Shown here: piece by piece, positions 1 through 64,000 of the stretch
Numbering within the stretch: the stretch's first letter is position 1
How the letters are laid out: each line of letters begins with the position of its first letter
IMG/VR virus record: IMGVR_UViG_3300042503_001656
Span: 1 to 64,000 of that record
Direction: 5' to 3' (one strand)
DNA from: an uncultured virus (IMG/VR IMGVR_UViG_3300042503_001656)
Lineage: Duplodnaviria; Heunggongvirae; Uroviricota; Caudoviricetes
DNA length: 64,000 nt
Made by a program: the position numbers and the translations under genes
The notes under the pieces: model-generated
What the model was told of the DNA's origin: nothing
What the model saw: the letters and a program-made list of their open reading frames with translations, nothing else
The model's database searches: none

Positions 1-15
1 AATGATAAAGCAAGC

Positions 16-396
16 ATGGTTCTTGACCATTGCCACGAGAGTGGATTGGCACGAGGCTTTCTTTGCAGTCCGTGTAACACAAAAGAGGGAACTAGTTTCA
101 ACGACGTTGAGTGGGAAATCTACAGAAGGTTTCCACCAACTGTTTTGCTTGACTTGAAGTTTTACTACAACGACTTCGGTAGAGCTCCATACCCTGTCCA
201 GGCCGAGATATCTAAAGAAAAAGTGGATACAAAGGTCAAGGCCTGGGACAACGAATTTTGTTATCAGGTCGTAAAAGATTACTGTGGGTATAGGTCGAGC
301 CTTAATTGGATAAGTTCATCAGACATGAGGGAATTAATTCGTAAATCGATAGCATATGTCAGAGAATCATCGGCATATGTAAATAAACAGGTGTAA
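16..396 (+). CDS. Recombination endonuclease VII-like His-Me finger nuclease (probably 5'-truncated by window)
   Basis: DHCH-x-G-x-RG-LC-x2-CN motif (LDHCHESGLARGFLCSPCN). Confidence 0.75.
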   Translation: MVLDHCHESGLARGFLCSPCNTKEGTSFNDVEWEIYRRFPPTVLLDLKFYYNDFGRAPYPVQAEISKEKVDTKVKAWDNEFCYQVVKDYCGYRSSLNWISSSDMRELIRKSIAYVRESSAYVNKQV

Positions 397-590
397 CAAG
401 CATGGACCCAGCAATTATCACAGAAACATGCATTAAGTGCGACAAATTAATGCGGGCAGAAGATGGCAGCAGAATCGGTGGGATAGTTTCAACTCTTTCA
501 TTTCGTAATGAAACAATTTGGAGTATTACTTGCTGGGAGTGTTCGCTATTGCCTAATTCACGAATCTGGGAAGAAGAATAGATAAACGTC

Positions 591-1304
591 ATGGAAACAA
601 TAAGAATACAAAAAGCTATAGACAAAGCAAGGGTCTCTACCCCGTTAATTATCGCTCAAGCTAATAATAAACATAGGGCAATGCAGGAAATCAGAGAAGA
701 AAAGTTCCAAAAAGAAATATCAAGATTAAAGTCTCTAAAGTTAAAAGCCTCAAGAGAAACTCAATACGATAAAGACTTAAGAATATATGTCCCCAGAGAC
801 AGGATTGTGGGATGTGATGGCGTCGTGAGGACAACCAGGCTTCGCAACGAGCAACCAATGTCTATGCCAGAAGAAAGCGACTACAAAAAACTTTTTAGGG
901 CGTTTTCAGAAATGAGAAGGAAAGGCATTGATGCTAAATGGAACATACTTGCATCTACATACGGAGCCTATTATTGTGAGGTTGTCGAGGATGGAACTCC
1001 AAGGGTTACGCACTATAAACCAGACGGAACCCTAAATTCACCCCTCTCTCGTGGATTAACATGGAATCGCGAATGGGACGCCGTCCAAGACCAGATTGAC
1101 ATAGAGACTTGGTGTGGAGCAAAAGATGAGGCTGTTGAAAGTTTGAAAAAATACGGCCTGAGAACAGAACAAAACCCACATAGCAACGATGAAAATCATC
1201 TTGTTATTTTGTTCAGAGGAGAAGTAAAATCAAATTATTCAATTTGGAATTGGATAGATAACTGCATAAGCGATTCCCCCACGGACCCCCCACCAATCCC
1301 CTAA
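591..1304 (+). CDS. Hypothetical phage protein
   Basis: 237-aa open frame, AT-rich codon usage, no recognised motif. Confidence 0.6.
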   Translation: METIRIQKAIDKARVSTPLIIAQANNKHRAMQEIREEKFQKEISRLKSLKLKASRETQYDKDLRIYVPRDRIVGCDGVVRTTRLRNEQPMSMPEESDYKKLFRAFSEMRRKGIDAKWNILASTYGAYYCEVVEDGTPRVTHYKPDGTLNSPLSRGLTWNREWDAVQDQIDIETWCGAKDEAVESLKKYGLRTEQNPHSNDENHLVILFRGEVKSNYSIWNWIDNCISDSPTDPPPIP

Positions 1305-1331
1305 AAGTTCTCATAAAAGATAAGGAAAACA

Positions 1332-1559
1332 ATGAGTAAAACAAAATCGACCCATACGACTGATTCAATAAAGCAGTACATAGGCAAGTCTGTAGAAATC
1401 AAAACAGATTACTGTCATCTCTATGGCGAGACAGCCGTTCGTATTGAAGGAGATAGTCTTGTTACCGAGTATCATCACTCGCTCAAGACCCCCGAAGATG
1501 GCCTTCTCCGCGAGCATTGGGTAGAAATCTCCCGTATTGAGTCAATCCAAGCGGTTTAG
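1332..1559 (+). CDS. Hypothetical protein
   Basis: AAGGA SD upstream, 75 aa. Confidence 0.6.
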   Translation: MSKTKSTHTTDSIKQYIGKSVEIKTDYCHLYGETAVRIEGDSLVTEYHHSLKTPEDGLLREHWVEISRIESIQAV

Positions 1560-1573
1560 CGGTTTTAAAAATC

Positions 1574-1647
1574 GGGCCCTTAGCTCAGTTGGTTAGAGCG
1601 CCGGACTCATAATCCGTTGGTCGTGGGTTCAAGTCCCACAGGGCCCA
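1574..1647 (+). tRNA. tRNA with CAT anticodon, most likely tRNA-Ile2 (lysidine, reads AUA)
   Basis: GGGCCCT/AGGGCCC acceptor stem, TAGCTCAGTTGGTTAGAGC D-arm, CTCATAA loop, GTTCAAGTCC T-arm; resembles bacterial Ile2; no encoded CCA. Confidence 0.9.
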
Positions 1648-1802
1648 CAAGCGTAAAACCTAGTTGACGGGGTTTTATGTCAGGAAAACAGCAAGGCAAG
1701 CCTCGCCGAACTTTTCGTTTCTATCAGTGTCAATTGTCAACCTCTTGATAGATAGGCGGGGGCCTTGTTGTTTTCCGAACACCTCTAAACGAAAGAAAAG
1801 TT

Positions 1803-1988
1803 ATGGATAAATTTATTTGCATCTCATTCCCACCATCGCCATTTGATGACGACAATGTTGAATACTGTGACGTTGTAGAGGTCAATGACGACATGACTGG
1901 AACCATCTGGGTACGCAGCGTCGAAAAATCAAAAGGAATGACCATCGCTAAGGCTCTCAATGACGCAAGCAACAACCCAAAGGGGTGA
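1803..1988 (+). CDS. Hypothetical protein
   Basis: 61-aa ORF overlapping next gene. Confidence 0.45.
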   Translation: MDKFICISFPPSPFDDDNVEYCDVVEVNDDMTGTIWVRSVEKSKGMTIAKALNDASNNPKG

Positions 1989-2244
1989 AAATAGGCTCTC
2001 TATCGAGCCTGTCATGGCGATGTTCGCCGAAAAGGACCTCTGCGTCAACGACATAGGCGAGGTGTGTGGGTTTTCTCGCAAGACCTACTACCGCCTACTT
2101 CAAAATGGCGTCCCCTTAACCTGGGCTGAGAAGATAGCCCACAGCTTGGGCCTCCACCCAACGGAGATTTGGGGCAGTGCATACACCATGCTCTGTGCGG
2201 CCGAGGACGAATTCTGTGCCCAGGAATCGCCTTCCGCCAATTAA
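1960..2244 (+). CDS. Ner/XRE-like helix-turn-helix DNA-binding protein
   Basis: VNDIGEVCGFSRKTYYR HTH and AEKIAHSLGLHPTEIW Ner-like tail; true start may be GTG 1985. Confidence 0.6.
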   Translation: MTQATTQRGENRLSIEPVMAMFAEKDLCVNDIGEVCGFSRKTYYRLLQNGVPLTWAEKIAHSLGLHPTEIWGSAYTMLCAAEDEFCAQESPSAN

Positions 2245-2423
2245 ACGCCCCACAGGGCTTCCCAGGCCCCAATCCGGGCCCCCACGCCCCCGCCCGACCG
2301 CAACTATCCGGCATCGTTAAGTTGTATTAAAGAATCCAGCGCGCAGCGCTCCGCGAAATTTTTTAGAAAAACCAACAAGATGCAAAAAAGCCCGCTAAAT
2401 TTATCCAAGAAGCACCGAGAAAG

Positions 2424-2729
2424 TTGAATATTATGACCAACCCTCAACCGTATGTAGCAAAAAACGACGGAGCTACCATGCGTCACCGTCAAATGAGCCT
2501 CCGTTTGGTTAAATTTATCCACGAATACCGTGAAGAAAATGGATTTCCCCCGTCAGTACGAGAAATCTGTGCAGAAATGGGCTACAACTCGACAAGCTCC
2601 GGCAAAACTCTCCTAGAAAACACGCAAAAGCGTGGATGGATTCAGGTCAACACGAAAATTCCACGAGGAATCAAGATTCTGGACGAAGGAATGGCCGTGT
2701 TGCTGCAAGAAATTCAGGAAACTGAATAA
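2424..2729 (+). CDS. LexA-like DNA-binding domain protein (no C-terminal peptidase)
   Basis: FIHEYREENGFPPSVREICAEMG...RGWI...PRGIKIL matches the LexA N-terminal wHTH. Confidence 0.8.
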   Translation: MNIMTNPQPYVAKNDGATMRHRQMSLRLVKFIHEYREENGFPPSVREICAEMGYNSTSSGKTLLENTQKRGWIQVNTKIPRGIKILDEGMAVLLQEIQETE

Positions 2730-2844
2730 AAAACGCCCCCTTTGGATAAATCTATCCGAACAGAATCTCACTCCCGTTAGATTTTTAGGGGTACCAGCTC
2801 CTGTAAGGTACAGAATTATGACACTACGTGACAATAACCAGTAC

Positions 2845-3027
2845 ATGAGAGAGATTGTCGAACGATTTGAGCGTTACGACCACCCCAAAGCTCGTGCCTA
2901 CGTGCAGTACTACAAAGAGAATGGCCATTTCCCGCCGGGAATTTGGGATGACGTGCAGATACTTGACATGCGATTCAACATGCAGATTGCAATGGGTGAA
3001 CGCCCTGAGGATATTGAAGAAGACTAG
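2845..3027 (+). CDS. Hypothetical protein
   Basis: 3' part of ORF 2632-3027; ATG 2845 is the plausible start. Confidence 0.45.
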   Translation: MREIVERFERYDHPKARAYVQYYKENGHFPPGIWDDVQILDMRFNMQIAMGERPEDIEED

Positions 3028-3089
3028 TCCTTCTGGGGAGTTTGGATAAATCTAGTGGAGATTTTGTGAACTCAAAAATTTGCGATTTT

Positions 3090-4330
3090 GACCCCCCCAG
3101 CCCGTGACGTCCCCCCGGAAGGTTTCACGGGGCTGCCTAGACCCCTTTCCCCGACCCCATACCCCACTATGTACGGCACACGGCATAGCACACACGCAAT
3201 CACATAGCACATACGCAACGCACACGCAAGCACACAGCACACAGCACACACGCAGTGATACACGCACACGCACACACGCACACAATCGCTTATGGGTTGT
3301 ATGGGTTGTATGGGTTGTACGGGTTACGGGTATCGCACACACACGCACACACGCAGTGTGTATCGCAATCGCACACCACACCACATCACACGCAATCGCA
3401 CACATACGCAAACGAATACACACACATCACATCACACAGTGACGTCACACGACAGTGACGTCACACGCAGTGACGCAACACATCATCACATCACGCCATA
3501 ACACATCATCACATCACATCACATCACAACGCACACATACACATACGCACACACAGTGACACATCACATCATCACGCACGTATCGCATACACACATCACA
3601 CGCACACACACGCACACGCATAGTGTCATCACATCACATCACATCACATAGTGACGCACACATAGTGACGCACACGCACACGCAGTGACACACGCACATC
3701 ACACATCACACACACACACGGTGACGCACGCACGCACGCACACGCATAGGTACGCATAGGTACACACATAGGTACACACGCATACACACACGCACACGCA
3801 CATAGGTCGCTAGGCGTCACGGGTTGCCTTCGGGTTACACACACACATAGGTACATACACATACACACACATAGCGCACGCTATGTCACTCACCTACATA
3901 GGCATACACCACATCACCCCATAGGCATACACCCCTACCCCCTATGCCCCCTACCTACATAGCCCACATACATACACACCCCTACACATCAGCTACCCCT
4001 AGTGAGGTGAGGCGCAAGGTGCTATGGGTAGCCCTACGGGTATCACACACATACCTAGTACCCACCTAGTACCTACCTAGTACCTACCTACATAGGTACA
4101 CATACATACATACCTACATACCTGCCTACCTGCCTACCCTATGTACCTACCTGCCTAGTATCCATAGCCCTATCGCCATTAGCCCCATTAGCCCTATCAC
4201 TATGCCCATACATACCACTGTCGTATCCATACATACACGCTACCCATACACACCCCTACATACCCCATTGCCCAATAGGCGAGGGACACCCCACCTACCC
4301 ACACCCCATACACATACCCCATACACAAAT
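3090..4330. repeat. Non-coding low-complexity tract (CA/CACG/ATCAC/CCTAC microrepeats, C-runs)
   Basis: Extreme C+A bias on the + strand; (TATGGGTTG)x3 near 3290; ATCAC, GTGACG, TAGGTAC and TACCTAC repeats; only spurious HT/VC-rich ORFs. Confidence 0.9.
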
Positions 4331-4332
4331 GC

Positions 4333-4368
4333 TTGACTTTATCCACAAGGGGGATTACTGTAAGAGGT
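4333..4368 (+). promoter_or_regulatory. Sigma70-type promoter for a leaderless transcript
   Basis: TTGACT-N17-TACTGT, ATG 36 nt after the -35 start; spacer contains TTATCCACA. Confidence 0.6.
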
Positions 4369-4659
4369 ATGGAAAACAGCACCACATACAGCACCTACTA
4401 CAAGAGGCGCATAGCAGTAGCCAGCATCATCACTATCGTAGTGATGGTACTGTCCTACCTGCTAGGCACAGACATTGACAATGGCTATGACTACACCTGC
4501 CCTATGGCGAGCGTGACAGTAGAGCAAGGCGAGACACTTGCCAGCATCACAGAGAGATACTGTGAAGGTCACACACTCCAAGCAAGTTGGGACATAGCAG
4601 AGAAGCGTGGCACTAGCGCAGTGGACATAGGCGACATCATTCATCTAGGGGGCAAGTGA
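4369..4659 (+). CDS. Membrane-anchored LysM-domain protein
   Basis: N-terminal TM, then VTVEQGETLASITERYC...VDIGDIIHL. Confidence 0.75.
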   Translation: MENSTTYSTYYKRRIAVASIITIVVMVLSYLLGTDIDNGYDYTCPMASVTVEQGETLASITERYCEGHTLQASWDIAEKRGTSAVDIGDIIHLGGK

Positions 4660-4759
4660 GGTGAAGCACATCAGCGAACTACTAACAGAGGTCGTGGCAA
4701 AACTTGTCGGTCAAGAGGGGGAGCAGATAGTATTAGAGGAGAGCGACAAGGAGAACGCA

Positions 4760-4978
4760 ATGTCATTAGACGACAACTCACACACACGAACACACGACAA
4801 GTTCGCACTCTGCCCACGTTGTGAAGGCTTTATCCCAAACAACGACACCCCAGGTGCTTACCCAGGTGCTATCTCACGACTAGACAACAAGACAGAAATC
4901 TGTTCAGAGTGTGGAACGATTGAGGCAATGCTTGATTGGCAAGGTGAACTCACTGATTGGCGTAAGCCACAGGAGTAA
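4760..4978 (+). CDS. Small Zn-ribbon protein
   Basis: CPRC...CSEC; AAGGAG SD; downstream of promoter copy at 4704. Confidence 0.6.
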   Translation: MSLDDNSHTRTHDKFALCPRCEGFIPNNDTPGAYPGAISRLDNKTEICSECGTIEAMLDWQGELTDWRKPQE

Positions 4979-5007
4979 AAACATCACGTCACCTGTACTA
5001 TTCAGGT

Positions 5008-5286
5008 ATGAATGATGAGCCAAAAGAACTAGCACTCGTAGCCTTCTCAATGGAGGAACTAAACGAACTACGCCGAATACTCAAAGGCCACTGTCGCTCA
5101 CTCGCAAACAGAGAAGCGAGAGGCGACGAAGTCCCGGCAATCAAAGTGGAGCTCGCCAACACAATGCTCCACAATGTAACTGACACGCTGTTAGAGATTG
5201 AGACATACGACATCATTGGTGACGCAATGAGAGACGGCACGTTTGAGGAAGTCGTTAGAAGTTGGCAAGGCGACACGGGTGCTTGA
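5008..5286 (+). CDS. Hypothetical protein
   Basis: 92-aa ORF followed by terminator. Confidence 0.6.
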   Translation: MNDEPKELALVAFSMEELNELRRILKGHCRSLANREARGDEVPAIKVELANTMLHNVTDTLLEIETYDIIGDAMRDGTFEEVVRSWQGDTGA

Positions 5287-5316
5287 CGGGTATCCACTAC
5301 ACATAACGCATACATA

Positions 5317-5361
5317 ACAAAAGCCCCCTCTCCTGATTGCTCAGTGCGAGGGGGCTTTTGT
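5317..5361. terminator. Bidirectional intrinsic terminator
   Basis: ACAAAAGCCCCCTC...GAGGGGGCTTTTGT between convergent genes. Confidence 0.75.
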
Positions 5362-5402
5362 CTAAGAGGGATTGGAATGGAAACGCTCCCCCTTAGTTCT
5401 TG

Positions 5403-5852
5403 TTAGAACGGCTCGTCATCTGCTCCGACATTAGCGAGTGTGCGCTTTGTGTTGGGGCGTGGGGCATTGGTGCGAGCACCACCCTGACCACCTTCTGAAC
5501 GCTGACGGCGAGTTACCTGCTCAATGGCTGAGGTGTTGATAGCGATTTGCTCTGCTACTACCTCAACTGCTGAACGGGTGTTGCCTTCTTTGTCCTCGTA
5601 GGTGCGCTGTTCCAAGCGACCGATTACTACAACGCCAATTCCTTTTTCCAAAGTCTTTGCTGCGTTTTCTGCTGTGTATCGCCAAGCAACAACATTCACG
5701 AAAGAAGTCTTTTCCTGCTTTTCGTTGTTGGCGTCGTACCAAACATAGTTCACTGCTACTGAGAAGCCAAGTCGTGCTTGACCACTCGTTGTAAAGGTGA
5801 GTTCGGGGTCTTGGGTGATGTTCCCAATTACCGTGATTGGACTGTTATTCAT
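5403..5852 (-). CDS. ssb: Single-stranded DNA-binding protein
   Basis: ITVIGNITQDPELTFT OB-fold, GRLEQRTYE, acidic DDEPF tail. Confidence 0.95.
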   Translation of the reverse strand: MNNSPITVIGNITQDPELTFTTSGQARLGFSVAVNYVWYDANNEKQEKTSFVNVVAWRYTAENAAKTLEKGIGVVVIGRLEQRTYEDKEGNTRSAVEVVAEQIAINTSAIEQVTRRQRSEGGQGGARTNAPRPNTKRTLANVGADDEPF

Positions 5853-5994
5853 TTCATCTCCTTGTGGGGCTAGGAGACTTACGATAACAGCTCACTACAC
5901 CTCACGCAACACCGAAACGCCATTTTCTTTTACGACAACATTTTACACAGGGTCGTGGTTGTGATAGCCTCTACGGGTGGGCTAGGGTGACCAA

Positions 5995-6336
5995 ATGACA
6001 GACACACCCAAGACCCCCGAACAGAGCGAAGCCTTCATAGCAGTAGTGACAGCAGTCGGAGACGCTCTCTTTCTGCTCCTCTCTGATGAGACATTCACAG
6101 AGGACGAAATAGAAAGTTTTAGTGCTGACACCAATGAGGTAGCCATTCTTGCTCTCGGAGCGTTTGACCCACAGGTGATTGACACAGAAACACTCGGTGA
6201 CGGCTCAAAGAAGTTCACATTCAGTATGACTATCCCGACTACTGACACTTTTGACACATTCTGGAACCACTACAAAGAAGTCCTCGGAGAGTACCCCACA
6301 GATGACGACGATGAAGACGACGAAGACGAAGAATAG
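5995..6336 (+). CDS. Acidic hypothetical protein
   Basis: 113 aa, D/E tail. Confidence 0.6.
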   Translation: MTDTPKTPEQSEAFIAVVTAVGDALFLLLSDETFTEDEIESFSADTNEVAILALGAFDPQVIDTETLGDGSKKFTFSMTIPTTDTFDTFWNHYKEVLGEYPTDDDDEDDEDEE

Positions 6337-6445
6337 TCAATAAACACAAGTGTCCTAGACACTAAAACACAGGTGTAAAATAGATACACACCAAACGCCC
6401 CCCTACTAACAGGGCAGTCCTATCCCCTTATCAAAGGAAAGACCA

Positions 6446-7552
6446 TTGCCAAATAACCAGCGTTACCTACTGCCCTTTCTCATTGCCTCGCTTTTTACGG
6501 CGAGCACTGCCCACGCTCTAAGCGTAGATAAGGGGGTCGGCTCAACAGCTGGTCAAGAGACCACATCAACACTCGTGGTCTTGGCAAAGCCTCTCTCTGC
6601 TCCTTCACACACAACTCTTGCTTTTGACAAGACCCCCAACGCTCCGGTAGAGTTTTGGGAGAAAATGGCTGTCTGTGAAACCAACAGCAATTGGCAGAAC
6701 ACGGGTCAATGGGCAGGTGGACTAGGTATCTACACAAAGGGCGAGTTCCCTCAGTCAAGTATGGGCACTTGGGAACGCTACGGTGGCGAGGAGTTTGCTC
6801 CCTCTCCCGACAAAGCGACCAAAGAACAGCAAATCATCATTGCTAACCGTATTTCCGTAGAGGGTTGGAAAACCACAGTGACCCGTGACGAAGTGCGAGC
6901 AAAGGCTATGGGTGTCCCACAGGTCTATGAGTGGCATCAAAAACCCGTTGGGTTCACAGGGTGGGGTTGCTACAAATCCAAATCAACAGGCAAGTACCGA
7001 ATGGCGAAGCCTCTGTTGCTCCACTACGACCCAAAGATGGTTCCGATAGTTCAGTACCATTTCAACCAAAGAGGCATCATTGTTCAGGACTTACAGAAAC
7101 TAATCGGCGTTACTCCTGACGGTCACTACGGGGTAAAGACAAGAGAAGCACACATTCGTTACCTCAAAGAACACAAACTATCAACACTTGGAGTTGGTGT
7201 TCTACCGACATTCCTTAGTGGGAACTATCCAAAAGACAAGACAAAGCGTTGTCCACAGTGGGAGGGTCGCCTTCGTTTTCACGGACTACAACCCGTAGAC
7301 CGTTTCTCTTACATAATGTGGAGAGAGAGCCGTTGTCAAGAAAAGATAGTTTCTAAACCAAACTCAAACGGTACAAGAGACTACGGGTTGCTACAAATCA
7401 ACTCATCTTGGGTCACAGTAACAAAGAAACTGTGTGGTGGCAAGGATATGAAAGTCCTACTGAACCACAAGTGTAATCTCAAGGTGGCGAAGTATCTACT
7501 TGACAACGGTGGGCTTGGTCATTGGTCTGCTACATCAGGTTCAGACAAGTAA
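6446..7552 (+). CDS. Secreted muralytic protein: Rpf-like transglycosylase + PG-binding + SLT/lysozyme-like domain
   Basis: Signal peptide; WEKMAVCETNSNW...GGL...TWERYGG...ATKEQQI (Rpf); LQKLIGVTPDGHYGVKT (PG-binding); RESRC...NSNGTRDYGLLQIN (SLT). Confidence 0.8.
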   Translation: MPNNQRYLLPFLIASLFTASTAHALSVDKGVGSTAGQETTSTLVVLAKPLSAPSHTTLAFDKTPNAPVEFWEKMAVCETNSNWQNTGQWAGGLGIYTKGEFPQSSMGTWERYGGEEFAPSPDKATKEQQIIIANRISVEGWKTTVTRDEVRAKAMGVPQVYEWHQKPVGFTGWGCYKSKSTGKYRMAKPLLLHYDPKMVPIVQYHFNQRGIIVQDLQKLIGVTPDGHYGVKTREAHIRYLKEHKLSTLGVGVLPTFLSGNYPKDKTKRCPQWEGRLRFHGLQPVDRFSYIMWRESRCQEKIVSKPNSNGTRDYGLLQINSSWVTVTKKLCGGKDMKVLLNHKCNLKVAKYLLDNGGLGHWSATSGSDK

Positions 7553-8263
7553 CTACGGAGAGACTTTTCCGTTAGCAATCCAGCTTTCGTAAGTAATTGG
7601 CATTTCCTTAGAAAACAATGTCTCAACAGCGTTTGCGTATTTGCGAATGTCAAGTTGTGCGTTCTCGTCTGTCCTGAGCGAAAGAAAGTTCATCAAAGCA
7701 CGGGCGTTCACTGTCCAATAGAACTGAGTGAACATTCCCATTGGTAGGACAGTTCTCGCCAACTCCTTAGCAACACCAAGAGCCAGCATCTCAGCGTAAG
7801 CCTCATAGGCGTTACTGTTACTCTCAGTAATTATCTCGGTCGTTCTCAGTGCCGTACTCATATCAGCCTGCTTGAACTTGTAAGCCCCGGGCTTACCTGT
7901 CTGCTCTCGCACCTCAGCAAGCTCAGGCACGAACATCTCATTAGGAACCTCTGAGTAGCGAGCCGAGAACTCATTGAAAGAACCAATACGGTGACGAAAC
8001 CACTCACGGGCTACAAACACAGGGCACTTGATGTGGAAACGAAAAGCGTTATGCTCAAACGGAGTACCGTGACGCTCTCTCATTAGGAAGTTGATTAGTC
8101 CAACTTCTGCGTCTGTCATCTCGACTTCATCTTCCCTATTGCGAGCAAAACTCACACGGGCTGAGTTCACAACAGAATAATCGTCAGCCATACAGTTGTC
8201 AAGCCGAACGAATCCGTTACCAATGTTTAGTGTGTTGCTGTCTATGTTGTTCATAGCGAACAT
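7553..8263 (-). CDS. thyX: Flavin-dependent thymidylate synthase
   Basis: HGTPFEH, REWFRHRIGSFNEFSARY motif, NARALMNFLSLR. Confidence 0.95.
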   Translation of the reverse strand: MFAMNNIDSNTLNIGNGFVRLDNCMADDYSVVNSARVSFARNREDEVEMTDAEVGLINFLMRERHGTPFEHNAFRFHIKCPVFVAREWFRHRIGSFNEFSARYSEVPNEMFVPELAEVREQTGKPGAYKFKQADMSTALRTTEIITESNSNAYEAYAEMLALGVAKELARTVLPMGMFTQFYWTVNARALMNFLSLRTDENAQLDIRKYANAVETLFSKEMPITYESWIANGKVSP

Positions 8264-8272
8264 ACTACTCTG

Positions 8273-8345
<73 letters not shown>

Positions 8346-8517
8346 TTATTTTGTTACGAGCATACTCGCTCTCGGGATAAAGTTTCTCTATCACTGTTGG
8401 GACTTTACGACACAATCCACAACGCCCCATAGAATGATAAGCACTATGTCTGTGTATCGGCCAGTCTCGACAACAGCGCAAAATAATCAGTTGATTCCAA
8501 AACTCATCACTCATTAG

Positions 8518-8589
8518 CACCCCCGATAGGAATCGAACCTACGCACATAGTTTAGGAAACTACTGCTCTATCCACTGAGCTACGGGAGT
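8518..8589 (-). tRNA. tRNA-Arg(CCU)
   Basis: Reverse complement ACTCCCGTAGCTCAGTGGATAGAGC...TTCCTAA...GTTCGATTCC. Confidence 0.9.
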
Positions 8590-8595
8590 TTGACA

Positions 8596-8976
8596 CTACG
8601 CCTGCGCTGCTGCGTCAAGGAACCATTGGTTGTGTGGGCAAATGTTCAAAACTGCGTGTCGCACCATAAATCCGATAAGAGCAACATCTCCACCTTGGGG
8701 AACCATTCGTGCCAAATCACTAAGAGACATTCCTTCGTCAATCGCGTCACAAGCAATTTGACCGAACTCCACAATCCACTTGCGACCGTGAATGTTTACT
8801 GCGTCAGGGAAGCCTTCCATCACTGCGTCAAAGTAACCCTCGACACCACCTCTAGACTCAGGTGCTGTCACGGGTGGGTTTGTTGATTCAGGCGTAGTAG
8901 CTTCAACTACAACAGTTCTTGTTCCACACCCGACAAGAGTTACGCTTGCGAGTATTACGAGTATTGCTTTTTTCAT
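8596..8976 (-). CDS. Lipoprotein (DUF732-like)
   Basis: MKKAILVILASVTLVGC lipobox; GQIACDAI...AVLNICP; ORF-track extension overlaps the tRNA. Confidence 0.65.
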   Translation of the reverse strand: MKKAILVILASVTLVGCGTRTVVVEATTPESTNPPVTAPESRGGVEGYFDAVMEGFPDAVNIHGRKWIVEFGQIACDAIDEGMSLSDLARMVPQGGDVALIGFMVRHAVLNICPHNQWFLDAAAQA

Positions 8977-9008
8977 TTTCTCTCCGTTTGTTAGATACAC
9001 AAGTATCG

Positions 9009-9081
9009 TACCCCTAGCAGGGCTCGAACCTGCGACGCACGGATTAAAAGTCCGACGCTCTACCAACTGAGCTATAGGGGC
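9009..9081 (-). tRNA. tRNA-Lys(UUU)
   Basis: Reverse complement GCCCCTATAGCTCAGTTGGTAGAGC...CTTTTAA...GTTCGAGCCC. Confidence 0.92.
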
Positions 9082-9290
9082 GTGATTAATCTAGGTAGTA
9101 ATCGTTTTCTCTCTTTTTACGCCTTGCGTCTCGAGCGTTTCTTTCTGCGTTCTGAGCAAAGAAAACACCAGCGAAAAAGATAGCTGTCGTCTGTATCAGA
9201 AAAATGATTAATTCAACCATTCCTTAAACCTAACACCTAAAAGCACATAAGTCAAGCATTTACGCAAGCTCGCCTGCTCCCGGGCCCCGT

Positions 9291-9575
9291 TCACTCGTCA
9301 AGGTCGTCGTCTGGCTCAATCCCTATGGCATAGCCAAAGATAGCGTCCCAACGTTCTTCTTCAGTCATTTGTCGTGCCTTCTCTGTAACCGAGTAAAGCC
9401 ATTGACCGTCATCTGTTATGCCTGTGACGGTGACGAGCCCGAGCGCAACTAGCGTTTCTAGTTCTCGCTCTATTTCCTTACGGGGGTCATCTTCGTCATA
9501 ATCCACAATAAACGAATAATACCACCAGCCCGTGGTCGCAAAATCAGCAAGTAATCGTGGTCTTATCAACAACAA
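9291..9575 (-). CDS. Small wHTH-like protein, paralog of 27511-27711 (start uncertain)
   Basis: LVALGLV...DGQWLY...MTEEE matches MVKAGLL...DGEWVY...MTEEE. Confidence 0.55.
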   Translation of the reverse strand: MLLIRPRLLADFATTGWWYYSFIVDYDEDDPRKEIERELETLVALGLVTVTGITDDGQWLYSVTEKARQMTEEERWDAIFGYAIGIEPDDDLDE

Positions 9576-10413
9576 TGTTGTCCGTGCTAACGAACTCCAA
9601 ATCTGCGCTTCTGTCGGTGATGCTCATAAACAATGCGCCGTGATGCTTATTTGACAAGAAAGCAGAGCCCTCTACGGGTGTCCTGACACGACGTAAATCT
9701 TTTCCACCAGTGCCGACAACGAACTGAACAGGCTGTGTGTCAAATCGTTCGTAATGATGGTCGTGTCCACTCAGCAGGACATCAACACCATACTGAGTCA
9801 TCAGGTCAAAAGAGTCCTTCATAAACTTGGAAGAACCGTGAACTCCTGACGAGTATCTAGGGTGATGGGCCATCACAACAACACACCTCGATGCGTTCTT
9901 TTGTAGTTCCGACTCGAGCCATAAGTATTGGTCTGAGCCTTTTCCACAATAAACGAACCGACACTCATCATTCGTGTTCATTACCACGGCAACCCAATCG
10001 CTGTTGATGTCGAAAGAGTAATACCCAGGCTTCGGATACTTCACCCACGTCGCATAGTAACCACGAGCCCCGGCTTCTGCGTACTCGTGGTTGCCAGCAA
10101 CAGGCTTGGCAATAGGTATCAGGTCAGACCAAATGGGCGCAAAGTTCTCTTGGAAGTTCTTGATTGTATGACTTTGGTACTGAATGTCCCCTAGAAGGAA
10201 CAGGTGGTCGGGCTGTCTACTGCGAACGACAGAAGCAACATCTGCGTCTACACAAGGATACTTTCCACTGTTTCGCTGTGTTTTTGAGCAGGAAATGTCA
10301 CCAACAGAAGCAACAATCACGGGTTCAGGCTTTGTCTCAATGGTTGTTGTAGTCGGGGAGTTGTTTGAGCAGGCGTACAGAAAGACGATAAACGCACTCA
10401 TAATCTTTTTCAT
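9544..10413 (-). CDS. Lipoprotein calcineurin-like metallophosphoesterase (purple acid phosphatase-like)
   Basis: GD, LGDIQY, GNHEY, HHPRYSSG, GHDHHYER motifs; LYAC lipobox. Confidence 0.85.
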   Translation of the reverse strand: MKKIMSAFIVFLYACSNNSPTTTTIETKPEPVIVASVGDISCSKTQRNSGKYPCVDADVASVVRSRQPDHLFLLGDIQYQSHTIKNFQENFAPIWSDLIPIAKPVAGNHEYAEAGARGYYATWVKYPKPGYYSFDINSDWVAVVMNTNDECRFVYCGKGSDQYLWLESELQKNASRCVVVMAHHPRYSSGVHGSSKFMKDSFDLMTQYGVDVLLSGHDHHYERFDTQPVQFVVGTGGKDLRRVRTPVEGSAFLSNKHHGALFMSITDRSADLEFVSTDNIVVDKTTITC

Positions 10414-10414
10414 T

Positions 10415-11023
10415 TCAGAACCAAGCCTTCTTGATAGTACGGGCAATGTATTTTGCTCTTAGTTTTGACCCAGTGCTACCGTAGTGAACTCCGTCAGGAT
10501 TTAGCAACTCTCTGTGCTTTGTGATAACTTTGTCCCAGTAGATAATAGAAAAACCGTATTTATCCGACTTTTTCTCCAACATTGCGTTCCAGTTACGGGC
10601 TGACGGGTTGTTTTTCTTGCCCTTCCACACTGTCACCCAAGCAACTCTCATTCCTTTGAGTTCCCTCATTACGGAAGCAACACGAGTTCCGACATCTTGA
10701 TACTTCCAAGCAGGGCTGTCGTTTGTCCCCAATGCGATTACCCAGCAAGTATTTTGGTCAGACCTTTTCTTCCAATACTTCACAGCCTCTAAGCCAGTGT
10801 GCCTATCGTTAGGCAACTTACTCAACACTGAGCGACTGCCGTGAGCAGAGATAACAGCGTTCGGGTATCCGAGTTTCTTGTATTCCTTTTGTTGGAACTC
10901 TCGGGAATGGACACTGAGCGAGTCTCCAATGTGGACAATGTTTGAGCAACCCTCTGTGGCTCTTGCTTGCTGAGGGATAGCGATAGCAGTGACGATAAGT
11001 GCTGGCAGTAGAAGCTTCTTCAT
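10415..11023 (-). CDS. Secreted SGNH/GDSL hydrolase (OatA C-terminal-like)
   Basis: Signal peptide MKKLLLPALIV; IGDSL, ALGTND, DGVH. Confidence 0.8.
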   Translation of the reverse strand: MKKLLLPALIVTAIAIPQQARATEGCSNIVHIGDSLSVHSREFQQKEYKKLGYPNAVISAHGSRSVLSKLPNDRHTGLEAVKYWKKRSDQNTCWVIALGTNDSPAWKYQDVGTRVASVMRELKGMRVAWVTVWKGKKNNPSARNWNAMLEKKSDKYGFSIIYWDKVITKHRELLNPDGVHYGSTGSKLRAKYIARTIKKAWF

Positions 11024-11129
11024 TCCGGGCCCCGTTCCTAGTAGATAAGACGGCAGAGCCCTAGTCCGAACACAGGCTCTACCGTCTTGATGTGACAGGC
11101 TACTAAAGGAAGGCTGGTCTGCCAACCCC

Positions 11130-11333
11130 TTAGAAGTTGGCTCGTGGGACTTCTGCGCCACACGGGTACTCAGCAACACGACCCCACGGACGGCAGTCAC
11201 AATGGACACAACGGTCAAACTGAGGGTCAAAGTAGTGGGTGTTGTAATTTTCCGACTTTTCTGCGTCCGACCCCGAAAAAGGGACAGGGGCATTGACGGT
11301 GAATGGGGCAAGGATTTCGCTGTTTGTTTCCAT
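11130..11333 (-). CDS. Small leaderless Cys-containing protein (METNSE start)
   Basis: 36 nt downstream of the minus-strand promoter copy at 11369. Confidence 0.65.
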   Translation of the reverse strand: METNSEILAPFTVNAPVPFSGSDAEKSENYNTHYFDPQFDRCVHCDCRPWGRVAEYPCGAEVPRANF

Positions 11334-11448
11334 ACCCAAATCTTAGACAAACCCACCCATACCCGACAAGTTTCACTACGGGCAGGTAGTTGGGACTATG
11401 ATGAGTTCAGATAAATCTATCCATACGGGTAGGAAGGACACACGGAAA

Positions 11449-12474
11449 ATGGCACACGAACTAGAGTTTGACCGTAAGGGCTTGGCGAAAATGGCTTACG
11501 CCGACCGAGAAGTGCCGTGGCACAGGCTAGGAACGCCTATGAAGGGCTTACAGACGGCTGAGGCGATGCTGGCAGCAGCACAGGCTGACTATGACGTAGT
11601 TCTTGCCAAAGTTGCCGTAGTGGACGACGAAGGCAACTTCATCACCAACCCTGACGGGACTCCGGTGCTGGTGGACGACAGCCGTGCCACAGTCCGAGTG
11701 AACCCTGACGGCTCATTTGACGGATTGTCCACAGTTGGGACAAGGTATGTAGTCCAACAGAACCGTGAGTGTCTTGAGTACGCCCTCGCCATTGTGGGTG
11801 CGTCTAAGGGTGACGCAGTTGTGGACACTTGTGGAGTTCTCCACGGTGGGCGTGAGTTCTTTTCATCTATTGACTTGGGTGGTCTAATCATTGACCCAAA
11901 GGGAGTGAATGACAAGATTGAGCGTTACCTGCTTGTTCGCAATGGTCACGATGGCAAGACAGCGATTACTTTCGCAAACACAAGCATTCGTGCCGTTTGT
12001 AAAAATACCGTTATCGCTGGAATGAACAATGCTCAACGGGTATTCACGGCTCGCCATACAAGAAATGTGGAAACTGCTCTCGCAGAGGCTCAAAGCATTC
12101 TCAACATCTCAACCGAGTGGGCTAAGTCGTTCAGCGCAACAGCCGAGAAAATGTTGTCAATACCAATGAGTTTGAGTTCAGCAAGAATGGACACGCTTAT
12201 CGGTGCTCTCTATCCCGAAAAGCCCCAAGAAACCGACAGACAAAAGCGCAATAGAGACAACATAACTATGACCATTCGTGCTCTCTATCAGACAGAAAGA
12301 AACTCTGCTGGATACGGAGACAACGGCTGGTCTGCTTACAACGCTGTCGTGGAATACCTTGACCACTACCGAGACGGTGGAATTACGGAACGGGCGATTG
12401 CGTCTATGGACGCAAACTCATCAGTCACACACAAGAAGATAAAAGCCCAAGAAGTTATCTTGTCATTCGCTTGA
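11449..12474 (+). CDS. DUF932-family phage/plasmid protein
   Basis: MAHELE...EVPWHRLG, VGTRY..QN, NGHDG, RAVCKNT, RHT, WSAYNAVVEYLDH. Confidence 0.85.
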   Translation: MAHELEFDRKGLAKMAYADREVPWHRLGTPMKGLQTAEAMLAAAQADYDVVLAKVAVVDDEGNFITNPDGTPVLVDDSRATVRVNPDGSFDGLSTVGTRYVVQQNRECLEYALAIVGASKGDAVVDTCGVLHGGREFFSSIDLGGLIIDPKGVNDKIERYLLVRNGHDGKTAITFANTSIRAVCKNTVIAGMNNAQRVFTARHTRNVETALAEAQSILNISTEWAKSFSATAEKMLSIPMSLSSARMDTLIGALYPEKPQETDRQKRNRDNITMTIRALYQTERNSAGYGDNGWSAYNAVVEYLDHYRDGGITERAIASMDANSSVTHKKIKAQEVILSFA

Positions 12475-12520
12475 CACACCCACGGGTTATCATTGTTGTA
12501 CGGACTGAAGGGACGGAACA

Positions 12521-13006
12521 ATGGATTTCTTTGATGAAGAAGACGACGAAACGTTCGCAAGCCCCGAGGAGCTCGCTGTCTGGCTGAGCGAGTTTATGGC
12601 TCAAACATCAGACGCAGAAGTAATGTACCGAAACCACTTCTGTACGATGATTGCCAACCGTGTCTATGACGAGTTCGGACACGAAGGCCTGTGCGAACTA
12701 ATGATAGCAATGGACAAGAAGGCTGGCTGGATTTCGGACATCATCATTGAGAACAATGACCTCGATGAAATACTGTTCAAGAAGTACGGCGTGTATGACC
12801 ACAACATTGTCTCGAAAGCTCGCAAAACAGAAGCCGTTCAGGAAATGAACACAAAGATTTGGAAGTTACGCCGTAAGTACGCCAAAGCAATAGTGGACGA
12901 GCTGATGGTAGCCCCGTCTGACCCCACCCCGATTGACCCACTGCTAGAAGAACAAGAGACGCAAAAGCCCACCGACAGCGACAACGGTGGGACTTCTACG
13001 GAGTAG
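12521..13006 (+). CDS. Hypothetical protein
   Basis: 161-aa ORF with SD. Confidence 0.65.
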   Translation: MDFFDEEDDETFASPEELAVWLSEFMAQTSDAEVMYRNHFCTMIANRVYDEFGHEGLCELMIAMDKKAGWISDIIIENNDLDEILFKKYGVYDHNIVSKARKTEAVQEMNTKIWKLRRKYAKAIVDELMVAPSDPTPIDPLLEEQETQKPTDSDNGGTSTE

Positions 13007-13051
13007 ACAACGGGGGGCGTTGCCTGCTCAGATTTGTGAGGTTGCGACTAT

Positions 13052-13285
13052 TTAGTAGTCCTCGTCATCACCCCAGCCGATACCAGCAAGGGCGTTAGAG
13101 TCAGCCCAGCCGTCAGTTTCGTACGGCTCCGTACTGTCATCACGGACAACGCAGTCGCAGTCATCTTCACATTCGCAGTCTTGCTCCCACTCACAAGCAC
13201 CCTCGTGCTCAAACTCCAAGTCGCAATTTACGCAATACGACATAATGTAAGGGGCAGTTTCGGCAATTTCGCTGTTCATTTCCAT
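13052..13285 (-). CDS. Small acidic Cys-rich leaderless protein, paralog of 30999-31271
   Basis: Shared C-terminus WAD..AL..IGWGDDEDY; promoter copy at 13321(-). Confidence 0.7.
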   Translation of the reverse strand: MEMNSEIAETAPYIMSYCVNCDLEFEHEGACEWEQDCECEDDCDCVVRDDSTEPYETDGWADSNALAGIGWGDDEDY

Positions 13286-13325
13286 ACACACAGATTAGCA
13301 AGACCCACCCCAGCCCGACAAGTTT

Positions 13326-15236
13326 CTACATTCCCATCAGGTCAAACAGCAGTTGTGCTGTATCTACATCATCTACGGGTGAACCACCGTCTACAGCCCT
13401 ATTGACCACGCTTCTCTTGCGTTCTATGAGGGAATAGATTTCCTCATCTATCGTGCCGTCTGTGAGTAGATAGGTAGCCACCACGCTTCCCTTCTGCCCT
13501 AGTCTGTGGCATCGTGAGTATGTTTGGTCTACATCAGCAGGCGTCCACGGTAGTTCCACGAATAAGACATCTTGCGCCGATGTCAGCGTGTGACCCGTCT
13601 TGGCTGCCTGAATGGACAGCACGATGACCGGGGCTTCATCTACCGGCAGCGTTTGGAACTTCTTCTTCTGTTCCTCTACTTCCTCAACGCTCATTCCACC
13701 CTGAATACGCAGGTTGCCGAACTTCATTGCTAACTCATCAACAATGTCTCTGTGATGGGCAGCAATTACAACTTTCTTTCCATCTTCTATTCGCTGCTTT
13801 ACCCATTCTTCTACTACGGGCATCTTTGCTCTTGCTGACAGCCTTCGCAGCACAGACAAGCGAACTAAATGTTCGTTGCTTTCTGCTTTGATACGAGCAA
13901 CAACGGCAGCAGACCCTACGGGTTCTCCAAGTTCTCTCGCTATTTCCTTTGCTCTGTCAATGAGATACTGAATAATGTCTACTTCTGCTTTTTTGTATTC
14001 CTTCATCGCAGCAGCACTTCCCTCAACCAATACGGGGCTGTGGATGACGGGGGGCAGTTCCGATAGCACTTGGTCTTTTGTTCTCCTGATGTAGCAAACA
14101 CCACGAAGCCGTTCGTTTAGTTCGTCAAGGTGTGAATGTCCACTGATGTTCCATTGACCGAAACTATCCTGAAAAGCATTACAGTAACGCCGATAAAAGC
14201 CCCACAAACCACCGAATTCTTTCAGTTTCCCAAGAATGTCGAGTTGTGATGCGTACTCTGACGGGCGATTAGTAACGGGCGTTCCTGTTAGACAAAGAAC
14301 AATTCCGTCTTTTGGTGCGCTTTTAGCAACCTTTTGTGCGCTTTTAGTTCTCTGTGCTGTAACAGTTTTACAGTAATGGCTTTCGTCAAAAACATAGGAA
14401 CGGTGTTTAGACAACTCTTTTTCCCATTTAGTGATGTTGCTGTATCCAACAACAACGACATCATAAGTTCCACTTTCGGGGAATTCTTTTCTGTTCGTTA
14501 CAACAGAAACTCTGCGACTAGGAAGCCAACGGGCGTATTCAGCTTGCCAATTGAGAACAAGAGAAGGTGGGCAAACAACGACTGCTGGGTAACTGTCCAT
14601 AACATACTCAACGGTGGCAATGGCTTGGAGAGTTTTGCCTAGACCCATTTCGTCAGCAATAAAAGTTCTGCGAGCATTAGAAGCGTAAGCAACGCCTGCT
14701 CTCTGATAGGGAAGAAGTTCTGCCGTTAGTGACGGAATAGAAATCTCAGCATCTACTGAGCGAGAAGCCTCAATGAGGGCATTTAGATTATTTGTGACAT
14801 TCTCTGAACACGACCTTAGTTCATCGGACACCTCAATGTCAAAGTATTCAGCCCACCTGATGACATCGTTCGCCGATGTGAGCGGGGCCCTCCACGCCTT
14901 CTTGGTTGCGTTCCAAGTGATAGACGGTATTTTCTTGACGCTGTTGATGACTACCTTCTCATACGGGAATGTAATAAAAATCCAATCGCCTTCTAGCCAA
15001 ATGGAATTGACAGCTTTCCTAACCGGTGGGGTGATTAGCAGTATCTCTGTATCAACCTCTATGTCGTGCTTTATTGCGAAAGCTCTTGCTTCGGACATAG
15101 AGGTAACCGGAACTCTCCATACCTTTGAGACCTTGTCCCATTTAGCCCCTGCGATTTTTTTGACCTCATCAACTTGGTCTTTGTCGTAGGGAAAATCGAG
15201 AATTATTTGGTCGTCTACAAGTCTTGCCGTGCTCAT
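13326..15236 (-). CDS. SNF2-family helicase with two N-terminal HARP-like repeats
   Basis: ADEMGLGKT, DESH, LTGTP, QTYSRCHRLGQ; duplicated FPY...VKKI...W...K.WR.P. Confidence 0.9.
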   Translation of the reverse strand: MSTARLVDDQIILDFPYDKDQVDEVKKIAGAKWDKVSKVWRVPVTSMSEARAFAIKHDIEVDTEILLITPPVRKAVNSIWLEGDWIFITFPYEKVVINSVKKIPSITWNATKKAWRAPLTSANDVIRWAEYFDIEVSDELRSCSENVTNNLNALIEASRSVDAEISIPSLTAELLPYQRAGVAYASNARRTFIADEMGLGKTLQAIATVEYVMDSYPAVVVCPPSLVLNWQAEYARWLPSRRVSVVTNRKEFPESGTYDVVVVGYSNITKWEKELSKHRSYVFDESHYCKTVTAQRTKSAQKVAKSAPKDGIVLCLTGTPVTNRPSEYASQLDILGKLKEFGGLWGFYRRYCNAFQDSFGQWNISGHSHLDELNERLRGVCYIRRTKDQVLSELPPVIHSPVLVEGSAAAMKEYKKAEVDIIQYLIDRAKEIARELGEPVGSAAVVARIKAESNEHLVRLSVLRRLSARAKMPVVEEWVKQRIEDGKKVVIAAHHRDIVDELAMKFGNLRIQGGMSVEEVEEQKKKFQTLPVDEAPVIVLSIQAAKTGHTLTSAQDVLFVELPWTPADVDQTYSRCHRLGQKGSVVATYLLTDGTIDEEIYSLIERKRSVVNRAVDGGSPVDDVDTAQLLFDLMGM

Positions 15237-15272
15237 TGCTATTATTCTACTCTCTGAAACAAAGGAGAGCGA

Positions 15273-15521
15273 ATGCCCTTAGAACAAGAACCAACGGTAG
15301 AAAGTCTCAGCAAGAGAATTGACGAGCTCGAGCAAATCGTCAAGCAACTCAAGACAACTATCGAGAGAATGGAAAGCTCTACAAAGAAGCTTCCGGTAAT
15401 TCCACAAATTTCTATTCCCGGCTCACTTGGTGACAACACTCTGTCTATTGGCAAAAGACAAGCGACACTCCACGAGAACGAGCAACGCCTAGCGTGGGAA
15501 CGAGCAACCGGGGCTCAGTAG
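15273..15521 (+). CDS. Coiled-coil hypothetical protein
   Basis: AAGGAG SD, heptad pattern. Confidence 0.6.
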   Translation: MPLEQEPTVESLSKRIDELEQIVKQLKTTIERMESSTKKLPVIPQISIPGSLGDNTLSIGKRQATLHENEQRLAWERATGAQ

Positions 15522-15592
15522 AAAGTAGAGTGCCACAGAACTAGGGGAACAGCGACGAAAACCCTAGCCCTGTGGCAGACCGAACTCTATCA

Positions 15593-16108
15593 TTAGCAGA
15601 TAGAGAAACCCCCACACTCTGAGAGAAACTCAGCAAACTGCGAGACATTCTCAACATTGAACGGATAGTGCGAAGCCCACGATTCTTTTGTGCCCACTCC
15701 GTCACAAGCGTTACACCAACCGTGTGTGCGACCTGTAAGAATCTGAACCTCTACCGATAGTTCACGCTCAGGATGTCCAGACTCAATGCCTAGTGCGTCT
15801 CTGCGTATTCCAGTCGCTTCACACAAAGCGCAATCCTCACGGGGAAGGTTTGCTATGTATTCGTAGTAAGACTGCTGATGAGCAAGAGCACCACCATTTT
15901 CTATTTCCTCACGGAGAATGTTTGCCAACTCCAATGAGCCTTCCTCATCTAGTCCTTCTCCGTCATTGGTATGACCACTCACTTCACTACATAGGTGAGG
16001 TGCGACTATTTCGCAATAATCCCACAGTGGTCGCCACCACCAAACATTGTTACGAAAATACTCACCCTTCTCGCTTGAAGGATTCTGTCCGTAAACATCC
16101 ATACCCAT
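15593..16108 (-). CDS. Conserved phage hypothetical protein (MG.D.Y family)
   Basis: MGMDVY...YFRNNVWWWRPLWDY; promoter copy at 16173(-). Confidence 0.7.
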   Translation of the reverse strand: MGMDVYGQNPSSEKGEYFRNNVWWWRPLWDYCEIVAPHLCSEVSGHTNDGEGLDEEGSLELANILREEIENGGALAHQQSYYEYIANLPREDCALCEATGIRRDALGIESGHPERELSVEVQILTGRTHGWCNACDGVGTKESWASHYPFNVENVSQFAEFLSECGGFSIC

Positions 16109-16281
16109 AGTCGCTTTTCCTCTCGGCTCGCTTGTTTCTCTCAACATTATCTCAACCCACCCTCAACCGACAAGTTTTTACCTGTGAGGCAAATCTTTAT
16201 CTGTGAGGCGGGGCTCACAGATAAAGAAGCACCCAGTGTCGGGGGGTGACACTGGGTGCTTACTGGAGAGAATTGCTGGGG

Positions 16282-16434
16282 CTAAACACCCTTGGCGATG
16301 AGCAGGTCTATCAAGACGACGAGACGCTGGGCGTCCATCTCGCTCTTTGTGATTCTGCCACGCTTGAGCTGGTCGTCCAACTTCTCCAACTGGAGAAGGG
16401 CTTGTTCTATTGGGGATGTCGCTGTTGTTTCCAT
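16282..16434 (-). CDS. Small leaderless protein (METTATSP..., 50 aa; not in ORF track)
   Basis: ATG 36 nt from promoter copy at 16470(-); open to TAG. Confidence 0.65.
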   Translation of the reverse strand: METTATSPIEQALLQLEKLDDQLKRGRITKSEMDAQRLVVLIDLLIAKGV

Positions 16435-16470
16435 AAGAACAGCCTAGCATCACCCACCCCAGGCCGACAA

Positions 16471-16486
16471 TGTTTCACGTGAAACA
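16471..16486. promoter_or_regulatory. parS-like palindrome (perfect consensus)
   Basis: TGTTTCACGTGAAACA between divergent promoter copies. Confidence 0.75.
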
Positions 16487-16553
16487 TTTTGCCCGACAAG
16501 AGCCCCGATGGCTAACTTGTCGGGCAAGGGTGGGTCGTGATAATGTGATGTGT

Positions 16554-16784
16554 ATGGAAACAGCGACAACACTCACCAACATTCAGATGCTCCTTATGAT
16601 TGAGCGCATAATGAACGCCTGCGAGCAACGCACGGAATGGGACGACACGACAAAGAAAGTGTTCCTCTCAATGCACACTGCGTGGCACGCGCTCGTGGAC
16701 GCAAACACGCTCTCGGTGTTCAAGGAAGAAACCCAAGCGTCCTACACGCACCCAGACAGCAACGCATTCATCACTTGGGATTAG
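16554..16784 (+). CDS. Leaderless hypothetical protein (METAT)
   Basis: Promoter copy 16517. Confidence 0.7.
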   Translation: METATTLTNIQMLLMIERIMNACEQRTEWDDTTKKVFLSMHTAWHALVDANTLSVFKEETQASYTHPDSNAFITWD

Positions 16785-16887
16785 GAGCCCAACACGAAGC
16801 ACCCACGGGTGTTTCGTGAACAAAAGCCCCGTTCCCGTGAGTTCGGCTGATTTGTCGGCTAAGGGTGGGTCGGTGTAAGGTTTGGGT

Positions 16888-17196
16888 ATGGAAACAACAG
16901 CGACAACAAAAGCAGCAATCATCGCAGAATGGTACGACAACCGTTTTGGTGCAGAAGTGTTCGGAGCACTCATCAACATTCTCCGTCTCGCAGGAGCAAC
17001 GGAGTTCACAATCCCAACTGCTTGGCTTGACTTTCAGCCCAACGGTCAGGAAGGCGAGATTGCTTTCCGCTTCGCTCACACGCTCTCTTGGGAGAACGGT
17101 GAGACAGCACCAGTCATCAAGGCTCTCCGTGAAGTAGCCCGTATCAAGTCGGTGGACTGGGACACAGACGCTCCGAGAGATTGGGACTACGACTAG
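16888..17196 (+). CDS. Leaderless hypothetical protein (METTAT)
   Basis: Promoter copy 16852. Confidence 0.7.
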   Translation: METTATTKAAIIAEWYDNRFGAEVFGALINILRLAGATEFTIPTAWLDFQPNGQEGEIAFRFAHTLSWENGETAPVIKALREVARIKSVDWDTDAPRDWDYD

Positions 17197-17239
17197 TCCC
17201 AACTTGTCGGCTAAGGGTGGGGTGAACTAAGGTATGGGT

Positions 17240-17437
17240 ATGACATCAACAGCGAAATGGATTAGCGAACTCCCAACAGTAGAGGAGTGCGACAAGGAGA
17301 TTGCTCGCCTCTCTCACTGGCTGGAAACAAAGCGATACGAGATGAGCGCACGAGAGGCAGTTGCCCTCGCTGACCGTATTCGCACTTGGGAGAAAAAGCG
17401 CATTTGGGCGAGACGCTACGGAAAGTGTGACTACTGA
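17240..17437 (+). CDS. Leaderless hypothetical protein
   Basis: Promoter copy 17204. Confidence 0.7.
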   Translation: MTSTAKWISELPTVEECDKEIARLSHWLETKRYEMSAREAVALADRIRTWEKKRIWARRYGKCDY

Positions 17438-17613
17438 TGAAGAAGTACAGCGCAACAATCTCTCTGTTCATTGACGAGTTTGAGGCAGAGGACAGGGAGA
17501 GTGCTAGGGCGATTGTCGGCAAATACATTGACCACCTCATTGACATTTGTGAGGTCAATGAGGGCGAACTCACTTGGGGTGGGGTAGACGAGTCAATAGA
17601 AGAAGAACAGTAA
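17437..17613 (+). CDS. Small acidic protein (not in ORF track)
   Basis: TGATG overlap with upstream stop; MKKYSATISLF...EEEQ. Confidence 0.6.
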   Translation: MKKYSATISLFIDEFEAEDRESARAIVGKYIDHLIDICEVNEGELTWGGVDESIEEEQ

Positions 17614-17831
17614 GAGAGACGGGGCTCTCTTACTTCTTTTTCTTTATCGTGTAGCCGTTTGCTTTGAGGTCTTTGACTATCCGTTCTGGAATGCCACCCC
17701 AAATGGGGATACCAGAAGAGGCCAGTGAGCGAGCGATAATGTCAAGCTTTTTCTTACGGTGGAGTTGTCTGAACATTCTGAAAGCATACAACGATTTGTC
17801 GGCCTGGGGTGGGGTGGGCTAAGATTTAGGT

Positions 17832-18011
17832 ATGGACAGCGACAAAGACCTGATGGAAATACTGGAACAGATAGAGAAGATTATGCGCCCACTGGCCGAG
17901 TGCTGTGGGAAAATCCCACAAGGCGTATGGTTAGAGCGCACCTACTGCGTTTACTGCGAGATGAGTGCCGAGTGGTGCCAGTGTGATGTGTCCGACTTCT
18001 GCGACTGCTAG
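17832..18011 (+). CDS. Leaderless Cys-rich protein (MDSDK..., 59 aa)
   Basis: Promoter copy 17796. Confidence 0.6.
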   Translation: MDSDKDLMEILEQIEKIMRPLAECCGKIPQGVWLERTYCVYCEMSAEWCQCDVSDFCDC

Positions 18012-18113
18012 CAATCGGCCAGACATCTGACGGCCTTGCTACGCAGGCACGAGGCCGGGGCTACGTGCCTGCGTGATTTGTCGGTCGAGGGTGGGTCGGA
18101 GTAATGTGTGTGT

Positions 18114-18431
18114 ATGGAAACAAACAGCACATACCCAACACCCGAAGCCCAAGCAGTAGCCGAAGGCACAACCGTTCACGAGAGTGGAGCAATCTCTCTC
18201 GACAACCCAGCAAGCATTGAGCACTTGCGTTTCGTGAGCGCAATCAGCGCACTCTCACTCGAAGCAAAGACGGGAATGAAAATGACCCGAGTCCCAATGA
18301 CACGCTTTTGCCGTGAGAACTACGGAACAACGAAGCGCACCCTGAAGGGTTGCTTGCGTGAGATGCTCGACCTCTACAAAGAGGTGTACGGGCGTGAGAG
18401 CGAGTTTGAGAAGTCCTACAGCCAACTGTAG
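18114..18431 (+). CDS. Leaderless hypothetical protein (METNS)
   Basis: Promoter copy 18078. Confidence 0.7.
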   Translation: METNSTYPTPEAQAVAEGTTVHESGAISLDNPASIEHLRFVSAISALSLEAKTGMKMTRVPMTRFCRENYGTTKRTLKGCLREMLDLYKEVYGRESEFEKSYSQL

Positions 18432-18533
18432 GACTCTCGACCACAGGAACGGCAGCCTGTGGTCGACAAACCCCCCTGAGCCCCGGCTATTGGGGGTTTG
18501 TCGGTTTGGGGTGGGTACTGATAAAGTGGAATC

Positions 18534-18773
18534 GTGAACAGCAAGCCAAACTCAATTTTTGACATTTTCGTAGACGGTTGCGAATGCGACAACTGCCAAG
18601 AGAAAGTGTCAAAGCCAGACCTATTCGCCAACATCATCACGGTCAATGGAAAAAGCTCCATTCAGGTGTTCAACAGCGATTACAAGCATTTAGAAGCAGT
18701 CAAGTACTCAAGTATCTTTGATGCTATGGCAGTCATCAGAGAGAACGGTCTAACGCTCCTAGCGTCCATCTGA
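18534..18773 (+). CDS. Leaderless hypothetical protein (GTG start)
   Basis: Promoter copy 18498. Confidence 0.65.
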   Translation: MNSKPNSIFDIFVDGCECDNCQEKVSKPDLFANIITVNGKSSIQVFNSDYKHLEAVKYSSIFDAMAVIRENGLTLLASI

Positions 18774-18985
18774 TGACATACAACGAGTTTCTATTCCAAT
18801 TCATCAAGAGCCTTCCCAATGACGGAGAGACACGCATTGGACAGCATTACTTCAACACGCTCAACGAAGTACGGCCAGAAATAGCCAAGAGAATAAGAGC
18901 GATGAAGATTGACCCGTTCTATTTGAACTCAGTCCCCGAAGAAACGGAAAAGGTCGTACGGGGCTTATGGGAGCAGAAGCTGTGA
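18773..18985 (+). CDS. Hypothetical protein
   Basis: TGATG coupling; RIGQHYFN...DPFY. Confidence 0.7.
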   Translation: MTYNEFLFQFIKSLPNDGETRIGQHYFNTLNEVRPEIAKRIRAMKIDPFYLNSVPEETEKVVRGLWEQKL

Positions 18986-19023
18986 ACTTGTCGGTTTGGG
19001 GTGGGGTGAACTAATCTGTGTGT

Positions 19024-19152
19024 ATGGACAGCGATTACCAAAACGAATACCAAGACCATTGCGAAGACCTCGCAAACTCTTTCCTCTGTGACACGGCAGA
19101 ACCAAAAGAACAGCCCGATTACGGAGACATTGAGAGCGATGGAGTTTTCTAA
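19024..19152 (+). CDS. Leaderless acidic microprotein (42 aa)
   Basis: Promoter copy 18988; TAATG overlap with next gene. Confidence 0.6.
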   Translation: MDSDYQNEYQDHCEDLANSFLCDTAEPKEQPDYGDIESDGVF

Positions 19153-19505
19153 TGGGAGCATTTGAGCAAGCACAAGAAGAGATGTGGAGAAACGCCGTGA
19201 GCGTTCGCATCTCACCGATTGACCTTCCCGATGAACCAATGAGCGAATGGATGTGGGATGTTGAGATTGTCGTTCCAAATAATCAGTGGGAGAACTCTGA
19301 TGAAGATGGGAACTTCACGATTGAGCAATGTGGCATTGACTCTTTTCATTCGCTTGAGTCAGCTTTTGAGTGGGCGTACAAGTGGCTCAAGGGTCGTGGC
19401 TATGATGTCTCCAACATTGAACTTTCATTGACCTCAATGGTGGGCAGTGGGATTACTCACAACAACGATTTACAAAAAGTTATGGAAGCGAGAACAAATG
19501 CTTGA
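19152..19505 (+). CDS. Acidic hypothetical protein
   Basis: Coupled ORF, 117 aa. Confidence 0.65.
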   Translation: MGAFEQAQEEMWRNAVSVRISPIDLPDEPMSEWMWDVEIVVPNNQWENSDEDGNFTIEQCGIDSFHSLESAFEWAYKWLKGRGYDVSNIELSLTSMVGSGITHNNDLQKVMEARTNA

Positions 19506-19878
19506 GGCATTGCCAAAGGAATGTAGTGAGTGCGGGGCTCACTACCCATCACACCAGCAAGAAGGTCGCTTTATTGACTACGGGTGGTCTTTCAACTACC
19601 TCACTCTCGGTCACTACGGAGGATTTACCGATTGCGTTCCCGACAGGGGAGATGATTGGGATGATGAGAAATACATTGTCCACCTTTGCCACGATTGCTG
19701 TCTGAAACTAATACGGGCATTGCCTAGTGTCTTTAGAAAAGCTCTCGGTGACTTAGGTTGTCATCCAGGCAATGTCGGACAGCCAGCGTGCTGTGAGTAT
19801 GCGTGGACAACAGACAATTCAGGCTTTCACTACAGAGGGTCGGCTGATGGCTCTTGGACTTTGGTTGGTAAGGACTGA
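19498..19878 (+). CDS. Cys-rich Zn-binding hypothetical protein
   Basis: CSEC...CHDCC. Confidence 0.65.
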   Translation: MLEALPKECSECGAHYPSHQQEGRFIDYGWSFNYLTLGHYGGFTDCVPDRGDDWDDEKYIVHLCHDCCLKLIRALPSVFRKALGDLGCHPGNVGQPACCEYAWTTDNSGFHYRGSADGSWTLVGKD

Positions 19879-19996
19879 TGTACCATTGAGTACATGAGTG
19901 AAGAGCAACAGCCAAAAGAACAGCCACAAAAAGCTGAGAAAAAAGTTACCGAGGTGAACATCACCAAGCCCCGTCCCGGGAAGCTAAGGACAACAG

Positions 19997-20218
19997 TTAT
20001 TCGGAAGGTTTGTTGCCGTCGCGGAAGATAAGCCACTGTCCGTAGCAAGAGTTGAGAACAGCGCACAAAATAAGAATTATCGCTAATACTGTCCCTACAA
20101 AGAAAGACATGTAAGCGATAACAAGACTCAATCCAATGTGAAGCAACCCCTTCATGACGGGGTCTTCAGGAATCCATCTATCAATAACTGAAATCAGCTT
20201 TTCCAATGGTTTCTCCAC
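19997..20218 (-). CDS. Small membrane protein
   Basis: Two hydrophobic segments; start uncertain. Confidence 0.5.
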   Translation of the reverse strand: MEKPLEKLISVIDRWIPEDPVMKGLLHIGLSLVIAYMSFFVGTVLAIILILCAVLNSCYGQWLIFRDGNKPSE

Positions 20219-20433
20219 TGACTAGGTGAATGACCTTCCTCAGCCTCTGCTTTATCTTCCGGAGATTCATAAAGACGAATGGCGTGGATACATGGGTCTC
20301 CACCTTCTTCCCACATTTCTTCTTCTGCTTTTGTCTGTGGCAATCCGTCATGGGTTTCGCAAAGAGGTGGTGAACACCAACCTTGTTGCATGCCATAGGT
20401 AATCCATTCGTCAAAGTTGTTTATCTCGGCCAT
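20194..20433 (-). CDS. Hypothetical protein
   Basis: GWCSPPLCETHDG...DPCIH. Confidence 0.65.
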   Translation of the reverse strand: MAEINNFDEWITYGMQQGWCSPPLCETHDGLPQTKAEEEMWEEGGDPCIHAIRLYESPEDKAEAEEGHSPSQWRNHWKS

Positions 20434-20442
20434 GTCTAATCC

Positions 20443-20649
20443 TTAGAAAAGTGTTGGGTCATTGTCTACGCCGTCTTTGACGCAGTACTCATGAATGTAT
20501 CGGAAATCTTCTGTAATTATTGAATGGACGCTTCTGCCTTTTCCCTTCAACCAAACCGTAGCTTGCCGGACGACAGTGCTCGAGTTTCTATCTAAGGGAT
20601 GGCCACACTTCTCACAATAATAAAGCGATGGCATTTTCATGGTTCGCAT
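20443..20649 (-). CDS. Small Zn-ribbon protein
   Basis: CEKC...HEYC. Confidence 0.55.
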   Translation of the reverse strand: MRTMKMPSLYYCEKCGHPLDRNSSTVVRQATVWLKGKGRSVHSIITEDFRYIHEYCVKDGVDNDPTLF

Positions 20650-20775
20650 CTTATAGGAATAGCCCCGCTATTCCTACACACAGGGAGAAGGGCGAAACTT
20701 GTCGGCTAAGGGTGGGGTCTTGCTAAACTGGCAAAGCCGAAAGGCACACAGCGAAAAACAGCGAAAGGAAAAGCA

Positions 20776-21129
20776 GTGGCACTTACAGCACAGGAACTTG
20801 CGAAGCTCCCGATTTGGGAAGCAGAAGCGTTCGGGCGTTGGCTCGCAGGCGAAGCGTTTGATGACGGTTCTGACGATTATTACGATTCTTCCGAGGGAGA
20901 ACTTTACGCCGAGTTCGTCTCATCTTGGGTTTCGGGTGGAGGTCTTTACTCTGACGCCTCTCGGGCGTGGAATTCAGGTATCGCTCACCGTAACGGTTAC
21001 GCTTCAGCTCCCGAGGGAGATTACGAGGAACGCCCTGATTGGCTTCCTCGTTACGGCACCCCTGAATGGGAAGCTTACGAGCTTGCGATGGACGCACGAG
21101 ATTACATGGAAGAAATGCGAGGTTATTAG
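20776..21129 (+). CDS. Acidic aromatic-rich hypothetical protein (leadered)
   Basis: Promoter copy 20699, AAAGGAA SD. Confidence 0.7.
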   Translation: MALTAQELAKLPIWEAEAFGRWLAGEAFDDGSDDYYDSSEGELYAEFVSSWVSGGGLYSDASRAWNSGIAHRNGYASAPEGDYEERPDWLPRYGTPEWEAYELAMDARDYMEEMRGY

Positions 21130-21130
21130 G

Positions 21131-21313
21131 ATGCGAGCGATTCACAACACACCAATTCCCGACGAGCAAGAGTTCCCTATCCCCGACGATTGCGTTTGCG
21201 ACGGTGACGAGCTTTGCGAAGCTTGTCAGCGTGTCATCGCCGACGACCTGCGTCAGCAGGAGGAAGAGGAGGCGGGGCTCCTCTTGTACTTGTCGGTTGA
21301 GGGTGGGGACTAA
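21131..21313 (+). CDS. Small acidic Cys protein ending inside a promoter repeat
   Basis: C-terminus LSVEGGD is encoded by the repeat. Confidence 0.55.
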   Translation: MRAIHNTPIPDEQEFPIPDDCVCDGDELCEACQRVIADDLRQQEEEEAGLLLYLSVEGGD

Positions 21314-21325
21314 TAAAATTAGGTC

Positions 21326-21529
21326 ATGCTGATAACGACATATTGCAAAAACGAAAAGTGCGCTGAATTTGAGAACGACTTTGACGACCAAGAAGTTGAT
21401 TTAGACGGCGATTACACACTCAAGGATTGGGTTGAGTACGAATGGGATTGCCCAGAGTGTGGAGAGACCAGCACCCACTATGAGCAAGCGAAAGACCTGC
21501 ATCATGGTTATTGGTCAGATGACTACTAA
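21326..21529 (+). CDS. Leaderless acidic Zn-ribbon protein
   Basis: Promoter copy 21290; CKNEKC...CPEC. Confidence 0.7.
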   Translation: MLITTYCKNEKCAEFENDFDDQEVDLDGDYTLKDWVEYEWDCPECGETSTHYEQAKDLHHGYWSDDY

Positions 21530-21591
21530 CCGATAGCGCAATGCTTGTTGCGCTATCTAAAGGTATAGACGGGGCTATACCTTTAGATAGA

Positions 21592-21903
21592 TTATCGCAG
21601 AGCTTCTTTTCCTTCTTCAGTGATTTCGCAAACCTGCATCGCCGAACCGGCCGAAGAAGGTCGAGTTTCACCGGTGGGAACAATCAAGCCGTTAGCACGA
21701 AGTTCTGAGCACCTCTTCCAATAGCAACACTTTGGCTTCGAAGCAAGTCCAGTGGCTATGCCAGCTTCCTCATCAGTTAGACCACCGTGTAAATATTCAG
21801 CAAGTAACAGCATCGCTTGTGAGCGTTTACGAGGCTTGACATCTTCAGCACCCATCGCCGAAGTGGCCGGGTCTGCACTACGAAACATTGGTAAGTCGTT
21901 CAT
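21592..21903 (-). CDS. Winged-HTH phage protein
   Basis: R..DP.TS...GLTDEE...WKRCSELRANGLIVPTG. Confidence 0.7.
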   Translation of the reverse strand: MNDLPMFRSADPATSAMGAEDVKPRKRSQAMLLLAEYLHGGLTDEEAGIATGLASKPKCCYWKRCSELRANGLIVPTGETRPSSAGSAMQVCEITEEGKEALR

Positions 21904-22170
21904 AAGTTTCCTTCATCTATTTGTTTTCAAGTCTAAACATTATGCCAAGCGTTTGAACATCTGTCAATCTCACCACTACGGGAGCCCCGCCCCCGTAGTG
22001 GTGAGATTTGTCGGCTAGGGGTGGGTCGTGATAAGTTATTTACAGACAAGGAAGTAAGCCAAGTCGGTGGGGAAGCCTAGAAAGCACCACATTGTTGAAG
22101 CCGAGAGGTGGAGATGTGAATGACGGTGTAGCCCACATAAAAACCACCCAACAACAGCGAAAGAGAAAAA

Positions 22171-22287
22171 ATGGGATACGACTACGATTACGACTGGGAC
22201 GACCGAGACGAACTCGCAGGTCATCACGCCGCAGGCGCAGCCGAGGCACGAGCTGAGGACGAGCTGGACTGGGAAGAGGAGGAATAA
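22171..22287 (+). CDS. Very acidic microprotein (MGYDYDYDWDD...EEEE, 38 aa)
   Basis: Follows a ~130-nt leader from promoter copy 22008. Confidence 0.55.
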   Translation: MGYDYDYDWDDRDELAGHHAAGAAEARAEDELDWEEEE

Positions 22288-22406
22288 CCAGTCCCCTACG
22301 GGCGTAGCCCCGGCTTACCCCGTAGGGGTGATTTGTCGGCTAGGGGTTGTCTTTGCGAGAATGCAGGAGTGAACTCCATTGGGGGGTTCAGGAAGGAACA
22401 GCGATT

Positions 22407-22670
22407 ATGTGTCAATGTGAAGACCGACCCTGTTGTGGTCACCCAGCAGAGGAACTTGCTGATGCTCGTTATTGGGCAGAGCGTGAGTATTACGGCGATG
22501 ATTATGACCGTGATTACGACGAATACGACGGAAGCGACGAACGCTGTGAGGGCTGTGGGGGAACATTTGATGACCCTGAAGACGACGAAGCGTGTCTCTG
22601 TCGTGGCACCGATGGCTCTTGGGGGCGTGAAGATTCTGCTCTTGAGTCGTCGCTTTTTGGAGATTGCTAG
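22407..22670 (+). CDS. Acidic Cys-rich protein (MCQCEDRPCCGH)
   Basis: Promoter copy 22333, AAGGAA SD. Confidence 0.65.
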   Translation: MCQCEDRPCCGHPAEELADARYWAEREYYGDDYDRDYDEYDGSDERCEGCGGTFDDPEDDEACLCRGTDGSWGREDSALESSLFGDC

Positions 22671-22884
22671 ATAACCTCTAGGTAGTTGTAGGGGGTGGGT
22701 GTCCTGGATATTTGCCCACCCCCTAACAACCTCTCACCATTTGCGGTGGGGCGATGCGGTCTTTGGGGCAACCACATAGTCAAGACCCTAACAGCAGCGG
22801 GGCTGCTGTAGTGAAAGAATCAGAGCTGATAAATAATTCTGATTAGTTCTGACATTGTTTGACGCAAGGTCACTTCTATTAGGT

Positions 22885-23184
22885 ATGACAGCACTTATCC
22901 CTTCACCATCTGCTTACCATTCCAAGTCCCCTGATGAGTGGACACCACGAGACCTCTTTGAGCGTGAGGTGGATTGGTATTGTCAAGGCCATAGCCGTGT
23001 TCGCTACCGTTCTAAGGAGTGGATTGAGTTCACAGAACGCTTTGTACCGTACTGCGAAGATTGGAACGGCTGTTGGGTTGCTGAGGAAGCGTGGCGTGAG
23101 TTCACGCTTTATCTAACGCTCCCTGAGGGCGAGTATTACCCCGATGAATACCCTGAGGGGTGGCACTTCAGACGAGGCTATTAG
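22885..23184 (+). CDS. Trp/Tyr-rich hypothetical protein
   Basis: Open frame, ATG 22885. Confidence 0.6.
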   Translation: MTALIPSPSAYHSKSPDEWTPRDLFEREVDWYCQGHSRVRYRSKEWIEFTERFVPYCEDWNGCWVAEEAWREFTLYLTLPEGEYYPDEYPEGWHFRRGY

Positions 23185-23599
23185 AGTCTGAATCTACCCA
23201 CACATACGGAAGGTCGTCAGGTACGCCTTCCCAAATGCCACCGTAGAACTCAGGTGCTTTACGAATGAGATTACTTCTATGGGAATCAACAATGTCCATA
23301 CGACCCCACCATTCAGGAAGGTCTGTTTCATCGGGCTTTACTAACTCAACAATTTTGTCCATTGTTGTGTCTTTGTAGCCTCTTGACTTCCACTCAAGAC
23401 ACATAGCAACTCCGTAGGCAGATAGCCCCGGCAAGTTGTCTGCCCACATACGAGAAGCTGGGTGATTCCTCCAACCGTTTGTCATTCCTAGATTCGCACG
23501 AAGAATCTGAAATGTCTCGACCCGTTGCTTTCCTAGTCTCCGATAGTCGAGAACCTTTGCGATACTTTGGAAATCTAATTCGGGAACAAATACTTGCAT
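23168..23599 (-). CDS. Pyrimidine-dimer DNA glycosylase superfamily protein (MSMEG_6728-like)
   Basis: MQVF.P...LD..RLGKQRVE..QI...GW.NHPA..MW...SHRSNL.RK.P. Confidence 0.8.
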   Translation of the reverse strand: MQVFVPELDFQSIAKVLDYRRLGKQRVETFQILRANLGMTNGWRNHPASRMWADNLPGLSAYGVAMCLEWKSRGYKDTTMDKIVELVKPDETDLPEWWGRMDIVDSHRSNLIRKAPEFYGGIWEGVPDDLPYVWVDSDSNSLV

Positions 23600-23724
23600 A
23601 ACATCTCTTTTCAGTAGACAGCCAACGATAGTCATACTTCTACTGATTAGCAACACAAGTACGGGGCTCAGCCCTTGATGGCTGAGATTTGTCGGCTAGG
23701 GGTGGGCGTTGTTAGATTGTTCGT

Positions 23725-23946
23725 ATGGAAACAGCAACACAAACAGACCACCCGTACCTAGTCCAATTGCGTGACGAAGACGGCGCACCTATCGGTGCTC
23801 TTTACTTTCGCAACCTTGCGAACGCACAGGGCTACGCATTCACAATGCTCGGACATGAAAAGAGCACAGGGCTCGTTTGCTCGGCAGAGATTATGACGAA
23901 GCAAGCAGATGGTTGTTACATCGTCACAGAAGAAATGGAGTACTAG
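23725..23946 (+). CDS. Leaderless hypothetical protein (METAT)
   Basis: Promoter copy 23689. Confidence 0.7.
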   Translation: METATQTDHPYLVQLRDEDGAPIGALYFRNLANAQGYAFTMLGHEKSTGLVCSAEIMTKQADGCYIVTEEMEY

Positions 23947-23948
23947 AA

Positions 23949-24347
23949 ATGGGCGACAGAGCAGTAACAGGATTTAGGGAAACACCCGAATCACCAACGA
24001 TTTTCATTTACCAACATTGGGTAAATGGTGACCAGTGTGACGTTCTAGCAAGCGCATTAGAAGCGTCACGCCCTAGATGGAAAGACGATTCATACGCCAC
24101 CCGTATCTGTCTCTCTCAAATTATTGGAGAGAGTTGGAGTGGCGAATTGGGCTACGGCATTTACGCAAGTGGCACATCACACGGTGCCGACTACGATTAC
24201 ATTTTGGTAGTTGATTGGTCTCGTATGGTTGTGATGGTTTGTCGCAATGATGATTCGGATTCCGTAATTGGAGAATTGTCTTTTGACGATTTTCTTCTAC
24301 ACCCACAAACAGCAGTATCCGACATTCTTGACAGCGTGAGGAGTTGA
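23949..24347 (+). CDS. Conserved actinophage-type hypothetical protein
   Basis: MGDRA...Y.HW...RW.DDSYATRI. Confidence 0.7.
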   Translation: MGDRAVTGFRETPESPTIFIYQHWVNGDQCDVLASALEASRPRWKDDSYATRICLSQIIGESWSGELGYGIYASGTSHGADYDYILVVDWSRMVVMVCRNDDSDSVIGELSFDDFLLHPQTAVSDILDSVRS

Positions 24348-24419
24348 TAACAGGGGGAGCCCCGTCTCCCCCTGTTATTGGATTTGTCGGTTGAGGGTGG
24401 GTCTTGCTAATCTGATTAC

Positions 24420-24620
24420 ATGAACACAGCGACAGACATTCAGTTAGCAGAAGCACTACTCACGAGCCTTGCCCGTGTGATTGTGCGAAACTCAAAAGAC
24501 CACGATGAAATGGTTTCACAGTTCATCACCACTTGCACCACCTATCGCATTGAGTTGATGACCAACATGGCAGAGAACCTTTGGCAGAAGGTTCTCACCG
24601 TTCAGGAAGGAAACAAGTAA
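24420..24620 (+). CDS. Leaderless hypothetical protein (MNTAT)
   Basis: Promoter copy 24384. Confidence 0.7.
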   Translation: MNTATDIQLAEALLTSLARVIVRNSKDHDEMVSQFITTCTTYRIELMTNMAENLWQKVLTVQEGNK

Positions 24621-24796
24621 TGGCTTGCCGATGCGACTCACTTGGGTATCAGTGCCCTGATTGCGACAGGTTCTACACCAACAGCGAACGCTACGCACAC
24701 ATTCACGATGCGAAGTTTGACCGTAATGGCAACTTCACAGGGCGTGACAGTTGGAAAGACAACGATGAGTTTTTTGATGGGGACTGGGACGACTAA
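24620..24796 (+). CDS. Small Cys/acidic protein
   Basis: TAATG coupling. Confidence 0.6.
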   Translation: MACRCDSLGYQCPDCDRFYTNSERYAHIHDAKFDRNGNFTGRDSWKDNDEFFDGDWDD

Positions 24797-25056
24797 TGGG
24801 ATTATTTACTTCCTACGTTTTTTATCGTGTTGGCAAGAGTCGTGGCGAGCGAAAAGCGAGACAACGAGACCACGGGGCTCCGGCTTGTTATGACGAGCGG
24901 TGCGATGATTACTACTACTGCAAAGCAAGTGAGAACTGCAACGGTCAATGCACTTACGAGAATCAAGAGTAGCTCTCGCTTGCGTAGCCCCGCTACGCAA
25001 TAAGCACGGCCATTCTCGATTTGTCGGTTAGGGGTTGACGTTGCTAATCTTTGAGC

Positions 25057-25494
25057 ATGGAAACAGCAACACACGCCGAGCAGATTCTGCAGGCAGACCG
25101 TACTATCAGAGACCGCAAGGTTACTTATGTCTGGAAGAATCAGACTCTCGATAAGGATTGGGACGGCACGCCTGCAGGCGAACAGGTCGAGATAGAACTA
25201 CGTCACGACACCAAGCGCAAGCAATACACCGCAACTATTCGACTTGTTTGGTGGCAACCTAATGACCGTGGGTTTACCGTCACCATGTACGCACCATTCG
25301 ACAACGTGACTTATCCGTCTTCACGCTTTCATAGTCAAGGCGTGAACCGATACAGCGATAAGTCGTTTGCGCAATTCGAGACAGATTCTCTTTCTATTGT
25401 TTCTGAAGTTCTGCATGAACTCGAGAACTCCGATAGAGACAAGTCGACAGACACAGTCCTTGTTCGACTACTCGATAAAGTTCTAACTTTCTAA
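25057..25494 (+). CDS. Leaderless hypothetical protein (METAT)
   Basis: Promoter copy 25021. Confidence 0.75.
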   Translation: METATHAEQILQADRTIRDRKVTYVWKNQTLDKDWDGTPAGEQVEIELRHDTKRKQYTATIRLVWWQPNDRGFTVTMYAPFDNVTYPSSRFHSQGVNRYSDKSFAQFETDSLSIVSEVLHELENSDRDKSTDTVLVRLLDKVLTF

Positions 25495-25608
25495 TCGAGA
25501 GAGGCCAAGCATCTTATGGTGCTTGTGTCTCTCCCTACGGGAGACGGGGCTCCCGTAGGGAGATTGTCCGGTTTGTCGGTTAGGGGGTGGGCATACTAAG
25601 GTGGGTGC

Positions 25609-25887
25609 ATGGAAACAGCGACAACATACACGGTAACCATTTCAGACAATGTGTTCTGCGATTGGAGAACGCGCGGCCTTATTGACAACATCAACGAGGA
25701 CACCGAGCGTTGCGTAATCGTAAAGAGAACGAAAACACTCTGCACACTGACAATGGATAAAGAAGCACTGAACTACCTCATCAGTGACTTGGAATACCAA
25801 ATAGAAATCATTCAACAGAACGGCGACGGAGATAGTCCGGCAATGTTCAAGAGGGCACTAGCAAAACTCAACGCAGCGAAAGGATAA
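25609..25887 (+). CDS. Leaderless hypothetical protein (METAT)
   Basis: Promoter copy 25573. Confidence 0.75.
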   Translation: METATTYTVTISDNVFCDWRTRGLIDNINEDTERCVIVKRTKTLCTLTMDKEALNYLISDLEYQIEIIQQNGDGDSPAMFKRALAKLNAAKG

Positions 25888-26010
25888 AGCAATGCGTAAC
25901 CCATTCATCATCAAGACCGGCCCAAACGAGGGCTACACCTACTTCCGTCTCATCAAGGCGAAGGCGTATCTTCGCTACTTGCGTATTCGCTACGCAAGGT
26001 AGTCGAGAAG

Positions 26011-26080
26011 TATCCGGATGCTCACCGGCTGAGTATCCGGATACTTTACCGGCTGCGTGTCCGGCTATTCTTCCCGGTTG
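26011..26080. repeat. Six CCGG-centred repeats at 11-13 bp spacing
   Basis: CCGG at 26014, 26025, 26037, 26049, 26061, 26074. Confidence 0.7.
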
Positions 26081-26165
26081 CAAATCAGCAGCGGGGCTTC
26101 TGCTGATTTGTCGGTCGAGGGGTGGCGTTGCTAAGGTGATTACGTCTACAGCGAAAGGGGACACT

Positions 26166-26459
26166 ATGCCGAACACGGCTATCAAAATCCGCAAAACCAA
26201 AAGTGGTAGAGGCGTTATCTACAAGCTCGAACCAGCACTGGTTACTGAGTCGGGCCCAGTCGAGTATGTCATTTACGAGTGCATCTCGAACCCACAAACA
26301 TACGGTGGAATGATTTCGCCAGTGAAGGTCACAACTCTCGTGGCCTGCGTACCTTCAGAGAATGGTTACGACACAAAGAGAGCACTTTTCTCTCGCCGAT
26401 ATGACGGCAAGAGACTGTCGGTACAGAAGGCCTTCGAGCAGATTGGATACTCAGCATGA
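26166..26459 (+). CDS. Hypothetical protein (leadered)
   Basis: Promoter copy 26108; AAAGGGG SD. Confidence 0.7.
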   Translation: MPNTAIKIRKTKSGRGVIYKLEPALVTESGPVEYVIYECISNPQTYGGMISPVKVTTLVACVPSENGYDTKRALFSRRYDGKRLSVQKAFEQIGYSA

Positions 26460-26689
26460 AACACTATTTCATTGTTTGCTTCGACGCAGAGTCGAACACT
26501 TGGGATTGGGATACGGAGCAAGAGGAGGCCTCACTCACTGACGGCACTTGCTTCGATGAGAAATCTGGAGAATGGGTTTACGCCTATCTCGGTGATGGTG
26601 AGTACATCGACGACGAAGACCTACTGTCAGAACAACTGTGCAGCCATCTCAGAATGATGAACAACGAAAGGAAAGCTGCTGCCGAATAG
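26456..26689 (+). CDS. Acidic hypothetical protein
   Basis: ATGA overlap. Confidence 0.65.
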   Translation: MKHYFIVCFDAESNTWDWDTEQEEASLTDGTCFDEKSGEWVYAYLGDGEYIDDEDLLSEQLCSHLRMMNNERKAAAE

Positions 26690-26781
26690 CGCAGCAAAAT
26701 TCCGGTGCAGCAAGCAAGCGGGGCTTGCTGCAGGTCGTCAAGAGTTTGTCGGCTTGGGGTAGGGCCAACTAAGATAAAGAC

Positions 26782-26994
26782 ATGGAAACAGCGATGAACA
26801 TTCAGGTAACAACGGAACACGAAAATTGCGAATACTGCAATAACTTCATTGACGGAAGTGTTGAGCAATTTCTCTCCGATGACAGGTACAACGTTGCTAG
26901 CGGTTACGGGCACATCACTTCTGCTGGTGGCTACGGTGGCACAACGGCAGACGGCGTAACTCACTCCGCTATGGTGCGTTGGGCTACGGCCTAA
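26782..26994 (+). CDS. Leaderless hypothetical protein (METAM)
   Basis: Promoter copy 26746. Confidence 0.7.
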   Translation: METAMNIQVTTEHENCEYCNNFIDGSVEQFLSDDRYNVASGYGHITSAGGYGGTTADGVTHSAMVRWATA

Positions 26995-27000
26995 CAAAAA

Positions 27001-27123
27001 TTCCGGCAGCGGAAAACACGCAGCAGCGCAGCACAAGCAACGAGCTGCACGCAGCACAAGTAACGGCAGCAGTTATTACGGCAGCACAAAACACTGCGGC
27101 ACAAACCAGGCAGCAATGCGGCC
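27001..27123. repeat. GCNGC-rich degenerate ~15-bp tandem repeat
   Basis: GCAGC/GCGGC at 27051, 27066, 27081, 27096, 27110 plus further copies. Confidence 0.65.
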
Positions 27124-27196
27124 ATACATAGGTGCATAGCCCCGCTATGCACCTATGTATTTGTCGGCTTGGGGTGGGTAGTGCTAAGGTAAAGAC

Positions 27197-27409
27197 ATGG
27201 CAACAGCGAAAACAAAAAAACTCAAAGTTCAAGATGTAGTTGGCAACGAAGTGCGTTTGCACTCTCAGCTGTGGATACAGGGATACTGTGACGGTATCTG
27301 CACTGGCTACGACAGCAAGCGTGGAGTGTTCTTCTTCCGTCGTCATGGCCAGCAACTTGATGAGGGTACTTACGAAGTACGCAACATCTCACAGTTTGAA
27401 TTGCTGTAA
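27197..27409 (+). CDS. Leaderless hypothetical protein (MATAK)
   Basis: Promoter copy 27161; GGGAACC-GAAA-GGTTCCC hairpin follows. Confidence 0.7.
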   Translation: MATAKTKKLKVQDVVGNEVRLHSQLWIQGYCDGICTGYDSKRGVFFFRRHGQQLDEGTYEVRNISQFELL

Positions 27410-27510
27410 GGGAATGAGGGAACCGAAAGGTTCCCTTTACCCGTATTGAGCCCCGGTATTGGCTGCATCGATTGCGCAGCAGAAATCACTGCGGCACAAA
27501 AGTACTGCTG

Positions 27511-27711
27511 CTAGTCTTCCGGCAAATCGTCGTATTCGTCGAGCCTGGAGATAAGGTCAGCTTTCTCTTCTTCGGTCATCGACAGTGCAGCTTCGCTTGG
27601 CCGGTACACCCACTCCCCATCTTCTCTCATTGCTACATCGAGCAGCCCGGCTTTCACCATCAGGTATAAGTCGCGGGCCAGGTCATCAGTTGTGTATTCG
27701 CTATTTGCCAT
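27511..27711 (-). CDS. Small wHTH-like protein, paralog of 9291-9575
   Basis: Shared motif GL..V...DGEW.Y...MTEEE. Confidence 0.65.
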   Translation of the reverse strand: MANSEYTTDDLARDLYLMVKAGLLDVAMREDGEWVYRPSEAALSMTEEEKADLISRLDEYDDLPED

Positions 27712-27798
27712 CCAGGCAGCATAGACCGGATGGCAGCAAAAACACGGGGCTCAAAACAGATTTGTCGGTTAGGGGTGGGGGGTAGTAAGGTGGTTCTT

Positions 27799-28005
27799 GT
27801 GAGGGAGACCCACCGCCTCTCCTCCGATACAACCGAATCGCACCAGTCCCTCCGCAGGATAAGGCTCTGGACAGCAAGCCTCTGATGGGCGTACGACCAT
27901 CAAGCATCCGCCACAGTCCACCCGTCCTCCCTCTCGCGCGATAACTGCTCTAGGCTCGGGGGTGCTAGCCCCAGTATCGGAGGTGGGGCGGGGGGTCTTT
28001 TTCTT
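27799..28005 (+). ncRNA. Candidate ~205-nt structured sRNA (copy 1)
   Basis: Promoter copy 27762; 27801-27830 pairs with 27974-28003 (30 bp, 2 mismatches); U-rich 3' end; CCTCC motifs; GGATAAGGCTCT shared with copy 2. Confidence 0.75.
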
Positions 28006-28074
28006 TGTGCCAAAAGCGGGGCTTGGCACAAAGAAAGTTTGTCGGTCGTGGGTGGCCTGTTCTAAGATTGTCTT

Positions 28075-28377
28075 ATGAAAACAACAGCGAACAACGAAAC
28101 AAGGGCAGCAATGAACGCTGCGTATCTAAACCCATTCGTCACGACATTGACTCTTGACGAAGTGCCGCACAAACGCAAATACACAAAAGAGCTGCGGGCT
28201 GGAGATTTCGTGGCCGTGTTTGTCAGCACCTCTCAGAAAGTTTGGGAAGGCTATTTTTCTTGGAAAGAAATCCGGACGATTGCTGCGACCCCCCAGGCCT
28301 ATGTCCTGAAGTTCACAGACGGAACAGACGAACGACACCCAAAGTTCTCAGCAGGTAAATGGGAAGTGATGAAATAA
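28075..28377 (+). CDS. Leaderless hypothetical protein (MKTTA)
   Basis: Promoter copy 28039. Confidence 0.7.
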   Translation: MKTTANNETRAAMNAAYLNPFVTTLTLDEVPHKRKYTKELRAGDFVAVFVSTSQKVWEGYFSWKEIRTIAATPQAYVLKFTDGTDERHPKFSAGKWEVMK

Positions 28378-28495
28378 CCCGCCGGAAATTCCGGCAGCCG
28401 CACGCACGAGTGGCTAGCCCCGCTAGCCACTAATACGTGAGTGCTCCTCTTTCGTAAATTGTCGGTTAGGGGTGGGTGGGTGTAATGTTGGAGAC

Positions 28496-28792
28496 ATGAA
28501 CACAACAGCAACAACACACACACAGTCAGCCCAACTAATTGACGATGCAACCCGTGAGGGTCGCCTCTATCACTTCAACGGTGGGCAGGCATACATCAAA
28601 GCAAGTGAGGACGATGTTCTCCTAATCATTGACATGACACAGGAAACACCCGACTTCACTTACCACTATGGTGAGTTTGCCTCTAACTACTTCCGTAACA
28701 ACCACCCACAGCCCACAGACAGGGAACCACTTGTTCCGTTCTACGCAGAAGTGGACAAAAGAAAATTGTCGGTTCAGGGTGGGAAGAACTAA
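28496..28792 (+). CDS. Leaderless hypothetical protein ending in the next promoter repeat
   Basis: Promoter copy 28459; C-terminus LSVQGGKN. Confidence 0.7.
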   Translation: MNTTATTHTQSAQLIDDATREGRLYHFNGGQAYIKASEDDVLLIIDMTQETPDFTYHYGEFASNYFRNNHPQPTDREPLVPFYAEVDKRKLSVQGGKN

Positions 28793-28801
28793 GATAGAGA
28801 C

Positions 28802-28984
28802 ATGGAAACAGCACAAGCATTCATCATCGTCACTTGGTTCTTGGTCAAGTGTGCAGGACTCGCAATCTTTGCAGTCGGCGCATACACCACTATCCAATGG
28901 ATTAGGAAAAATGTCTCATTCTTCACTTACGAAGATGTAGACCCATCAGAAGACCCCGACTGGGTTCGGGAAAACTACGGATAA
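28802..28984 (+). CDS. Leaderless small membrane protein (METAQ)
   Basis: Promoter copy 28766; hydrophobic N-half. Confidence 0.7.
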   Translation: METAQAFIIVTWFLVKCAGLAIFAVGAYTTIQWIRKNVSFFTYEDVDPSEDPDWVRENYG

Positions 28985-29109
28985 CAATCCGTAGACAGCG
29001 ACAGCGAGAAAGTTCTTGCTCCCAGTTTGTCGCTGTACTGGTTGAGCAGAAAGAGAAAGAGTCACTTTCGGGTGGCTCTTTCTCTATGTGGAGCCCCGGT
29101 TCTCCGGAC

Positions 29110-29313
29110 AAAAAGAAAGAGCCCCAGCAATAAAGCTGAAGCTCTTCTCTCCTTGTGACTCACCATTAGAGCTCTCAAGGAAGAGCTTATGTCTGGTCGT
29201 GAGCCAATCCAGCAAGGGGGACTTCCTTACCCGATAGTTGGTATCTGCCGATGTCCCTAACCCAATCGAGCTAAGTACGGTTTCGTTCCTCAACAGCAGT
29301 GTCCCTGACTGAT
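29110..29313 (-). ncRNA. Candidate minus-strand ~200-nt transcript without a credible ORF
   Basis: TTGACA-N17-TAATGT at 29348-29320(-); terminator hairpin plus U-tract ending near 29110. Confidence 0.4.
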
Positions 29314-29432
29314 AGGTAAACATTACCAGCATTTCTCCAGCTTGTCAACTCAAATAGTCACGGCCTCAATCTAGGCAACGGGGCTCATTTCCCGATTTGT
29401 CGGGTCAGGGGGGGTGGTGATAAATTGGTCTT

Positions 29433-29641
29433 GTGAGCGAGGCTCTTCGCCTCTCCCACACACAACATAAGTGCATAGTCTCCCTTCTGGATAAGGCTCT
29501 TGTCACTGCGATAGTCCCTCCACTCTCCGGAAGTGCGATACTCCCTCCAGTCAGACAATCCGTCCTCCTCTGAATAGACCTCTCCTTATGGGGGTGACGA
29601 CCTCGTGTGTGGGTGGGGCGAAGGGGCTCGCTCTTTCTTTT
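29433..29641 (+). ncRNA. Candidate ~205-nt structured sRNA (copy 2)
   Basis: Promoter copy 29397; 29435-29463 pairs with 29605-29633; U-tract; repeated TGC(G)ATA(G/C)TC(C/T)C units. Confidence 0.75.
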
Positions 29642-29674
29642 ACATAGGGGCAAGCCCCGTCTTGCCCCTATGTA

Positions 29675-29690
29675 TATTTCACGTGAAACA
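29675..29690. promoter_or_regulatory. parS-like site (15/16)
   Basis: TATTTCACGTGAAACA. Confidence 0.6.
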
Positions 29691-29732
29691 TTGGACTTGT
29701 CGGTCAGGGGTGGGTGCGACTAAGGTGGGGGT

Positions 29733-30035
29733 ATGGAAACAGCAACAACATTGGAAACATCAGTCGGCAACCAACTCCCAAAGGGAAACGGCTCATTCTC
29801 GGTCACTACGATTGTCAATGGACTGATTATCACGCCAAGCAACTCATCAGCGATTAGTCAAATCAACTACCTCGCTGATGACAGCGTTCTTGTCGTGACA
29901 TACAGCAACGGTGGTATGTACCACTACAAAGAAGTCCCAGCAACGGTGGTATTCCACTTATTGGTTGCCGAGAGTTTTGGAAAGTTCATCAACGCACACA
30001 TCAAGCCACACTACGAGTTTCGCAAAATCTGGTAA
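29733..30035 (+). CDS. KTSC-domain protein (copy 1), leaderless
   Basis: SSAISQINY...LVVTYSNGGMYHYKEVP...LLVAESFGKFINAHIK. Confidence 0.85.
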   Translation: METATTLETSVGNQLPKGNGSFSVTTIVNGLIITPSNSSAISQINYLADDSVLVVTYSNGGMYHYKEVPATVVFHLLVAESFGKFINAHIKPHYEFRKIW

Positions 30036-30051
30036 CAAGTCCCCCCAATAG

Positions 30052-30092
30052 ATAGCCCCACCTGATACCCCGTCAGGTGGGGCTATCGCTTT
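30052..30092 (+). terminator. Intrinsic terminator of KTSC copy 1
   Basis: GATAGCCCCACCTGA...TCAGGTGGGGCTATC-GCTTT; homolog with compensatory changes at 30881-30925. Confidence 0.75.
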
Positions 30093-30163
30093 ATTACGGG
30101 GAAGCCCCGTTTCCCCGTAATAAAGATTTGTCGGTCAGGGGTGGGCCGCGATACAGTGGAGAC

Positions 30164-30379
30164 ATGAGCAGCGACACAACATACACAGAACAGCAGTACG
30201 GAACCATTGAGGAAGTTTGCATAGAACACGCCGTGTTTGGTTTCATTGAGGAGTACGGCCTGGTGGAGTCAGACTTCATCAAATGGGCTTCCGACAACGG
30301 CGTGAGCTATGAGGACTTACTGGACAACATGTACGACCACATCGACGACTTTGTGAAGGACTTGTCCACTTCTCGATAA
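30164..30379 (+). CDS. Leaderless acidic protein (MSSDT)
   Basis: Promoter copy 30128. Confidence 0.7.
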   Translation: MSSDTTYTEQQYGTIEEVCIEHAVFGFIEEYGLVESDFIKWASDNGVSYEDLLDNMYDHIDDFVKDLSTSR

Positions 30380-30506
30380 GGCCGCCAGCCCTGACCGATT
30401 CCTCCTGGTCGGTCAGGGCTTTATTCTCTCCTGAGCCCCGATTGTCCTGGTAAGAGAGTTCCATAACGAGACTGTACGAACGTACGTACGGGGCTCCCGT
30501 AGGGAG

Positions 30507-30522
30507 TGTTTCCCGTGAAACA
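30507..30522. promoter_or_regulatory. parS-like site (15/16)
   Basis: TGTTTCCCGTGAAACA. Confidence 0.6.
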
Positions 30523-30564
30523 TTGGATTTGTCGGTTAGGGGTGGGTTGTAATAAAGTGGGGGT

Positions 30565-30861
30565 ATGGAAACAGCAACAACATTAGAAACATCACTCGGC
30601 AACCAACTTCCTTCGGGCAACGGTACTTTCACTGTCCTTGACAGTGGAAACCTCATCATCAGACCAACCTCATCAGCAATCAGCAAAGTCAATTACCTCA
30701 TTGACTCGCAAGTACTTGTTGTGAAATACAACGGCAGTGAGACCAAATACTTCTATCGGAATGTTCCCGTAGCAGTGGCGTTCCACCTGCTAATCGCTGA
30801 CAGTTTCGGCAAGTTCATCAACGCTCACATCAAGCCCAACTACGAGTTCTGGACAAGTTAG
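30565..30861 (+). CDS. KTSC-domain protein (copy 2), leaderless
   Basis: SSAISKVNY...YFYRNVP...ADSFGKFINAHIK. Confidence 0.85.
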   Translation: METATTLETSLGNQLPSGNGTFTVLDSGNLIIRPTSSAISKVNYLIDSQVLVVKYNGSETKYFYRNVPVAVAFHLLIADSFGKFINAHIKPNYEFWTS

Positions 30862-30998
30862 CCCCACCAGTCCCCCAACAGATAGCCCTACCCGATACTC
30901 CTAGTCGGGTAGGGCTATCGCTTTTCCCATAGGGAAGCCCCGCTGCCCCTATGGGAGTGGACTTGTCGGCTTGGGGTGGGTGCTGCTAAATTGGAGTT

Positions 30999-31271
30999 AT
31001 GGAAACAAACAGCGAAATCAGCACCGCCCACCTTCCCCACTTCTGTGGTGAAACTTGTATGTTGGAAGCCGAGCAAGTTGGCTACTTCACGGGTGACGAT
31101 TGGGTAAATACCGAGCAAGAGTTCACCCACGAGAATCCCCATTGCGATTGGTGTGGCGAGTCTGATGATGACGGTGATGAAGATTCAGCGTGGGCAGACG
31201 CAGACGCATTACGCTCTATCGGTTGGGGTGATGACGAGGATTATGGATACTGTGGTGGTGACGACTACTAA
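30999..31271 (+). CDS. Leaderless acidic protein, paralog of 13052-13285
   Basis: METNSE start; WADADALRSIGWGDDEDY. Confidence 0.75.
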   Translation: METNSEISTAHLPHFCGETCMLEAEQVGYFTGDDWVNTEQEFTHENPHCDWCGESDDDGDEDSAWADADALRSIGWGDDEDYGYCGGDDY

Positions 31272-31419
31272 GTAACAGGGGAAGGTTAGCCTTCCCCTTA
31301 TTCTCTGCCTGAGTCCCGTTTGCTGCTGTGACTAAGTCTCTTTACAGAACTGTACGAACATACGTACGGGGCTCCGGATGAACTTGTCGGCCTGGGGTTG
31401 GCCCTGGTAGTGTCTGGGT

Positions 31420-31596
31420 ATGGAAAAAACAGTGACTATCCCGTACGCGCTACTACTCGAACTCTATGAGTCCCAGGTGTACGATGCGTACTACAACCCC
31501 CAGACAATCTACGGCCCTGGGCGACCAGAAGCCCTGGAGTTCATTGCCAAGATGAATGAGTTCGTGGCCGAGCAAGACCAATACGAAGAAGAGTAA
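31420..31596 (+). CDS. Leaderless small protein (MEKTVT..., 58 aa)
   Basis: Promoter copy 31384. Confidence 0.6.
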   Translation: MEKTVTIPYALLLELYESQVYDAYYNPQTIYGPGRPEALEFIAKMNEFVAEQDQYEEE

Positions 31597-31708
31597 CCAA
31601 AGCCCTGGCCTAGCAGCTGGGGCTTTATCTCTATTGGAGCCCCGTCTCCAATAGAGATACCCCCGACAAGATTTGTCGGGCAGGGGTGGGTCGGTCTAAG
31701 ATGGAGGC

Positions 31709-32017
31709 ATGACATCAACAGCGATTCAGTATCAAACAGCACAACACGACCTTCCAATGCCAAAGGGCAACGGAACATTTATTGTCTTTGCAGACGGAAC
31801 CCTAATGGGTCACCCCGAATCATCGGCAGTAGCAGAATGGAACTACCTTGTCCACACGGCAACGCTTGTAGTGGAATACAAGGGAAGCCCCAAGCAATAC
31901 TTCTACGAAGAAGTACCTTCCTACAAGGTCTTCCAAATGCTCGCCAGCGAAAGCATTGGGGCTTTCATCGCCAAGGCAATCAAGCCACACCATCAAGTGT
32001 GGTCGCCCGAGCGCTAA
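31709..32017 (+). CDS. KTSC-domain protein (copy 3), leaderless
   Basis: SSAVAEWNY...YFYEEVP...ASESIGAFIAKAIK. Confidence 0.8.
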   Translation: MTSTAIQYQTAQHDLPMPKGNGTFIVFADGTLMGHPESSAVAEWNYLVHTATLVVEYKGSPKQYFYEEVPSYKVFQMLASESIGAFIAKAIKPHHQVWSPER

Positions 32018-32193
32018 TCCCAACAGTTCCCCCCAAGAACGGAGAGCCCACCCACCCCCATTTGGGTGGGCTTCTCTGCTTGTGAGCCCCGTTGCAGCCA
32101 GGGAGACCGCTGCACCCCCGGACACGAAGCAGCAGCTGCGGGGCTATAAATCACGATTTGTCGGGCAGGGGTGGGGGTTGCTAAGGTGGAGGT

Positions 32194-32502
32194 ATGACAA
32201 CAGCGAAGAGCACGCAGAATGTTTCACGTGAAACATTTGAGCGAATCAGTGAAGCGGCCGAAGAATTGCGTAAAGCACTCAAGGCCTTGAACCCAGAGAC
32301 AGGGCAACTGCCCTCCTACAGCAATCCTCACCCACGAGGATGGACATCGTCTTGGGATGTCGCCCGACCTTGGGATGACACGACAATCTCCAATGCAGTC
32401 CACTACGCATTCGCCCTCATCCTTGACGAGGGCTGGGAAGACGAGATGGCCGAGAAGCAGGCCGAACTTGACGAGTTCAACAAGGAAGACGAGGAGGGAT
32501 GA
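32194..32502 (+). CDS. Leaderless hypothetical protein (contains parS-like site)
   Basis: Promoter copy 32158. Confidence 0.7.
   Translation: MTTAKSTQNVSRETFERISEAAEELRKALKALNPETGQLPSYSNPHPRGWTSSWDVARPWDDTTISNAVHYAFALILDEGWEDEMAEKQAELDEFNKEDEEG
32220..32235. promoter_or_regulatory. parS-like palindrome (perfect consensus)
   Basis: TGTTTCACGTGAAACA inside a CDS. Confidence 0.7.
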
Positions 32503-32786
32503 TGGACTTCATTCAGGAACCGAAACTGATGACCAGAGTCAAGAAGGAGAAGACCAAGGAGAAGACCAAGTACAAGGTCAGAGGATGGGTCGAGGACTTG
32601 ATGGAGAACCCGAACCGATGGGCAATCTATTCACGCCGACCGCTAGACCGACAGGGCATGGTCATGGCCTACAGTTCAATGGATGGATACAGGAAGCGTT
32701 ACCCACACATTGAATGGGCAATCTCAAAAGAAGATGACGCTTACGCAGTGTGCGGCCGATACACACCACCGACCGAGGAAGGGTAA
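32499..32786 (+). CDS. Hypothetical protein
   Basis: ATGA overlap; GGAGG SD. Confidence 0.65.
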   Translation: MMDFIQEPKLMTRVKKEKTKEKTKYKVRGWVEDLMENPNRWAIYSRRPLDRQGMVMAYSSMDGYRKRYPHIEWAISKEDDAYAVCGRYTPPTEEG

Positions 32787-32892
32787 TCAGGGGAGCGGGG
32801 CTTACCTGATTACCGGCAGCTGAAAACTTGTCGGTCAGGGGTTGTTTCAACTAAGGTTTATTTATGAAAACATTTGCTGAGAGGGCAGAGAA

Positions 32893-33321
32893 ATGATGAG
32901 AACGCCAGAACTGATTGCACAAGACCATCTTCAATGGTGCGTGGACAACCAAGACGACTGTTTCTTCAAGCCAGAAGCAGAGTTGTACGGTGTCACAGAT
33001 AAAGAGCAGTTTGTAAAGATTGCATCTGCAAAAGATGTCTATGCCCTGCTGGAAATCACTTACTCACTTCCACACAACAAGTACATCGCTCTCGCTATCC
33101 ATGTGACAGGGTTAGCGTCTCCCTTTGATGAAGATGACCCAACTCCACCATCAGAGAGAGAGGACAGCAGGCGAGTCTCTCTCGTCACTATCACCACAGA
33201 AGAGGGCATGGGGTCAGCACTAGCCTTTTCAGATACAGAAGAGATAATCACAGATGAAGGTGAAGCGTCTGGGGGTCTAGCAGAAGCCCTGCTCGATTGT
33301 TGGTTCAGGTCAGCATCATGA
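32893..33321 (+). CDS. Hypothetical protein, paralog of 35699-36172
   Basis: PSE...RRV.L...TDEG.A.G.LAEA. Confidence 0.75.
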   Translation: MMRTPELIAQDHLQWCVDNQDDCFFKPEAELYGVTDKEQFVKIASAKDVYALLEITYSLPHNKYIALAIHVTGLASPFDEDDPTPPSEREDSRRVSLVTITTEEGMGSALAFSDTEEIITDEGEASGGLAEALLDCWFRSAS

Positions 33322-33452
33322 AAAACCTGATGCTCTTCATAGTCACCGTCAGCTCGCTGGCGACCATCTTCTACATCACGCAACTCATCACTCGCCTTTT
33401 CTAACACCTGAGCCCCGCGTGCCTTGTTGGGCAACGGGGCTGCCCAGATAGA

Positions 33453-33515
33453 TAGTTGCGCCCACAACTATCTAGTTGCGCACTCAACTAATAAAGATAG
33501 TTGCGCCCACAACTA
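33453..33515. repeat. Three operator-like palindromes TAGTTG-N6-CAACTA
   Basis: Copies at 33453, 33473, 33498. Confidence 0.8.
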
Positions 33516-33620
33516 ATAAATTCCGTTTGTCGGGGAAACGACCAGAGTGTCCGTACTTCATGACGGTGGTGGATGAGTCTGAATTTGTCGGTTAGGGGTG
33601 GGTGCTACTAAGTTGGTGGC

Positions 33621-34067
33621 ATGACGAAAGCACTTTTCATCCCAGCGACAGGCGAACCACGCACCATCATTCTCCCAAAGGAGAACGCACATAAGACAAT
33701 CCACGAACTAATCGGTGGATGGTTTGACTGTGTGTCCCTATCTGACGAAGTTGTCATGTATGTCCATGACGAAGGTCTGCTCATCGGGCTTGACCCCAAT
33801 GTCACTGCCAGCACCCTGTACGGCAACCCCATCGCTGGCGATGTTCTCTTGGTCGGCACACTCAACGCACAAGGCGAGCGTGACGGTTACGACTACGACT
33901 TGCCCGAGTTCATGTTTGAGCCAACCTTTGTGGCACGAGTGAACGAAGTGAACAGCAACCCGATTCACCGAGAAATAATCTCTCTCTACATGGCACAGAT
34001 GGACTTGACTCCACGCATTACAACCCTGACAGATGACGAGTTCAACGAGTGGTTGGGGGCTAAGTGA
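33621..34067 (+). CDS. DUF3846-like protein, leaderless
   Basis: LIGGWFDCV...MYVHDEGLLIGL.PN..AS...IAGDVLLVG. Confidence 0.75.
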   Translation: MTKALFIPATGEPRTIILPKENAHKTIHELIGGWFDCVSLSDEVVMYVHDEGLLIGLDPNVTASTLYGNPIAGDVLLVGTLNAQGERDGYDYDLPEFMFEPTFVARVNEVNSNPIHREIISLYMAQMDLTPRITTLTDDEFNEWLGAK

Positions 34068-34411
34068 TGTTTGACGAAGAACCAATCGCACAACTTGAAC
34101 GAGAGTTCACCAAACTTGAATTGTCGGTCATCATTGAAGCACTAATCAACTATCGCAGTGGTGGTGTAAGACCTGACTTTGACTCAGTAGACCCTGAGAC
34201 AGTCACTATGGAGAACATTGACAGAATTGAAATTCCTGTCAAAGAGATGACCGAAGAAGATGAAGAAACAATCACAGAAATGATGATGTTGTTCATCGCT
34301 GGATTTACTCAGGTTCTCAGCGCAGAAGCTGAGATGATGGAAGAAGCAGTCACCAAAGGCACAAAGACGCTCATGGGTGAAATTACGGAATTCCTGAAAG
34401 AGCAGAAGTAA
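34064..34411 (+). CDS. Acidic hypothetical protein
   Basis: Coupled ORF. Confidence 0.65.
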   Translation: MMFDEEPIAQLEREFTKLELSVIIEALINYRSGGVRPDFDSVDPETVTMENIDRIEIPVKEMTEEDEETITEMMMLFIAGFTQVLSAEAEMMEEAVTKGTKTLMGEITEFLKEQK

Positions 34412-34491
34412 TCCCCCGGCTAGATACAGGGGGCGGGGCTCCCTGTATCTAGATTTGTCGGTCAAGGGTGGGTAGAAATAAGATGGAGAAC

Positions 34492-35064
34492 ATGAACAAG
34501 ATACAAGTATCAGCACGCAAGGGTGGCCTAGGGACAACAACAGTCGCTTGCGCTATCGCACTCACCTATTCACGCAATCACCCAACACTCAAAGTTGGGC
34601 TAGTTGATGGGTCTAGGTTCAACGACTGTCTATCAGTAATGGGGCTCAACCCTCAATCGCCAAGTATTGACGGAGTTACCGTTATCGGCAAAGAGACAGA
34701 CGGCTATGACGTTCTTGTCATTGACGCTGGAGTTACTGACCGACTAGACCCTGACGCAATCATTGTCAATGTCGTTCGCAATGAATACCTGCCTCTCAGA
34801 GCAGAGACATTCGCACGCTTGAAAAGTGACTACACAGTCGCTCTCATTCACGAGGACAACGCTCTCACTGCCAAAGATGTCGCTAATGTTCTTGGGGCAA
34901 AGATTATGAACTTCCCTATCTCATCACAGATGAGCAGAGCCATTGACGCTGGACTGTTCACTTCACGATTTGAGCAACTAGGTAACGAGTGGGCTACCGA
35001 GTTGGTGGAGAGCCTTGCGTTTAGGAACGGCCACGAACTTTTGTCGGTCAAGGGTGGGGAGTAG
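34492..35064 (+). CDS. Degenerate MinD/ParA/CpaE-like P-loop protein, leaderless
   Basis: KGGLGTTTVA deviant Walker A, VGLVD, YDVLVIDAG. Confidence 0.7.
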   Translation: MNKIQVSARKGGLGTTTVACAIALTYSRNHPTLKVGLVDGSRFNDCLSVMGLNPQSPSIDGVTVIGKETDGYDVLVIDAGVTDRLDPDAIIVNVVRNEYLPLRAETFARLKSDYTVALIHEDNALTAKDVANVLGAKIMNFPISSQMSRAIDAGLFTSRFEQLGNEWATELVESLAFRNGHELLSVKGGE

Positions 35065-35076
35065 TAAGGTAGAGAC

Positions 35077-35361
35077 ATGGAAACGAACACACTCAACGAA
35101 TACAACGAACTACGAATTGGCGACAAGGTTGGCAGTGGTGGCGAACGAATGGTTATCGCCCACACGAAGCGCAACGAACGCATTGTTGGCGAACTCTACG
35201 CAACTTGGATTGCCATTTGCGTAGACGAGACAGCGTTCCACCCTTACGCCGTTTGGACAGTCGTGGCTCGCCCTAACGGCTGGCACGCCGAGAGTGGCGA
35301 CTACTGCAAGACGCTTGATGAAGCGTTGGTCGCCTACAGGGAGCGAGGTGGAGAGGCGTGA
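35077..35361 (+). CDS. Leaderless hypothetical protein
   Basis: Promoter copy 35041; HPYAVW...GDY. Confidence 0.7.
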   Translation: METNTLNEYNELRIGDKVGSGGERMVIAHTKRNERIVGELYATWIAICVDETAFHPYAVWTVVARPNGWHAESGDYCKTLDEALVAYRERGGEA

Positions 35362-35540
35362 GAGTAGACCTCTCTACTTCCATTGAGCAATTGGATTTTG
35401 TGCACAGTCTCTTTCAAGAACTGGAGACACAGAATGTCGAGTTGCCAATGGGGGACTATCACCTCATTTATCACTATCTCGAGAACGCTCGAGAGGCACT
35501 CATTGAGTTTGAGGAAGAATTGGAAAGCCAGCTCGAGTAG
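35358..35540 (+). CDS. Acidic hypothetical protein
   Basis: GTGA overlap. Confidence 0.6.
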   Translation: MRVDLSTSIEQLDFVHSLFQELETQNVELPMGDYHLIYHYLENAREALIEFEEELESQLE

Positions 35541-35698
35541 TTGGTTTTCTTTTTCCTGAGCCCCGATTTATTGCTGCATCCACCGGGAGCAACGGGGCCC
35601 CCGATGCCACCACTCCACTACCTACGAAACTTGTCGGTTAGGGGTGGGTCTTACTAATGTGGTACTCGCAACAGCAACTCCCACGAAAGGGGAACACA

Positions 35699-36172
35699 AT
35701 GTCCACCACACTCACCGAAATCGCCACCGAAGCAGAACTCTTTGTTCATGACTTCTTGGGTGCTTTCACCAACGAACAGGACAGTCTCTACATGAGCAAC
35801 GCCCACCTTCTTGTTGTCAAGGCAACTGATGACGGCGTAATCGTTGAGCCTGTCACTTCTGGCGAAGATGTGTACGAACTCATTGACGAAGTAATCGCTG
35901 AAACTCCGTTTCCTGTTCGTGCTTCTGACATTCTCGCCATTGTCACAACAGGGTGGGCTGCCCCACTCAACGCACAAGGCGAAGTAGATGGGCGACCTTC
36001 TGAACACGCACAACGCCGTCGTGTCCGTCTTATGTCATGCGTTCGCCGTAGTGACCTTCGTGTAGCAAGCGTTCTCCGTTTTGGAGATACTGACGAAGTA
36101 ACTACTGACGAAGGAAGCGCAACGGGCGCACTTGCCGAAGCCATGCTGGCTCTTGGTAACGCTGGCAAGTAA
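35699..36172 (+). CDS. Hypothetical protein, paralog of 32893-33321
   Basis: Promoter copy 35631, AAAGGGG SD. Confidence 0.75.
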   Translation: MSTTLTEIATEAELFVHDFLGAFTNEQDSLYMSNAHLLVVKATDDGVIVEPVTSGEDVYELIDEVIAETPFPVRASDILAIVTTGWAAPLNAQGEVDGRPSEHAQRRRVRLMSCVRRSDLRVASVLRFGDTDEVTTDEGSATGALAEAMLALGNAGK

Positions 36173-36405
36173 TGAACAACTACTACCGTTTCTATCGGGC
36201 AGTTTGGGTGGGGAGAGTTACGGCTCTCCCCACTACCGAGCTGTACGGTGCTGTTGTTGGCACTTACTACCCAACTGACGACACCGACCTTTCTACTGCC
36301 ATTGCCGACCTTGCTTATGAAGAACTATCTAGGCGTGGCGAAATGAGACCCCGGGGCTCAGCCACGCCTACTGTCGCAAAACTTGTCGGTTTGGGGTGGG
36401 CGTGA
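36172..36405 (+). CDS. Hypothetical protein ending in a promoter repeat
   Basis: TAATG coupling. Confidence 0.55.
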   Translation: MNNYYRFYRAVWVGRVTALPTTELYGAVVGTYYPTDDTDLSTAIADLAYEELSRRGEMRPRGSATPTVAKLVGLGWA

Positions 36406-36418
36406 CTAAGGTTGAGCC

Positions 36419-36556
36419 ATGACCAATAAACAAGAACAAGAAATGTGTGAGCGCAACTACTGTGACGAAGTAGCCGTGAACACTTGCCCTAACGGTTTCC
36501 TGGTGTGCCAAGCGCACGCTGAAGAGGCATGGGAGAAAGACGGTATCCACTCATGA
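36419..36556 (+). CDS. Leaderless Cys microprotein (45 aa)
   Basis: Promoter copy 36383; ATGA overlap with next gene. Confidence 0.6.
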   Translation: MTNKQEQEMCERNYCDEVAVNTCPNGFLVCQAHAEEAWEKDGIHS

Positions 36557-36975
36557 GCGAGACAGTTATCGCCACTGGCGAAATCACCAATACCTGCACC
36601 TGTCTTCTTTATGAGGAAGACGGTGAAACAAAGTCAATTGACGAAAAATACGGTTCTTCCTGTTTCGGAGACTGTTGGGAGTTCGCCGTTGAGGACTTTG
36701 CAATGATTACTGAGGAACTTCGCAACTCAAATGAGACCGACTGGTGGAAGGTTGAGGACTTGCGCTTATGGAGTGGCAATGTCTCAGGCTACTTTCACGG
36801 AAAGACCGTCTCAGCCATTATTGAGGGAATGACAGTCCGTAGCGAGTGGAACATGACCTACAAGGTATTCAGTGACCGTATTGAGTATTCACTCAGCCAC
36901 CATGACGCAATGGGTAGCGCAAGCACGCTACGCCCTGTCTCTGATGATGAGCGTGAAGAAATGGGGCTCTACTGA
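36553..36975 (+). CDS. Hypothetical protein
   Basis: Coupled ORF. Confidence 0.7.
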   Translation: MSETVIATGEITNTCTCLLYEEDGETKSIDEKYGSSCFGDCWEFAVEDFAMITEELRNSNETDWWKVEDLRLWSGNVSGYFHGKTVSAIIEGMTVRSEWNMTYKVFSDRIEYSLSHHDAMGSASTLRPVSDDEREEMGLY

Positions 36976-37223
36976 TGAGCATGGAACTTGACGAACGTAA
37001 CTGGACAGAACTGGCGAACTGTAAAGACATGGACAAGTCCGTGTTCTTCCCTAGCACTGTTACTGGCATAAAGGTTGCTAAGAAAGTGTGCTCCACCTGT
37101 CCTGTATCTGCCGAGTGTCTGCAGTACGCAACCGACAACGGGCTTGAGTACGGAGTGTGGGGAGGACTTGGAGAGAGTGACCGACTTCGGTTGGCGAGGG
37201 ACGCTAGGCGTGCCGGGCTCTAA
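36975..37223 (+). CDS. whiB: WhiB-family Fe-S transcription regulator
   Basis: W...ANC...FFP...AKKVCSTCPVSAECLQYA...GVWGGL. Confidence 0.92.
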   Translation: MSMELDERNWTELANCKDMDKSVFFPSTVTGIKVAKKVCSTCPVSAECLQYATDNGLEYGVWGGLGESDRLRLARDARRAGL

Positions 37224-37384
37224 CCAAGCTCCGGAGCCCCGGGCTTGCGTGGGGACAGCAAGTCTCCCCACGCAACTCACTTTCGTGCCGGTGCGCTAGG
37301 GCTGGCCATGAAGGGGCTCCCTTACTTGACGGTGGTGGAAGAGAAACTTGTCGGTCAAGGGTGGGTTCTACTAAGGTGGCAGAC

Positions 37385-37852
37385 ATGGGATTAGACCAAT
37401 ATTTATACGCAAAGAACTACCTCTCACCAATGGAGTGGCGAGGTGAAGAAATGAAAGACAAGTTCAACGCTGTTGCTGACGCAATCGGAGTTAGGGACTT
37501 CATGGACAAGGAAATGCCTTCTATCCAATGCCAAGTGAAGATTGGCTATTGGCGAAAGGCTAATGCCATTCATGATTGGTTCGTACAGAACTGCCAAGAC
37601 GGAAACGACGATTGCCGTGAGAGTTATGTCTCTGTTGAGCAACTAGAGGAACTTCGCAAAGTCTGCAAAATGGTCTTAGAGAACCATGCACTAGCAAGCG
37701 AGTACCTGCCTACTACCACAGGTTTCTTCTTTGGCTCAACCGAATATGACGAATGGTACTTCCGAGACCTTGAAAGCACCGTTGAAATCATTGACAACGC
37801 TCTCTCAAAGATTTCGGACGATTGGTCTTTCTGCTATCAGAGTTCGTGGTAA
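37385..37852 (+). CDS. Conserved phage protein (MGLD...YWRKANAIH family), leaderless
   Basis: Motifs YWRKANAIHDWF, GFFFGSTEYDEWY, YQSSW. Confidence 0.8.
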   Translation: MGLDQYLYAKNYLSPMEWRGEEMKDKFNAVADAIGVRDFMDKEMPSIQCQVKIGYWRKANAIHDWFVQNCQDGNDDCRESYVSVEQLEELRKVCKMVLENHALASEYLPTTTGFFFGSTEYDEWYFRDLESTVEIIDNALSKISDDWSFCYQSSW

Positions 37853-37855
37853 GTC

Positions 37856-38059
37856 ATGGCTCTCAACGCAAAGGAAAGTAGCTTTGATTGGCTTGTCTGT
37901 GATTGTGGAAATAATCCACATTCCGACGGGTTTGACACATGCCTCAAAGACGGAACGATTGTCTATCCAACGCCCGATGAGTGGGACGGAATTCATTACA
38001 TTTGTTATCGCTGTAACAAGGTTTACAACGTGGACACAATGGAAGAGGTCACCGGGTAA
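37856..38059 (+). CDS. Small Zn-ribbon protein
   Basis: CDCGN...CYRC. Confidence 0.65.
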   Translation: MALNAKESSFDWLVCDCGNNPHSDGFDTCLKDGTIVYPTPDEWDGIHYICYRCNKVYNVDTMEEVTG

Positions 38060-38169
38060 GTCCGGATACGGGGCTCCCTCACCGACATACGGAAAATTGT
38101 CGGTTAGGGGTGGGCTCTACTAAGGTGGGTATTACCAGCCCACCACTACTAGAAAAAAGGAACAGGGAA

Positions 38170-38586
38170 ATGGCACAGAAATCCATAAATGTAAAGGTCA
38201 GTACGGCAAAAGTCGTAAAGGCTTTGGAAACAGCACTCGCTAATCGCAAGAAGCAAATTGCCGATTACGAAAAGTCAGTAGAGAACCACAAAAAGGTTGT
38301 CGCTGATTGGGAAAAGTCAATCATTGAGCACATCAAGTCGGGCAAGGCAAAAGTTTCAGATGTTTCTGAAAACTCAAATTGGCGTACCGATACAAAGGAA
38401 GCCCGTGTGACCATCACACTCCCAGCAAGCCTTGTCTGCCCTCAGTCCCCCGACAAGCCCTCAGAAATGTGGAACATCAACAATGACATTGAGGAATTGG
38501 AGAACGCTATCGCTCTACTCAAAATGACAGACGAGGAGTATGTCTCCACAAGCACCTACAAGGGTGTCGCACGACTTATCAAGTAA
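38170..38586 (+). CDS. Hypothetical protein (leadered)
   Basis: Promoter copy 38097; CTACTAGAAAAAAGGAAC leader. Confidence 0.75.
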   Translation: MAQKSINVKVSTAKVVKALETALANRKKQIADYEKSVENHKKVVADWEKSIIEHIKSGKAKVSDVSENSNWRTDTKEARVTITLPASLVCPQSPDKPSEMWNINNDIEELENAIALLKMTDEEYVSTSTYKGVARLIK

Positions 38587-38719
38587 GAGGTCGTTTCCAT
38601 AACGGAGAAAGGGTAGGAGAAATCCTGCCCTTTCTTTATGCCCGAGCCCCGGCTTGGGCAGCTTTGCCGGTTGAGGGAAAATTTGTCGGTTAGGGGTGGG
38701 TAGAAATAGGATTGACGAC

Positions 38720-39058
38720 ATGAACACAAACAAGACACAAAACCAATTGGAGTCACTGATGCAACTCCATTGGGATGTCATCAAATCATTTGGGCCGACA
38801 ACAGCAATAGAGATTCGCTTTCACGCAAATCGCTCACTGAAGTCATACCAACTACTAGCAACATGCTCAGAAGCGGGCTCTGTTTATTACACGCTCCACT
38901 ACAACCCACGAGGGAACTACCCAATGTCACTGAGTTACATCAGTGGTCATGACAGCACAGACGTCACTCTGCCAATGAAAGCCTATTCAGGCTGGCAGTC
39001 TGATGTGCTTGCGTGGATTATCAGTAACCCTGCCTACACAGTAGACGAGGTCTACTGA
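38720..39058 (+). CDS. Leaderless hypothetical protein
   Basis: Promoter copy 38683. Confidence 0.7.
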   Translation: MNTNKTQNQLESLMQLHWDVIKSFGPTTAIEIRFHANRSLKSYQLLATCSEAGSVYYTLHYNPRGNYPMSLSYISGHDSTDVTLPMKAYSGWQSDVLAWIISNPAYTVDEVY

Positions 39059-39378
39059 TGAGAGAGGTAGACGAGACACTGATTGATGCTTGGATTGAGC
39101 AATATAAGCCCATCCCCAATCACATTGGAGAGGGTGGCTGGATTATCAATGAAGTCCCCATCATGTTTGAGACATACGGTGATGAACTTGAATTCGTATT
39201 CAATCAGCCTGCGCACAATGTGTGGACTTGGGTTGATGGAGATGAAGGAAGTTTCATTGTTGCTGGGTTCAGTTATGTGAACAGAATCGGCTATTTCGTC
39301 ACCAAAGAACCATGGGCCCAATTTGAAGAGATTCAGGTTGATTACTACGAGGAAGAGGACGACGATGAAGACCTCTGA
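39058..39378 (+). CDS. Conserved phage hypothetical protein
   Basis: MFETYG.E...VWT.VDGD...VNRIGYFVT. Confidence 0.75.
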   Translation: MREVDETLIDAWIEQYKPIPNHIGEGGWIINEVPIMFETYGDELEFVFNQPAHNVWTWVDGDEGSFIVAGFSYVNRIGYFVTKEPWAQFEEIQVDYYEEEDDDEDL

Positions 39379-39625
39379 TGTAATCAAAGAACTGTCAAAT
39401 ATTGACAAAGACGAAGAAGTCATCTGCGTCTGGTTCAAAAAAGAAGACTTTCCCCTCGGAATCAATGACGATTACGAGTACGAGACCCTTCCCAACACTC
39501 AGTGGAATGAGGTAGTCTCTAGGTTTGAGAGCACTAAATGGGACAACCCCACAAGCAGCTCGTGGACGGAAGTCCATAAAGATATCTATCAACTCGTGGG
39601 AGAAAAAGTAAATGCAGGCGTCTGA
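39365..39625 (+). CDS. Hypothetical protein, paralog of 41604-41915
   Basis: MK...VI..LS....E.....W..K. Confidence 0.65.
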   Translation: MKTSDVIKELSNIDKDEEVICVWFKKEDFPLGINDDYEYETLPNTQWNEVVSRFESTKWDNPTSSSWTEVHKDIYQLVGEKVNAGV

Positions 39626-39878
39626 GGAAGCAAAGAGAGCATTCATGACAAACGCTGTTTCGTTTGTGTTATCTGAATATCCACGCGATGTAGACATCAT
39701 GGATATCCCGACTCTCGTTGAGTATGTCGACAAGCGCGTCCTTGTGTGGGAACCATTCTCGAGACGCTCCGGCATCGAACTGGCAGACATCATCGACCAA
39801 TTGTTCGAGATGAATCTGCAGACACACATGCAGCTGATGGAGGGCGGGGCTCCCGAGCCAGCCAACCACCCCGAGTGA
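39612..39878 (+). CDS. Hypothetical protein
   Basis: Overlapping operon gene. Confidence 0.6.
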   Translation: MQASEEAKRAFMTNAVSFVLSEYPRDVDIMDIPTLVEYVDKRVLVWEPFSRRSGIELADIIDQLFEMNLQTHMQLMEGGAPEPANHPE

Positions 39879-40003
39879 TGATAACCACGCTGCGTGGTTA
39901 TTCAGAAATCCGATAATTCAACAGACTCACCCCAGACAATTTCTACATGACGGTGGTGGAAGAGAATTTGTCGGGTTGGGGTGGGTAGTTGTAAAGTGTT
40001 GTT

Positions 40004-40192
40004 ATGAAGAAATTCCTAATCCGAGTAACAGAATCAATCAATCACGATTACGAGATTGAGGCAGAGACCGAAGAAGAGGCTTTGGCTATCTATTACTCGT
40101 ACGACAACGACGAACTGAAAGAACATGACCTTGACGGTCAGGGTGAATGGGATTCACATCCTTGGGACATTGAGGAAATCAAGGAAGACTGA
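40004..40192 (+). CDS. Leaderless acidic protein (EAE.EEEA family)
   Basis: Promoter copy 39968. Confidence 0.7.
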   Translation: MKKFLIRVTESINHDYEIEAETEEEALAIYYSYDNDELKEHDLDGQGEWDSHPWDIEEIKED

Positions 40193-40395
40193 TGAGTGAA
40201 GAAAGAGAAAGCGAGTTGATGGATGACCTCTTTGAGACCATCACCAACATCGTTCACTATTACAACGGCATTCTTGACGAGATGAAGGCTGGCAAGTACA
40301 CGCCCGAAAAGGCATACCAAGACCACCAGCAACTCATGTTCAACGAAGGAAACGACATCATGCACATTCTTGAAGAACTGGCAGAACTATCATGA
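40192..40395 (+). CDS. Acidic hypothetical protein
   Basis: TGATG coupling. Confidence 0.65.
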   Translation: MSEERESELMDDLFETITNIVHYYNGILDEMKAGKYTPEKAYQDHQQLMFNEGNDIMHILEELAELS

Positions 40396-40556
40396 CCGTC
40401 TACCGAGTAAGCGTTTGGGCTTCCATTGAGGTTGAGGCAGAGAACGAACGAGATGCTGAAGAGAAGGCTCACGATGCCGTTCTCAACGGCGAGATACGGA
40501 TGCGTGACTACGAGTTCACGGCTGAGGAAACTAACCATGAATCGCCAGAACTGTAA
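40392..40556 (+). CDS. Small acidic protein (IEVEAENERDA; not in ORF track)
   Basis: ATGA overlap, 54 aa. Confidence 0.6.
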   Translation: MTVYRVSVWASIEVEAENERDAEEKAHDAVLNGEIRMRDYEFTAEETNHESPEL

Positions 40557-40593
40557 TTTGTCGGTCAAGGGTGGGTCTAACTAAAGTATGTCT

Positions 40594-40923
40594 ATGACCT
40601 TTCATCACTACATCAGAGTTCTTACGGAAGTTGTTTATCCAGAAGACGGCCCGTATTTCCATAAATGGGATTATTTCTCAATTTCCGACGAAGAGCTTCC
40701 CGAACGCTTTCGCCCCACACCAAACAAGGTTGGGTCGGCTAGCGACAACAACATGAAGTATCTTCACCCTTTGTCATCAGAACTGTACGACTGGCTCAAC
40801 GAGGGTGGCTATTGGATAAAGGGCTGGCAAGAGATTAGCCAAGACCAAGAGAAGTGGCTTGACGAGAATGACATTCTCGCAGGTCAGCAAACAGAGACGA
40901 CTCTGGAAGCAGAGTTCATCTAA
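40594..40923 (+). CDS. Leaderless hypothetical protein
   Basis: Promoter copy 40558. Confidence 0.7.
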   Translation: MTFHHYIRVLTEVVYPEDGPYFHKWDYFSISDEELPERFRPTPNKVGSASDNNMKYLHPLSSELYDWLNEGGYWIKGWQEISQDQEKWLDENDILAGQQTETTLEAEFI

Positions 40924-40989
40924 ATTTGTCGGTCAGGGGTGGGTAGAACTAAACTGACTGATGTCCCCAACTACTAGAAGGAACAGAAA

Positions 40990-41607
40990 ATGCCAAATTG
41001 GGTATCAACCACACTGAGCGTAAAAGGCTCAAAAGAAGAAGTACAGCGATTCCTTGATGGAATCACCGAGAATCAGATTCTCAGGTCCTATGTCCCCTGC
41101 CCAGCAGAACTGACAGACACGGTCTCGGGATTCTTGTCGGACGAAGAGCAAATGGCTGAATTGCGCAAGAAGCAAGAAGCGAACAGAGCCAAGTACGGAT
41201 ACACGGACTGGTACGAGTGGTCTTACGAAGAGTGGGGTACCAAGTGGGGCGATTGCGATACTCACTTTGAGCCACTGACCGAACTTGCTGACGGCTCAGC
41301 AGAAGTACAGGGCTGCTTCCAAACAGCGTGGGGTCCAGCCGATACTGGATTCCGTAAAGTCTCAGCACTCTTCCCAACGCTGACATTCCTCTTTGACTAC
41401 GACGAAGAGGCTGGGTTCTTTGCTGGTCTCCACGCAATGAAAGACGGCGAGATTGTCTTTGAGTCAATGTTTGAGCCTTGTAACTACGAGGGAGAAGTTG
41501 ATTGGGACGACGACGAGTCCATTGACAAGTATGAGGCTTGGAAGACTGAGAACAACGACAGAATCTTTGATGAGTATCAGTTGTTCTTGGGTGGTGTTCC
41601 CCAGTGA
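40990..41607 (+). CDS. YubB/DUF1281 ferredoxin-like domain protein
   Basis: MPNW...WYEW...WGTKW...FQTAW.P. Confidence 0.8.
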   Translation: MPNWVSTTLSVKGSKEEVQRFLDGITENQILRSYVPCPAELTDTVSGFLSDEEQMAELRKKQEANRAKYGYTDWYEWSYEEWGTKWGDCDTHFEPLTELADGSAEVQGCFQTAWGPADTGFRKVSALFPTLTFLFDYDEEAGFFAGLHAMKDGEIVFESMFEPCNYEGEVDWDDDESIDKYEAWKTENNDRIFDEYQLFLGGVPQ

Positions 41608-41915
41608 AAATCAAGCAGGTCATAGACATGCTGAGTCGCTACTCACCAGAGGATGAACTGTGCATCCTCTGGTGGGACAAGCCTCAGTTTGACAACCTAG
41701 ACGGACTAGTCCTTGACGATGAGGCGTGGGCTCGCATCTGTAAGGAGTTTGACGAATGGGACGATGCTGGAGCAGACGTGAATCAATGGATTCTTGATGC
41801 CAGTATTGATTACGCAGAATTAGTGAAAGAAGAAGGCATTACTAAATCTGAATACGCAAGTAAGATGGGACTTGCAGAAGAAGCAGTAGACAATTGGAAG
41901 GACCCAGATGCCTGA
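41604..41915 (+). CDS. Acidic hypothetical protein
   Basis: GTGA overlap. Confidence 0.65.
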   Translation: MKIKQVIDMLSRYSPEDELCILWWDKPQFDNLDGLVLDDEAWARICKEFDEWDDAGADVNQWILDASIDYAELVKEEGITKSEYASKMGLAEEAVDNWKDPDA

Positions 41916-42186
41916 TAAGAAAATCAAGAAACACGAATTGATGAATATTCTCGAGGAGAATTACTACACGCTCTCCACAACTGGCTCTGAAGCAGTGGCT
42001 TCAATCTTTGACGATTACTCAAAGGGACTGTTTGAGCCGAACCTCGTAGAATGGGGCATAACCGATGAGCGTCTACTTCAAGTCATCAACAGCATGGTTG
42101 ACGACTGGTGCAGGACCGGGAAGATGGACACGCCTGCATCTGAATTCTACAAGCGCAAGGGATACTTCTTCTCTGACAAGAGGTGA
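41908..42186 (+). CDS. Hypothetical protein
   Basis: Operon gene. Confidence 0.6.
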   Translation: MPDKKIKKHELMNILEENYYTLSTTGSEAVASIFDDYSKGLFEPNLVEWGITDERLLQVINSMVDDWCRTGKMDTPASEFYKRKGYFFSDKR

Positions 42187-42457
42187 GCCATGGAGCCCCG
42201 GCGGGTCGCGAAGGCGAAGGGCCCGGGGGAGTTATCGTCTAGACGGCAGCAGACAACTCCGGAGCTCGCGGCGGCATGCGGCAGAAAATCAAAAAATCGT
42301 ATTTAATTCTGGACCGAGTCAAAATTATCTGACGGTGGTGGATGACCCCAGAAACTATGACACACCCCCTGAAAAAATTCATTTTCTGAATAACTTTTGT
42401 CGGTTAGGGGTGGGTCCCAGTAGAATCCGAAAAACCAACTAATAGAAAGCAGGCCCA

Positions 42458-42961
42458 GTGTCTACAGGATTTATTACAGATGATTTGATTAATTCGAATC
42501 ATAAGAAATTGTGGGGGAAAGCTATCGATGAATACGGAGACGCATTCAGAGTTCCACAAGATGTGGCCACAAAAATAAATGAAACAACTCGTGCTCTTTA
42601 CACTCTTCAAGTGTGGCAAAGAAGCGGGGCTGCGGGGAACCCAGCAAAGTTCCTATCGGCCTACTCCATATATCCCGATGTGTTGATGGAAGTAGTGCGG
42701 GACTTCTGTTCTATGGAAATCGATTCTATGGAAGAAGTGATTGTCAAGACCGAGAAGCGTTCAGATAAATACGATGCTTTCATTGATTGGACAAAGGCCC
42801 ATACATTCGAGCAGTACACCACTGAGCAATTGGTAGAAATAGCTGGATTCTCATATCCCACTACTCTGAAGTTCATCCAGGAGTCACCGGTATTTCGCAA
42901 AATAAAGAAGGGATTGTGGGAAATCCGTGACCCCAAGGCCGATAGAGAGGCCGATAAATAA
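42458..42961 (+). CDS. Hypothetical protein with possible C-terminal wHTH
   Basis: Promoter copy 42397; TTEQLVEIAGFSYPTT...KKGLWE. Confidence 0.65.
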   Translation: MSTGFITDDLINSNHKKLWGKAIDEYGDAFRVPQDVATKINETTRALYTLQVWQRSGAAGNPAKFLSAYSIYPDVLMEVVRDFCSMEIDSMEEVIVKTEKRSDKYDAFIDWTKAHTFEQYTTEQLVEIAGFSYPTTLKFIQESPVFRKIKKGLWEIRDPKADREADK

Positions 42962-43109
42962 AAATTGTCGACCAGGGGTGGGTCCATATAATCTGTCCCT
43001 TGTCAACCCGACAACATTCCCCATATAGGCCATCAGACAAAATTTGTCGGTCAAGGGGGGGTGCTGTTAGTTTGTTCAATGTCAACCGCTACTAGAAAAG
43101 GAACTAGAC

Positions 43110-43841
43110 ATGACAGCAACACCCGATTCAACAACCACACTCCCTGAGTGTTGGCAGATGTTTGAGGACGCAATCACAAACGGCATTGACCGTGTTGTGC
43201 TTTACGGACCATCAGGCATTGGCAAGACCTATGCAGGTCTCAACATGGGCAACACCGATGGTGGAGCCTTCCGTCTCGTTTGCACCGAGGACATGACCAA
43301 CATGGATGTGACTGGTGCATTCATGCCAAGTTCAGACAAAGGCTTTCAGTGGGTCAATGGCTCCGCTATCAAGGCTTGGGAAGGCAACGGCATCGTTGGT
43401 GGTCGTCTCATCGTTGATGAAGTGGACAAGGCATCAGGCGATGTGTTCGCAACGCTTCTCGCAATGCTTGATTCTCCTGAATCTGCAACTTGGGAACACC
43501 CTGAGACTGGTCGCATCGTTCGTCCTCGTGAAGGCTTTACAGCAATCATGACCACCAATGTGGAGAACATGGATGAATTGCCAACAGCATTGGCTGACCG
43601 ATTCCCTGTTCGCATTCGCATCAATGCGCCACACCCAACTGCACTGCTCGCACTGTCTCCTGACTTGCGCAACTTCGCAGTCCGTATGGCTGATGCTGGT
43701 GAACGCCGAATCTCGCTTCGTGCATTCGCATCGTTTGACAAACTTCGCAAGGGTCTTGGCGATGCTCGTGCATCACAGATTGTCTTTGGCTCACGCTCAG
43801 AATCAATCCTTGACGCAATCGCAATTGACAAGGTTTCCTGA
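43110..43841 (+). CDS. MoxR/CbbQ/NirQ-like AAA+ ATPase
   Basis: GPSGIGKT, LIVDEVDKA, TTN, ALADRF, ISLR. Confidence 0.9.
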   Translation: MTATPDSTTTLPECWQMFEDAITNGIDRVVLYGPSGIGKTYAGLNMGNTDGGAFRLVCTEDMTNMDVTGAFMPSSDKGFQWVNGSAIKAWEGNGIVGGRLIVDEVDKASGDVFATLLAMLDSPESATWEHPETGRIVRPREGFTAIMTTNVENMDELPTALADRFPVRIRINAPHPTALLALSPDLRNFAVRMADAGERRISLRAFASFDKLRKGLGDARASQIVFGSRSESILDAIAIDKVS

Positions 43842-43842
43842 G

Positions 43843-45339
43843 ATGAATCATCAGACAGCAATTTACGCCGAGCCTGAATGGCTTGGACGCAATGACGCCG
43901 ATAACGGAAGGTGGGTTGTATCGGAGTGCAACCCACGCCGTGGCGAACCAATGACTGCAATCGCAGAACGCATCATGCGTGTGCCGGTGATGAACACCGA
44001 ACTCGCTCGTGTGATTCGTGCGCACGAGATGATGCATGCAAAAGTTTCTCCACTTGGTGATTCGTTTCAACAATGGATTCAACGAGGCATCGCAACTGAA
44101 AAAGCGATGACAGTCGTTGAGGAATTGCGTGTGAACTTTCTGATTCAACAACGTGGATTCGATGCAAAGGCCCATCTTGCAGACGGTGGAGAAACTGCAG
44201 ACGGTGAACGCTTTGCGAACACCAACGACTGGCAGGGTGCTGTTCACATGGCAATCGCAACTGCTGGCACTGCAAGTAACAAACTGTTCTTGAACGGTGT
44301 ACGCCGACACAATCGCATGTGGGGTGAATCGCTTGCCGATATCTCCAAGCGAGCAGTGAAAGAAATGCAGAAGGCGTATAAGACTGGAACGCTTGCATCA
44401 ACTGCTGTTGATACTCGCACTGGTTTGTTCCCATACGGATTCTCTCACACCGAGCGCATCGCTGAATGGATTGACCGTCTCGCTTCAATCTCTCCTGAGG
44501 AACTTCACGAGGGTGAAGAAGGCGAATCGCAAGAAGGTGCAGAAGGCGAGAGCAACGAGGGTGCAGAAGGCGAACCTGCAAAGGCATCACACTCCAACAA
44601 GGGTCGTGGTCGTCCTAAGAAAGGCACTGGCAAGCGTCTCACTGGAATCACGCCGAGCGAATACACTCGCAACATTCCAATGTGGGGTGAACTGAATATC
44701 GGAAAACTTTCAATGCCACTCGCAACGAAAGGCAACATCGGCAAGAAGCGCACTGCATCAAACATCGGTCGCTCTCCACGCCGTATGCACCGAATCATGA
44801 CCGACCCACAAATGCGTGTCTTTGACAAAGTGACACGAGGCAGTGGTGGCGTTGTCGTGATTGATGCATCAGGTTCAATGAACTTCACGCACGAGCAGAT
44901 TCGCAAGATTGTTGAGAACGCACCCGGTGCAACTGTCATCTCTTACTCAGAGATGGGTGGCAAGGAAACTCCCAACGCTTACATTCTCGCTGATAAGGGT
45001 CGAATGGTCAAAGACTTGCCGACACAAGGTTCAGGCAACGGTGTTGACTTCCCTGCACTTGAATGGGCAGTCAAGAATCGCCAACGCTCAAACTCTCCAA
45101 TCATTTGGGTTACCGATGGTGGCGTGTGCGGAACGAACAGTGGATTCCACAATTCACTTGCGATGCAGTGCATCAACTTCTGCAAGAAGCACAACATCGT
45201 TGTCGTGCCATTCGTTGATGAGGCAATCGCTGAACTTCGCAAAATGAAGAACGGTGGAAAGCCCGAATCTCGCTATCCCGAGATGCTTCGCATGGCGTGG
45301 AAAGAATCAATCGGAACAGAACTCCCAATCAAGGGATAA
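43843..45339 (+). CDS. VWA-domain partner with HExxH N-terminal domain (CobT-like)
   Basis: HEMMH; acidic linker; IDASGSM MIDAS; WVTDG. Confidence 0.8.
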   Translation: MNHQTAIYAEPEWLGRNDADNGRWVVSECNPRRGEPMTAIAERIMRVPVMNTELARVIRAHEMMHAKVSPLGDSFQQWIQRGIATEKAMTVVEELRVNFLIQQRGFDAKAHLADGGETADGERFANTNDWQGAVHMAIATAGTASNKLFLNGVRRHNRMWGESLADISKRAVKEMQKAYKTGTLASTAVDTRTGLFPYGFSHTERIAEWIDRLASISPEELHEGEEGESQEGAEGESNEGAEGEPAKASHSNKGRGRPKKGTGKRLTGITPSEYTRNIPMWGELNIGKLSMPLATKGNIGKKRTASNIGRSPRRMHRIMTDPQMRVFDKVTRGSGGVVVIDASGSMNFTHEQIRKIVENAPGATVISYSEMGGKETPNAYILADKGRMVKDLPTQGSGNGVDFPALEWAVKNRQRSNSPIIWVTDGGVCGTNSGFHNSLAMQCINFCKKHNIVVVPFVDEAIAELRKMKNGGKPESRYPEMLRMAWKESIGTELPIKG

Positions 45340-45343
45340 GGAT

Positions 45344-45379
45344 TCATGGGCCAGTGAGGAAAGCTTCACTGGCCCATGA
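45344..45379 (+). terminator. Stem-loop after AAA/VWA operon
   Basis: TCATGGGCCAGTGA...TCACTGGCCCATGA. Confidence 0.6.
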
Positions 45380-45493
45380 CACCGCACACAGTGGGTCTCT
45401 TTGACCCATGGGTGTTGTTCCTTTCCCATAGAGGTTGGAGACTCACTGTTGTGTCGGTAACATCACAATCAATTACTAGAAACGGAAAAACAA

Positions 45494-45763
45494 ATGGAAA
45501 AGATTTATTCTTTCATCGGAGATGCGACTCACGAGGATTCGCTTGATGGTCTCAACTACTGCATCGTTCTTTGCGATGATGCACCCGGGGACATCGTTGA
45601 TGAGGTAATGGAAGAATCTGAAGATGCAATCTTCTACAAGATAGACAGAGCACAGATGGATTCACTCGCCAAGAGCATTGAGATGGACGTAGACCGTCAT
45701 GCAATGGGTGACGGGTACCTGTTAGACCTCACAGAGCCTTACATCCTCGCTACGGCTGATTAG
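45494..45763 (+). CDS. Acidic hypothetical protein
   Basis: ACTAGAACGGAA leader. Confidence 0.65.
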   Translation: MEKIYSFIGDATHEDSLDGLNYCIVLCDDAPGDIVDEVMEESEDAIFYKIDRAQMDSLAKSIEMDVDRHAMGDGYLLDLTEPYILATAD

Positions 45764-46104
45764 GACCGCTTGGGCCCACTGTCCCTCATGGTCCTAGCCC
45801 ACGAGCGACAGAAGATAATTACTCCAGCGACTAGCACGCAGTTAGTCCAGGAGATATCCCAGCCGAACATCTGTGACGGCTCGAGAAGCTTGAAGATAAT
45901 CCAGGCACCGGTGCCGTACAGAACCGACGTCAACATGAACCCAACAATGAGACCAAAGAAAATCATTCCGACAAAACCTATTACAGCTTTTTCTTCGAGG
46001 ACTTCGTCCGAAGGTATGGGCCGGTGCTTATTAATCGACGGTGGTGGAAGAAACAGTTCCGACCTTCTTAGTCGGTCATCCTTGCGCATCGATGTCTCGC
46101 ACAA
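45760..46104 (-). CDS. Membrane protein
   Basis: Two to three TM segments. Confidence 0.6.
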   Translation of the reverse strand: MCETSMRKDDRLRRSELFLPPPSINKHRPIPSDEVLEEKAVIGFVGMIFFGLIVGFMLTSVLYGTGAWIIFKLLEPSQMFGWDISWTNCVLVAGVIIFCRSWARTMRDSGPKRS

Positions 46105-46462
46105 TCTGATGTACCCGCTGGCGACTCAAATCAAATTCGTCGGCAATCTGGCGGAGCGATTTTCCGGCCGCACGCATTTCGAGAATTCTATTATTTCGAT
46201 TAATGTCCGTCGCAGGCCCTGGACGAAGAGGTCCCCATACCCATCCCGCGATACTCGAGAGCTCTTTAACTCTTTCTTCAGAAAGTTGATTTTTTCTGTA
46301 ACGTTGCCTGGCGTAACCAACCCAAGCTCCCAGATTAATTTCAGATTCTTCGATTTTTTCGACATGCGCGGCCGGTACGTGAGTGTGCCCTTCTCGTTCG
46401 GCGAACTGCTTAAGCGCTTTGATGTAAATATTGAAACGTGTGGTGTTGTCCATAGTCGTCAT
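46076..46462 (-). CDS. Helicase-associated (HA) domain + sigma-region-4-like HTH regulator
   Basis: F.EREGH..VP...LG.WV...R...LSEER...L...GW.W; GKSLRQIADEFDLSRQRVHQI. Confidence 0.8.
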   Translation of the reverse strand: MTTMDNTTRFNIYIKALKQFAEREGHTHVPAAHVEKIEESEINLGAWVGYARQRYRKNQLSEERVKELSSIAGWVWGPLRPGPATDINRNNRILEMRAAGKSLRQIADEFDLSRQRVHQIVRDIDAQG

Positions 46463-46497
46463 AGTAATACATTAACAAGTCAAAGGATGAGAGCACA

Positions 46498-47025
46498 TTG
46501 GACATGAGCCCAGAACCCGTATACAATCCCATAAACAGATATTGCCGGTTTGGCAGGAAGACAGAGGCCCCCGTGGAGGATGAGGATTACAAGAAAATCT
46601 TCAATTTCGAAGAAAGCGAAGAATTGCTGAGTGAGCTCAACGGCTTTAAAGACCTTTCTCCAGAATTAGCAAACAATATGCGGCGAGAATTGGCCCAGGT
46701 TATGGAAAACCCGGAGAATGTTCTCATCGTAGGTACCGATGGGGACAAAACAATAACAATTGTTACCGCCCCAGAGGAAGTGGTTGGAGGCCATGGCCCA
46801 GTACTCATCCCAACTTTAGATAAAAACCGAATTCTTTCAATGGTCTCTTCGGAATTTATTACAGAAATGGCCGAAAATTGCCGAGAAATGGAAGACCAAG
46901 ACGGGGCTCAGGATTTCTGGAGCTTGCTTCTGGAGAACTTTTTCGAAAAAACGTTAGAATTGTCCGAACGTGGCGGCGGAGCTCTACTGGAAATTCCAGA
47001 TTTTATCCCCGAGGAGGGTTTTTAA
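46498..47025 (+). CDS. Acidic hypothetical protein
   Basis: Open frame; start uncertain. Confidence 0.6.
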   Translation: MDMSPEPVYNPINRYCRFGRKTEAPVEDEDYKKIFNFEESEELLSELNGFKDLSPELANNMRRELAQVMENPENVLIVGTDGDKTITIVTAPEEVVGGHGPVLIPTLDKNRILSMVSSEFITEMAENCREMEDQDGAQDFWSLLLENFFEKTLELSERGGGALLEIPDFIPEEGF

Positions 47026-47026
47026 G

Positions 47027-47590
47027 ATGACGGTGGTGGAAGACCTTGGTTACGAAGAGCCAGCTACCTGGGATGACGCAGCGGAGCTGACAGTTTCTCA
47101 GATTTTCAGATTTAATCTGGTGGCCCTTAATCGCCTGGACGATATGCGTGCGCAGCTGGATTATATGATTTCTAAAAATGTAGGAATTCTCCCAGTGGCC
47201 TGGATGTCTTCCGACGAGATGTCTGATTTTTGGAAAATACTCGGAGCTATTACACGTGCCGCAGCTGCGGAATCAAAAATTGAGTTTTTCGGAATTAATC
47301 CAGAACGTGCTGCGGCGGACGAAAATCTCGAAAAAATGATTAAAGACATTGCCGGGCTCATAATTCGCAAACAAAGAGATTACGGCAGCGACAATATTCT
47401 TCGATTTGGAAGATTAGGTCTCCTGGTCCGGGTTCATGACAAAATCGCGAGATTAGAGAATTTAACAGCTCGCGGCACTGAACCCAGTAATGAATCAATT
47501 TCGGATAATTACATGGATGTAATTGGTTACTGCACGGTAGCCATGATGTTCGAACGCGGTTGGTTTACGCTGCCGCTGCAGGAAAAGTAA
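47027..47590 (+). CDS. DUF1599 / nucleotide-modification-associated domain protein
   Basis: RKQRDYG...GLLVRVHDKIARL.NL...NESISDNYMD..GY. Confidence 0.8.
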   Translation: MTVVEDLGYEEPATWDDAAELTVSQIFRFNLVALNRLDDMRAQLDYMISKNVGILPVAWMSSDEMSDFWKILGAITRAAAAESKIEFFGINPERAAADENLEKMIKDIAGLIIRKQRDYGSDNILRFGRLGLLVRVHDKIARLENLTARGTEPSNESISDNYMDVIGYCTVAMMFERGWFTLPLQEK

Positions 47591-48065
47591 AAAAGATGGA
47601 AAATGCGAAAGCCCCCAGAGGAACGACGAGAGTCCGCCACCTACAAACCCGTTACAGAAAAGCAACTTCGCTCAACTCTGGGGAGCTTCGCAATGCCGCG
47701 CCAGCAACTGAAAGGGAAATTGCTATGCGGCTCATAGACGATAGCACATCCATGGCCTGTGGAAAAGAAACTCAAAGAAATTCTTGTTTCCAGGTTGACG
47801 GTGGTGGATGAGCCTGCTATCGTGTCCCACTACTCGGCCTTAGGGCCACATAAGAGTGACGTCACATCTACAGCCACCTGATTGAAGTTCGCGGAGAATT
47901 CCGAGGGCCTACTTTGAGTTTGCCAAAAACTGGTTTTCAAAAAGTAAAGGTTCCCCCGGACCCCCTCCAAAGTTCATCAACTGACTGACTATTACAACTC
48001 ACTCTTAGTTACATTGCTAATTAACTACTATCACTACAACTTGAGAATTTAAGTCTCGATGAGAC

Positions 48066-48101
48066 TTGACAAAACCTTCTCACGGGGATTAAACTAAGAA
48101 A
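48066..48101 (+). promoter_or_regulatory. Canonical promoter, leaderless
   Basis: TTGACA-N18-TAAACT-N6-ATG, same geometry as the TTGTCG repeats. Confidence 0.75.
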
Positions 48102-48458
48102 ATGACCGAGAAACCGAAACGAATTACTAAAAAAGTTCTCGAAAGAAATTCCGCCGCAGCAAAAATCCCAGAAGACCAAATTCTGGAAGTTTTTGAATTC
48201 TGGAAAATGACGTTTAAAAAGCGCAGCTCTGTAGCTCTGGACCATGGTCGAAGAGTTCTTATTGGCAGCGCTATTTACCACTACGGAATAGACGGCGCAA
48301 AAGATGCAATTATCGGCTGCACCAGGTCAGATTTCTGGATGGGTCGCAACAAGCGCAATAAAGCGTATACAGGCATAGAGCACATCTTCAAAGACAACGC
48401 ACGCATCGAGTCGATGTTGGAATTACTACCGGAGGACGGCAATGAAGCAAATTGGTAA
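48102..48458 (+). CDS. Replication-initiator C-terminal-like protein
   Basis: VFEFW...AI.GC..SDF.MG.N pattern recalls phage replisome organisers. Confidence 0.5.
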   Translation: MTEKPKRITKKVLERNSAAAKIPEDQILEVFEFWKMTFKKRSSVALDHGRRVLIGSAIYHYGIDGAKDAIIGCTRSDFWMGRNKRNKAYTGIEHIFKDNARIESMLELLPEDGNEANW

Positions 48459-48981
48459 AAAAGCAAAAAAGTCCGCCGCAGCTGCGGCCGGAAACAAAAC
48501 GGCAGAAAAGCGATTTTCTCCCCAGGCTTACCCGCTGTACGTGTGGGGGCTATGGGCGGAAACAGTTCGGAGTACTAACCCAGCAACTGGGTTCAAGCTT
48601 CTGGGGTACAAGTACCACACTGACCGGTTAACCATCGTCGGCTGGATGCAGATGAGTGACACCCGTGTCGAGCCAATGGTGTTTACGTCTGAGTGGGGAG
48701 TAGTGCCCATCTACGAGCTGGCGGGCTCCTGGCCTGCAGAGTACGGCCAGCTGCCGGATTATTACGAATTAATCCAGGACCGCGATGGAGCTCCAATGGT
48801 TGTCCCCCATGAAGACTTCGTCCTGGTAGATATAGCAATGTCACAGCCAGACAGGGAGATGTTCGAGGCAACCAAGCAGCAGCACCTGACGAACTGCTCG
48901 CTATATGCAGGAACAGAGGATGGCGAGTTAAAAGACCTAAGTTCCTCGACGGTGGTGGAAGAGAATAAAGATGGCAAGTGA
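48442..48981 (+). CDS. Hypothetical protein
   Basis: 179-aa ORF in operon. Confidence 0.6.
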   Translation: MKQIGKKAKKSAAAAAGNKTAEKRFSPQAYPLYVWGLWAETVRSTNPATGFKLLGYKYHTDRLTIVGWMQMSDTRVEPMVFTSEWGVVPIYELAGSWPAEYGQLPDYYELIQDRDGAPMVVPHEDFVLVDIAMSQPDREMFEATKQQHLTNCSLYAGTEDGELKDLSSSTVVEENKDGK

Positions 48982-49225
48982 AGACCGGTACGTAGCTAGC
49001 AAAATCGAAAATTCGGATTTTCCAGGGATAGTTCAGATAAATCTAGCCGAAAATCTTGAGGACGTCGCGCTCTTATTGCTTGTGTCATTAATGGCCGCGC
49101 AAAAATATCCAGATTCAATAAGCGAAGCTGAAGTCCACAGGGAGATTACTGACCTAGCAGATGCTGGTAAGTGGGATGAGCTGGCATTCAAAGGCCTAAA
49201 GTGGATTCAGGAGATTGGGCAATGA
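48971..49225 (+). CDS. Hypothetical protein
   Basis: Operon gene. Confidence 0.6.
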   Translation: MASEDRYVASKIENSDFPGIVQINLAENLEDVALLLLVSLMAAQKYPDSISEAEVHREITDLADAGKWDELAFKGLKWIQEIGQ

Positions 49226-49710
49226 AAAAAATCGAATGCGAGGAATTGGTTCGTATTGCCTACGCAACGTATAACCTCCAGATTCTCATCGCCGACGAAA
49301 AACATATTTTCCGAGCATGGTACGCGCTACTGGGAGACCTGGAGTATGAAGACGTGCGCGACGCATTTACCGAATTAGCAACTTATGCGGATTTTATGCC
49401 TCGACCAGGGGAGGTCCGCCGAAGGACGATAGACAACCTGAGTGGCGGCTCAAACCATCCAGATGCTGCAACGGCCTGGGGAATGCTCCAATCGATGCGT
49501 AAAGCAACTGAGGGAGGACAGTTCTACGAGGGGGAGAGACCAGAAGCTCTCATCGAGACGCTCTCTCTCCTGGGTGCATCAGCCTATGACCTCCACACCA
49601 ACGGAGATAGGGAAACTTTTATACGGGTATATAACAAGACCATAGAAAAGTTTGAAAAAAAGAAGTACAAGAAGACTTCCAGTCTGACGGTGGTGGATGA
49701 AGATGCCTAA
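49222..49710 (+). CDS. Helicase loader/inhibitor (G39P-like)
   Basis: AWYALLGDLEY..V..A......FMPRPGEVR...AW pattern. Confidence 0.6.
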   Translation: MKKIECEELVRIAYATYNLQILIADEKHIFRAWYALLGDLEYEDVRDAFTELATYADFMPRPGEVRRRTIDNLSGGSNHPDAATAWGMLQSMRKATEGGQFYEGERPEALIETLSLLGASAYDLHTNGDRETFIRVYNKTIEKFEKKKYKKTSSLTVVDEDA

Positions 49711-49862
49711 ACTGGGATACCCAAACAAAAAGAGGGAAACTAAATGAAGTACATTATTGGTTCGGTACTTATTTACCTCACTTTTAAATCCCCACGAATC
49801 GACCCATTATCGAAGATAACGCTCTACGCCGCGATTGCTGGCGTGGTGTACTATCTTCCCTG

Positions 49863-50030
49863 ATGAAGCGAAACCCTGGACGACCAACAGTAAAACCAAC
49901 TAAGCCTTATACGACGGTAACAATCCGCGTAAGTAAAGAGTTTAAAGAAAAATTAATTCAACAAGCAGAAGCTGTTGATTTAACCCTGACCGACTATCTC
50001 ATCGCTCTCGTCGAACGAGATAGTGCGTAA
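49863..50030 (+). CDS. Ribbon-helix-helix protein (not in ORF track)
   Basis: GRP...TVTIRVSKEFKEKLIQQAEAVDLTLTDYL. Confidence 0.65.
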   Translation: MKRNPGRPTVKPTKPYTTVTIRVSKEFKEKLIQQAEAVDLTLTDYLIALVERDSA

Positions 50031-50364
50031 GCCTCAGAAGTCCCGTCACCCCGACAAGTGGTCAGAGATACACGTACGGCTGAAGGGGTCGCTCAAGAAT
50101 GAGCTGATTGACTATGCACGCCGCCACGACCTGTCCGTCGGCCAGATAGTAAATTACGCAATATTCCTATTACTCCAGGAGGAGAAGGGAATCCCTGCCC
50201 CCGGTTCTCCCCAGTACTCTCTCCCCACGATGGAGGAGTCTATTGTCGCCTACATGAAGGGCGAGACACTCTTGCAACCCTGTGGGCAAGTTAGTTGCGA
50301 TATGAAACTGACCCAGTTAGATGGCCTGAGTTTCTGTGATACCTGCAATCTTCGCATTTTGTAA
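50023..50364 (+). CDS. RHH protein with C-terminal Cys motif
   Basis: IHVRLKGSLKNELIDYARRHDLSVGQIV; C..C. Confidence 0.65.
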   Translation: MRKPQKSRHPDKWSEIHVRLKGSLKNELIDYARRHDLSVGQIVNYAIFLLLQEEKGIPAPGSPQYSLPTMEESIVAYMKGETLLQPCGQVSCDMKLTQLDGLSFCDTCNLRIL

Positions 50365-50648
50365 TTTGCTTTTGTAATTTTGAAAATTGAAAATGGGCTG
50401 GAAAAGTAAGTTTTTCCGACTTCTTTTTGAAGCTGTTAAGGGCAGAAACTTCTTTCTGCTGGTTGCAATCCCAGAATCACCCCCGTACAATTCTCTGTAC
50501 CCATCCAGTAGGTATTAAGTTCACCAGAGAAAAGGCTGAACTGCTAACGGCTATCTACTGGGTGGGTTTTTACATTCTCAGTATTTAGTAATCATGAACA
50601 GAATGCCGATAATACAGCTAATCATGATGATGACTAATGCGCCTTCCA

Positions 50649-50981
50649 TTACACCCCCCACATCTGAGCAAGAGTCGGCCTTATCGGCTTTATCCCTCTT
50701 CTTCTCTGTTCAGCAGCTAACTGTCTACTAGTCAATCCGGCCCATACTCCATGCATATCCGCTGCCGGAAACTCAAGTGCATACTCTAAGCACGGTTCCT
50801 TAACAGGACAGTTACTGCATATCCTTCTAGCCTCCGCTATATAAGTAATATCCTTATGTTCTTTAGGGAACATTAGATTGGTCAATCCCTTACAAGCAGC
50901 GTGTTCAAACCAGTCCTTTCTGCCAATATACAATCCATTTAATGGTTGACTATTATTATTGGTAGATTTTTCTTTGGTCAC
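50649..50981 (-). CDS. whiB: WhiB-family regulator (second copy; start uncertain)
   Basis: WFEHAACKG...ARRICSNCPVKEPCLEYAL...GVWAGLT. Confidence 0.9.
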   Translation of the reverse strand: MTKEKSTNNNSQPLNGLYIGRKDWFEHAACKGLTNLMFPKEHKDITYIAEARRICSNCPVKEPCLEYALEFPAADMHGVWAGLTSRQLAAEQRRRGIKPIRPTLAQMWGV

Positions 50982-51062
50982 TATAGTGAGCCTTTCTTGA
51001 TAGGTTTCATTAATTACAGCACACAAAAATAGGCAACCGTGATACCGTTTTAGTAAACTCGA

Positions 51063-51326
51063 ATGTGTAATAATTGCTGTATGCCAGTTACCTATGGACA
51101 CCCACAAGACATGCCGTTTAACCAGTCTCACGACATAGACCAGTACACAAAGTGGTTTAATCTCATGAATATGGACTTCGAACTACGCCATATCGGTAAT
51201 AGCTGGATATGTAACGCTTGGTCTAGAGAAGCAGATTCGGTGCTAACGAGCAGTTCGGGGACTAAGCAGACAATCTCTGAAGCACTACAGCAGTGTTACT
51301 CAGACATACGTGCTCTTACTAGGTAA
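51063..51326 (+). CDS. Hypothetical protein
   Basis: Open frame. Confidence 0.5.
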   Translation: MCNNCCMPVTYGHPQDMPFNQSHDIDQYTKWFNLMNMDFELRHIGNSWICNAWSREADSVLTSSSGTKQTISEALQQCYSDIRALTR

Positions 51327-51405
51327 GTTGTTTCTCCCCTATGGGGATTCCTAAGCTTTTCGAAACTACATGGCACCTTAAAGAAGGCGGCCTTTGTTAT
51401 CAGGC

Positions 51406-52038
51406 TTATTTCTCTGAGGTTTTACGGTATGGGGCCTCTTGGACAAAAGTCTGGAAAGGCGAACCCGTATAAGGGTCAAACTTAGAAGCGACGGTAAGTG
51501 CTTTTGTGCAGATAGACCTAGCTTGGGTCAGTGTTGGACGCTTATTCCCTACCAGAGAGTACAAAGCTCCTAAGGCATAGGAAGAACCAGTACCCGTAGA
51601 GTAGAGATAATTTGCCTCTGTTGTCCAGCTGTAATCGGACTCAATAATGTAGATTGCGCCGTTTACTACGACTACTACAGAAGAACCCTGTTCAGCACGA
51701 TGCTCTTTGGAATCCCCGGAATCTGGAGGAGAATAACCTTGAGAATCAAAGCAAGCTCTTAAACTTGGGATAAATTTACCCGTAATAAAGGCATCGAGCT
51801 TCTTTCCCCTTAGTCCTGGGGTTATAGGAGGAGGTTGGAATACATGGTGCAATATGTTAATTGCACGCATTTCGCCAGCCGCACCGAGCAAATATTTTCC
51901 ATTTGCGGCGATTTTGGACGAGCCATTGCCTAGTGTCGATACCTGATAGGCGCTTCCGTCGTCGCCAAAGGATGAGATACGAGTATCGCACCCCACCACG
52001 GCAAAGCCGTCCCCCTGGATTCCGACGATAGTTGTCAT
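51406..52038 (-). CDS. Proteasome-beta/HslV-like Ntn peptidase
   Basis: MTTIVG N-terminal Thr, D.R, KI, GAAG, GTGS.YALGAL, DPYTG. Confidence 0.85.
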   Translation of the reverse strand: MTTIVGIQGDGFAVVGCDTRISSFGDDGSAYQVSTLGNGSSKIAANGKYLLGAAGEMRAINILHHVFQPPPITPGLRGKKLDAFITGKFIPSLRACFDSQGYSPPDSGDSKEHRAEQGSSVVVVVNGAIYIIESDYSWTTEANYLYSTGTGSSYALGALYSLVGNKRPTLTQARSICTKALTVASKFDPYTGSPFQTFVQEAPYRKTSEK

Positions 52039-53228
52039 TATTCCGCTATGTACTCAACTCCACGGAACATGCACCAGCCGTTGTATATCGGTGCCACTTC
52101 ATAGGAGAACTTGTGCTTGCCAGTATCTTCGTAGGTGACTACGCCAATACCCTGTTGCCAGTTTTCGTGTCTTGTGAGCGGGCGACCATCAAGGTCTACG
52201 CCACCACGGGTCGATGGGATGGCCCCATCTATACGGCAAAGGCATCCTGGGGACGCAGCCATGATAGTGCGAGCACCGTCAAAGTCTTCACGGGTCTTGA
52301 ATGCTGTCTCGATACGGTGAATATGGCCGTAAATGACAGAATGCTTCTCGTTATTTAGATATACATGGGCAGTTGAGCCGGAAGACTTAACGCGGTCTCC
52401 GTGAATAATGCGCAATTTCTTATTTATCCACAAGTCTGCTGCCGGATATCCGGGCTTGTACTCAATTCCATAATCGTCCATTCGGCACAAATAGGGAACC
52501 GACAGTACGGGCCATGAGTCTGGGGTGTTACCTTTTCTGAGTCCATATGCCGCTCCGGCATTCTGGACAAGATACTTAGGCATCCTTTCCTCATGGTTTC
52601 CTGCCAACCATACGATTCTGGCATGGGGAGCAGCCGACCGCATTTGAGCGCAGAACATTGCGGCCCTATCAATAGAAGCCTGGGTGGTCTGGGCGTATGC
52701 TGGGTAGGTGACGTACTTACCCATCTCTGGAAGGTCAAGATTGTCTCCAACACAGGCAATTAGCTCTGGTTGAAGCTTCTTTATCATTGCCAGCACGATG
52801 TCTAGGGCCTTATCATCATGTGATGGCTCTAATTCGCCTTCCTTGTTACGGAAGAAACCTATCTGTATATCAGGCACCACAACGCAGGTTTTGAAGGTGG
52901 TTGGGGCTTTCGGTTTTGTCGTTGTCTTTTGTAGTTGTATTGGCTTGCTTTGCTGGACAATTGGCCACTCTGGGCCGGTATCCCACTTGGGTGAAAACTG
53001 AATAGCGACCCTGCTTGAATCCCTTGTTTCTAAAGGATTGTCTGGGTTCTGAGTAGAAGACTGATTAATTGAGATTTTTTTGATTTCGCCTACATCGTCT
53101 AAGCTGATATCCTTAAGACGGAGCATCTCTGCAATTGAGTCAAGAACCTTTTTGTTTTGCTCAGACTGCTTTTTGTCCTTCGTAATAGAACTAAGGGCTG
53201 AAGATAGTGGTTGTTTTTTAGCGGTCAT
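52038..53228 (-). CDS. Calcineurin-like metallophosphoesterase
   Basis: PDIQ, GDNLD, GNHEER, HG, GHIHR. Confidence 0.85.
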   Translation of the reverse strand: MTAKKQPLSSALSSITKDKKQSEQNKKVLDSIAEMLRLKDISLDDVGEIKKISINQSSTQNPDNPLETRDSSRVAIQFSPKWDTGPEWPIVQQSKPIQLQKTTTKPKAPTTFKTCVVVPDIQIGFFRNKEGELEPSHDDKALDIVLAMIKKLQPELIACVGDNLDLPEMGKYVTYPAYAQTTQASIDRAAMFCAQMRSAAPHARIVWLAGNHEERMPKYLVQNAGAAYGLRKGNTPDSWPVLSVPYLCRMDDYGIEYKPGYPAADLWINKKLRIIHGDRVKSSGSTAHVYLNNEKHSVIYGHIHRIETAFKTREDFDGARTIMAASPGCLCRIDGAIPSTRGGVDLDGRPLTRHENWQQGIGVVTYEDTGKHKFSYEVAPIYNGWCMFRGVEYIAE

Positions 53229-53512
53229 TATTTGCCCTCATTCTTTGCTAGACATGAATCTATTGTTTCTCGGATGCAGCAGTTAAAAGAAGGGTCTTTG
53301 AAACACGCTCTTTTTGTTCCTACAACATCTCTTCCGATAGAGTGACCATCAGCACATAGTGCTCTTGTGATGTCCATTGTTGATGCTTCACTAGCCATAG
53401 CTACTATTAGTGCATCTTTTGTTTCACTATCTAAAGAGTTTGTTATTGAGCCAAACTTGCATATCTTTTTGCTTTCGCCATTGGCTACAGCTTTTAACGC
53501 ATCTTTTAACAC
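53228..53512 (-). CDS. Hypothetical protein
   Basis: Coupled to the phosphoesterase. Confidence 0.6.
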   Translation of the reverse strand: MLKDALKAVANGESKKICKFGSITNSLDSETKDALIVAMASEASTMDITRALCADGHSIGRDVVGTKRACFKDPSFNCCIRETIDSCLAKNEGK

Positions 53513-53602
53513 GTTTCCTCCACGGCAATAACGACACCTACGGCATCACTTCTGTCAACATGAATACTACACTATTGCCACAGGGTGATGTAGTATGAGC
53601 GC

Positions 53603-54058
53603 ATGAAGGTCGACAAATCTGCAGAAGTAAAGAGGGCCCTAGAGGAAGCGCTGAGTTCTTCTGTATCTAGCGACTCCGGTGACATCGTTGATGCTGTTCT
53701 TAAAACACTTGACAAACAGAAGGTTTTCAGGTATCACAACGAAAATTCAATAAATCTCATATCTACGTCCGGGCGAGTGTTGATTGCCTTGATGGAAGAC
53801 CCGACAATGACTCAGCGTGCTCTTTCTGTTTATTTAGATTTAAGCGAAACAATGATTGACAAAACGGTCAAATTGCTCATACAAAATAAGCTCATTACAA
53901 AGACAAAAACACAACGACAAAATATTTACAAAGTAAATTTAGAAGAAGTGAAAAAACACCCTGATATACAGCACCTAAAAGAAGCTATAGCAGGAATATT
54001 CGATGCAAAAACTATGCCGAATAAGAATAAAAACGGGTTTGAAGAGTCTGTTTTCTAA
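53603..54058 (+). CDS. MarR-like winged-HTH protein
   Basis: VLIALMEDPTMTQRALSVYLDLSETMIDKTVKLLIQNKLITK; TAGTAT 6 nt upstream. Confidence 0.75.
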   Translation: MKVDKSAEVKRALEEALSSSVSSDSGDIVDAVLKTLDKQKVFRYHNENSINLISTSGRVLIALMEDPTMTQRALSVYLDLSETMIDKTVKLLIQNKLITKTKTQRQNIYKVNLEEVKKHPDIQHLKEAIAGIFDAKTMPNKNKNGFEESVF

Positions 54059-54071
54059 GTAAACTGTCGTT

Positions 54072-54365
54072 ATGAAAATTCGTGACGACCTAAGTGTCAT
54101 CTTCAAAGAGAACTCGTGCTCTCATTATGTGTTGAAGTACGTAAAGTTCAAGGGTGGCAAAGCAGACGTAACAGAGTCTTCATCACTGTTTAAAGGAAAA
54201 GTACAGGATAAGAACAAGGCTAGGAAATCTGCCCAGGTTCTAGTGAAGGATGGATGCCTTCTTTGTATATCAGGTGATACCCATCAAATAACCGCAAAAG
54301 GTTTAGACGTTATTATGTCTATTGGTCGGAGGAACTCTCACCTAAAGCCAGACCCCCGAGACTGA
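54072..54365 (+). CDS. Possible wHTH protein
   Basis: LVKDGCL...HQITAKGL. Confidence 0.5.
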   Translation: MKIRDDLSVIFKENSCSHYVLKYVKFKGGKADVTESSSLFKGKVQDKNKARKSAQVLVKDGCLLCISGDTHQITAKGLDVIMSIGRRNSHLKPDPRD

Positions 54366-54672
54366 CTAGCCAAGCGCTAAACACTTCGTCAGCTATTGGC
54401 ATGAACCATACTTGACAGGATTCAATGTCTCTAGGATTTCCAGATAGCGTCCAGCATATATCCAAAGATTTATCTGCATAACAGGAGCCAACATTGCATT
54501 CCATGCCAAACCTGTTGGCAAACCATTTGACCGCACACCCATAGTCTTCCACGAAACATGCGCCCTCGTTACCGTGAGGACAGTAAACAGATTCTATTTC
54601 TATTTCGGATTTAACGATTTTAAGAATTAGCTTGTGACCATCGTTGTGCCACATCATCTCGTCGATTGCCAT
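54319..54672 (-). CDS. Hypothetical protein
   Basis: 117 aa. Confidence 0.6.
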   Translation of the reverse strand: MAIDEMMWHNDGHKLILKIVKSEIEIESVYCPHGNEGACFVEDYGCAVKWFANRFGMECNVGSCYADKSLDICWTLSGNPRDIESCQVWFMPIADEVFSAWLVSLGGLALGESSSDQ

Positions 54673-54764
54673 CTATAACTCTCGTTTGGATAAATTTGAA
54701 AAAATTAGCTCAGCTCTTAACAGCAGCACTGAGCTAACTACAAAATAGCACTACACCTAGGCTC

Positions 54765-55070
54765 TCAGGCGCTAGGTGTAGGTGCTTTTTTTCTAGGTGT
54801 TTTCTGTGCTGTTTCAGAGTCTGCAACTGCTCCTTTTTTGTCGAATCTAGAAAACACTGTGTTTATTTCACTGACAGTAAGTTTTCCGTCATCAAGGAAT
54901 GCACGGGAGAGGCCCTCGATAACAGTGGCAACTCCTGCTATACCAGCCATCATTATGGCTTTAGTCATGCTGACGCCAGCGATTGCGCCAGCACCTACAA
55001 CTCCGAGACCGGAGGCTGCAAATGTTGCAAATATTCGAAGAAGAACGTTAAGAAACAGTTCTTTCTTCAT
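54765..55070 (-). CDS. Holin-like membrane protein
   Basis: Two TM segments, charged C-terminus, near endolysin-like gene. Confidence 0.55.
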   Translation of the reverse strand: MKKELFLNVLLRIFATFAASGLGVVGAGAIAGVSMTKAIMMAGIAGVATVIEGLSRAFLDDGKLTVSEINTVFSRFDKKGAVADSETAQKTPRKKAPTPSA

Positions 55071-55318
55071 TACGACTCAGGTGTCTCTTCGGCCTTCTCT
55101 GCTTCAGGTTCTGCGACAACTTCTGCTTCTGCAGGTGCTTCTTCTACCTTTGGCTCTTCGGCAACTGGCTCTTCAGCTTTCACTTCTTCGACAACTGGGG
55201 CCTCTTCCTGCTTCTTCTTCTTTGCAGGCTTTTCTTTGATTTCAACAGGCTGAGAGACAGGAGCTACTGCTTCTGCTGCCTTCTTTGCTGCTCTTTCTTC
55301 GGGGGTAAGTTTTCTCAC
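55070..55318 (-). CDS. Low-complexity A/E/K/P protein
   Basis: Overlapping operon gene. Confidence 0.6.
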   Translation of the reverse strand: MRKLTPEERAAKKAAEAVAPVSQPVEIKEKPAKKKKQEEAPVVEEVKAEEPVAEEPKVEEAPAEAEVVAEPEAEKAEETPES

Positions 55319-55611
55319 AGTATTTCCTCGTCTTCGTGTGTGGTTTCTTTTACTTCTTCTGGCTGAATTGCCTTGTTTTCAAGAACAGGAGGGAAAGATT
55401 CTTTCACTGGTTCAGGCTGAACTTCTGGCTGTACTGGCGCTTCGACCTCTACTTCAGCTTCTACTTCAGCCTTTTTCTTGGACTTTGCTTTTGATTGCTC
55501 TTTTTCTTCCTCGAGCGAATCATTTTTTTCAGCAACAAAAGAAGGGGTAACGCCCTTGTTTTTTTTCACCAGTTGAGCCTGGCGTGCCCTGTAAATTGGA
55601 CTATCGTTCAT
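55315..55611 (-). CDS. Low-complexity E/K/P protein
   Basis: Start MNDSPIY with GGAG SD. Confidence 0.55.
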   Translation of the reverse strand: MNDSPIYRARQAQLVKKNKGVTPSFVAEKNDSLEEEKEQSKAKSKKKAEVEAEVEVEAPVQPEVQPEPVKESFPPVLENKAIQPEEVKETTHEDEEIL

Positions 55612-55858
55612 CTTTTTCTTCTCCTGAATCTGTTTGGACCATTTTAAACGATTGTTCAGCACATCTGATTGAACAAAAGCTTTCTTCTCCTCTAATCCTT
55701 ATCATTCCTCGGACGGACTGCCTTGAGCAGTACGAACAGACGGAAGGGGAGTTCTTGGTTCCAAAAACTTTGAACAGTGTTCCATAGATAGAGGGGTCGA
55801 GAATCTGTTGGACCTTAGACTGGCCCGCTACTGGTTTTGCTGGTTTCTTGCCTGCCAT
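55601..55858 (-). CDS. Small Zn-finger protein
   Basis: CSYC...FCSIRC. Confidence 0.6.
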   Translation of the reverse strand: MAGKKPAKPVAGQSKVQQILDPSIYGTLFKVFGTKNSPSVCSYCSRQSVRGMIRIRGEESFCSIRCAEQSFKMVQTDSGEEKDER

Positions 55859-56106
55859 TAGAGGTCTCCTTTTGCATGGTCACGAATGTGCTCGTCAATT
55901 TTTGCTTCTGTACGCTCTACGCCTTTTTCAACTCTGTCAATTGATATTCCAAGAGTTTTGCCCATTGTGTCGATTTTGTCCACGACAAAGTTATGGTCAG
56001 CCTTGTTTTCTTCCCAGCGGCTTTTGTCTGAACGTCTTCCGTGCTCCATAAAGCCAACAATGACCATTCCAATCATGCTGATTAAAGCAATGATTATCTC
56101 GTTCAT
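55858..56106 (-). CDS. Single-TM lysis-cassette membrane protein
   Basis: N-terminal TM, coiled coil ending KIDEHIRDH. Confidence 0.65.
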   Translation of the reverse strand: MNEIIIALISMIGMVIVGFMEHGRRSDKSRWEENKADHNFVVDKIDTMGKTLGISIDRVEKGVERTEAKIDEHIRDHAKGDL

Positions 56107-56639
56107 TATGCAGCGCCAGGCTTAGGAATGGACCTCCACGCTGCTTCCATTTTTGCAGCGTCTTTTGCAAATTCAGGCTCGAGTTCTATGTGTATCCACT
56201 TCCCTCCGAATGAGCCAGCATTATCTTTTTCGTTATAAATTTTCACCCCTGCAGCGCCCTCGCCGCGCGAGCACCTGAAACCGCGACCGAAGCCGGGCTT
56301 CTTGTCTGTTGCGTTTGCATCGAATGCGTAGTCGTGAATTTCCACAATGCCAAGAGCTTCTGCGTTTGCAAGGAACCAATCCCACATTGCTACGCCGATT
56401 TTGCGGTCTGTGTAGCCGATGTCTGCTGCTGCGCCAGTTGCATGGACGCTCAGAAACTTCTCCATGCCTGGGTCGCCAATTTTCTTGCCAGCAGTCTTCG
56501 AATTTCTCATCAATCGATTGGAATAGATTCCCATGTTCGTCGTTTTCCATCTTCTGGAACAAGCATTAACAAACCAGACAGTTCCGTCTCCAGCCTTTTT
56601 TCCGTCAAAAGCGGGGAAATATGGGTACTTTCTTGTCAT
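56106..56639 (-). CDS. Endolysin-like Zn peptidase (M15/LAS fold)
   Basis: SVHATGAAADI and WIHIE metal ligands. Confidence 0.7.
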   Translation of the reverse strand: MTRKYPYFPAFDGKKAGDGTVWFVNACSRRWKTTNMGIYSNRLMRNSKTAGKKIGDPGMEKFLSVHATGAAADIGYTDRKIGVAMWDWFLANAEALGIVEIHDYAFDANATDKKPGFGRGFRCSRGEGAAGVKIYNEKDNAGSFGGKWIHIELEPEFAKDAAKMEAAWRSIPKPGAA

Positions 56640-56753
56640 TTTGGTCCTCCATAAATAGGTTGTGGGGCGTGCAAAACTATGGCAAGTTAAAACACACCAA
56701 TATTATACCTCATCAAAAATGATGGGTAATAAAGGAGCTATGCGGCAGTTGGT

Positions 56754-58190
56754 TTATTTTTGTTTTGCTTTTTTGAAAATTATCAAAAAGAAGCCAAAGC
56801 AAATTGCATAAACACTTAACAGCACCCTGTACAGGAATTGAGCACCAGTTTGTGGAAGATTTGGTTCGTGGCTATGAGAACTATGGTCATGAACTGTGGT
56901 TGTAGTGATAGGTGCTTCAACAACAACGCTAGTAGTGCTTGATTGTTCCGTGCTCGGCACTGGGGGTTGTGTTGTTGTTATAACTGGCTCAACAGTTGTA
57001 CTAGGAGCAATAGTCGTAGTTGGAGCAACTGTAGTAGTTGTAGGGGGAACAGTGGTTGTAGGAGGATTCCACGTTACGGTTGCAGAAACTGTCTTAGAAA
57101 CACCACTAACAACAGCCGTAGCTGTATATACGGCTGAACCTGTTGAGCTTGTGCGTACAACTATTGTTGCCACACCGGAAGCGTTAGTCACGGCAGTGAG
57201 TGTTTGACCAGCATCTGGCCCACTGCTAACCGTAACTGTAACTGTAACTCCAGGCTGGGCAACGCCAGAAATAGTCTGTGCCGTTGCCGTGATTGTGAGG
57301 TCCTCACCTGCGTTTGGGTTCTGGGGAGAAACAGCAAGAGTAAATGAGCTAGGCAAAGAGACAGAGCCTCCACCGATAGATACAGCTTTTCTTGTGCTAG
57401 ATGCTGATGGGTACGGATAATCGGCCAAAACTTTTAGCGTTCCCACATTCCCAGTAAAGTATCCGTGCCAGCAGGCGGCAACCATTGTGTTTGATAAACC
57501 GAAATCCGAAATTCCATCTGCTGCCGCATCTGGTCCACCATTGCATCCGCCATCGTTGAATGTTGCAGTTGGAAGAAGAGCCGTTAACCAGCCGTATGGG
57601 TTGTAGCTAGAAAAAAGTCCACCTCCAGAGTTAACAAAGTCTGCAATTTTTTCAGCATTTGTTGTAAACAATCCATTTATGGCAGAAGACCGACTCCAGT
57701 CGTCTGGTATCCAAATCATTTTTGGAGGATTTGATGTTATCCCAGAAGAAAAAAATGTGTTTAATTGCGCTGATGTCGATATAAATTCAACGCTTGGTTG
57801 AAGACTGGAAGACGCATTACCAAATTGTGTTAAAAATTTTGTAGAAAGAAGAGTGTTCCAGTTATTGCCACAACCGCCAGCACTGTTTGCATTATCTATG
57901 CCAAGAATTGCAATTTTTCCATTATTTCCAGGAATTATGGATTGGTCGTAAACGCTTTTAACAACCTTGGCAATGTATTGGTCTGTATTCTCGCCCATTG
58001 CAGCGTGACAAACTGGGTCCATGCCGTCAAGAACAATAGGTCCTCCGCCAGTATTTGCACTTGCTGGATTTCCCCACGTTAAAGAATTTTGATTCTTGGA
58101 ATAATCAAGGGGAAAGATGCTAATTCCCAAAACAACACAAGCAACAGCAATTACTTGAACAATCCTGTAGTTAAATTTATCTAAATACAT
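56754..58190 (-). CDS. Secreted surface protein with Ig-like domain, Thr-rich linker and LPxTG anchor
   Basis: N-terminal TM/signal; GVTVTVTVSSGP...TNASGVAT; LPQTG + TM + KKAKQK. Confidence 0.75.
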   Translation of the reverse strand: MYLDKFNYRIVQVIAVACVVLGISIFPLDYSKNQNSLTWGNPASANTGGGPIVLDGMDPVCHAAMGENTDQYIAKVVKSVYDQSIIPGNNGKIAILGIDNANSAGGCGNNWNTLLSTKFLTQFGNASSSLQPSVEFISTSAQLNTFFSSGITSNPPKMIWIPDDWSRSSAINGLFTTNAEKIADFVNSGGGLFSSYNPYGWLTALLPTATFNDGGCNGGPDAAADGISDFGLSNTMVAACWHGYFTGNVGTLKVLADYPYPSASSTRKAVSIGGGSVSLPSSFTLAVSPQNPNAGEDLTITATAQTISGVAQPGVTVTVTVSSGPDAGQTLTAVTNASGVATIVVRTSSTGSAVYTATAVVSGVSKTVSATVTWNPPTTTVPPTTTTVAPTTTIAPSTTVEPVITTTQPPVPSTEQSSTTSVVVEAPITTTTVHDHSSHSHEPNLPQTGAQFLYRVLLSVYAICFGFFLIIFKKAKQK

Positions 58191-58191
58191 T

Positions 58192-58365
58192 TTAGTCTTC
58201 TTTCTTTATTACTATTCCAGTGAGATGAACCAATAGGGCAATGCCGGAAATCCACATGCCCATTGTTCTTGTTTCTCCGGAAAGGGTTATTAATACGGTC
58301 ACCGCTCCGGCGAGAGTCCATGCAAGAGCATGGAATTCTTTGATTACTTTTTTAAAAGCTTTCAA
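58192..58365 (-). CDS. Small two-TM protein (not in ORF track)
   Basis: TTG start, AAGGAG SD; WTLAGAVTVLITLSG. Confidence 0.6.
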   Translation of the reverse strand: MKAFKKVIKEFHALAWTLAGAVTVLITLSGETRTMGMWISGIALLVHLTGIVIKKED

Positions 58366-60272
58366 TTTATTCTCCTTCTATTAGAAGTGTTTTTGTTTTC
58401 AGATGGGCCTGCACCGCCGCCGCCACCGCCACTATTCCCACTCGGAGAAGATGGAGAAGATGGGGCACCGGCCGACATGGTTATGCTTGTTGCGGCAATG
58501 GCAGCTGCGACAACGACTCTTCTTGTTCCAACATCCACGGCAGAGCCAAGCGGAACATATGTGTCGATTGCTCCGTCAAATACGTTGATTTCAGATTCCA
58601 TTGCTTCTCTGACTTCAGTTGGGGCGTCTTGGGCAGCTTCAACCAGCTCTGCTGCTTCTTCCGCTGTTACGTTTGAAATGTCAACCGCGTCAAAGATTTC
58701 TGTTGCCTGTTCGCCGTCAATGCTCTGCAAAACCTTTTCACTTGTAGCAAGTTCGGTAGCTTGGTCCTCGTTTACACCAGCTTCCAGAACAGAATCAACT
58801 GCGCTCGCAACCTGCTCTTCTGTGACGCTGTCGTTTTCAAGGACGTCCACCACTGCAGAAAACTGTTCATCAGTTAGTGGTTGGTCTAAAACTTGAGAAA
58901 TAACTTCGTCAAACTTTTCATCAGACAAAGGCTCATCAAACACGGCTTCAAGAACATTCGTTAATTCGTCTGTTGAAAGAGGTCGTGAAAAAACTTCATC
59001 AATAACAGCAGAAAACTGTTCTTCGGTCAGCGGTTTATCAAGAATGTCGTTTACGGCCTCACCCAAAGCGTCCGGATTTGTAATTTCGTCAATAATTTCA
59101 GAAACTGCATTTGACAAAGCTGTAGTAGATATGTTTTCAGTATCCAGATTGTCAATTTCGTCTTGTTTTTCTTCTTCTAATTCTGGCGCATCCGGCGTTG
59201 TTGGCGTTTGTTCTTCGGCATATTGTGGTATCTCGGGGGCGGGTTCATCGCTTTCGGGATTACTCGTGCTCGGGGGTGTCTCAAGTGGTACCTCTGTTTC
59301 TGGGGCGACCGTTATTACGGTAGGAACATCGATTTCTTCTGGAACGGTTGTAGTGGTTGTACTAGTTGTGGTTGCGCTGGTTGTAGTAGTAGGTAGTGTT
59401 ACGCCGTTAACTTCATTACTCCAGCTGGAGTAAACGGGAATTGAGTCGTTATCTGCCCTCACTTTGAACTGACAAGACTGTTCAGGCTCAAAATTTTCAA
59501 TTACAGCAGAAGTTATTGGCGAAGCTATGGCAAATCCAGAAGCCCAATTATCACAAGACCAAAAAACCGCATATCTTTCGACACTGGCATTTGACTCTTC
59601 TGGGGCATCCCAAGATAAATAGACCTTACTTTCATTGGTTGAAGTCACCATAAGGTTTTGCGGACTGTTTAGATATGGAGCAATTGTTGTAGTCGTAGTA
59701 GGTGCTACTTGTTGAGTAAATGCACTGTCTGGGACCACGGCCCAACCTGAACCAATGTCCCAATAAAGCGTGGTCCACGCACCTCCACCGTTTTCGTAGA
59801 ACCACATTTCAAATTTCTTAGATACGCCAGCCTCAAAATCAACATAACTTGACAGTGTTCCACCGCCACCTTTGTCTCGCCAGTCGTCTTGTATGCGTAC
59901 ATCGTCTACATAGAGCTGTGTTCCGTCATCAGCCTGAGGCCAAAATCTAAAAGAACCAGAAACAGGAGAGGTTATGAAACCCTCATATCGGACAATAAAG
60001 TCTTCATACATCCCAAATGGCGGACTTTGGTCAAAGTTTTGCTCCACCCTTGACACCGTTGTTTGACCCACGGACGGTCTGCCAGAAACTGTAGGAAGCG
60101 GCGGATTGGAGTTGTAGCCAAAATTGTTATAAACGGTCATTAATAAACCGGGGTCAACATCAGCTCTAGCGAAGCCAGAAAATGTGCTAACTATTGACAA
60201 TATTGCTACAGGGAGGGTCAACCATGCTGAACGTCTAAATTTAAACCTAGTGTTCCCAAAAAATGACACCAT
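58362..60272 (-). CDS. Secreted PA14 + FN3 protein with acidic repeats
   Basis: FIVRYEGFI...ADDGTQLYVD...YENGGGA (PA14); SPQNL...LSWDAP...KVRA.N (FN3); repeated D.PL..E.F. Confidence 0.8.
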   Translation of the reverse strand: MVSFFGNTRFKFRRSAWLTLPVAILSIVSTFSGFARADVDPGLLMTVYNNFGYNSNPPLPTVSGRPSVGQTTVSRVEQNFDQSPPFGMYEDFIVRYEGFITSPVSGSFRFWPQADDGTQLYVDDVRIQDDWRDKGGGGTLSSYVDFEAGVSKKFEMWFYENGGGAWTTLYWDIGSGWAVVPDSAFTQQVAPTTTTTIAPYLNSPQNLMVTSTNESKVYLSWDAPEESNASVERYAVFWSCDNWASGFAIASPITSAVIENFEPEQSCQFKVRADNDSIPVYSSWSNEVNGVTLPTTTTSATTTSTTTTTVPEEIDVPTVITVAPETEVPLETPPSTSNPESDEPAPEIPQYAEEQTPTTPDAPELEEEKQDEIDNLDTENISTTALSNAVSEIIDEITNPDALGEAVNDILDKPLTEEQFSAVIDEVFSRPLSTDELTNVLEAVFDEPLSDEKFDEVISQVLDQPLTDEQFSAVVDVLENDSVTEEQVASAVDSVLEAGVNEDQATELATSEKVLQSIDGEQATEIFDAVDISNVTAEEAAELVEAAQDAPTEVREAMESEINVFDGAIDTYVPLGSAVDVGTRRVVVAAAIAATSITMSAGAPSSPSSPSGNSGGGGGGAGPSENKNTSNRRRIN

Positions 60273-60447
60273 TTCCCCAAATGTGATAGTCGATTGCCCC
60301 AAAGACAAAACAATTTTACCATTTTTACAAACATTAAAAATCACGGACATTAATATTGTTAGCGCCAAATTAACAAAAGCACTGTGACTTACTTGCTACT
60401 CAGGTGTTTTCTCTCAACTACAATAAATACTGGAGAATCTCTAGGAG

Positions 60448-60819
60448 TTGGCCATGATTGCAGGCATTTACAACATATTTTGTCAGCAGGGTGCTACCTT
60501 TACGCGAATCATCGACCTCCAGTATCCCGACGCCGTTGACCCCACAATTTTTTACCCGTACGACCTTGAAGGTTTTACTGCGAGGATGCAAGTAAGAAGA
60601 ACTATTTCTTCTACAACAAAAATAGTTGAGCTAACTACTGAAAACGGAAGAATAGAAATAGTTCCAGAAGACGGAAGAATTATTCTGAATATGCCACCAT
60701 CAGTGACCGCGGCGATAACAAGCAGCGGAGTCTATGACCTAGAAATTCAAAGCACTGAAGGGGTCGTGTCAAGAGTTGTTCAAGGAAGCTTTACTCTTTC
60801 CGAGGAAGTAACAAGATGA
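60448..60819 (+). CDS. Virion structural / tail-associated protein
   Basis: QGATF...DL.G.TARMQVR...GVYDLE...R...G.F. Confidence 0.7.
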   Translation: MAMIAGIYNIFCQQGATFTRIIDLQYPDAVDPTIFYPYDLEGFTARMQVRRTISSTTKIVELTTENGRIEIVPEDGRIILNMPPSVTAAITSSGVYDLEIQSTEGVVSRVVQGSFTLSEEVTR

Positions 60820-61133
60820 GCAATGTTCCGAACCAGGTAAATATTCATGAGGACACTCCAAACCAAGTAATAATTAATCAGGATTCACCGAATCAAGTAA
60901 TTGTTAGAGGTGGGGGTATCGGAGGAAACTCCGCCAATACGAGTAGACACGTACATGCTCAGAGTGTTGCTTCAGACGAATGGGTAATTACTCACACTCT
61001 TGGTGGCTACCCTTCCGTATCCATTGTTGATTCTGCAAAAACAGCAGTCTTTGGTGAAGTACAATATGACAGTACGACACAAGTGACAGTGTACTTCACC
61101 GTGCCGTTCTCTGGATTCGCATACCTAACATAA
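60816..61133 (+). CDS. Tail-fibre-associated small protein
   Basis: H.Q...S..W.ITH.LG.YPSV...FSG.AYL. Confidence 0.7.
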   Translation: MSNVPNQVNIHEDTPNQVIINQDSPNQVIVRGGGIGGNSANTSRHVHAQSVASDEWVITHTLGGYPSVSIVDSAKTAVFGEVQYDSTTQVTVYFTVPFSGFAYLT

Positions 61134-61146
61134 GGACAAAGGGCTG

Positions 61147-62451
61147 ATGGCAACTAAATTTCTTACAAATATTGACCTAAATCAAAACCAACTGGTCAAT
61201 GCCACCTTTGAGGTAGTCGGCACAGACCCTAACTCCGGCAACTTTGAAGGCCGGATGATTTACAACAGTACCACAGACTCAATCAAAGTCTACGGCAATG
61301 GTGCGTGGCGTTCATTTGTAAATGGCATATCTTCTGGTGGCGGAGCAGGAATTTCTGAAGCCCTTACTGTTTCTGAATCAAACGGCGTCGTAACCCTTAC
61401 GCTAAATGTTGCCGATGTTGATTCTGCTGGTTTACTTTCTTCAACATTTTGGGGATTGCTTAACGGTGCAACTTCTGATGCGACAGTTTCCACTCTTGTA
61501 AAAAGAGATAGCAGCGGCAATATTAAGGTTGCCACTCCTACCGACGCTGCTCATGCTGCCACCAAGGGGTATGTAGATGCAGCTCGTCAGGGCCTCGATG
61601 TTAAGCAGTCAGTTCGTGCTGCTACTACTGGTCCAGTCAACCTTTCAAATGAACTTGAGGCTGGAGACACGATTGACGGCACGGTAACCCTCGTTGCTGG
61701 TGACCGCGTTCTCGTTAAAAACCAAGGAACAGCATCACAAAACGGTATTTATGTTGTTCAAGAGACTGGTGCACCAGTTCGTGCAACTGACGCAAATGGC
61801 ACTGCCGATACGGGAACAGTATCTGGTGGAACATTTACCTTCGTTGAAGAAGGTACTGCAAACGCCGACTCTGGTTGGGTGGTTTCAAGCAACGGAGTCA
61901 TCACTGTTGGCACCGATGCAATGAACTGGGTTCAGTTCTCTGGTGCTGGTGCAGTAGTTGCTGGTGACGGTCTTACAAAAGATGGTGCAACAATCAATGC
62001 TGTCGGAACAACCGACCGTATCTCAGTTTCTGCTAATGCTATTGACATTGCTTCCACGTATGCTGGTCAAGCAAGCATTACAACTCTTGGCACAATTACC
62101 ACAGGTACATGGAATGGCGTAGACATTGCAGTTGCTGACGGTGGTACCGGTGCTTCAACAGCAGCAGATGCTCGTACAAACCTTGCAAGCACTTCAACTT
62201 CTGGTCAGACAACTTCTACTGCAGTTCTTGCAAGAGTTGTACATCAGGCTTGTGCCGCTTCTTCGGTTGGCGTTTCGACCACAACAGTTACGCACAACTT
62301 TGGCACAAAGAATGTGACTGTTCAGGTTTACCAAGTATCAACTGGTGAAACAGTAAACTGCGATGTTGTTCGTTCAAGCAATGACTCAGTTGTTGTTACA
62401 ATGAACGGAACAATCTCGTCTGACGATTTCCATATCGTAGTAACAGGCTGA
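61147..62451 (+). CDS. Tail fibre / baseplate-associated protein
   Basis: AATKGYVD, LD.KQSVRAATT, GDRVLVKNQ...NGIY, VADGGTGAS. Confidence 0.8.
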   Translation: MATKFLTNIDLNQNQLVNATFEVVGTDPNSGNFEGRMIYNSTTDSIKVYGNGAWRSFVNGISSGGGAGISEALTVSESNGVVTLTLNVADVDSAGLLSSTFWGLLNGATSDATVSTLVKRDSSGNIKVATPTDAAHAATKGYVDAARQGLDVKQSVRAATTGPVNLSNELEAGDTIDGTVTLVAGDRVLVKNQGTASQNGIYVVQETGAPVRATDANGTADTGTVSGGTFTFVEEGTANADSGWVVSSNGVITVGTDAMNWVQFSGAGAVVAGDGLTKDGATINAVGTTDRISVSANAIDIASTYAGQASITTLGTITTGTWNGVDIAVADGGTGASTAADARTNLASTSTSGQTTSTAVLARVVHQACAASSVGVSTTTVTHNFGTKNVTVQVYQVSTGETVNCDVVRSSNDSVVVTMNGTISSDDFHIVVTG

Positions 62452-62494
62452 TAGTCCGCCCTGAGGGGCAAAAATGTAGGAAGCGATTGAGGTC

Positions 62495-64000
62495 GTGGCA
62501 CAAAAATTTATAACCCCAATTACAATCAAGCAGCTGTCATCTGCTGGCTCTGATGGGTTGACAATTTTTGTAGACGGCGACACCTACGCAAGACTTCAAG
62601 TTCAAGGTGGTGGTCGCCTTGTTTGGGGTGACGGAACTGCAGTCGGAGATGTAAATCTCTACCGTGACGAAGCAAATGTTCTCAAGACTGACGACACCCT
62701 AAAAGTACCTGCTCTCTATATTGACGGAATTGAAGTTGACACTTCAGGTGCTTCATCAGGTCAGATTCTTCGTTTTGATGGTGCCAAGTTTGTTCCCTAT
62801 ACGGGTGATGCTGGTCCAACTGGTCCTACGGGTCCGACTGGACCTACTGGACCACAAGGTGCAGATGGTTATGTAGGTTCAGACGGCGCTACTGGGGCAA
62901 CAGGTCCTGCAGGCCCAACTGGGCCAGGTTACGATGTTTACTCCACTACCGAGCATTATCCCGGCCCGTCCGGCCCGACTGGTACTGGATGGTTTCATTT
63001 TGCAGTAGAAGAAAGTGGGGCATACACACCAGGACAATATGTCCGTGTTGCCAGTATCTCTTCTCCGAATAGCCGATACATAGAAGGCACTATTGCAGAA
63101 GTAGTAACAGACACTGAAATTGTTGTTGCTCCTGCTCAATATATTCCCTCTGGACCTACGGGCCCAGAATATTTAGTTGACGACTGGCGTTTTACCTTAA
63201 TCGGTCGCCCAGGACCGACTGGTGCAACTGGTGCAAGTGGTGTTGCAGGGCCCACGGGAGCAACTGGACCAGAAGGGGCTACAGGTCCGACTGGTAACAA
63301 CGGTTCGGATGGTCTTTCCGTAAGAGTTAAATCTCCTGTAGCAACATATGAAGACCTAGAGTTGCTGGGACCTAGTGGAACAAGTATTGGAGACCTCCGC
63401 TATGTGATTGACGAAGGAAACTTGTATTCTTTCGGACCTACTGGTGCTGGTTATGGGTGGGTTGATAGTGGTCACATAGAAGGACCAACGGGTCCGACAG
63501 GTGCTACTGGACCGACAGGGCCTCAAAGCGCTAACTACTTAGGCAACTATGACGATGAGTATCCATACGTACTTAAAGACGTGGTTACATATCAAGGTTC
63601 ACTTTGGGGGAGGGCTACTAACCCAGGCGTGGCAGGCGTTGAGCCACCAACAGATTGGGTTCTTTTGGTCTCTGTTGGCGCAACCGGTGCAACCGGTGCA
63701 ACCGGACCCACAGGCTCAACCGGCGCTACGGGAGCAACCGGCGATACTGGCTCAGTAGGTGCAACTGGCCCAACAGGCCCTGCTGGTCCGCTCGATGAAT
63801 TAACTGATGTCATTATTACTACCCCAGGAGAATTTCAGTCTCTTCAATACGACGGAACAAACTGGGTAAATACATATGCATCAACTGCTACCTATGTAAG
63901 AAATGCAGAATCAACAACATTAACTACTGGAACCGTTGTTTATCTTTATGGCGCAACCGGTGACCATGCTTCTGTAAAAAGAGCAGACAATAGTTCTGAT
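62495..64000 (+). CDS. Collagen-like (G-P-T/G-A-T repeat) tail fibre, runs off window
   Basis: GTG start with GAGG SD; many GGT-CCN-ACN triplets. Confidence 0.8.
   Translation, partial: MAQKFITPITIKQLSSAGSDGLTIFVDGDTYARLQVQGGGRLVWGDGTAVGDVNLYRDEANVLKTDDTLKVPALYIDGIEVDTSGASSGQILRFDGAKFVPYTGDAGPTGPTGPTGPTGPQGADGYVGSDGATGATGPAGPTGPGYDVYSTTEHYPGPSGPTGTGWFHFAVEESGAYTPGQYVRVASISSPNSRYIEGTIAEVVTDTEIVVAPAQYIPSGPTGPEYLVDDWRFTLIGRPGPTGATGASGVAGPTGATGPEGATGPTGNNGSDGLSVRVKSPVATYEDLELLGPSGTSIGDLRYVIDEGNLYSFGPTGAGYGWVDSGHIEGPTGPTGATGPTGPQSANYLGNYDDEYPYVLKDVVTYQGSLWGRATNPGVAGVEPPTDWVLLVSVGATGATGATGPTGSTGATGATGDTGSVGATGPTGPAGPLDELTDVIITTPGEFQSLQYDGTNWVNTYASTATYVRNAESTTLTTGTVVYLYGATGDHASVKRADNSSD

Follow-up and report, generated by a model that had tools for sequence, protein, structure and literature searches.

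A purged seven-base motif and its lineage-specific hairpins in the genome of an uncultured phage

The seven-base motif CGGGGCT, which lies at the apex of many hairpins in the genome of an uncultured phage from a lake, is separable from those hairpins: the motif is found across the family, whereas the hairpin is restricted to a single lineage. The confinement of the motif, its conservation, its geometry relative to promoters and terminators, and the lineage specificity of the hairpins were all observed directly. The motif probably serves as the docking site of a phage protein that would control host RNA polymerase, and not as a recombination signal. The window comprises 64,000 nucleotides and is part of a ~118 kb genome (G000), which was compared with a 98.5%-identical strain (G001) and with the relatives G002, G003, G006, and G007. 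The phage is a myophage, its host is likely an actinobacterium, and GenBank phages include no close isolate of this large uncultured family.

All 60 copies of CGGGGCT lie in a single domain (Table 1), a third of the genome adjoining a likely direct terminal repeat, which would put the domain at one terminus of the virion DNA; 50 of the 60 fall within 15.4–40 kb. Neither strand carries CGGGGCT in the remaining 71 kb (47–118 kb), and CGGGGC is absent from the 74 kb outside the domain, where ~11.5 copies were expected (sum of four 7-mers). Outside the domain of G002, CGGGGCT and CGGGACT are both absent, with expectations of 9.3 and 7.1, respectively. Beyond its domain, the genome has been purged of the motif. 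The family-wide form of the site is CGGGRCT; it is 7 bp long, its flanks are not conserved, and at least five motifs were found in 45 of 50 SNF2-anchored loci. No SNP separates G000 from G001 across 343 motif nucleotides (4.9 expected), and in G006 a motif was found within 45 nt at 22 of 31 alignable sites (14% by chance), the in-gene sites 14033 and 46902 among them. Orientation was the same at 20 of 22 orthologous sites. Orientation bias was seen in local contexts only, and long ORFs showed none (34 same, 35 opposite).

At 27 of the 50 sites in 15.4–40 kb, the motif caps an inverted repeat (score of at least 8), against 0–2 in 30 flank-swap nulls, and a perfect stem of at least 8 bp was found at 23 motif sites. 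A preliminary description had reported at least 20 inverted repeats sharing this apex, which was borne out; its five quoted hairpins are all present, four starting where it had placed them and one at 25530 rather than ~25529. Perfect inverted repeats of at least 8 bp number 53 in 15.4–40 kb and 3 in 50–64 kb, while 50–118 kb holds 23, none of which contains the motif. The idea that all are capped by the motif applied to 23 of the 53 and failed for the other 30; among repeats of at least 12 bp, the motif was apical in 11 of 15. The stems are indeed unrelated, with a near-random 29% identity over the 10 nt after the motif, and the motif faces either way, as had been described (31 plus, 29 minus). 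The supposedly constant apex is constant only in its motif: loop length (3–14 nt) and register vary, and the CT of the motif is mostly paired. Internal wobbles showed no preference for the transcribed strand (sense 7, antisense 8). A U-rich tail, defined as at least 4 T within 8 nt after the last G-C pair, followed 15 of 37 motif hairpins in G000 and G006, compared with 10% in the background; the reported lack of U-tracts therefore describes most hairpins but is not a rule.

Table 1. Positions of motif-apex hairpins (listed as "hairpin") and related features in G000
Position	Strand	Feature	Stem	Context or source
3128..46908	.	Domain with all 60 CGGGGCT copies (31 +, 29 −)		Motif count
16194..16227	+	Hairpin	14 bp	Upstream of minus-strand promoter 16173; motif starts 13 nt past minus-strand terminator
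16489..16527	-	Hairpin, imperfect		Between divergent promoters; −35 box within right arm
16517..43075	+	43–44 promoter copies, TTGTCG-N18-TANNNY		Array
17609..17634	+	Hairpin	10 bp	Gene end, with U-tract
18041..18074	+	Hairpin	11 bp	−35 3 nt downstream
18464..18503	-	Hairpin, imperfect		Overlaps −35
19523..19545	+	Hairpin	8 bp	
20654..20676	-	Hairpin	10 bp	Between divergent genes; G006 orthologue with compensated stem changes
21264..21285	+	Hairpin	8 bp	−35 4 nt downstream
21553..21590	+	Hairpin	16 bp	Between convergent genes
21966..22008	-	Hairpin	17 bp	Abuts −35 at 22008
22293..22328	-	Hairpin, one bulge		Directly after stop codon
22791..22809	+	Hairpin	8 bp	G006 orthologue has a different 11-bp stem
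24347..24378	-	Hairpin	13 bp	At stop codon, U-rich tail
24980..25000	-	Hairpin	9 bp	Pair 24985/24995 is compensated in G001
25530..25563	+	Hairpin	14 bp	
26081..26110	+	Hairpin	11 bp	Overlaps −35
26706..26732	+	Hairpin	10 bp	
27124..27160	-	Hairpin	17 bp	Abuts −35
28000..28036	+	Hairpin	14 bp	After structured non-coding RNA; arms co-vary in G006
28401..28439	-	Hairpin	10-bp core	
29074..29123	-	Hairpin, imperfect		Terminator-like hairpin before
29641..29674	-	Hairpin	14 bp	
30089..30125	-	Hairpin	15 bp	Left arm is U-tract of terminator at 30051
30489..30495	+	Unstructured motif		Left flank matches site 31367 (18 nt), right flank matches arm of 25545 (11 nt)
30925..30956	-	Hairpin	10 bp	After terminator at 30881
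31626..31659	-	Hairpin	14 bp	Motif starts 14 nt past terminator stem
32782..32814	+	Hairpin		At stop codon, without U-tract
34420..34452	+	Hairpin	12 bp	−35 2 nt downstream
43145..50650	.	Stretch with ~2x contig depth, 4/4 runs; likely direct terminal repeat		Contig depth
46079..46462	-	HA-domain and HTH protein, 128 aa, kept across family		Candidate binder

Outside the G001 and G006 loci, motif-apex hairpins were found at only 3 of 794 motifs in 48 loci. None of the 56 motifs of G002 or the 39 of G003 is at a hairpin apex. Some relatives carry the motif as inverted pairs, whose folding would leave it double-stranded and not looped. At orthologous sites of G000 and G006, position and orientation were kept and the stems rewritten, and hairpin status agreed at 21 of 22. 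Changes in the two arms are concerted, including a compensated pair between the close strains G000 and G001.

The hairpins occupy a hypervariable array of predicted leaderless promoter-gene cassettes with small ORFans (promoter copies at 16517..43075), whose content varies between strains, including swaps in close pairs. The start codon lies 5–7 nt past the −10 box in 37 of 43 promoters, and these genes are predicted to be leaderless, with no Shine-Dalgarno element in between. A motif was found at most 75 bp upstream of 32 of 44 promoters and never closer than 16 bp; hairpin motifs lie 13–46 bp from the −35 box in both orientations. Forward-facing motifs were phased to the −35 box with a 10.5-bp period (n = 32, R = 0.44, p = 0.002, jitter-null p = 0.012), the sites being non-independent and the forward/backward split post hoc. 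The phasing was stronger in the unstructured subset (R = 0.68), whereas hairpin-embedded forward-facing sites were unphased (R = 0.23, p = 0.43). The forward-facing sites centre at about −50, −61, and −71. Backward-facing AGYCCCG follows 5 of 7 motif-free terminators of G000 at 13–14 nt, a spacing seen at only 1 of 6 in G006 and 0 of 13 in G002, G003, and G007. In G000, a T-tract precedes 13 of 25 backward sites versus 2 of 24 forward sites (p = 0.0015); the contrast fails in G006 (2/16 versus 3/25).

We tentatively favour, with a little less than even confidence, a reading in which the hairpins are cassette-junction palindromes centred on CGGGRCT, and a phage protein binds the duplex site, fences the early units and later shuts them off in a stoperator-like manner. 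Bound at about −50, −61, and −71, the protein would share the polymerase's helix face; these phased sites coincide with those of class I activators (near −61.5 and −71.5), as outlined in PMC4132738. Such geometry suits an activator equally well as a repressor. Elongating polymerase would stall at the sites that lie inside genes or 13–14 nt past terminators, and late genes would have lost the site since they would be blocked by it. We infer that the asymmetric site is bound by a monomeric protein. The candidate is the HA-HTH protein at 46079–46462, proposed from its conservation, location, and fold, which matched 2kta (Z 6.8, rmsd 4.7, 74 aligned) and generic HTHs; the Stoperator domain was absent among the matches listed. 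The arms probably constitute a second signal overlaid on the first: a PeSL-type RNA hairpin, which would pause or terminate read-through as long as the site is unoccupied. The motif would then occupy the loop because no other position escapes the pairing constraint, and its placement in the stem would yield the inverted pairs of sister lineages. Against RNA-hairpin arms stand the lack of a sense-strand G.U bias, the 22 of 37 hairpins without a U-rich tail, and the presence, judged by eye, of a separate terminator-like hairpin ahead of ~10 motif hairpins. As outlined in PMC3993855, mycobacterial polymerase does not terminate without a U-rich tail.

The duplex site might instead be an activator site, where host polymerase would be recruited through a class I contact by a phage or virion protein, the hairpins being ordinary insulators. 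We consider this rather unlikely, yet credible: the upstream placement and the phasing of the motif fit it, as does site 20661, where in both G000 and its G006 orthologue the motif stands 7 nt before a −10-like hexamer without a consensus −35. However, the promoters already share a strong −35/−10 pattern, G002 and G003 have no common promoter word behind the motif, and activation does not need the conserved in-gene and post-terminator sites or the late-gene purge.

It is unlikely that the arms extrude as cruciforms or single-stranded hairpins, with the looped motif read or cut, or the site turned off by supercoil extrusion. The near-perfect Watson-Crick stems without sense-strand wobble bias would suit extrusion, as would the weak, non-significant trend of G.T wobbles to the motif strand (11:4), the seemingly relaxed orientation and phasing in hairpins, the hairpins between divergent promoters, and the encoded endonuclease VII and RuvC-like proteins. 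Yet the centres are 75% G+C, and a G+C-rich centre disfavours cruciform extrusion; loop length and register vary, and the motif strand has no consistent folding advantage (23:16). In most of the family the motif is unstructured or lies in oppositely folding pairs. Of the DNA-level signal first proposed, a protein site is supported by the purge, the orthologous conservation that extends into genes, and the −35 phasing; its cruciform or single-stranded and recombinational forms are not supported, although a cruciform role for the arms keeps some probability.

Alternatively, the arms may be a mutational footprint with little function of their own, template switching at a protein-bound site perfecting and maintaining the palindrome; we regard this as quite unlikely. 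Quasi-palindrome correction is a known mutation type (outlined in PMC3820800), and the concerted arm changes and the right arm, which often mirrors the U-tract of an upstream terminator, agree with it. Other lineages, however, share the site and have almost no such palindromes, and many intergenic G000 sites are unstructured, their status being site-specific across lineages. Doubtful, too, is a family-wide fence, in which inward-facing copies of the site would flank the early units, and their protein would hold host polymerase on these short genes for repeated rounds and later lock them; here the fence would be switchable, palindromes extruding under transcription-driven supercoiling and releasing the protein.

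In a host chromosome, Chi sites are enriched and polar. That the motif acts in DNA entry or end protection, as a Chi-like signal or one that loads a translocase, with a host enzyme or a helicase delivered by the virion as its reader, appears improbable here: the position of the domain beside the likely terminal repeat, the alternating orientations in G002 and G003 (z 2.9 and 2.8), and the UvrD-like helicase and ArdC in a head polyprotein speak for it, but the motif has no strand polarity (31:29), the promoter phasing is left unexplained, and 151 genomes of a candidate host phylum had no clear excess over a reversed control, a weak one that shares the hexamer.

Integron attC sites, REP/RAYT elements, and N4 hairpin promoters have variable or short stems with few invariant bases, as here. 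In attC, conserved boxes lie at the stem base and the terminal loop is variable, whereas conservation here is at the apex of stems only 29% alike. The N4 hairpin promoter has a short, fixed loop whose distance and orientation relative to the start site are also fixed, in contrast to the variable loops, orientations, and −35 distances described above. The N4 promoters serve the N4 vRNAP (outlined in PMC5512222), and our searches of two giant head-region polyproteins, with long unannotated stretches, gave no virion RNA polymerase match (Pfam, PHROGs, PDB phmmer, Atlas). Tyrosine recombinase (PF00589) matched none of five records, three of them complete (control 14/14), nor did Y1-HUH (PF01797) or serine recombinase (PF00239); unlike attC, REP, and N4 elements, the motif has no cognate recombinase, HUH enzyme, or, in the two polyproteins searched, virion polymerase found with it, and most of the family needs no hairpin. 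A site-specific crossover core, attC- or REP-like, that shuffles cassettes is hence very improbable, despite strain-variable cassettes, PeSL crossovers once mapped to a loop (PMC2839356, in outline), and a possible crossover at the motif suggested by the mixed flanks of 30489; with no integrase, resolvase, or Y1 transposase in the five records, orientation is inherited, and in the G000/G001 cassette swap both arms are exchanged and the junction falls at the promoter.

Promoter-early stem-loop (PeSL) cassettes, as outlined for the T4-type phages RB49/phi1, PST, and nt-1 (PMC2839356, PMC4122927), likewise set a stem-loop directly before a recurring host-type early promoter, clustered before small ORFans in a variable region with cassette swaps between strains. 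PeSL stem-loops are effective terminators, and recombination between adjacent elements yields mini-circles. In these accounts, the PeSL consensus lies in the stems (GGG..CCC), the loops vary, and a Shine-Dalgarno sequence separates promoter and start codon, whereas here unrelated stems surround an invariant centre that also occurs without hairpins and inside genes, and the genes are predicted to be leaderless, without a Shine-Dalgarno element. Cluster A mycobacteriophage stoperators (L5, TipsytheTRex repressor), outlined in PMC9283540, are 13 bp, transcription-oriented, genome-wide, and maintain lysogeny; a repressor with an HTH and a Stoperator domain binds them, and the bound site stops elongation. 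Like them, the motif is a short asymmetric site with more than 20 copies at promoters and gene junctions that would suit a monomeric two-domain binder, the candidate here being a small two-domain HTH protein. Unlike them, it is 7 bp, restricted to the early third with the remainder purged of it, with no integrase in five records and a candidate of HA fold and generic HTH; its orientation does not follow transcription, and the lack of bias within ORFs counts against the stoperator-like view. CRP class I sites share centres near −61 and −71 on the polymerase's helix face (PMC4132738), but the asymmetric 7-mer is also found within genes and downstream of terminators.

Whether PeSL stem-loops are targeted by proteins was a question raised by the authors who described them (PMC2839356); here a defined site, its spacing rule, and naturally varying stems make it testable in vitro. 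In conclusion, two overlaid signals were separated, giving a large uncultured family a short invariant putative operator with a named candidate binder. If the site does fence or shut off early genes, it would be a lytic-phage counterpart of stoperators, marking one genome domain.

The hairpins quoted in the preliminary description are all present, four from the start it gave and one from 25530 instead of ~25529. An inverted repeat centred on the heptamer CGGGGCT (AGCCCCG when read backward) was found at 27 of the 50 sites in 15.4–40 kb, versus 0–2 in 30 flank-swap nulls. The motif was at the apex in 23/53 perfect repeats of at least 8 bp in 15.4–40 kb versus 0/23 in 50–118 kb. The stems are unrelated, as had been claimed (arms 29% alike). 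Loops span 3–14 nt and the last CT of the motif is mostly paired; therefore, what is constant is the 7-mer and not the shape of the loop. Between the virus under study (G000) and G001, a complete strain about 98.5% identical to it, 0 substitutions were found in 343 motif bases (4.9 expected). The apex arrangement is real, with selection at the motif. The stems differed by two SNPs in 507 nt (7.2 expected), which form one compensated pair; this figure cannot be taken as stem conservation, since it is inflated by the choice of stems that were perfect in G000. No account of the heptamer, as a whole word or by description, was found in the main text of open-licence literature.

The motif is confined to one part of the genome. 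CGGGGCT has 60 copies in 3.1–46.9 kb of G000 and none beyond, and across 74 kb, where about 11.5 copies would be expected, not even the hexamer CGGGGC occurs. The relative G002 has the same block together with a second form, CGGGACT; outside the block both are absent (9.3 and 7.1 expected). Among 50 helicase-anchored loci of at least 8 kb, many of them near-duplicates, 45 carried at least five motif copies, while at least three apex hairpins occurred only in those of G001 and G006. The other 48 loci had 3 apex hairpins among 794 motifs, with 0/56 in G002 and 0/39 in G003, and a search for more members of the hairpin lineage found none. Other lineages carry inverted motif pairs spaced 24–25 or 31–34 bp apart. 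Thus, the motif predates the hairpin. Since folding would make the pairs a duplex site and the apex hairpin an opened one, we infer that the common form of the site is linear duplex DNA. Collapse of an inverted pair into a single apex site was not supported, as the outer flanks of the pairs were barely more complementary than swapped ones. Forward and reverse counts are near equal (13/14, 14/14, 18/19, 29/27) in many of the relatives G002, G003, G007, G008, G009 and G163–G170; in G002 and G003, successive copies tend to face opposite ways. The motif-poor relatives G004, G010, G173 and G174 are fragments.

G006 is about 70–75% identical to G000, with 31 alignable sites. At 22 of these the motif lay at its projected place (chance 14%), and at 20 of the 22 its orientation was kept, both exceptions lying across rearranged junctions. 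Hairpin status agreed at 21/22 sites (6 both, 15 neither), with the stems rewritten. G006 also retains in-gene motifs (helicase gene, 46902).

The record of G000 spans 118 kb, of which the window is the first 64 kb. G000, which is 74% complete, is a myophage marked by genes for a tail sheath, portal, terminase, two WhiB proteins, a Rad52-like annealing protein, a RuvC-like protein and endonuclease VII. WhiB is described as a marker for freshwater actinophages (PMC10914622), and its presence together with leaderless promoters in the sequence points to an actinobacterial host. Helicase matches among genome bins were scattered over taxa. The small-gene array of G000 (16.5–43 kb) has TTGTCG-N18-TANNNY ahead of each gene, and in 37 of 43 array promoters the start codon lies 5–7 nt past the -10 element.

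A motif lies within 75 bp upstream of 32/44 promoters, the nearest approach being 16 bp. In G000 and G006, forward-facing motifs cluster 14, 24–25 and 34–35 bp from the -35 element, i.e., near -50, -61 and -71, positions that agree with those outlined for class I activators on the polymerase's side of the helix (PMC4132738). This phasing (n=32, R=0.44, p=0.002; 0.012 against a jitter null) resided in unstructured sites (n=16, R=0.68) and not in hairpin sites (n=16, R=0.23), with the reservation that sites are non-independent and the split was made post hoc. Phasing of backward-facing sites was not significant (n=25, p=0.19). In G000, a backward-facing AGYCCCG follows 5 of 7 motif-free terminators by 13–14 nt, one being the CGGGACT form, and a T-tract precedes 13/25 backward versus 2/24 forward sites. 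The pattern was not reproduced elsewhere (1/6 in G006, 0/13 in three others); where the spacing holds, two sites bracket the cassette with their GCT ends facing it. Motif orientation in long ORFs was unbiased (34:35). An orientation contrast ahead of promoters was discarded: 14:3 for unstructured versus 17:22 for hairpin sites under a gapped score (Fisher p=0.008, computed with 16:22) became only 16:9 versus 16:16 under a perfect-stem rule, so that the contrast depends on how a hairpin is defined.

Our tentative proposal, which we rate just short of probable, is that the motif is a duplex-DNA operator, overlaid on junction hairpins, that fences and shuts off the early cassettes. A protein on the duplex motif would first fence these cassettes and later silence them, the hairpins acting as a second signal. 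The motif would work like the stoperators of Cluster A mycobacteriophages (PMC9283540), but its orientation does not follow transcription as theirs does. A sliding post-termination polymerase can be halted by protein roadblocks, according to the outline in PMC11364550, which motivates a further, improbable reading: a phage protein on inward-facing sites would fence the host polymerase onto short genes for repeated rounds, and in this lineage palindromes extruding under supercoiling would release it. The candidate binder, on conservation, location and fold, is a 128-aa HA-domain and HTH protein (HA-HTH) whose gene occurs in G001, G002, G003, G006, G007 and 4/5 further records. It has 384 homologues, an invariant recognition helix (48-sequence alignment) and a model (pLDDT 86) with matches of middling Z both to 2kta, an HA structure, and to generic HTH domains; no Foldseek hit reached E≤0.001, and phmmer against the PDB gave nothing relevant. 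A small ribbon-helix-helix protein (49863–50030), a MarR-like protein (53603–54058) and the WhiB proteins are likewise putative binders.

For the arms, we modestly favour an RNA insulator resembling the promoter-early stem-loop (PeSL) cassettes of T4-type phages, although the Shine-Dalgarno element is missing here and the conserved stem and variable loop outlined for PeSL are reversed (PMC2839356, PMC4122927). Several apex hairpins lie at stop codons, and U-rich tails follow 15/37 versus a 10% background. The remaining 22/37 lack such a tail, in agreement with the original observation, which counts against an RNA, as does the reported need of mycobacterial polymerase for a U-tract in termination (PMC3993855). 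So do the separate terminators that, as noted earlier, precede many hairpins, and the internal wobbles (7 sense, 8 antisense); in contrast, the G.U pairs of a structured RNA encoded at 27.8 kb, within this array, are on the sense strand. The arms may instead extrude as cruciforms, with which the perfect stems and a non-significant trend of G.T pairs to the motif strand (11:4) agree, but the hairpin centres are 75% G+C and in the family the motif is mostly unstructured or in inverted pairs. Strand-specific folding was rejected, as a loose count of 25:8 motif-strand wobbles fell under strict rules to the 11:4 just given and DNA energies gave 23:16. Even in the absence of selection, the arms could be kept up by template switching.

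A recombination signal, for which the preliminary description suggested looking for an HUH or tyrosine recombinase, is very unlikely: searches of G000, G001, G002, G006 and G007 found neither a tyrosine recombinase nor a resolvase nor a Y1 transposase, motif orientation is inherited, and in the sole clean swap between strains both arms are exchanged and the new junction lies at the promoter. One site looks chimeric at the motif, which fits occasional use of microhomology. Contigs from four runs, which drop rare variants, showed no strand-change joint indicative of loop flipping among the 15 listed of 34. The phylum of record G011, sampled with 151 genomes, showed no clear over-representation of the motif, against a reversed control that itself contains CGGGGC; a single contig, possibly mis-binned, provides the host link behind this tally, which is partly based on seven unpublished genomes (G012, G029, G059, G079, G099, G131, G157). 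A second motif, YACGGGT, is polar, which makes it more plausible than the heptamer as a Chi- or KOPS-like signal. DnaA-box-like words occur in G003 and L159. Searches of two polyproteins (3864 aa and 3490 aa) recognised no virion RNA polymerase, a remote one being beyond their reach.

Coordinates of features in the window and, where a prefix is given, in the sequence so named
Feature	Position	Observation
HA-HTH gene	46079–46462 (-)	candidate motif binder
Putative terminal repeat	43145–50650	holds AAA ATPase, HA-HTH and ribbon-helix-helix genes
Site looking chimeric at motif	30489	
YACGGGT region	3300–16810 (3–17 kb)	17 + vs 2 -; 19 vs 3 in G006; G007 polar in the same sense
parS-like palindromes, early array	16472, 30508, 32221; near match 29677	host-type; also in G001, G002, G003, G006
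KTSC-domain paralogues	29733–32017	three, in adjacent cassettes
Leftward leaderless gene	20640–20680	-10-like hexamer 7 nt from motif (same spacing in G006), no consensus -35
Terminator arms	30051–30087, 30387–30420, 30881–30919	some resemble promoter spacer, as if derived from promoter copies
Structured non-coding RNAs, ~205 nt	27790–28005, 29425–29645	promoter-driven; CCTCC-type stretches; 89% conservation in G006 for one of them; Rfam gathering score not reached by any match
Giant head-region polyproteins	L003:7297–18888, L058:9034–19503	one: prohead protease, UvrD/FBH1-like helicase, ArdC-N, MPTase; other: DEDDh exonuclease, alarmone-synthetase-like domain behind conserved unannotated 1230-aa region
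PAPS-reductase gene between two ParB-like genes	L002:14265–17141	possible DNA-modification module; conserved in G002, G007, G010

Contig depth, which is not copy number, was approximately doubled over 43.1–50.7 kb in all four lake runs. This suggests a direct terminal repeat of 7.5 kb, in which case the motif domain would occupy the last third of the virion DNA at one end, with the HA-HTH gene inside the repeat.

What the first reader, a model, noticed from the sequence alone, without database searches (positions are those of the whole stretch)
27799..29641. Two homologous ~200-nt structured sRNAs loaded with anti-Shine-Dalgarno motifs inside a leaderless early regulon: candidate SD-translation shut-off system
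Seen: two copies of the promoter (27762, 29397) lead into ~205-nt units that start GTGAG and have U-rich 3' ends. In each, the 5' and 3' ends form a 29-30 bp stem with two mismatches. Both stems have the same CGCCUCU/UGGGGCG core and U-U mismatch, but different, compensating flanks (CCUCCGAUAC/GUAUCGGAGG versus CCCACACAC/GUGUGUGGG). Both carry GGAUAAGGCUCU, which lies in different frames of the short GTG ORFs, arguing against coding. The interiors display repeated C/U motifs (GUCCCUCC, CUCCCUCC, GUCCUCCU, CUCUCCUU), complementary to GGAGG/AAGGAG. About 36 genes behind the same promoter are leaderless, and promoter-proximal leadered ones mostly use AAAGGAA/AAAGGGG. Known: C-rich boxes in Gram-positive sRNAs (S. 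aureus RNAIII, RsaE) pair with SD sequences. Inference: the RNAs mask host SD sites while leaderless phage mRNAs escape. Alternatives: a 6S/Ms1-like RNAP decoy or a protein sponge.
Basis: partly seen in the sequence, partly recalled or inferred. Interest (0 to 1): 0.93.

Follow-up and report, generated by a model that had tools for sequence, protein, structure and literature searches.

The report
Self-pairing phage RNA rod family
An uncultured phage of actinobacteria carries two copies of an uncatalogued, rod-shaped RNA of about 205 bases whose tip always reads as a palindrome, so it probably pairs with a second copy of itself and acts as a decoy or scaffold rather than as a blocker of host ribosome-binding sites.

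Summary
Two paralogous ~205-nt RNA genes (27799-28005, 29433-29641) start at the same distance behind the early promoter as 36 leaderless genes.

I found 11 distinct full units in six lineages (42-66% alike), only in related phages, with no Rfam match. 40 of 55 model pairs covary, on a model-fitted alignment.

The anti-SD reading is weak. CCUCC is missing from 4 of 11 units. The C/U tracts are the 3' strands of repeated internal-loop modules, and the near-invariant strand is their partner GAUAAGGCUCU. SD-word use is the same in phages with and without the RNA (91:40 vs 92:41). The tracts are cheap to open, though, so SD pairing is not excluded.

The stronger signal is the apical loop. It carries a 6-nt palindrome in 11 of 11 units, with six different hexamers, against 56 of 1678 control loops. 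Two of the swaps are at positions too close to pair within one chain. This points to a kissing-loop homodimer, as in OLE.

Best reading: a self-dimerising decoy or scaffold whose partner is unknown. No expression data. The scan noted this family and its tip before, on another genome (e1-5765528, e1-5765537).

The parts
27762..27791 (+). Early promoter copy driving unit A (-35-like TTGTCG, -10-like TAAGGT); predicted start 27799
   Evidence: same offset as the leaderless ATGs; inferred, not mapped
27799..28005 (+). ncRNA unit A, rod-shaped, U-rich 3' end
   Evidence: 97% and 89% identical to the G105 and G101 units, while flanking DNA of the G101-type phage aligns at 66-87%
27801..28003 (+). 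Unit A closing helix P1: 27801-27830 paired with 27974-28003; CGCCUC/GGGGCG core, U-U mismatch
   Evidence: helix 1: 19 of 27 model pairs change on both sides
27858..27929 (+).
   Evidence: low nearest-neighbour pair probabilities, 0.03-0.30
27844..27947 (+). Unit A module N: CAGUCCCUCC (27844-27853) opposite CGAUAACUG (27939-27947)
   Evidence: fold and reading of the alignments; module boundaries set by eye
27884..27901 (+). Unit A apical hairpin with palindrome CGUACG (27890-27895), predicted kissing loop
   Evidence: unpaired probability 0.92-1.00
27959..27972 (+). Unit A side hairpin at the three-way junction (contains a second palindrome, GCUAGC)
   Evidence: helix 8
29397..29426 (+). 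Early promoter copy driving unit B; predicted start 29433
29433..29641 (+). ncRNA unit B, paralog 57% identical to A
29435..29633 (+). Unit B closing helix P1: 29435-29463 paired with 29605-29633
29490..29567 (+). Unit B module M: GAUAAGGCUCU (29490-29500) opposite AUCCGUCCUC (29558-29567); two head-to-head N-type modules lie between it and the tip
29521..29535 (+). Unit B apical hairpin with palindrome UCCGGA (29526-29531)
29591..29604 (+). Unit B side hairpin with GACG loop

Best explanation
Each unit is a stand-alone early RNA gene made from the phage's repeated promoter. The RNA folds into a rod: a long helix joins the 5' and 3' ends, a small side hairpin forms a three-way junction, two to four weakly paired internal-loop modules follow, and the apical loop is typically one pyrimidine plus a 6-nt palindrome. 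Two identical molecules pair tip to tip through that palindrome. Paralogs in one phage carry different palindromes and so form separate homodimers. The dimer displays the repeated modules with two-fold symmetry and most likely binds and titrates a host protein or complex (decoy or scaffold). Shown by sequence comparison: non-coding, conserved fold, promoter position, palindrome kept through changes. Inferred: transcription, dimer formation. Least certain: protein binding and the target.
For: Fold: 96.7% of cells paired; 40 of 55 pairs change on both sides; covariation 0.577 against 0.199 shuffled and at most 0.12 for slid controls (alignment fitted to the model, 11 full units plus one 3' fragment). 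An invariant U-G pair (11 of 11) and model scores of 141-205 bits on + against at most 29 on - favour an RNA over a DNA hairpin. Tip: a hexamer palindrome at positions 92-95 in 11 of 11 units, with six different hexamers: CGUACG, UCCGGA, CCUAGG, UCUAGA, GCUAGC, ACUAGU. Control 7-8-nt loops in these phages: 56 of 1678. G016 and G031, G033 and a truncated copy in G028 were found after the pattern was noted and all fit. The swaps at positions 3/4 (UA to CG) and 2/5 (C-G to G-C) enclose 0 and 2 nt, the argument used for OLE L9.3 (PMC12286853, passages). A CUAG loop drives kissing dimers in HCV 3'X (PMC5934655, passages). Self duplexes beat all cross duplexes, and A x B gives -0.6 against -6.4 and -8.7. 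Module M is duplicated in tandem in 4 units, and the truncated G028 copy keeps module M and the tip.
Against: No transcript evidence. Only six lineages, and four share CUAG, whose outer pair could simply close a tetraloop within one chain, so two events carry the between-chain argument. Tip opening costs up to 3.3 kcal/mol in G031. Module M pairs have low predicted probability in most units (0.01-0.47 in 8 of 11). No partner protein was found: KTSC is absent from 6 RNA+ fragments and present in RNA- G009; no Ro60 or RT in 5 RNA+ records.
Confidence: 0.42

Rival explanations
1. Anti-SD shut-off: the C/U tracts open and mask host Shine-Dalgarno sites, while leaderless phage mRNAs escape.
For: Tracts open cheaply. 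The best predicted sites on SD regions of a proxy actinobacterial genome (G169) cluster on the module M 3' strand in A, G031 and G033, and the SD-minus-control preference exceeds shuffles for A (-3.8 vs -2.3+-0.5), B (-3.5 vs -2.6+-0.6) and G033 (-4.2 vs -1.1+-0.8) (8 shuffles each). Six of 7 RNA+ relatives show large leaderless arrays. Early genes here avoid GGAGG/AGGAG. 6C RNA is an actinobacterial precedent (PMC6486639, passages).
Against: CCUCC absent in 4 of 11 units, and no anti-SD 5-mer at all in 2. The tract covaries with its partner inside the RNA. Absolute binding to SD regions is no better than shuffles in 6 of 8 units tested. SD use is independent of RNA presence. 8 of 47 late gene calls use GGAGG/AGGAG and would be hit. 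The link with leaderless arrays rests on a label with only 2 changes on the marker tree, and G008 and G009 have leaderless genes without the RNA.
Confidence: 0.12
2. 6S/Ms1-like decoy of host RNA polymerase.
For: Size of about 200 nt, a rod with joined ends and a 3'-side hairpin; a 192-nt 6S-like RNA binds RNAP-HrdB in Streptomyces (PMC8539372, passages).
Against: No large central bubble: the largest predicted interior loop is 4x5 in A, 4x4 in B and at most 6x5 in any unit. No Rfam 6S or Ms1 match. The phage appears to rely on -35/-10 promoters itself. Does not explain the palindrome.
Confidence: 0.1
3. A monomeric protein sponge or nuclease substrate/decoy (for example for RNase III or a double-stranded-RNA sensor), in which the palindromic tip is only a stable or protein-read loop.
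For: A 27-28-bp closing helix with a near-invariant core; CUAG shared by four lineages; repeated modules.
Against: A protein-read or stability loop would not be expected to switch among CUAG, GUAC and CCGG while staying palindromic.
Confidence: 0.22
4. A DNA-level element (cruciform, recombination or origin site) or a small-peptide gene.
For: Long inverted repeats; units A and B begin with GTG at the leaderless position.
Against: Conserved G-U pairs and strand asymmetry; position behind each phage's own, different promoter; a 5' GTG ORF of 15 aa or more in only 4 of 11 units, with different lengths and frames.
Confidence: 0.05

Closest known systems
OLE RNA (with ROOL and GOLLD), PMC12286853, passages read
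   Same: RNA-only homo-oligomer with a symmetric kissing loop whose palindrome switches among GGCC, GAUC and AGCU; long coaxial helices; proposed protein sequestration; ROOL and GOLLD occur in phages.
   Different: No Rfam match. The unit here is about 205 nt with a single unbranched arm, sits behind an early promoter rather than beside tRNAs, and occurs as paralogs with different palindromes.
HCV 3'X dimer linkage sequence, PMC5934655, passages read; retroviral dimer initiation loops (mentioned there)
   Same: Apical palindromic loop (CUAG in HCV, as in four lineages here) that starts a kissing homodimer.
   Different: Part of an RNA virus genome, not a stand-alone gene; no homology.
6C/B11 sRNA of Actinobacteria (RF01066), PMC6486639, passages read
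   Same: C-rich tracts in an actinobacterial setting; 6C pairs with G-rich ribosome-binding sites.
   Different: 6C shows its C-runs in two open 9-10-nt hairpin loops of a 76-nt RNA; here they lie in internal loops, vary between homologs and have a conserved partner strand.
Abundant early non-coding RNA of cluster A mycobacteriophages, PMC5712189, passages read
   Same: Non-coding RNA made from an early actinophage promoter; the region is toxic to the host; function unknown.
   Different: About 500-bp region; no match to GenBank phages by blastn (best E 2 and 8).
6S RNA / Ms1 / scr3559, PMC8539372, passages read
   Same: Size and rod shape with joined ends.
   Different: No central bubble, no Rfam match, phage-encoded.

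Membership tests
Any Rfam 15 family | Covariance-model match at the gathering score | tested here: not met
   Window: only 4 tRNAs; no hit on either unit's + strand at E up to 10; none on 5 homolog units at E up to 1
6C/B11-type anti-RBS sRNA | C-runs in open terminal loops, conserved across members | tested here: not met
   Tracts lie in internal loops; CCUCC absent from 4 of 11
6C/B11-type anti-RBS sRNA | Preferential pairing with SD regions | tested here: inconclusive
   the 6C positive control itself did not clearly beat its shuffles; proxy host only
6C/B11-type anti-RBS sRNA | Repression of SD-led reporters, rescued by compensatory changes | not testable with these tools
   Needs an experiment
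6S/Ms1 RNA | Large central bubble that mimics an open promoter (feature recalled; promoter-like structure stated) | tested here: not met
   Largest interior loop 4x4 to 6x5
6S/Ms1 RNA | Binds RNA polymerase | not testable with these tools
   Needs pull-down
OLE/ROOL/GOLLD-like self-assembling RNAs (works like) | Loop palindrome kept through changes at positions that cannot pair within one chain | tested here: met
   11 of 11 units, six hexamers, one swap at the central two bases and one at positions 2/5
OLE/ROOL/GOLLD (membership) | Family model match and large multi-domain structure | tested here: not met
   length about 205 nt
OLE/ROOL/GOLLD-like self-assembling RNAs (works like) | Oligomer seen in vitro | not testable with these tools
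   Needs native gel or mass photometry
Y RNA / YrlA | Ro60 (TROVE) gene in the same genome (feature recalled) | tested here: not met
   PF05731 in 0 of 5 RNA+ records, one of them complete
Retron ncRNA | Adjacent reverse transcriptase (feature recalled) | tested here: not met
   PF00078 in 0 of 5 RNA+ records

The most novel reading that the evidence does not exclude
A phage RNA that dimerises through a self-coded palindromic tip and so becomes a multivalent device whose weakly paired C/U strands capture host Shine-Dalgarno sites (or the machinery that reads them), shifting translation to the phage's dozens of leaderless early mRNAs: an RNA-only host shut-off with paralog-specific dimer codes.
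Probability: 0.1. Interest if true: 0.92.

Novelty: new variant of a known kind. Interest (0 to 1): 0.64.

Why it matters
Natural RNA-only assemblies are known mainly from a few large RNAs. A 205-nt phage RNA with a kissing tip that changes but stays palindromic, and with paralogs that carry different codes, would be a small and tractable case: six natural variants can be transcribed and tested for dimer formation directly. Its restriction to some lineages and its early promoter suggest a role in host takeover or counter-defence carried out by RNA. If the SD-masking reading were right after all, it would be a new way to shut off host translation.

Tried and rejected
Expression: no RNA holder listed; laying four runs gave three short pieces, none on either unit. 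This is no evidence either way.

The single metagenome scan used this phage's promoter word, which relatives do not share, and gave no homolog, so metagenome members were not sampled. 18 of the 118 loci were not in the covariance-model search (all were covered by nhmmer).

GenBank phages: no meaningful match. Host homologs: model R2 rang in 0 of 151 genomes of the phylum sample and 0 of 150 of the class of G169; not found in those searched.

Partner proteins: KTSC rejected as an obligate partner. Window 38720-39058 tracks most RNA+ records (G101, G105, G028, G016, G031) and none of 6 RNA- sets, but is missing from G032 and G104 and follows the clade; the atlas gave only a sub-0.9 lead to DUF6275.

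Antisense targets in the phage's own genome: longest matches 11-13 nt, not pursued. A 65-nt hairpin in G008 (18.6 bits) was dropped as a non-member. The SD-binding computation was inconclusive.

Literature searches listed no description of this family; subscription papers and supplements, including those of PMC5737381 (passages read), were not seen.

Full report
Setting. The window is the first 64 kb of a 118-kb virus record. WhiB, an Rpf-type transglycosylase domain, ThyX and three KTSC genes point to a phage of Actinomycetota; the host is inferred, not identified. A repeated promoter-like word occurs 49 times in the window. In 37 of 50 copies in the contig an ATG or GTG follows at +36/+37 with an ORF of 35 aa or more; one of these is unit B's own GTG, leaving 36 leaderless genes. 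Units A (27799) and B (29433) begin at +37 and +36, so their first G is the likely transcription start.

Observation. Both units fold far better than shuffles (z -3.2 and -5.9), with the closing stems, core and U-U mismatch described. No third copy exists in the contig. Rfam shows only four tRNAs in the window and nothing on the units.

Family. Pattern scans, protein-anchored retrieval of related phage records and two rounds of covariance models gave 11 distinct full units in 12 records. They fall into six lineages, 42-66% alike: A/G105/G101, B/G102B, G031, G028a, G016/G028b/G103 and G033. G028 also holds a truncated copy. Model R2 found a full unit in 11 of 61 related records, and in only 1 of the 12 that are at least 90% complete (G102, near-identical to this phage). 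It found none in 151 and 150 bacterial genomes. The RNA is therefore accessory. On a two-protein tree of 13 phages the label needs 2 changes. Related phages use different promoter words, yet the units sit directly or within about 60 nt behind their own phage's word (for G031 only a -10-like word was seen). A 5' GTG ORF exists in 4 of 11 units only.

Structure. On the model-fitted alignment (11 units plus one 3' fragment), 96.7% of cells pair, 40 of 55 pairs change on both sides, and covariation is 0.577 against 0.199 shuffled and at most 0.12 when slid. Fitting inflates these numbers, but independent single-sequence folds give the same outer helices in most units (the inner arm of G028b and G033 folds differently). 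An invariant U-G pair and strand asymmetry of the model score favour RNA. The arm is built of repeated modules. Module M is G(A/C)UAAGGCUCU opposite (A/C)YCCGYCCUC; it is present in all 11 units and tandem in four. Module N, read by eye, is RGUCCCUCC opposite CGAU(A)AC, and occurs head to head near the tip of B and G031. In G033 the A-U pair of M becomes C-G, and in G028b/G103 G-U becomes G-C. Predicted pair probabilities for M are low in most units, so the module is either dynamic or stabilised by non-canonical pairs or a ligand.

The tip. Every unit has a hexamer palindrome at positions 92-95, in the apical loop: CGUACG, UCCGGA, CCUAGG, UCUAGA, GCUAGC, ACUAGU. The usual loop is one pyrimidine plus the hexamer. 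Among 1678 control hairpins with 7-8-nt loops in these phages, 56 (3.3%) hold such a palindrome. All four outer pairs occur around CUAG, which pairing within one chain could explain. The B-type swap of the central UA to CG and the A-type swap at positions 2/5 enclose 0 and 2 nt and are hard to explain that way. Kretsch et al. use the same argument for OLE (PMC12286853, passages), and a CUAG loop starts kissing dimers of HCV 3'X (PMC5934655, passages). Paralogs within one phage differ in their palindrome (A and B here; G028a and G028b), and A x B cross pairing is negligible.

Testing SD masking. Against it: CCUCC is missing in 4 of 11 units and two have no anti-SD 5-mer. RAAGG versus GGAGG/AGGAG use in early loci is 91:40 with the RNA and 92:41 without. 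Promoter-proximal leadered genes do not sort by RNA presence: GGAG versus AAGG is 1:6 in G000, 0:1 in G101, 3:5 in G105, 7:6 in G032, 3:6 in G028 and 1:12 in G016, against 9:0 in G009 and 0:10 in G008. G008 and G009 have leaderless genes without a unit. For it: the tracts open at 1.6-4.6 kcal/mol; early gene calls here lack GGAGG/AGGAG (0 of 41 against 8 of 47 late, p=0.006, crude starts); six of seven RNA+ relatives show leaderless arrays while G017, G025, G026 and G027 showed none in the DNA scanned (G026 in part); and three units prefer SD regions of a proxy host more than their shuffles do. That computation was under-powered, since the 6C control did not clearly separate from its shuffles either. 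I put SD masking at about 0.12.

Other families. There is no central bubble for a 6S/Ms1 reading, no Ro60 or reverse transcriptase in 5 RNA+ records, and KTSC does not track the RNA.

Verdict. This is a real, uncatalogued phage RNA family. The comparative evidence favours a tip-to-tip homodimer that presents repeated internal-loop modules, most simply as a decoy or scaffold for a host factor. My estimates: RNA gene about 0.95, dimer about 0.7, dimer acting through protein binding about 0.42. Nothing here shows expression or a target. Eight literature searches listed no description; supplements were not read. Earlier agents of this scan reported the same family on another genome. New in this report are the test of the anti-SD idea, the module anatomy, the control rate for the palindrome and the OLE-type argument.

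Noticed in passing
L432:2605 (+, G016), L444:19303 (+, G028), L449:3001 (+, G032): A second candidate ncRNA of about 85-105 nt behind the early promoter: a three-way junction with conserved ACUGAAGAG, UAA and ACAGG and variable stems. No Rfam gathering match in the three 20-kb loci scanned; not found by the same pattern in this contig.
   Followed up: partly
G028:C1:13284-13337 (-), locus L599: Truncated copy of the family that keeps module M and a UCUAGA tip, downstream of a homolog of window gene 38170.
   Followed up: partly
window about 27745, 28017, 28416, 29378, 29656, 30104; also L057, G028, G016, G032, G008: The word CGGGGCT/AGCCCCG recurs in both orientations just upstream of early promoters and in loops of intergenic hairpins; possibly a DNA-binding site.
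   Followed up: no
window 4704-43044 and related records: Related phages keep the promoter geometry but swap the word between the -35 and -10 elements, and G028 uses a different GGAAAC...GGTATAG type; this may be a phage-specific regulator site.
   Followed up: partly
window 29733-30035, 30565-30861, 31709-32017: Three stand-alone KTSC genes, each leaderless behind its own promoter; G009 and G026 carry KTSC matches inside giant (3,700-4,000 aa) reading frames.
   Followed up: partly
window 38720-39058: 112-aa leaderless gene without a PHROG match, shared by five RNA+ relatives and none of six RNA- sets; weak atlas lead to DUF6275.
   Followed up: partly
window 1574-1648, 8272-8345, 8517-8589, 9008-9081: tRNA-Met, two tRNA-Arg (TCT, CCT) and tRNA-Lys (TTT).
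   Followed up: no
   Followed up: no
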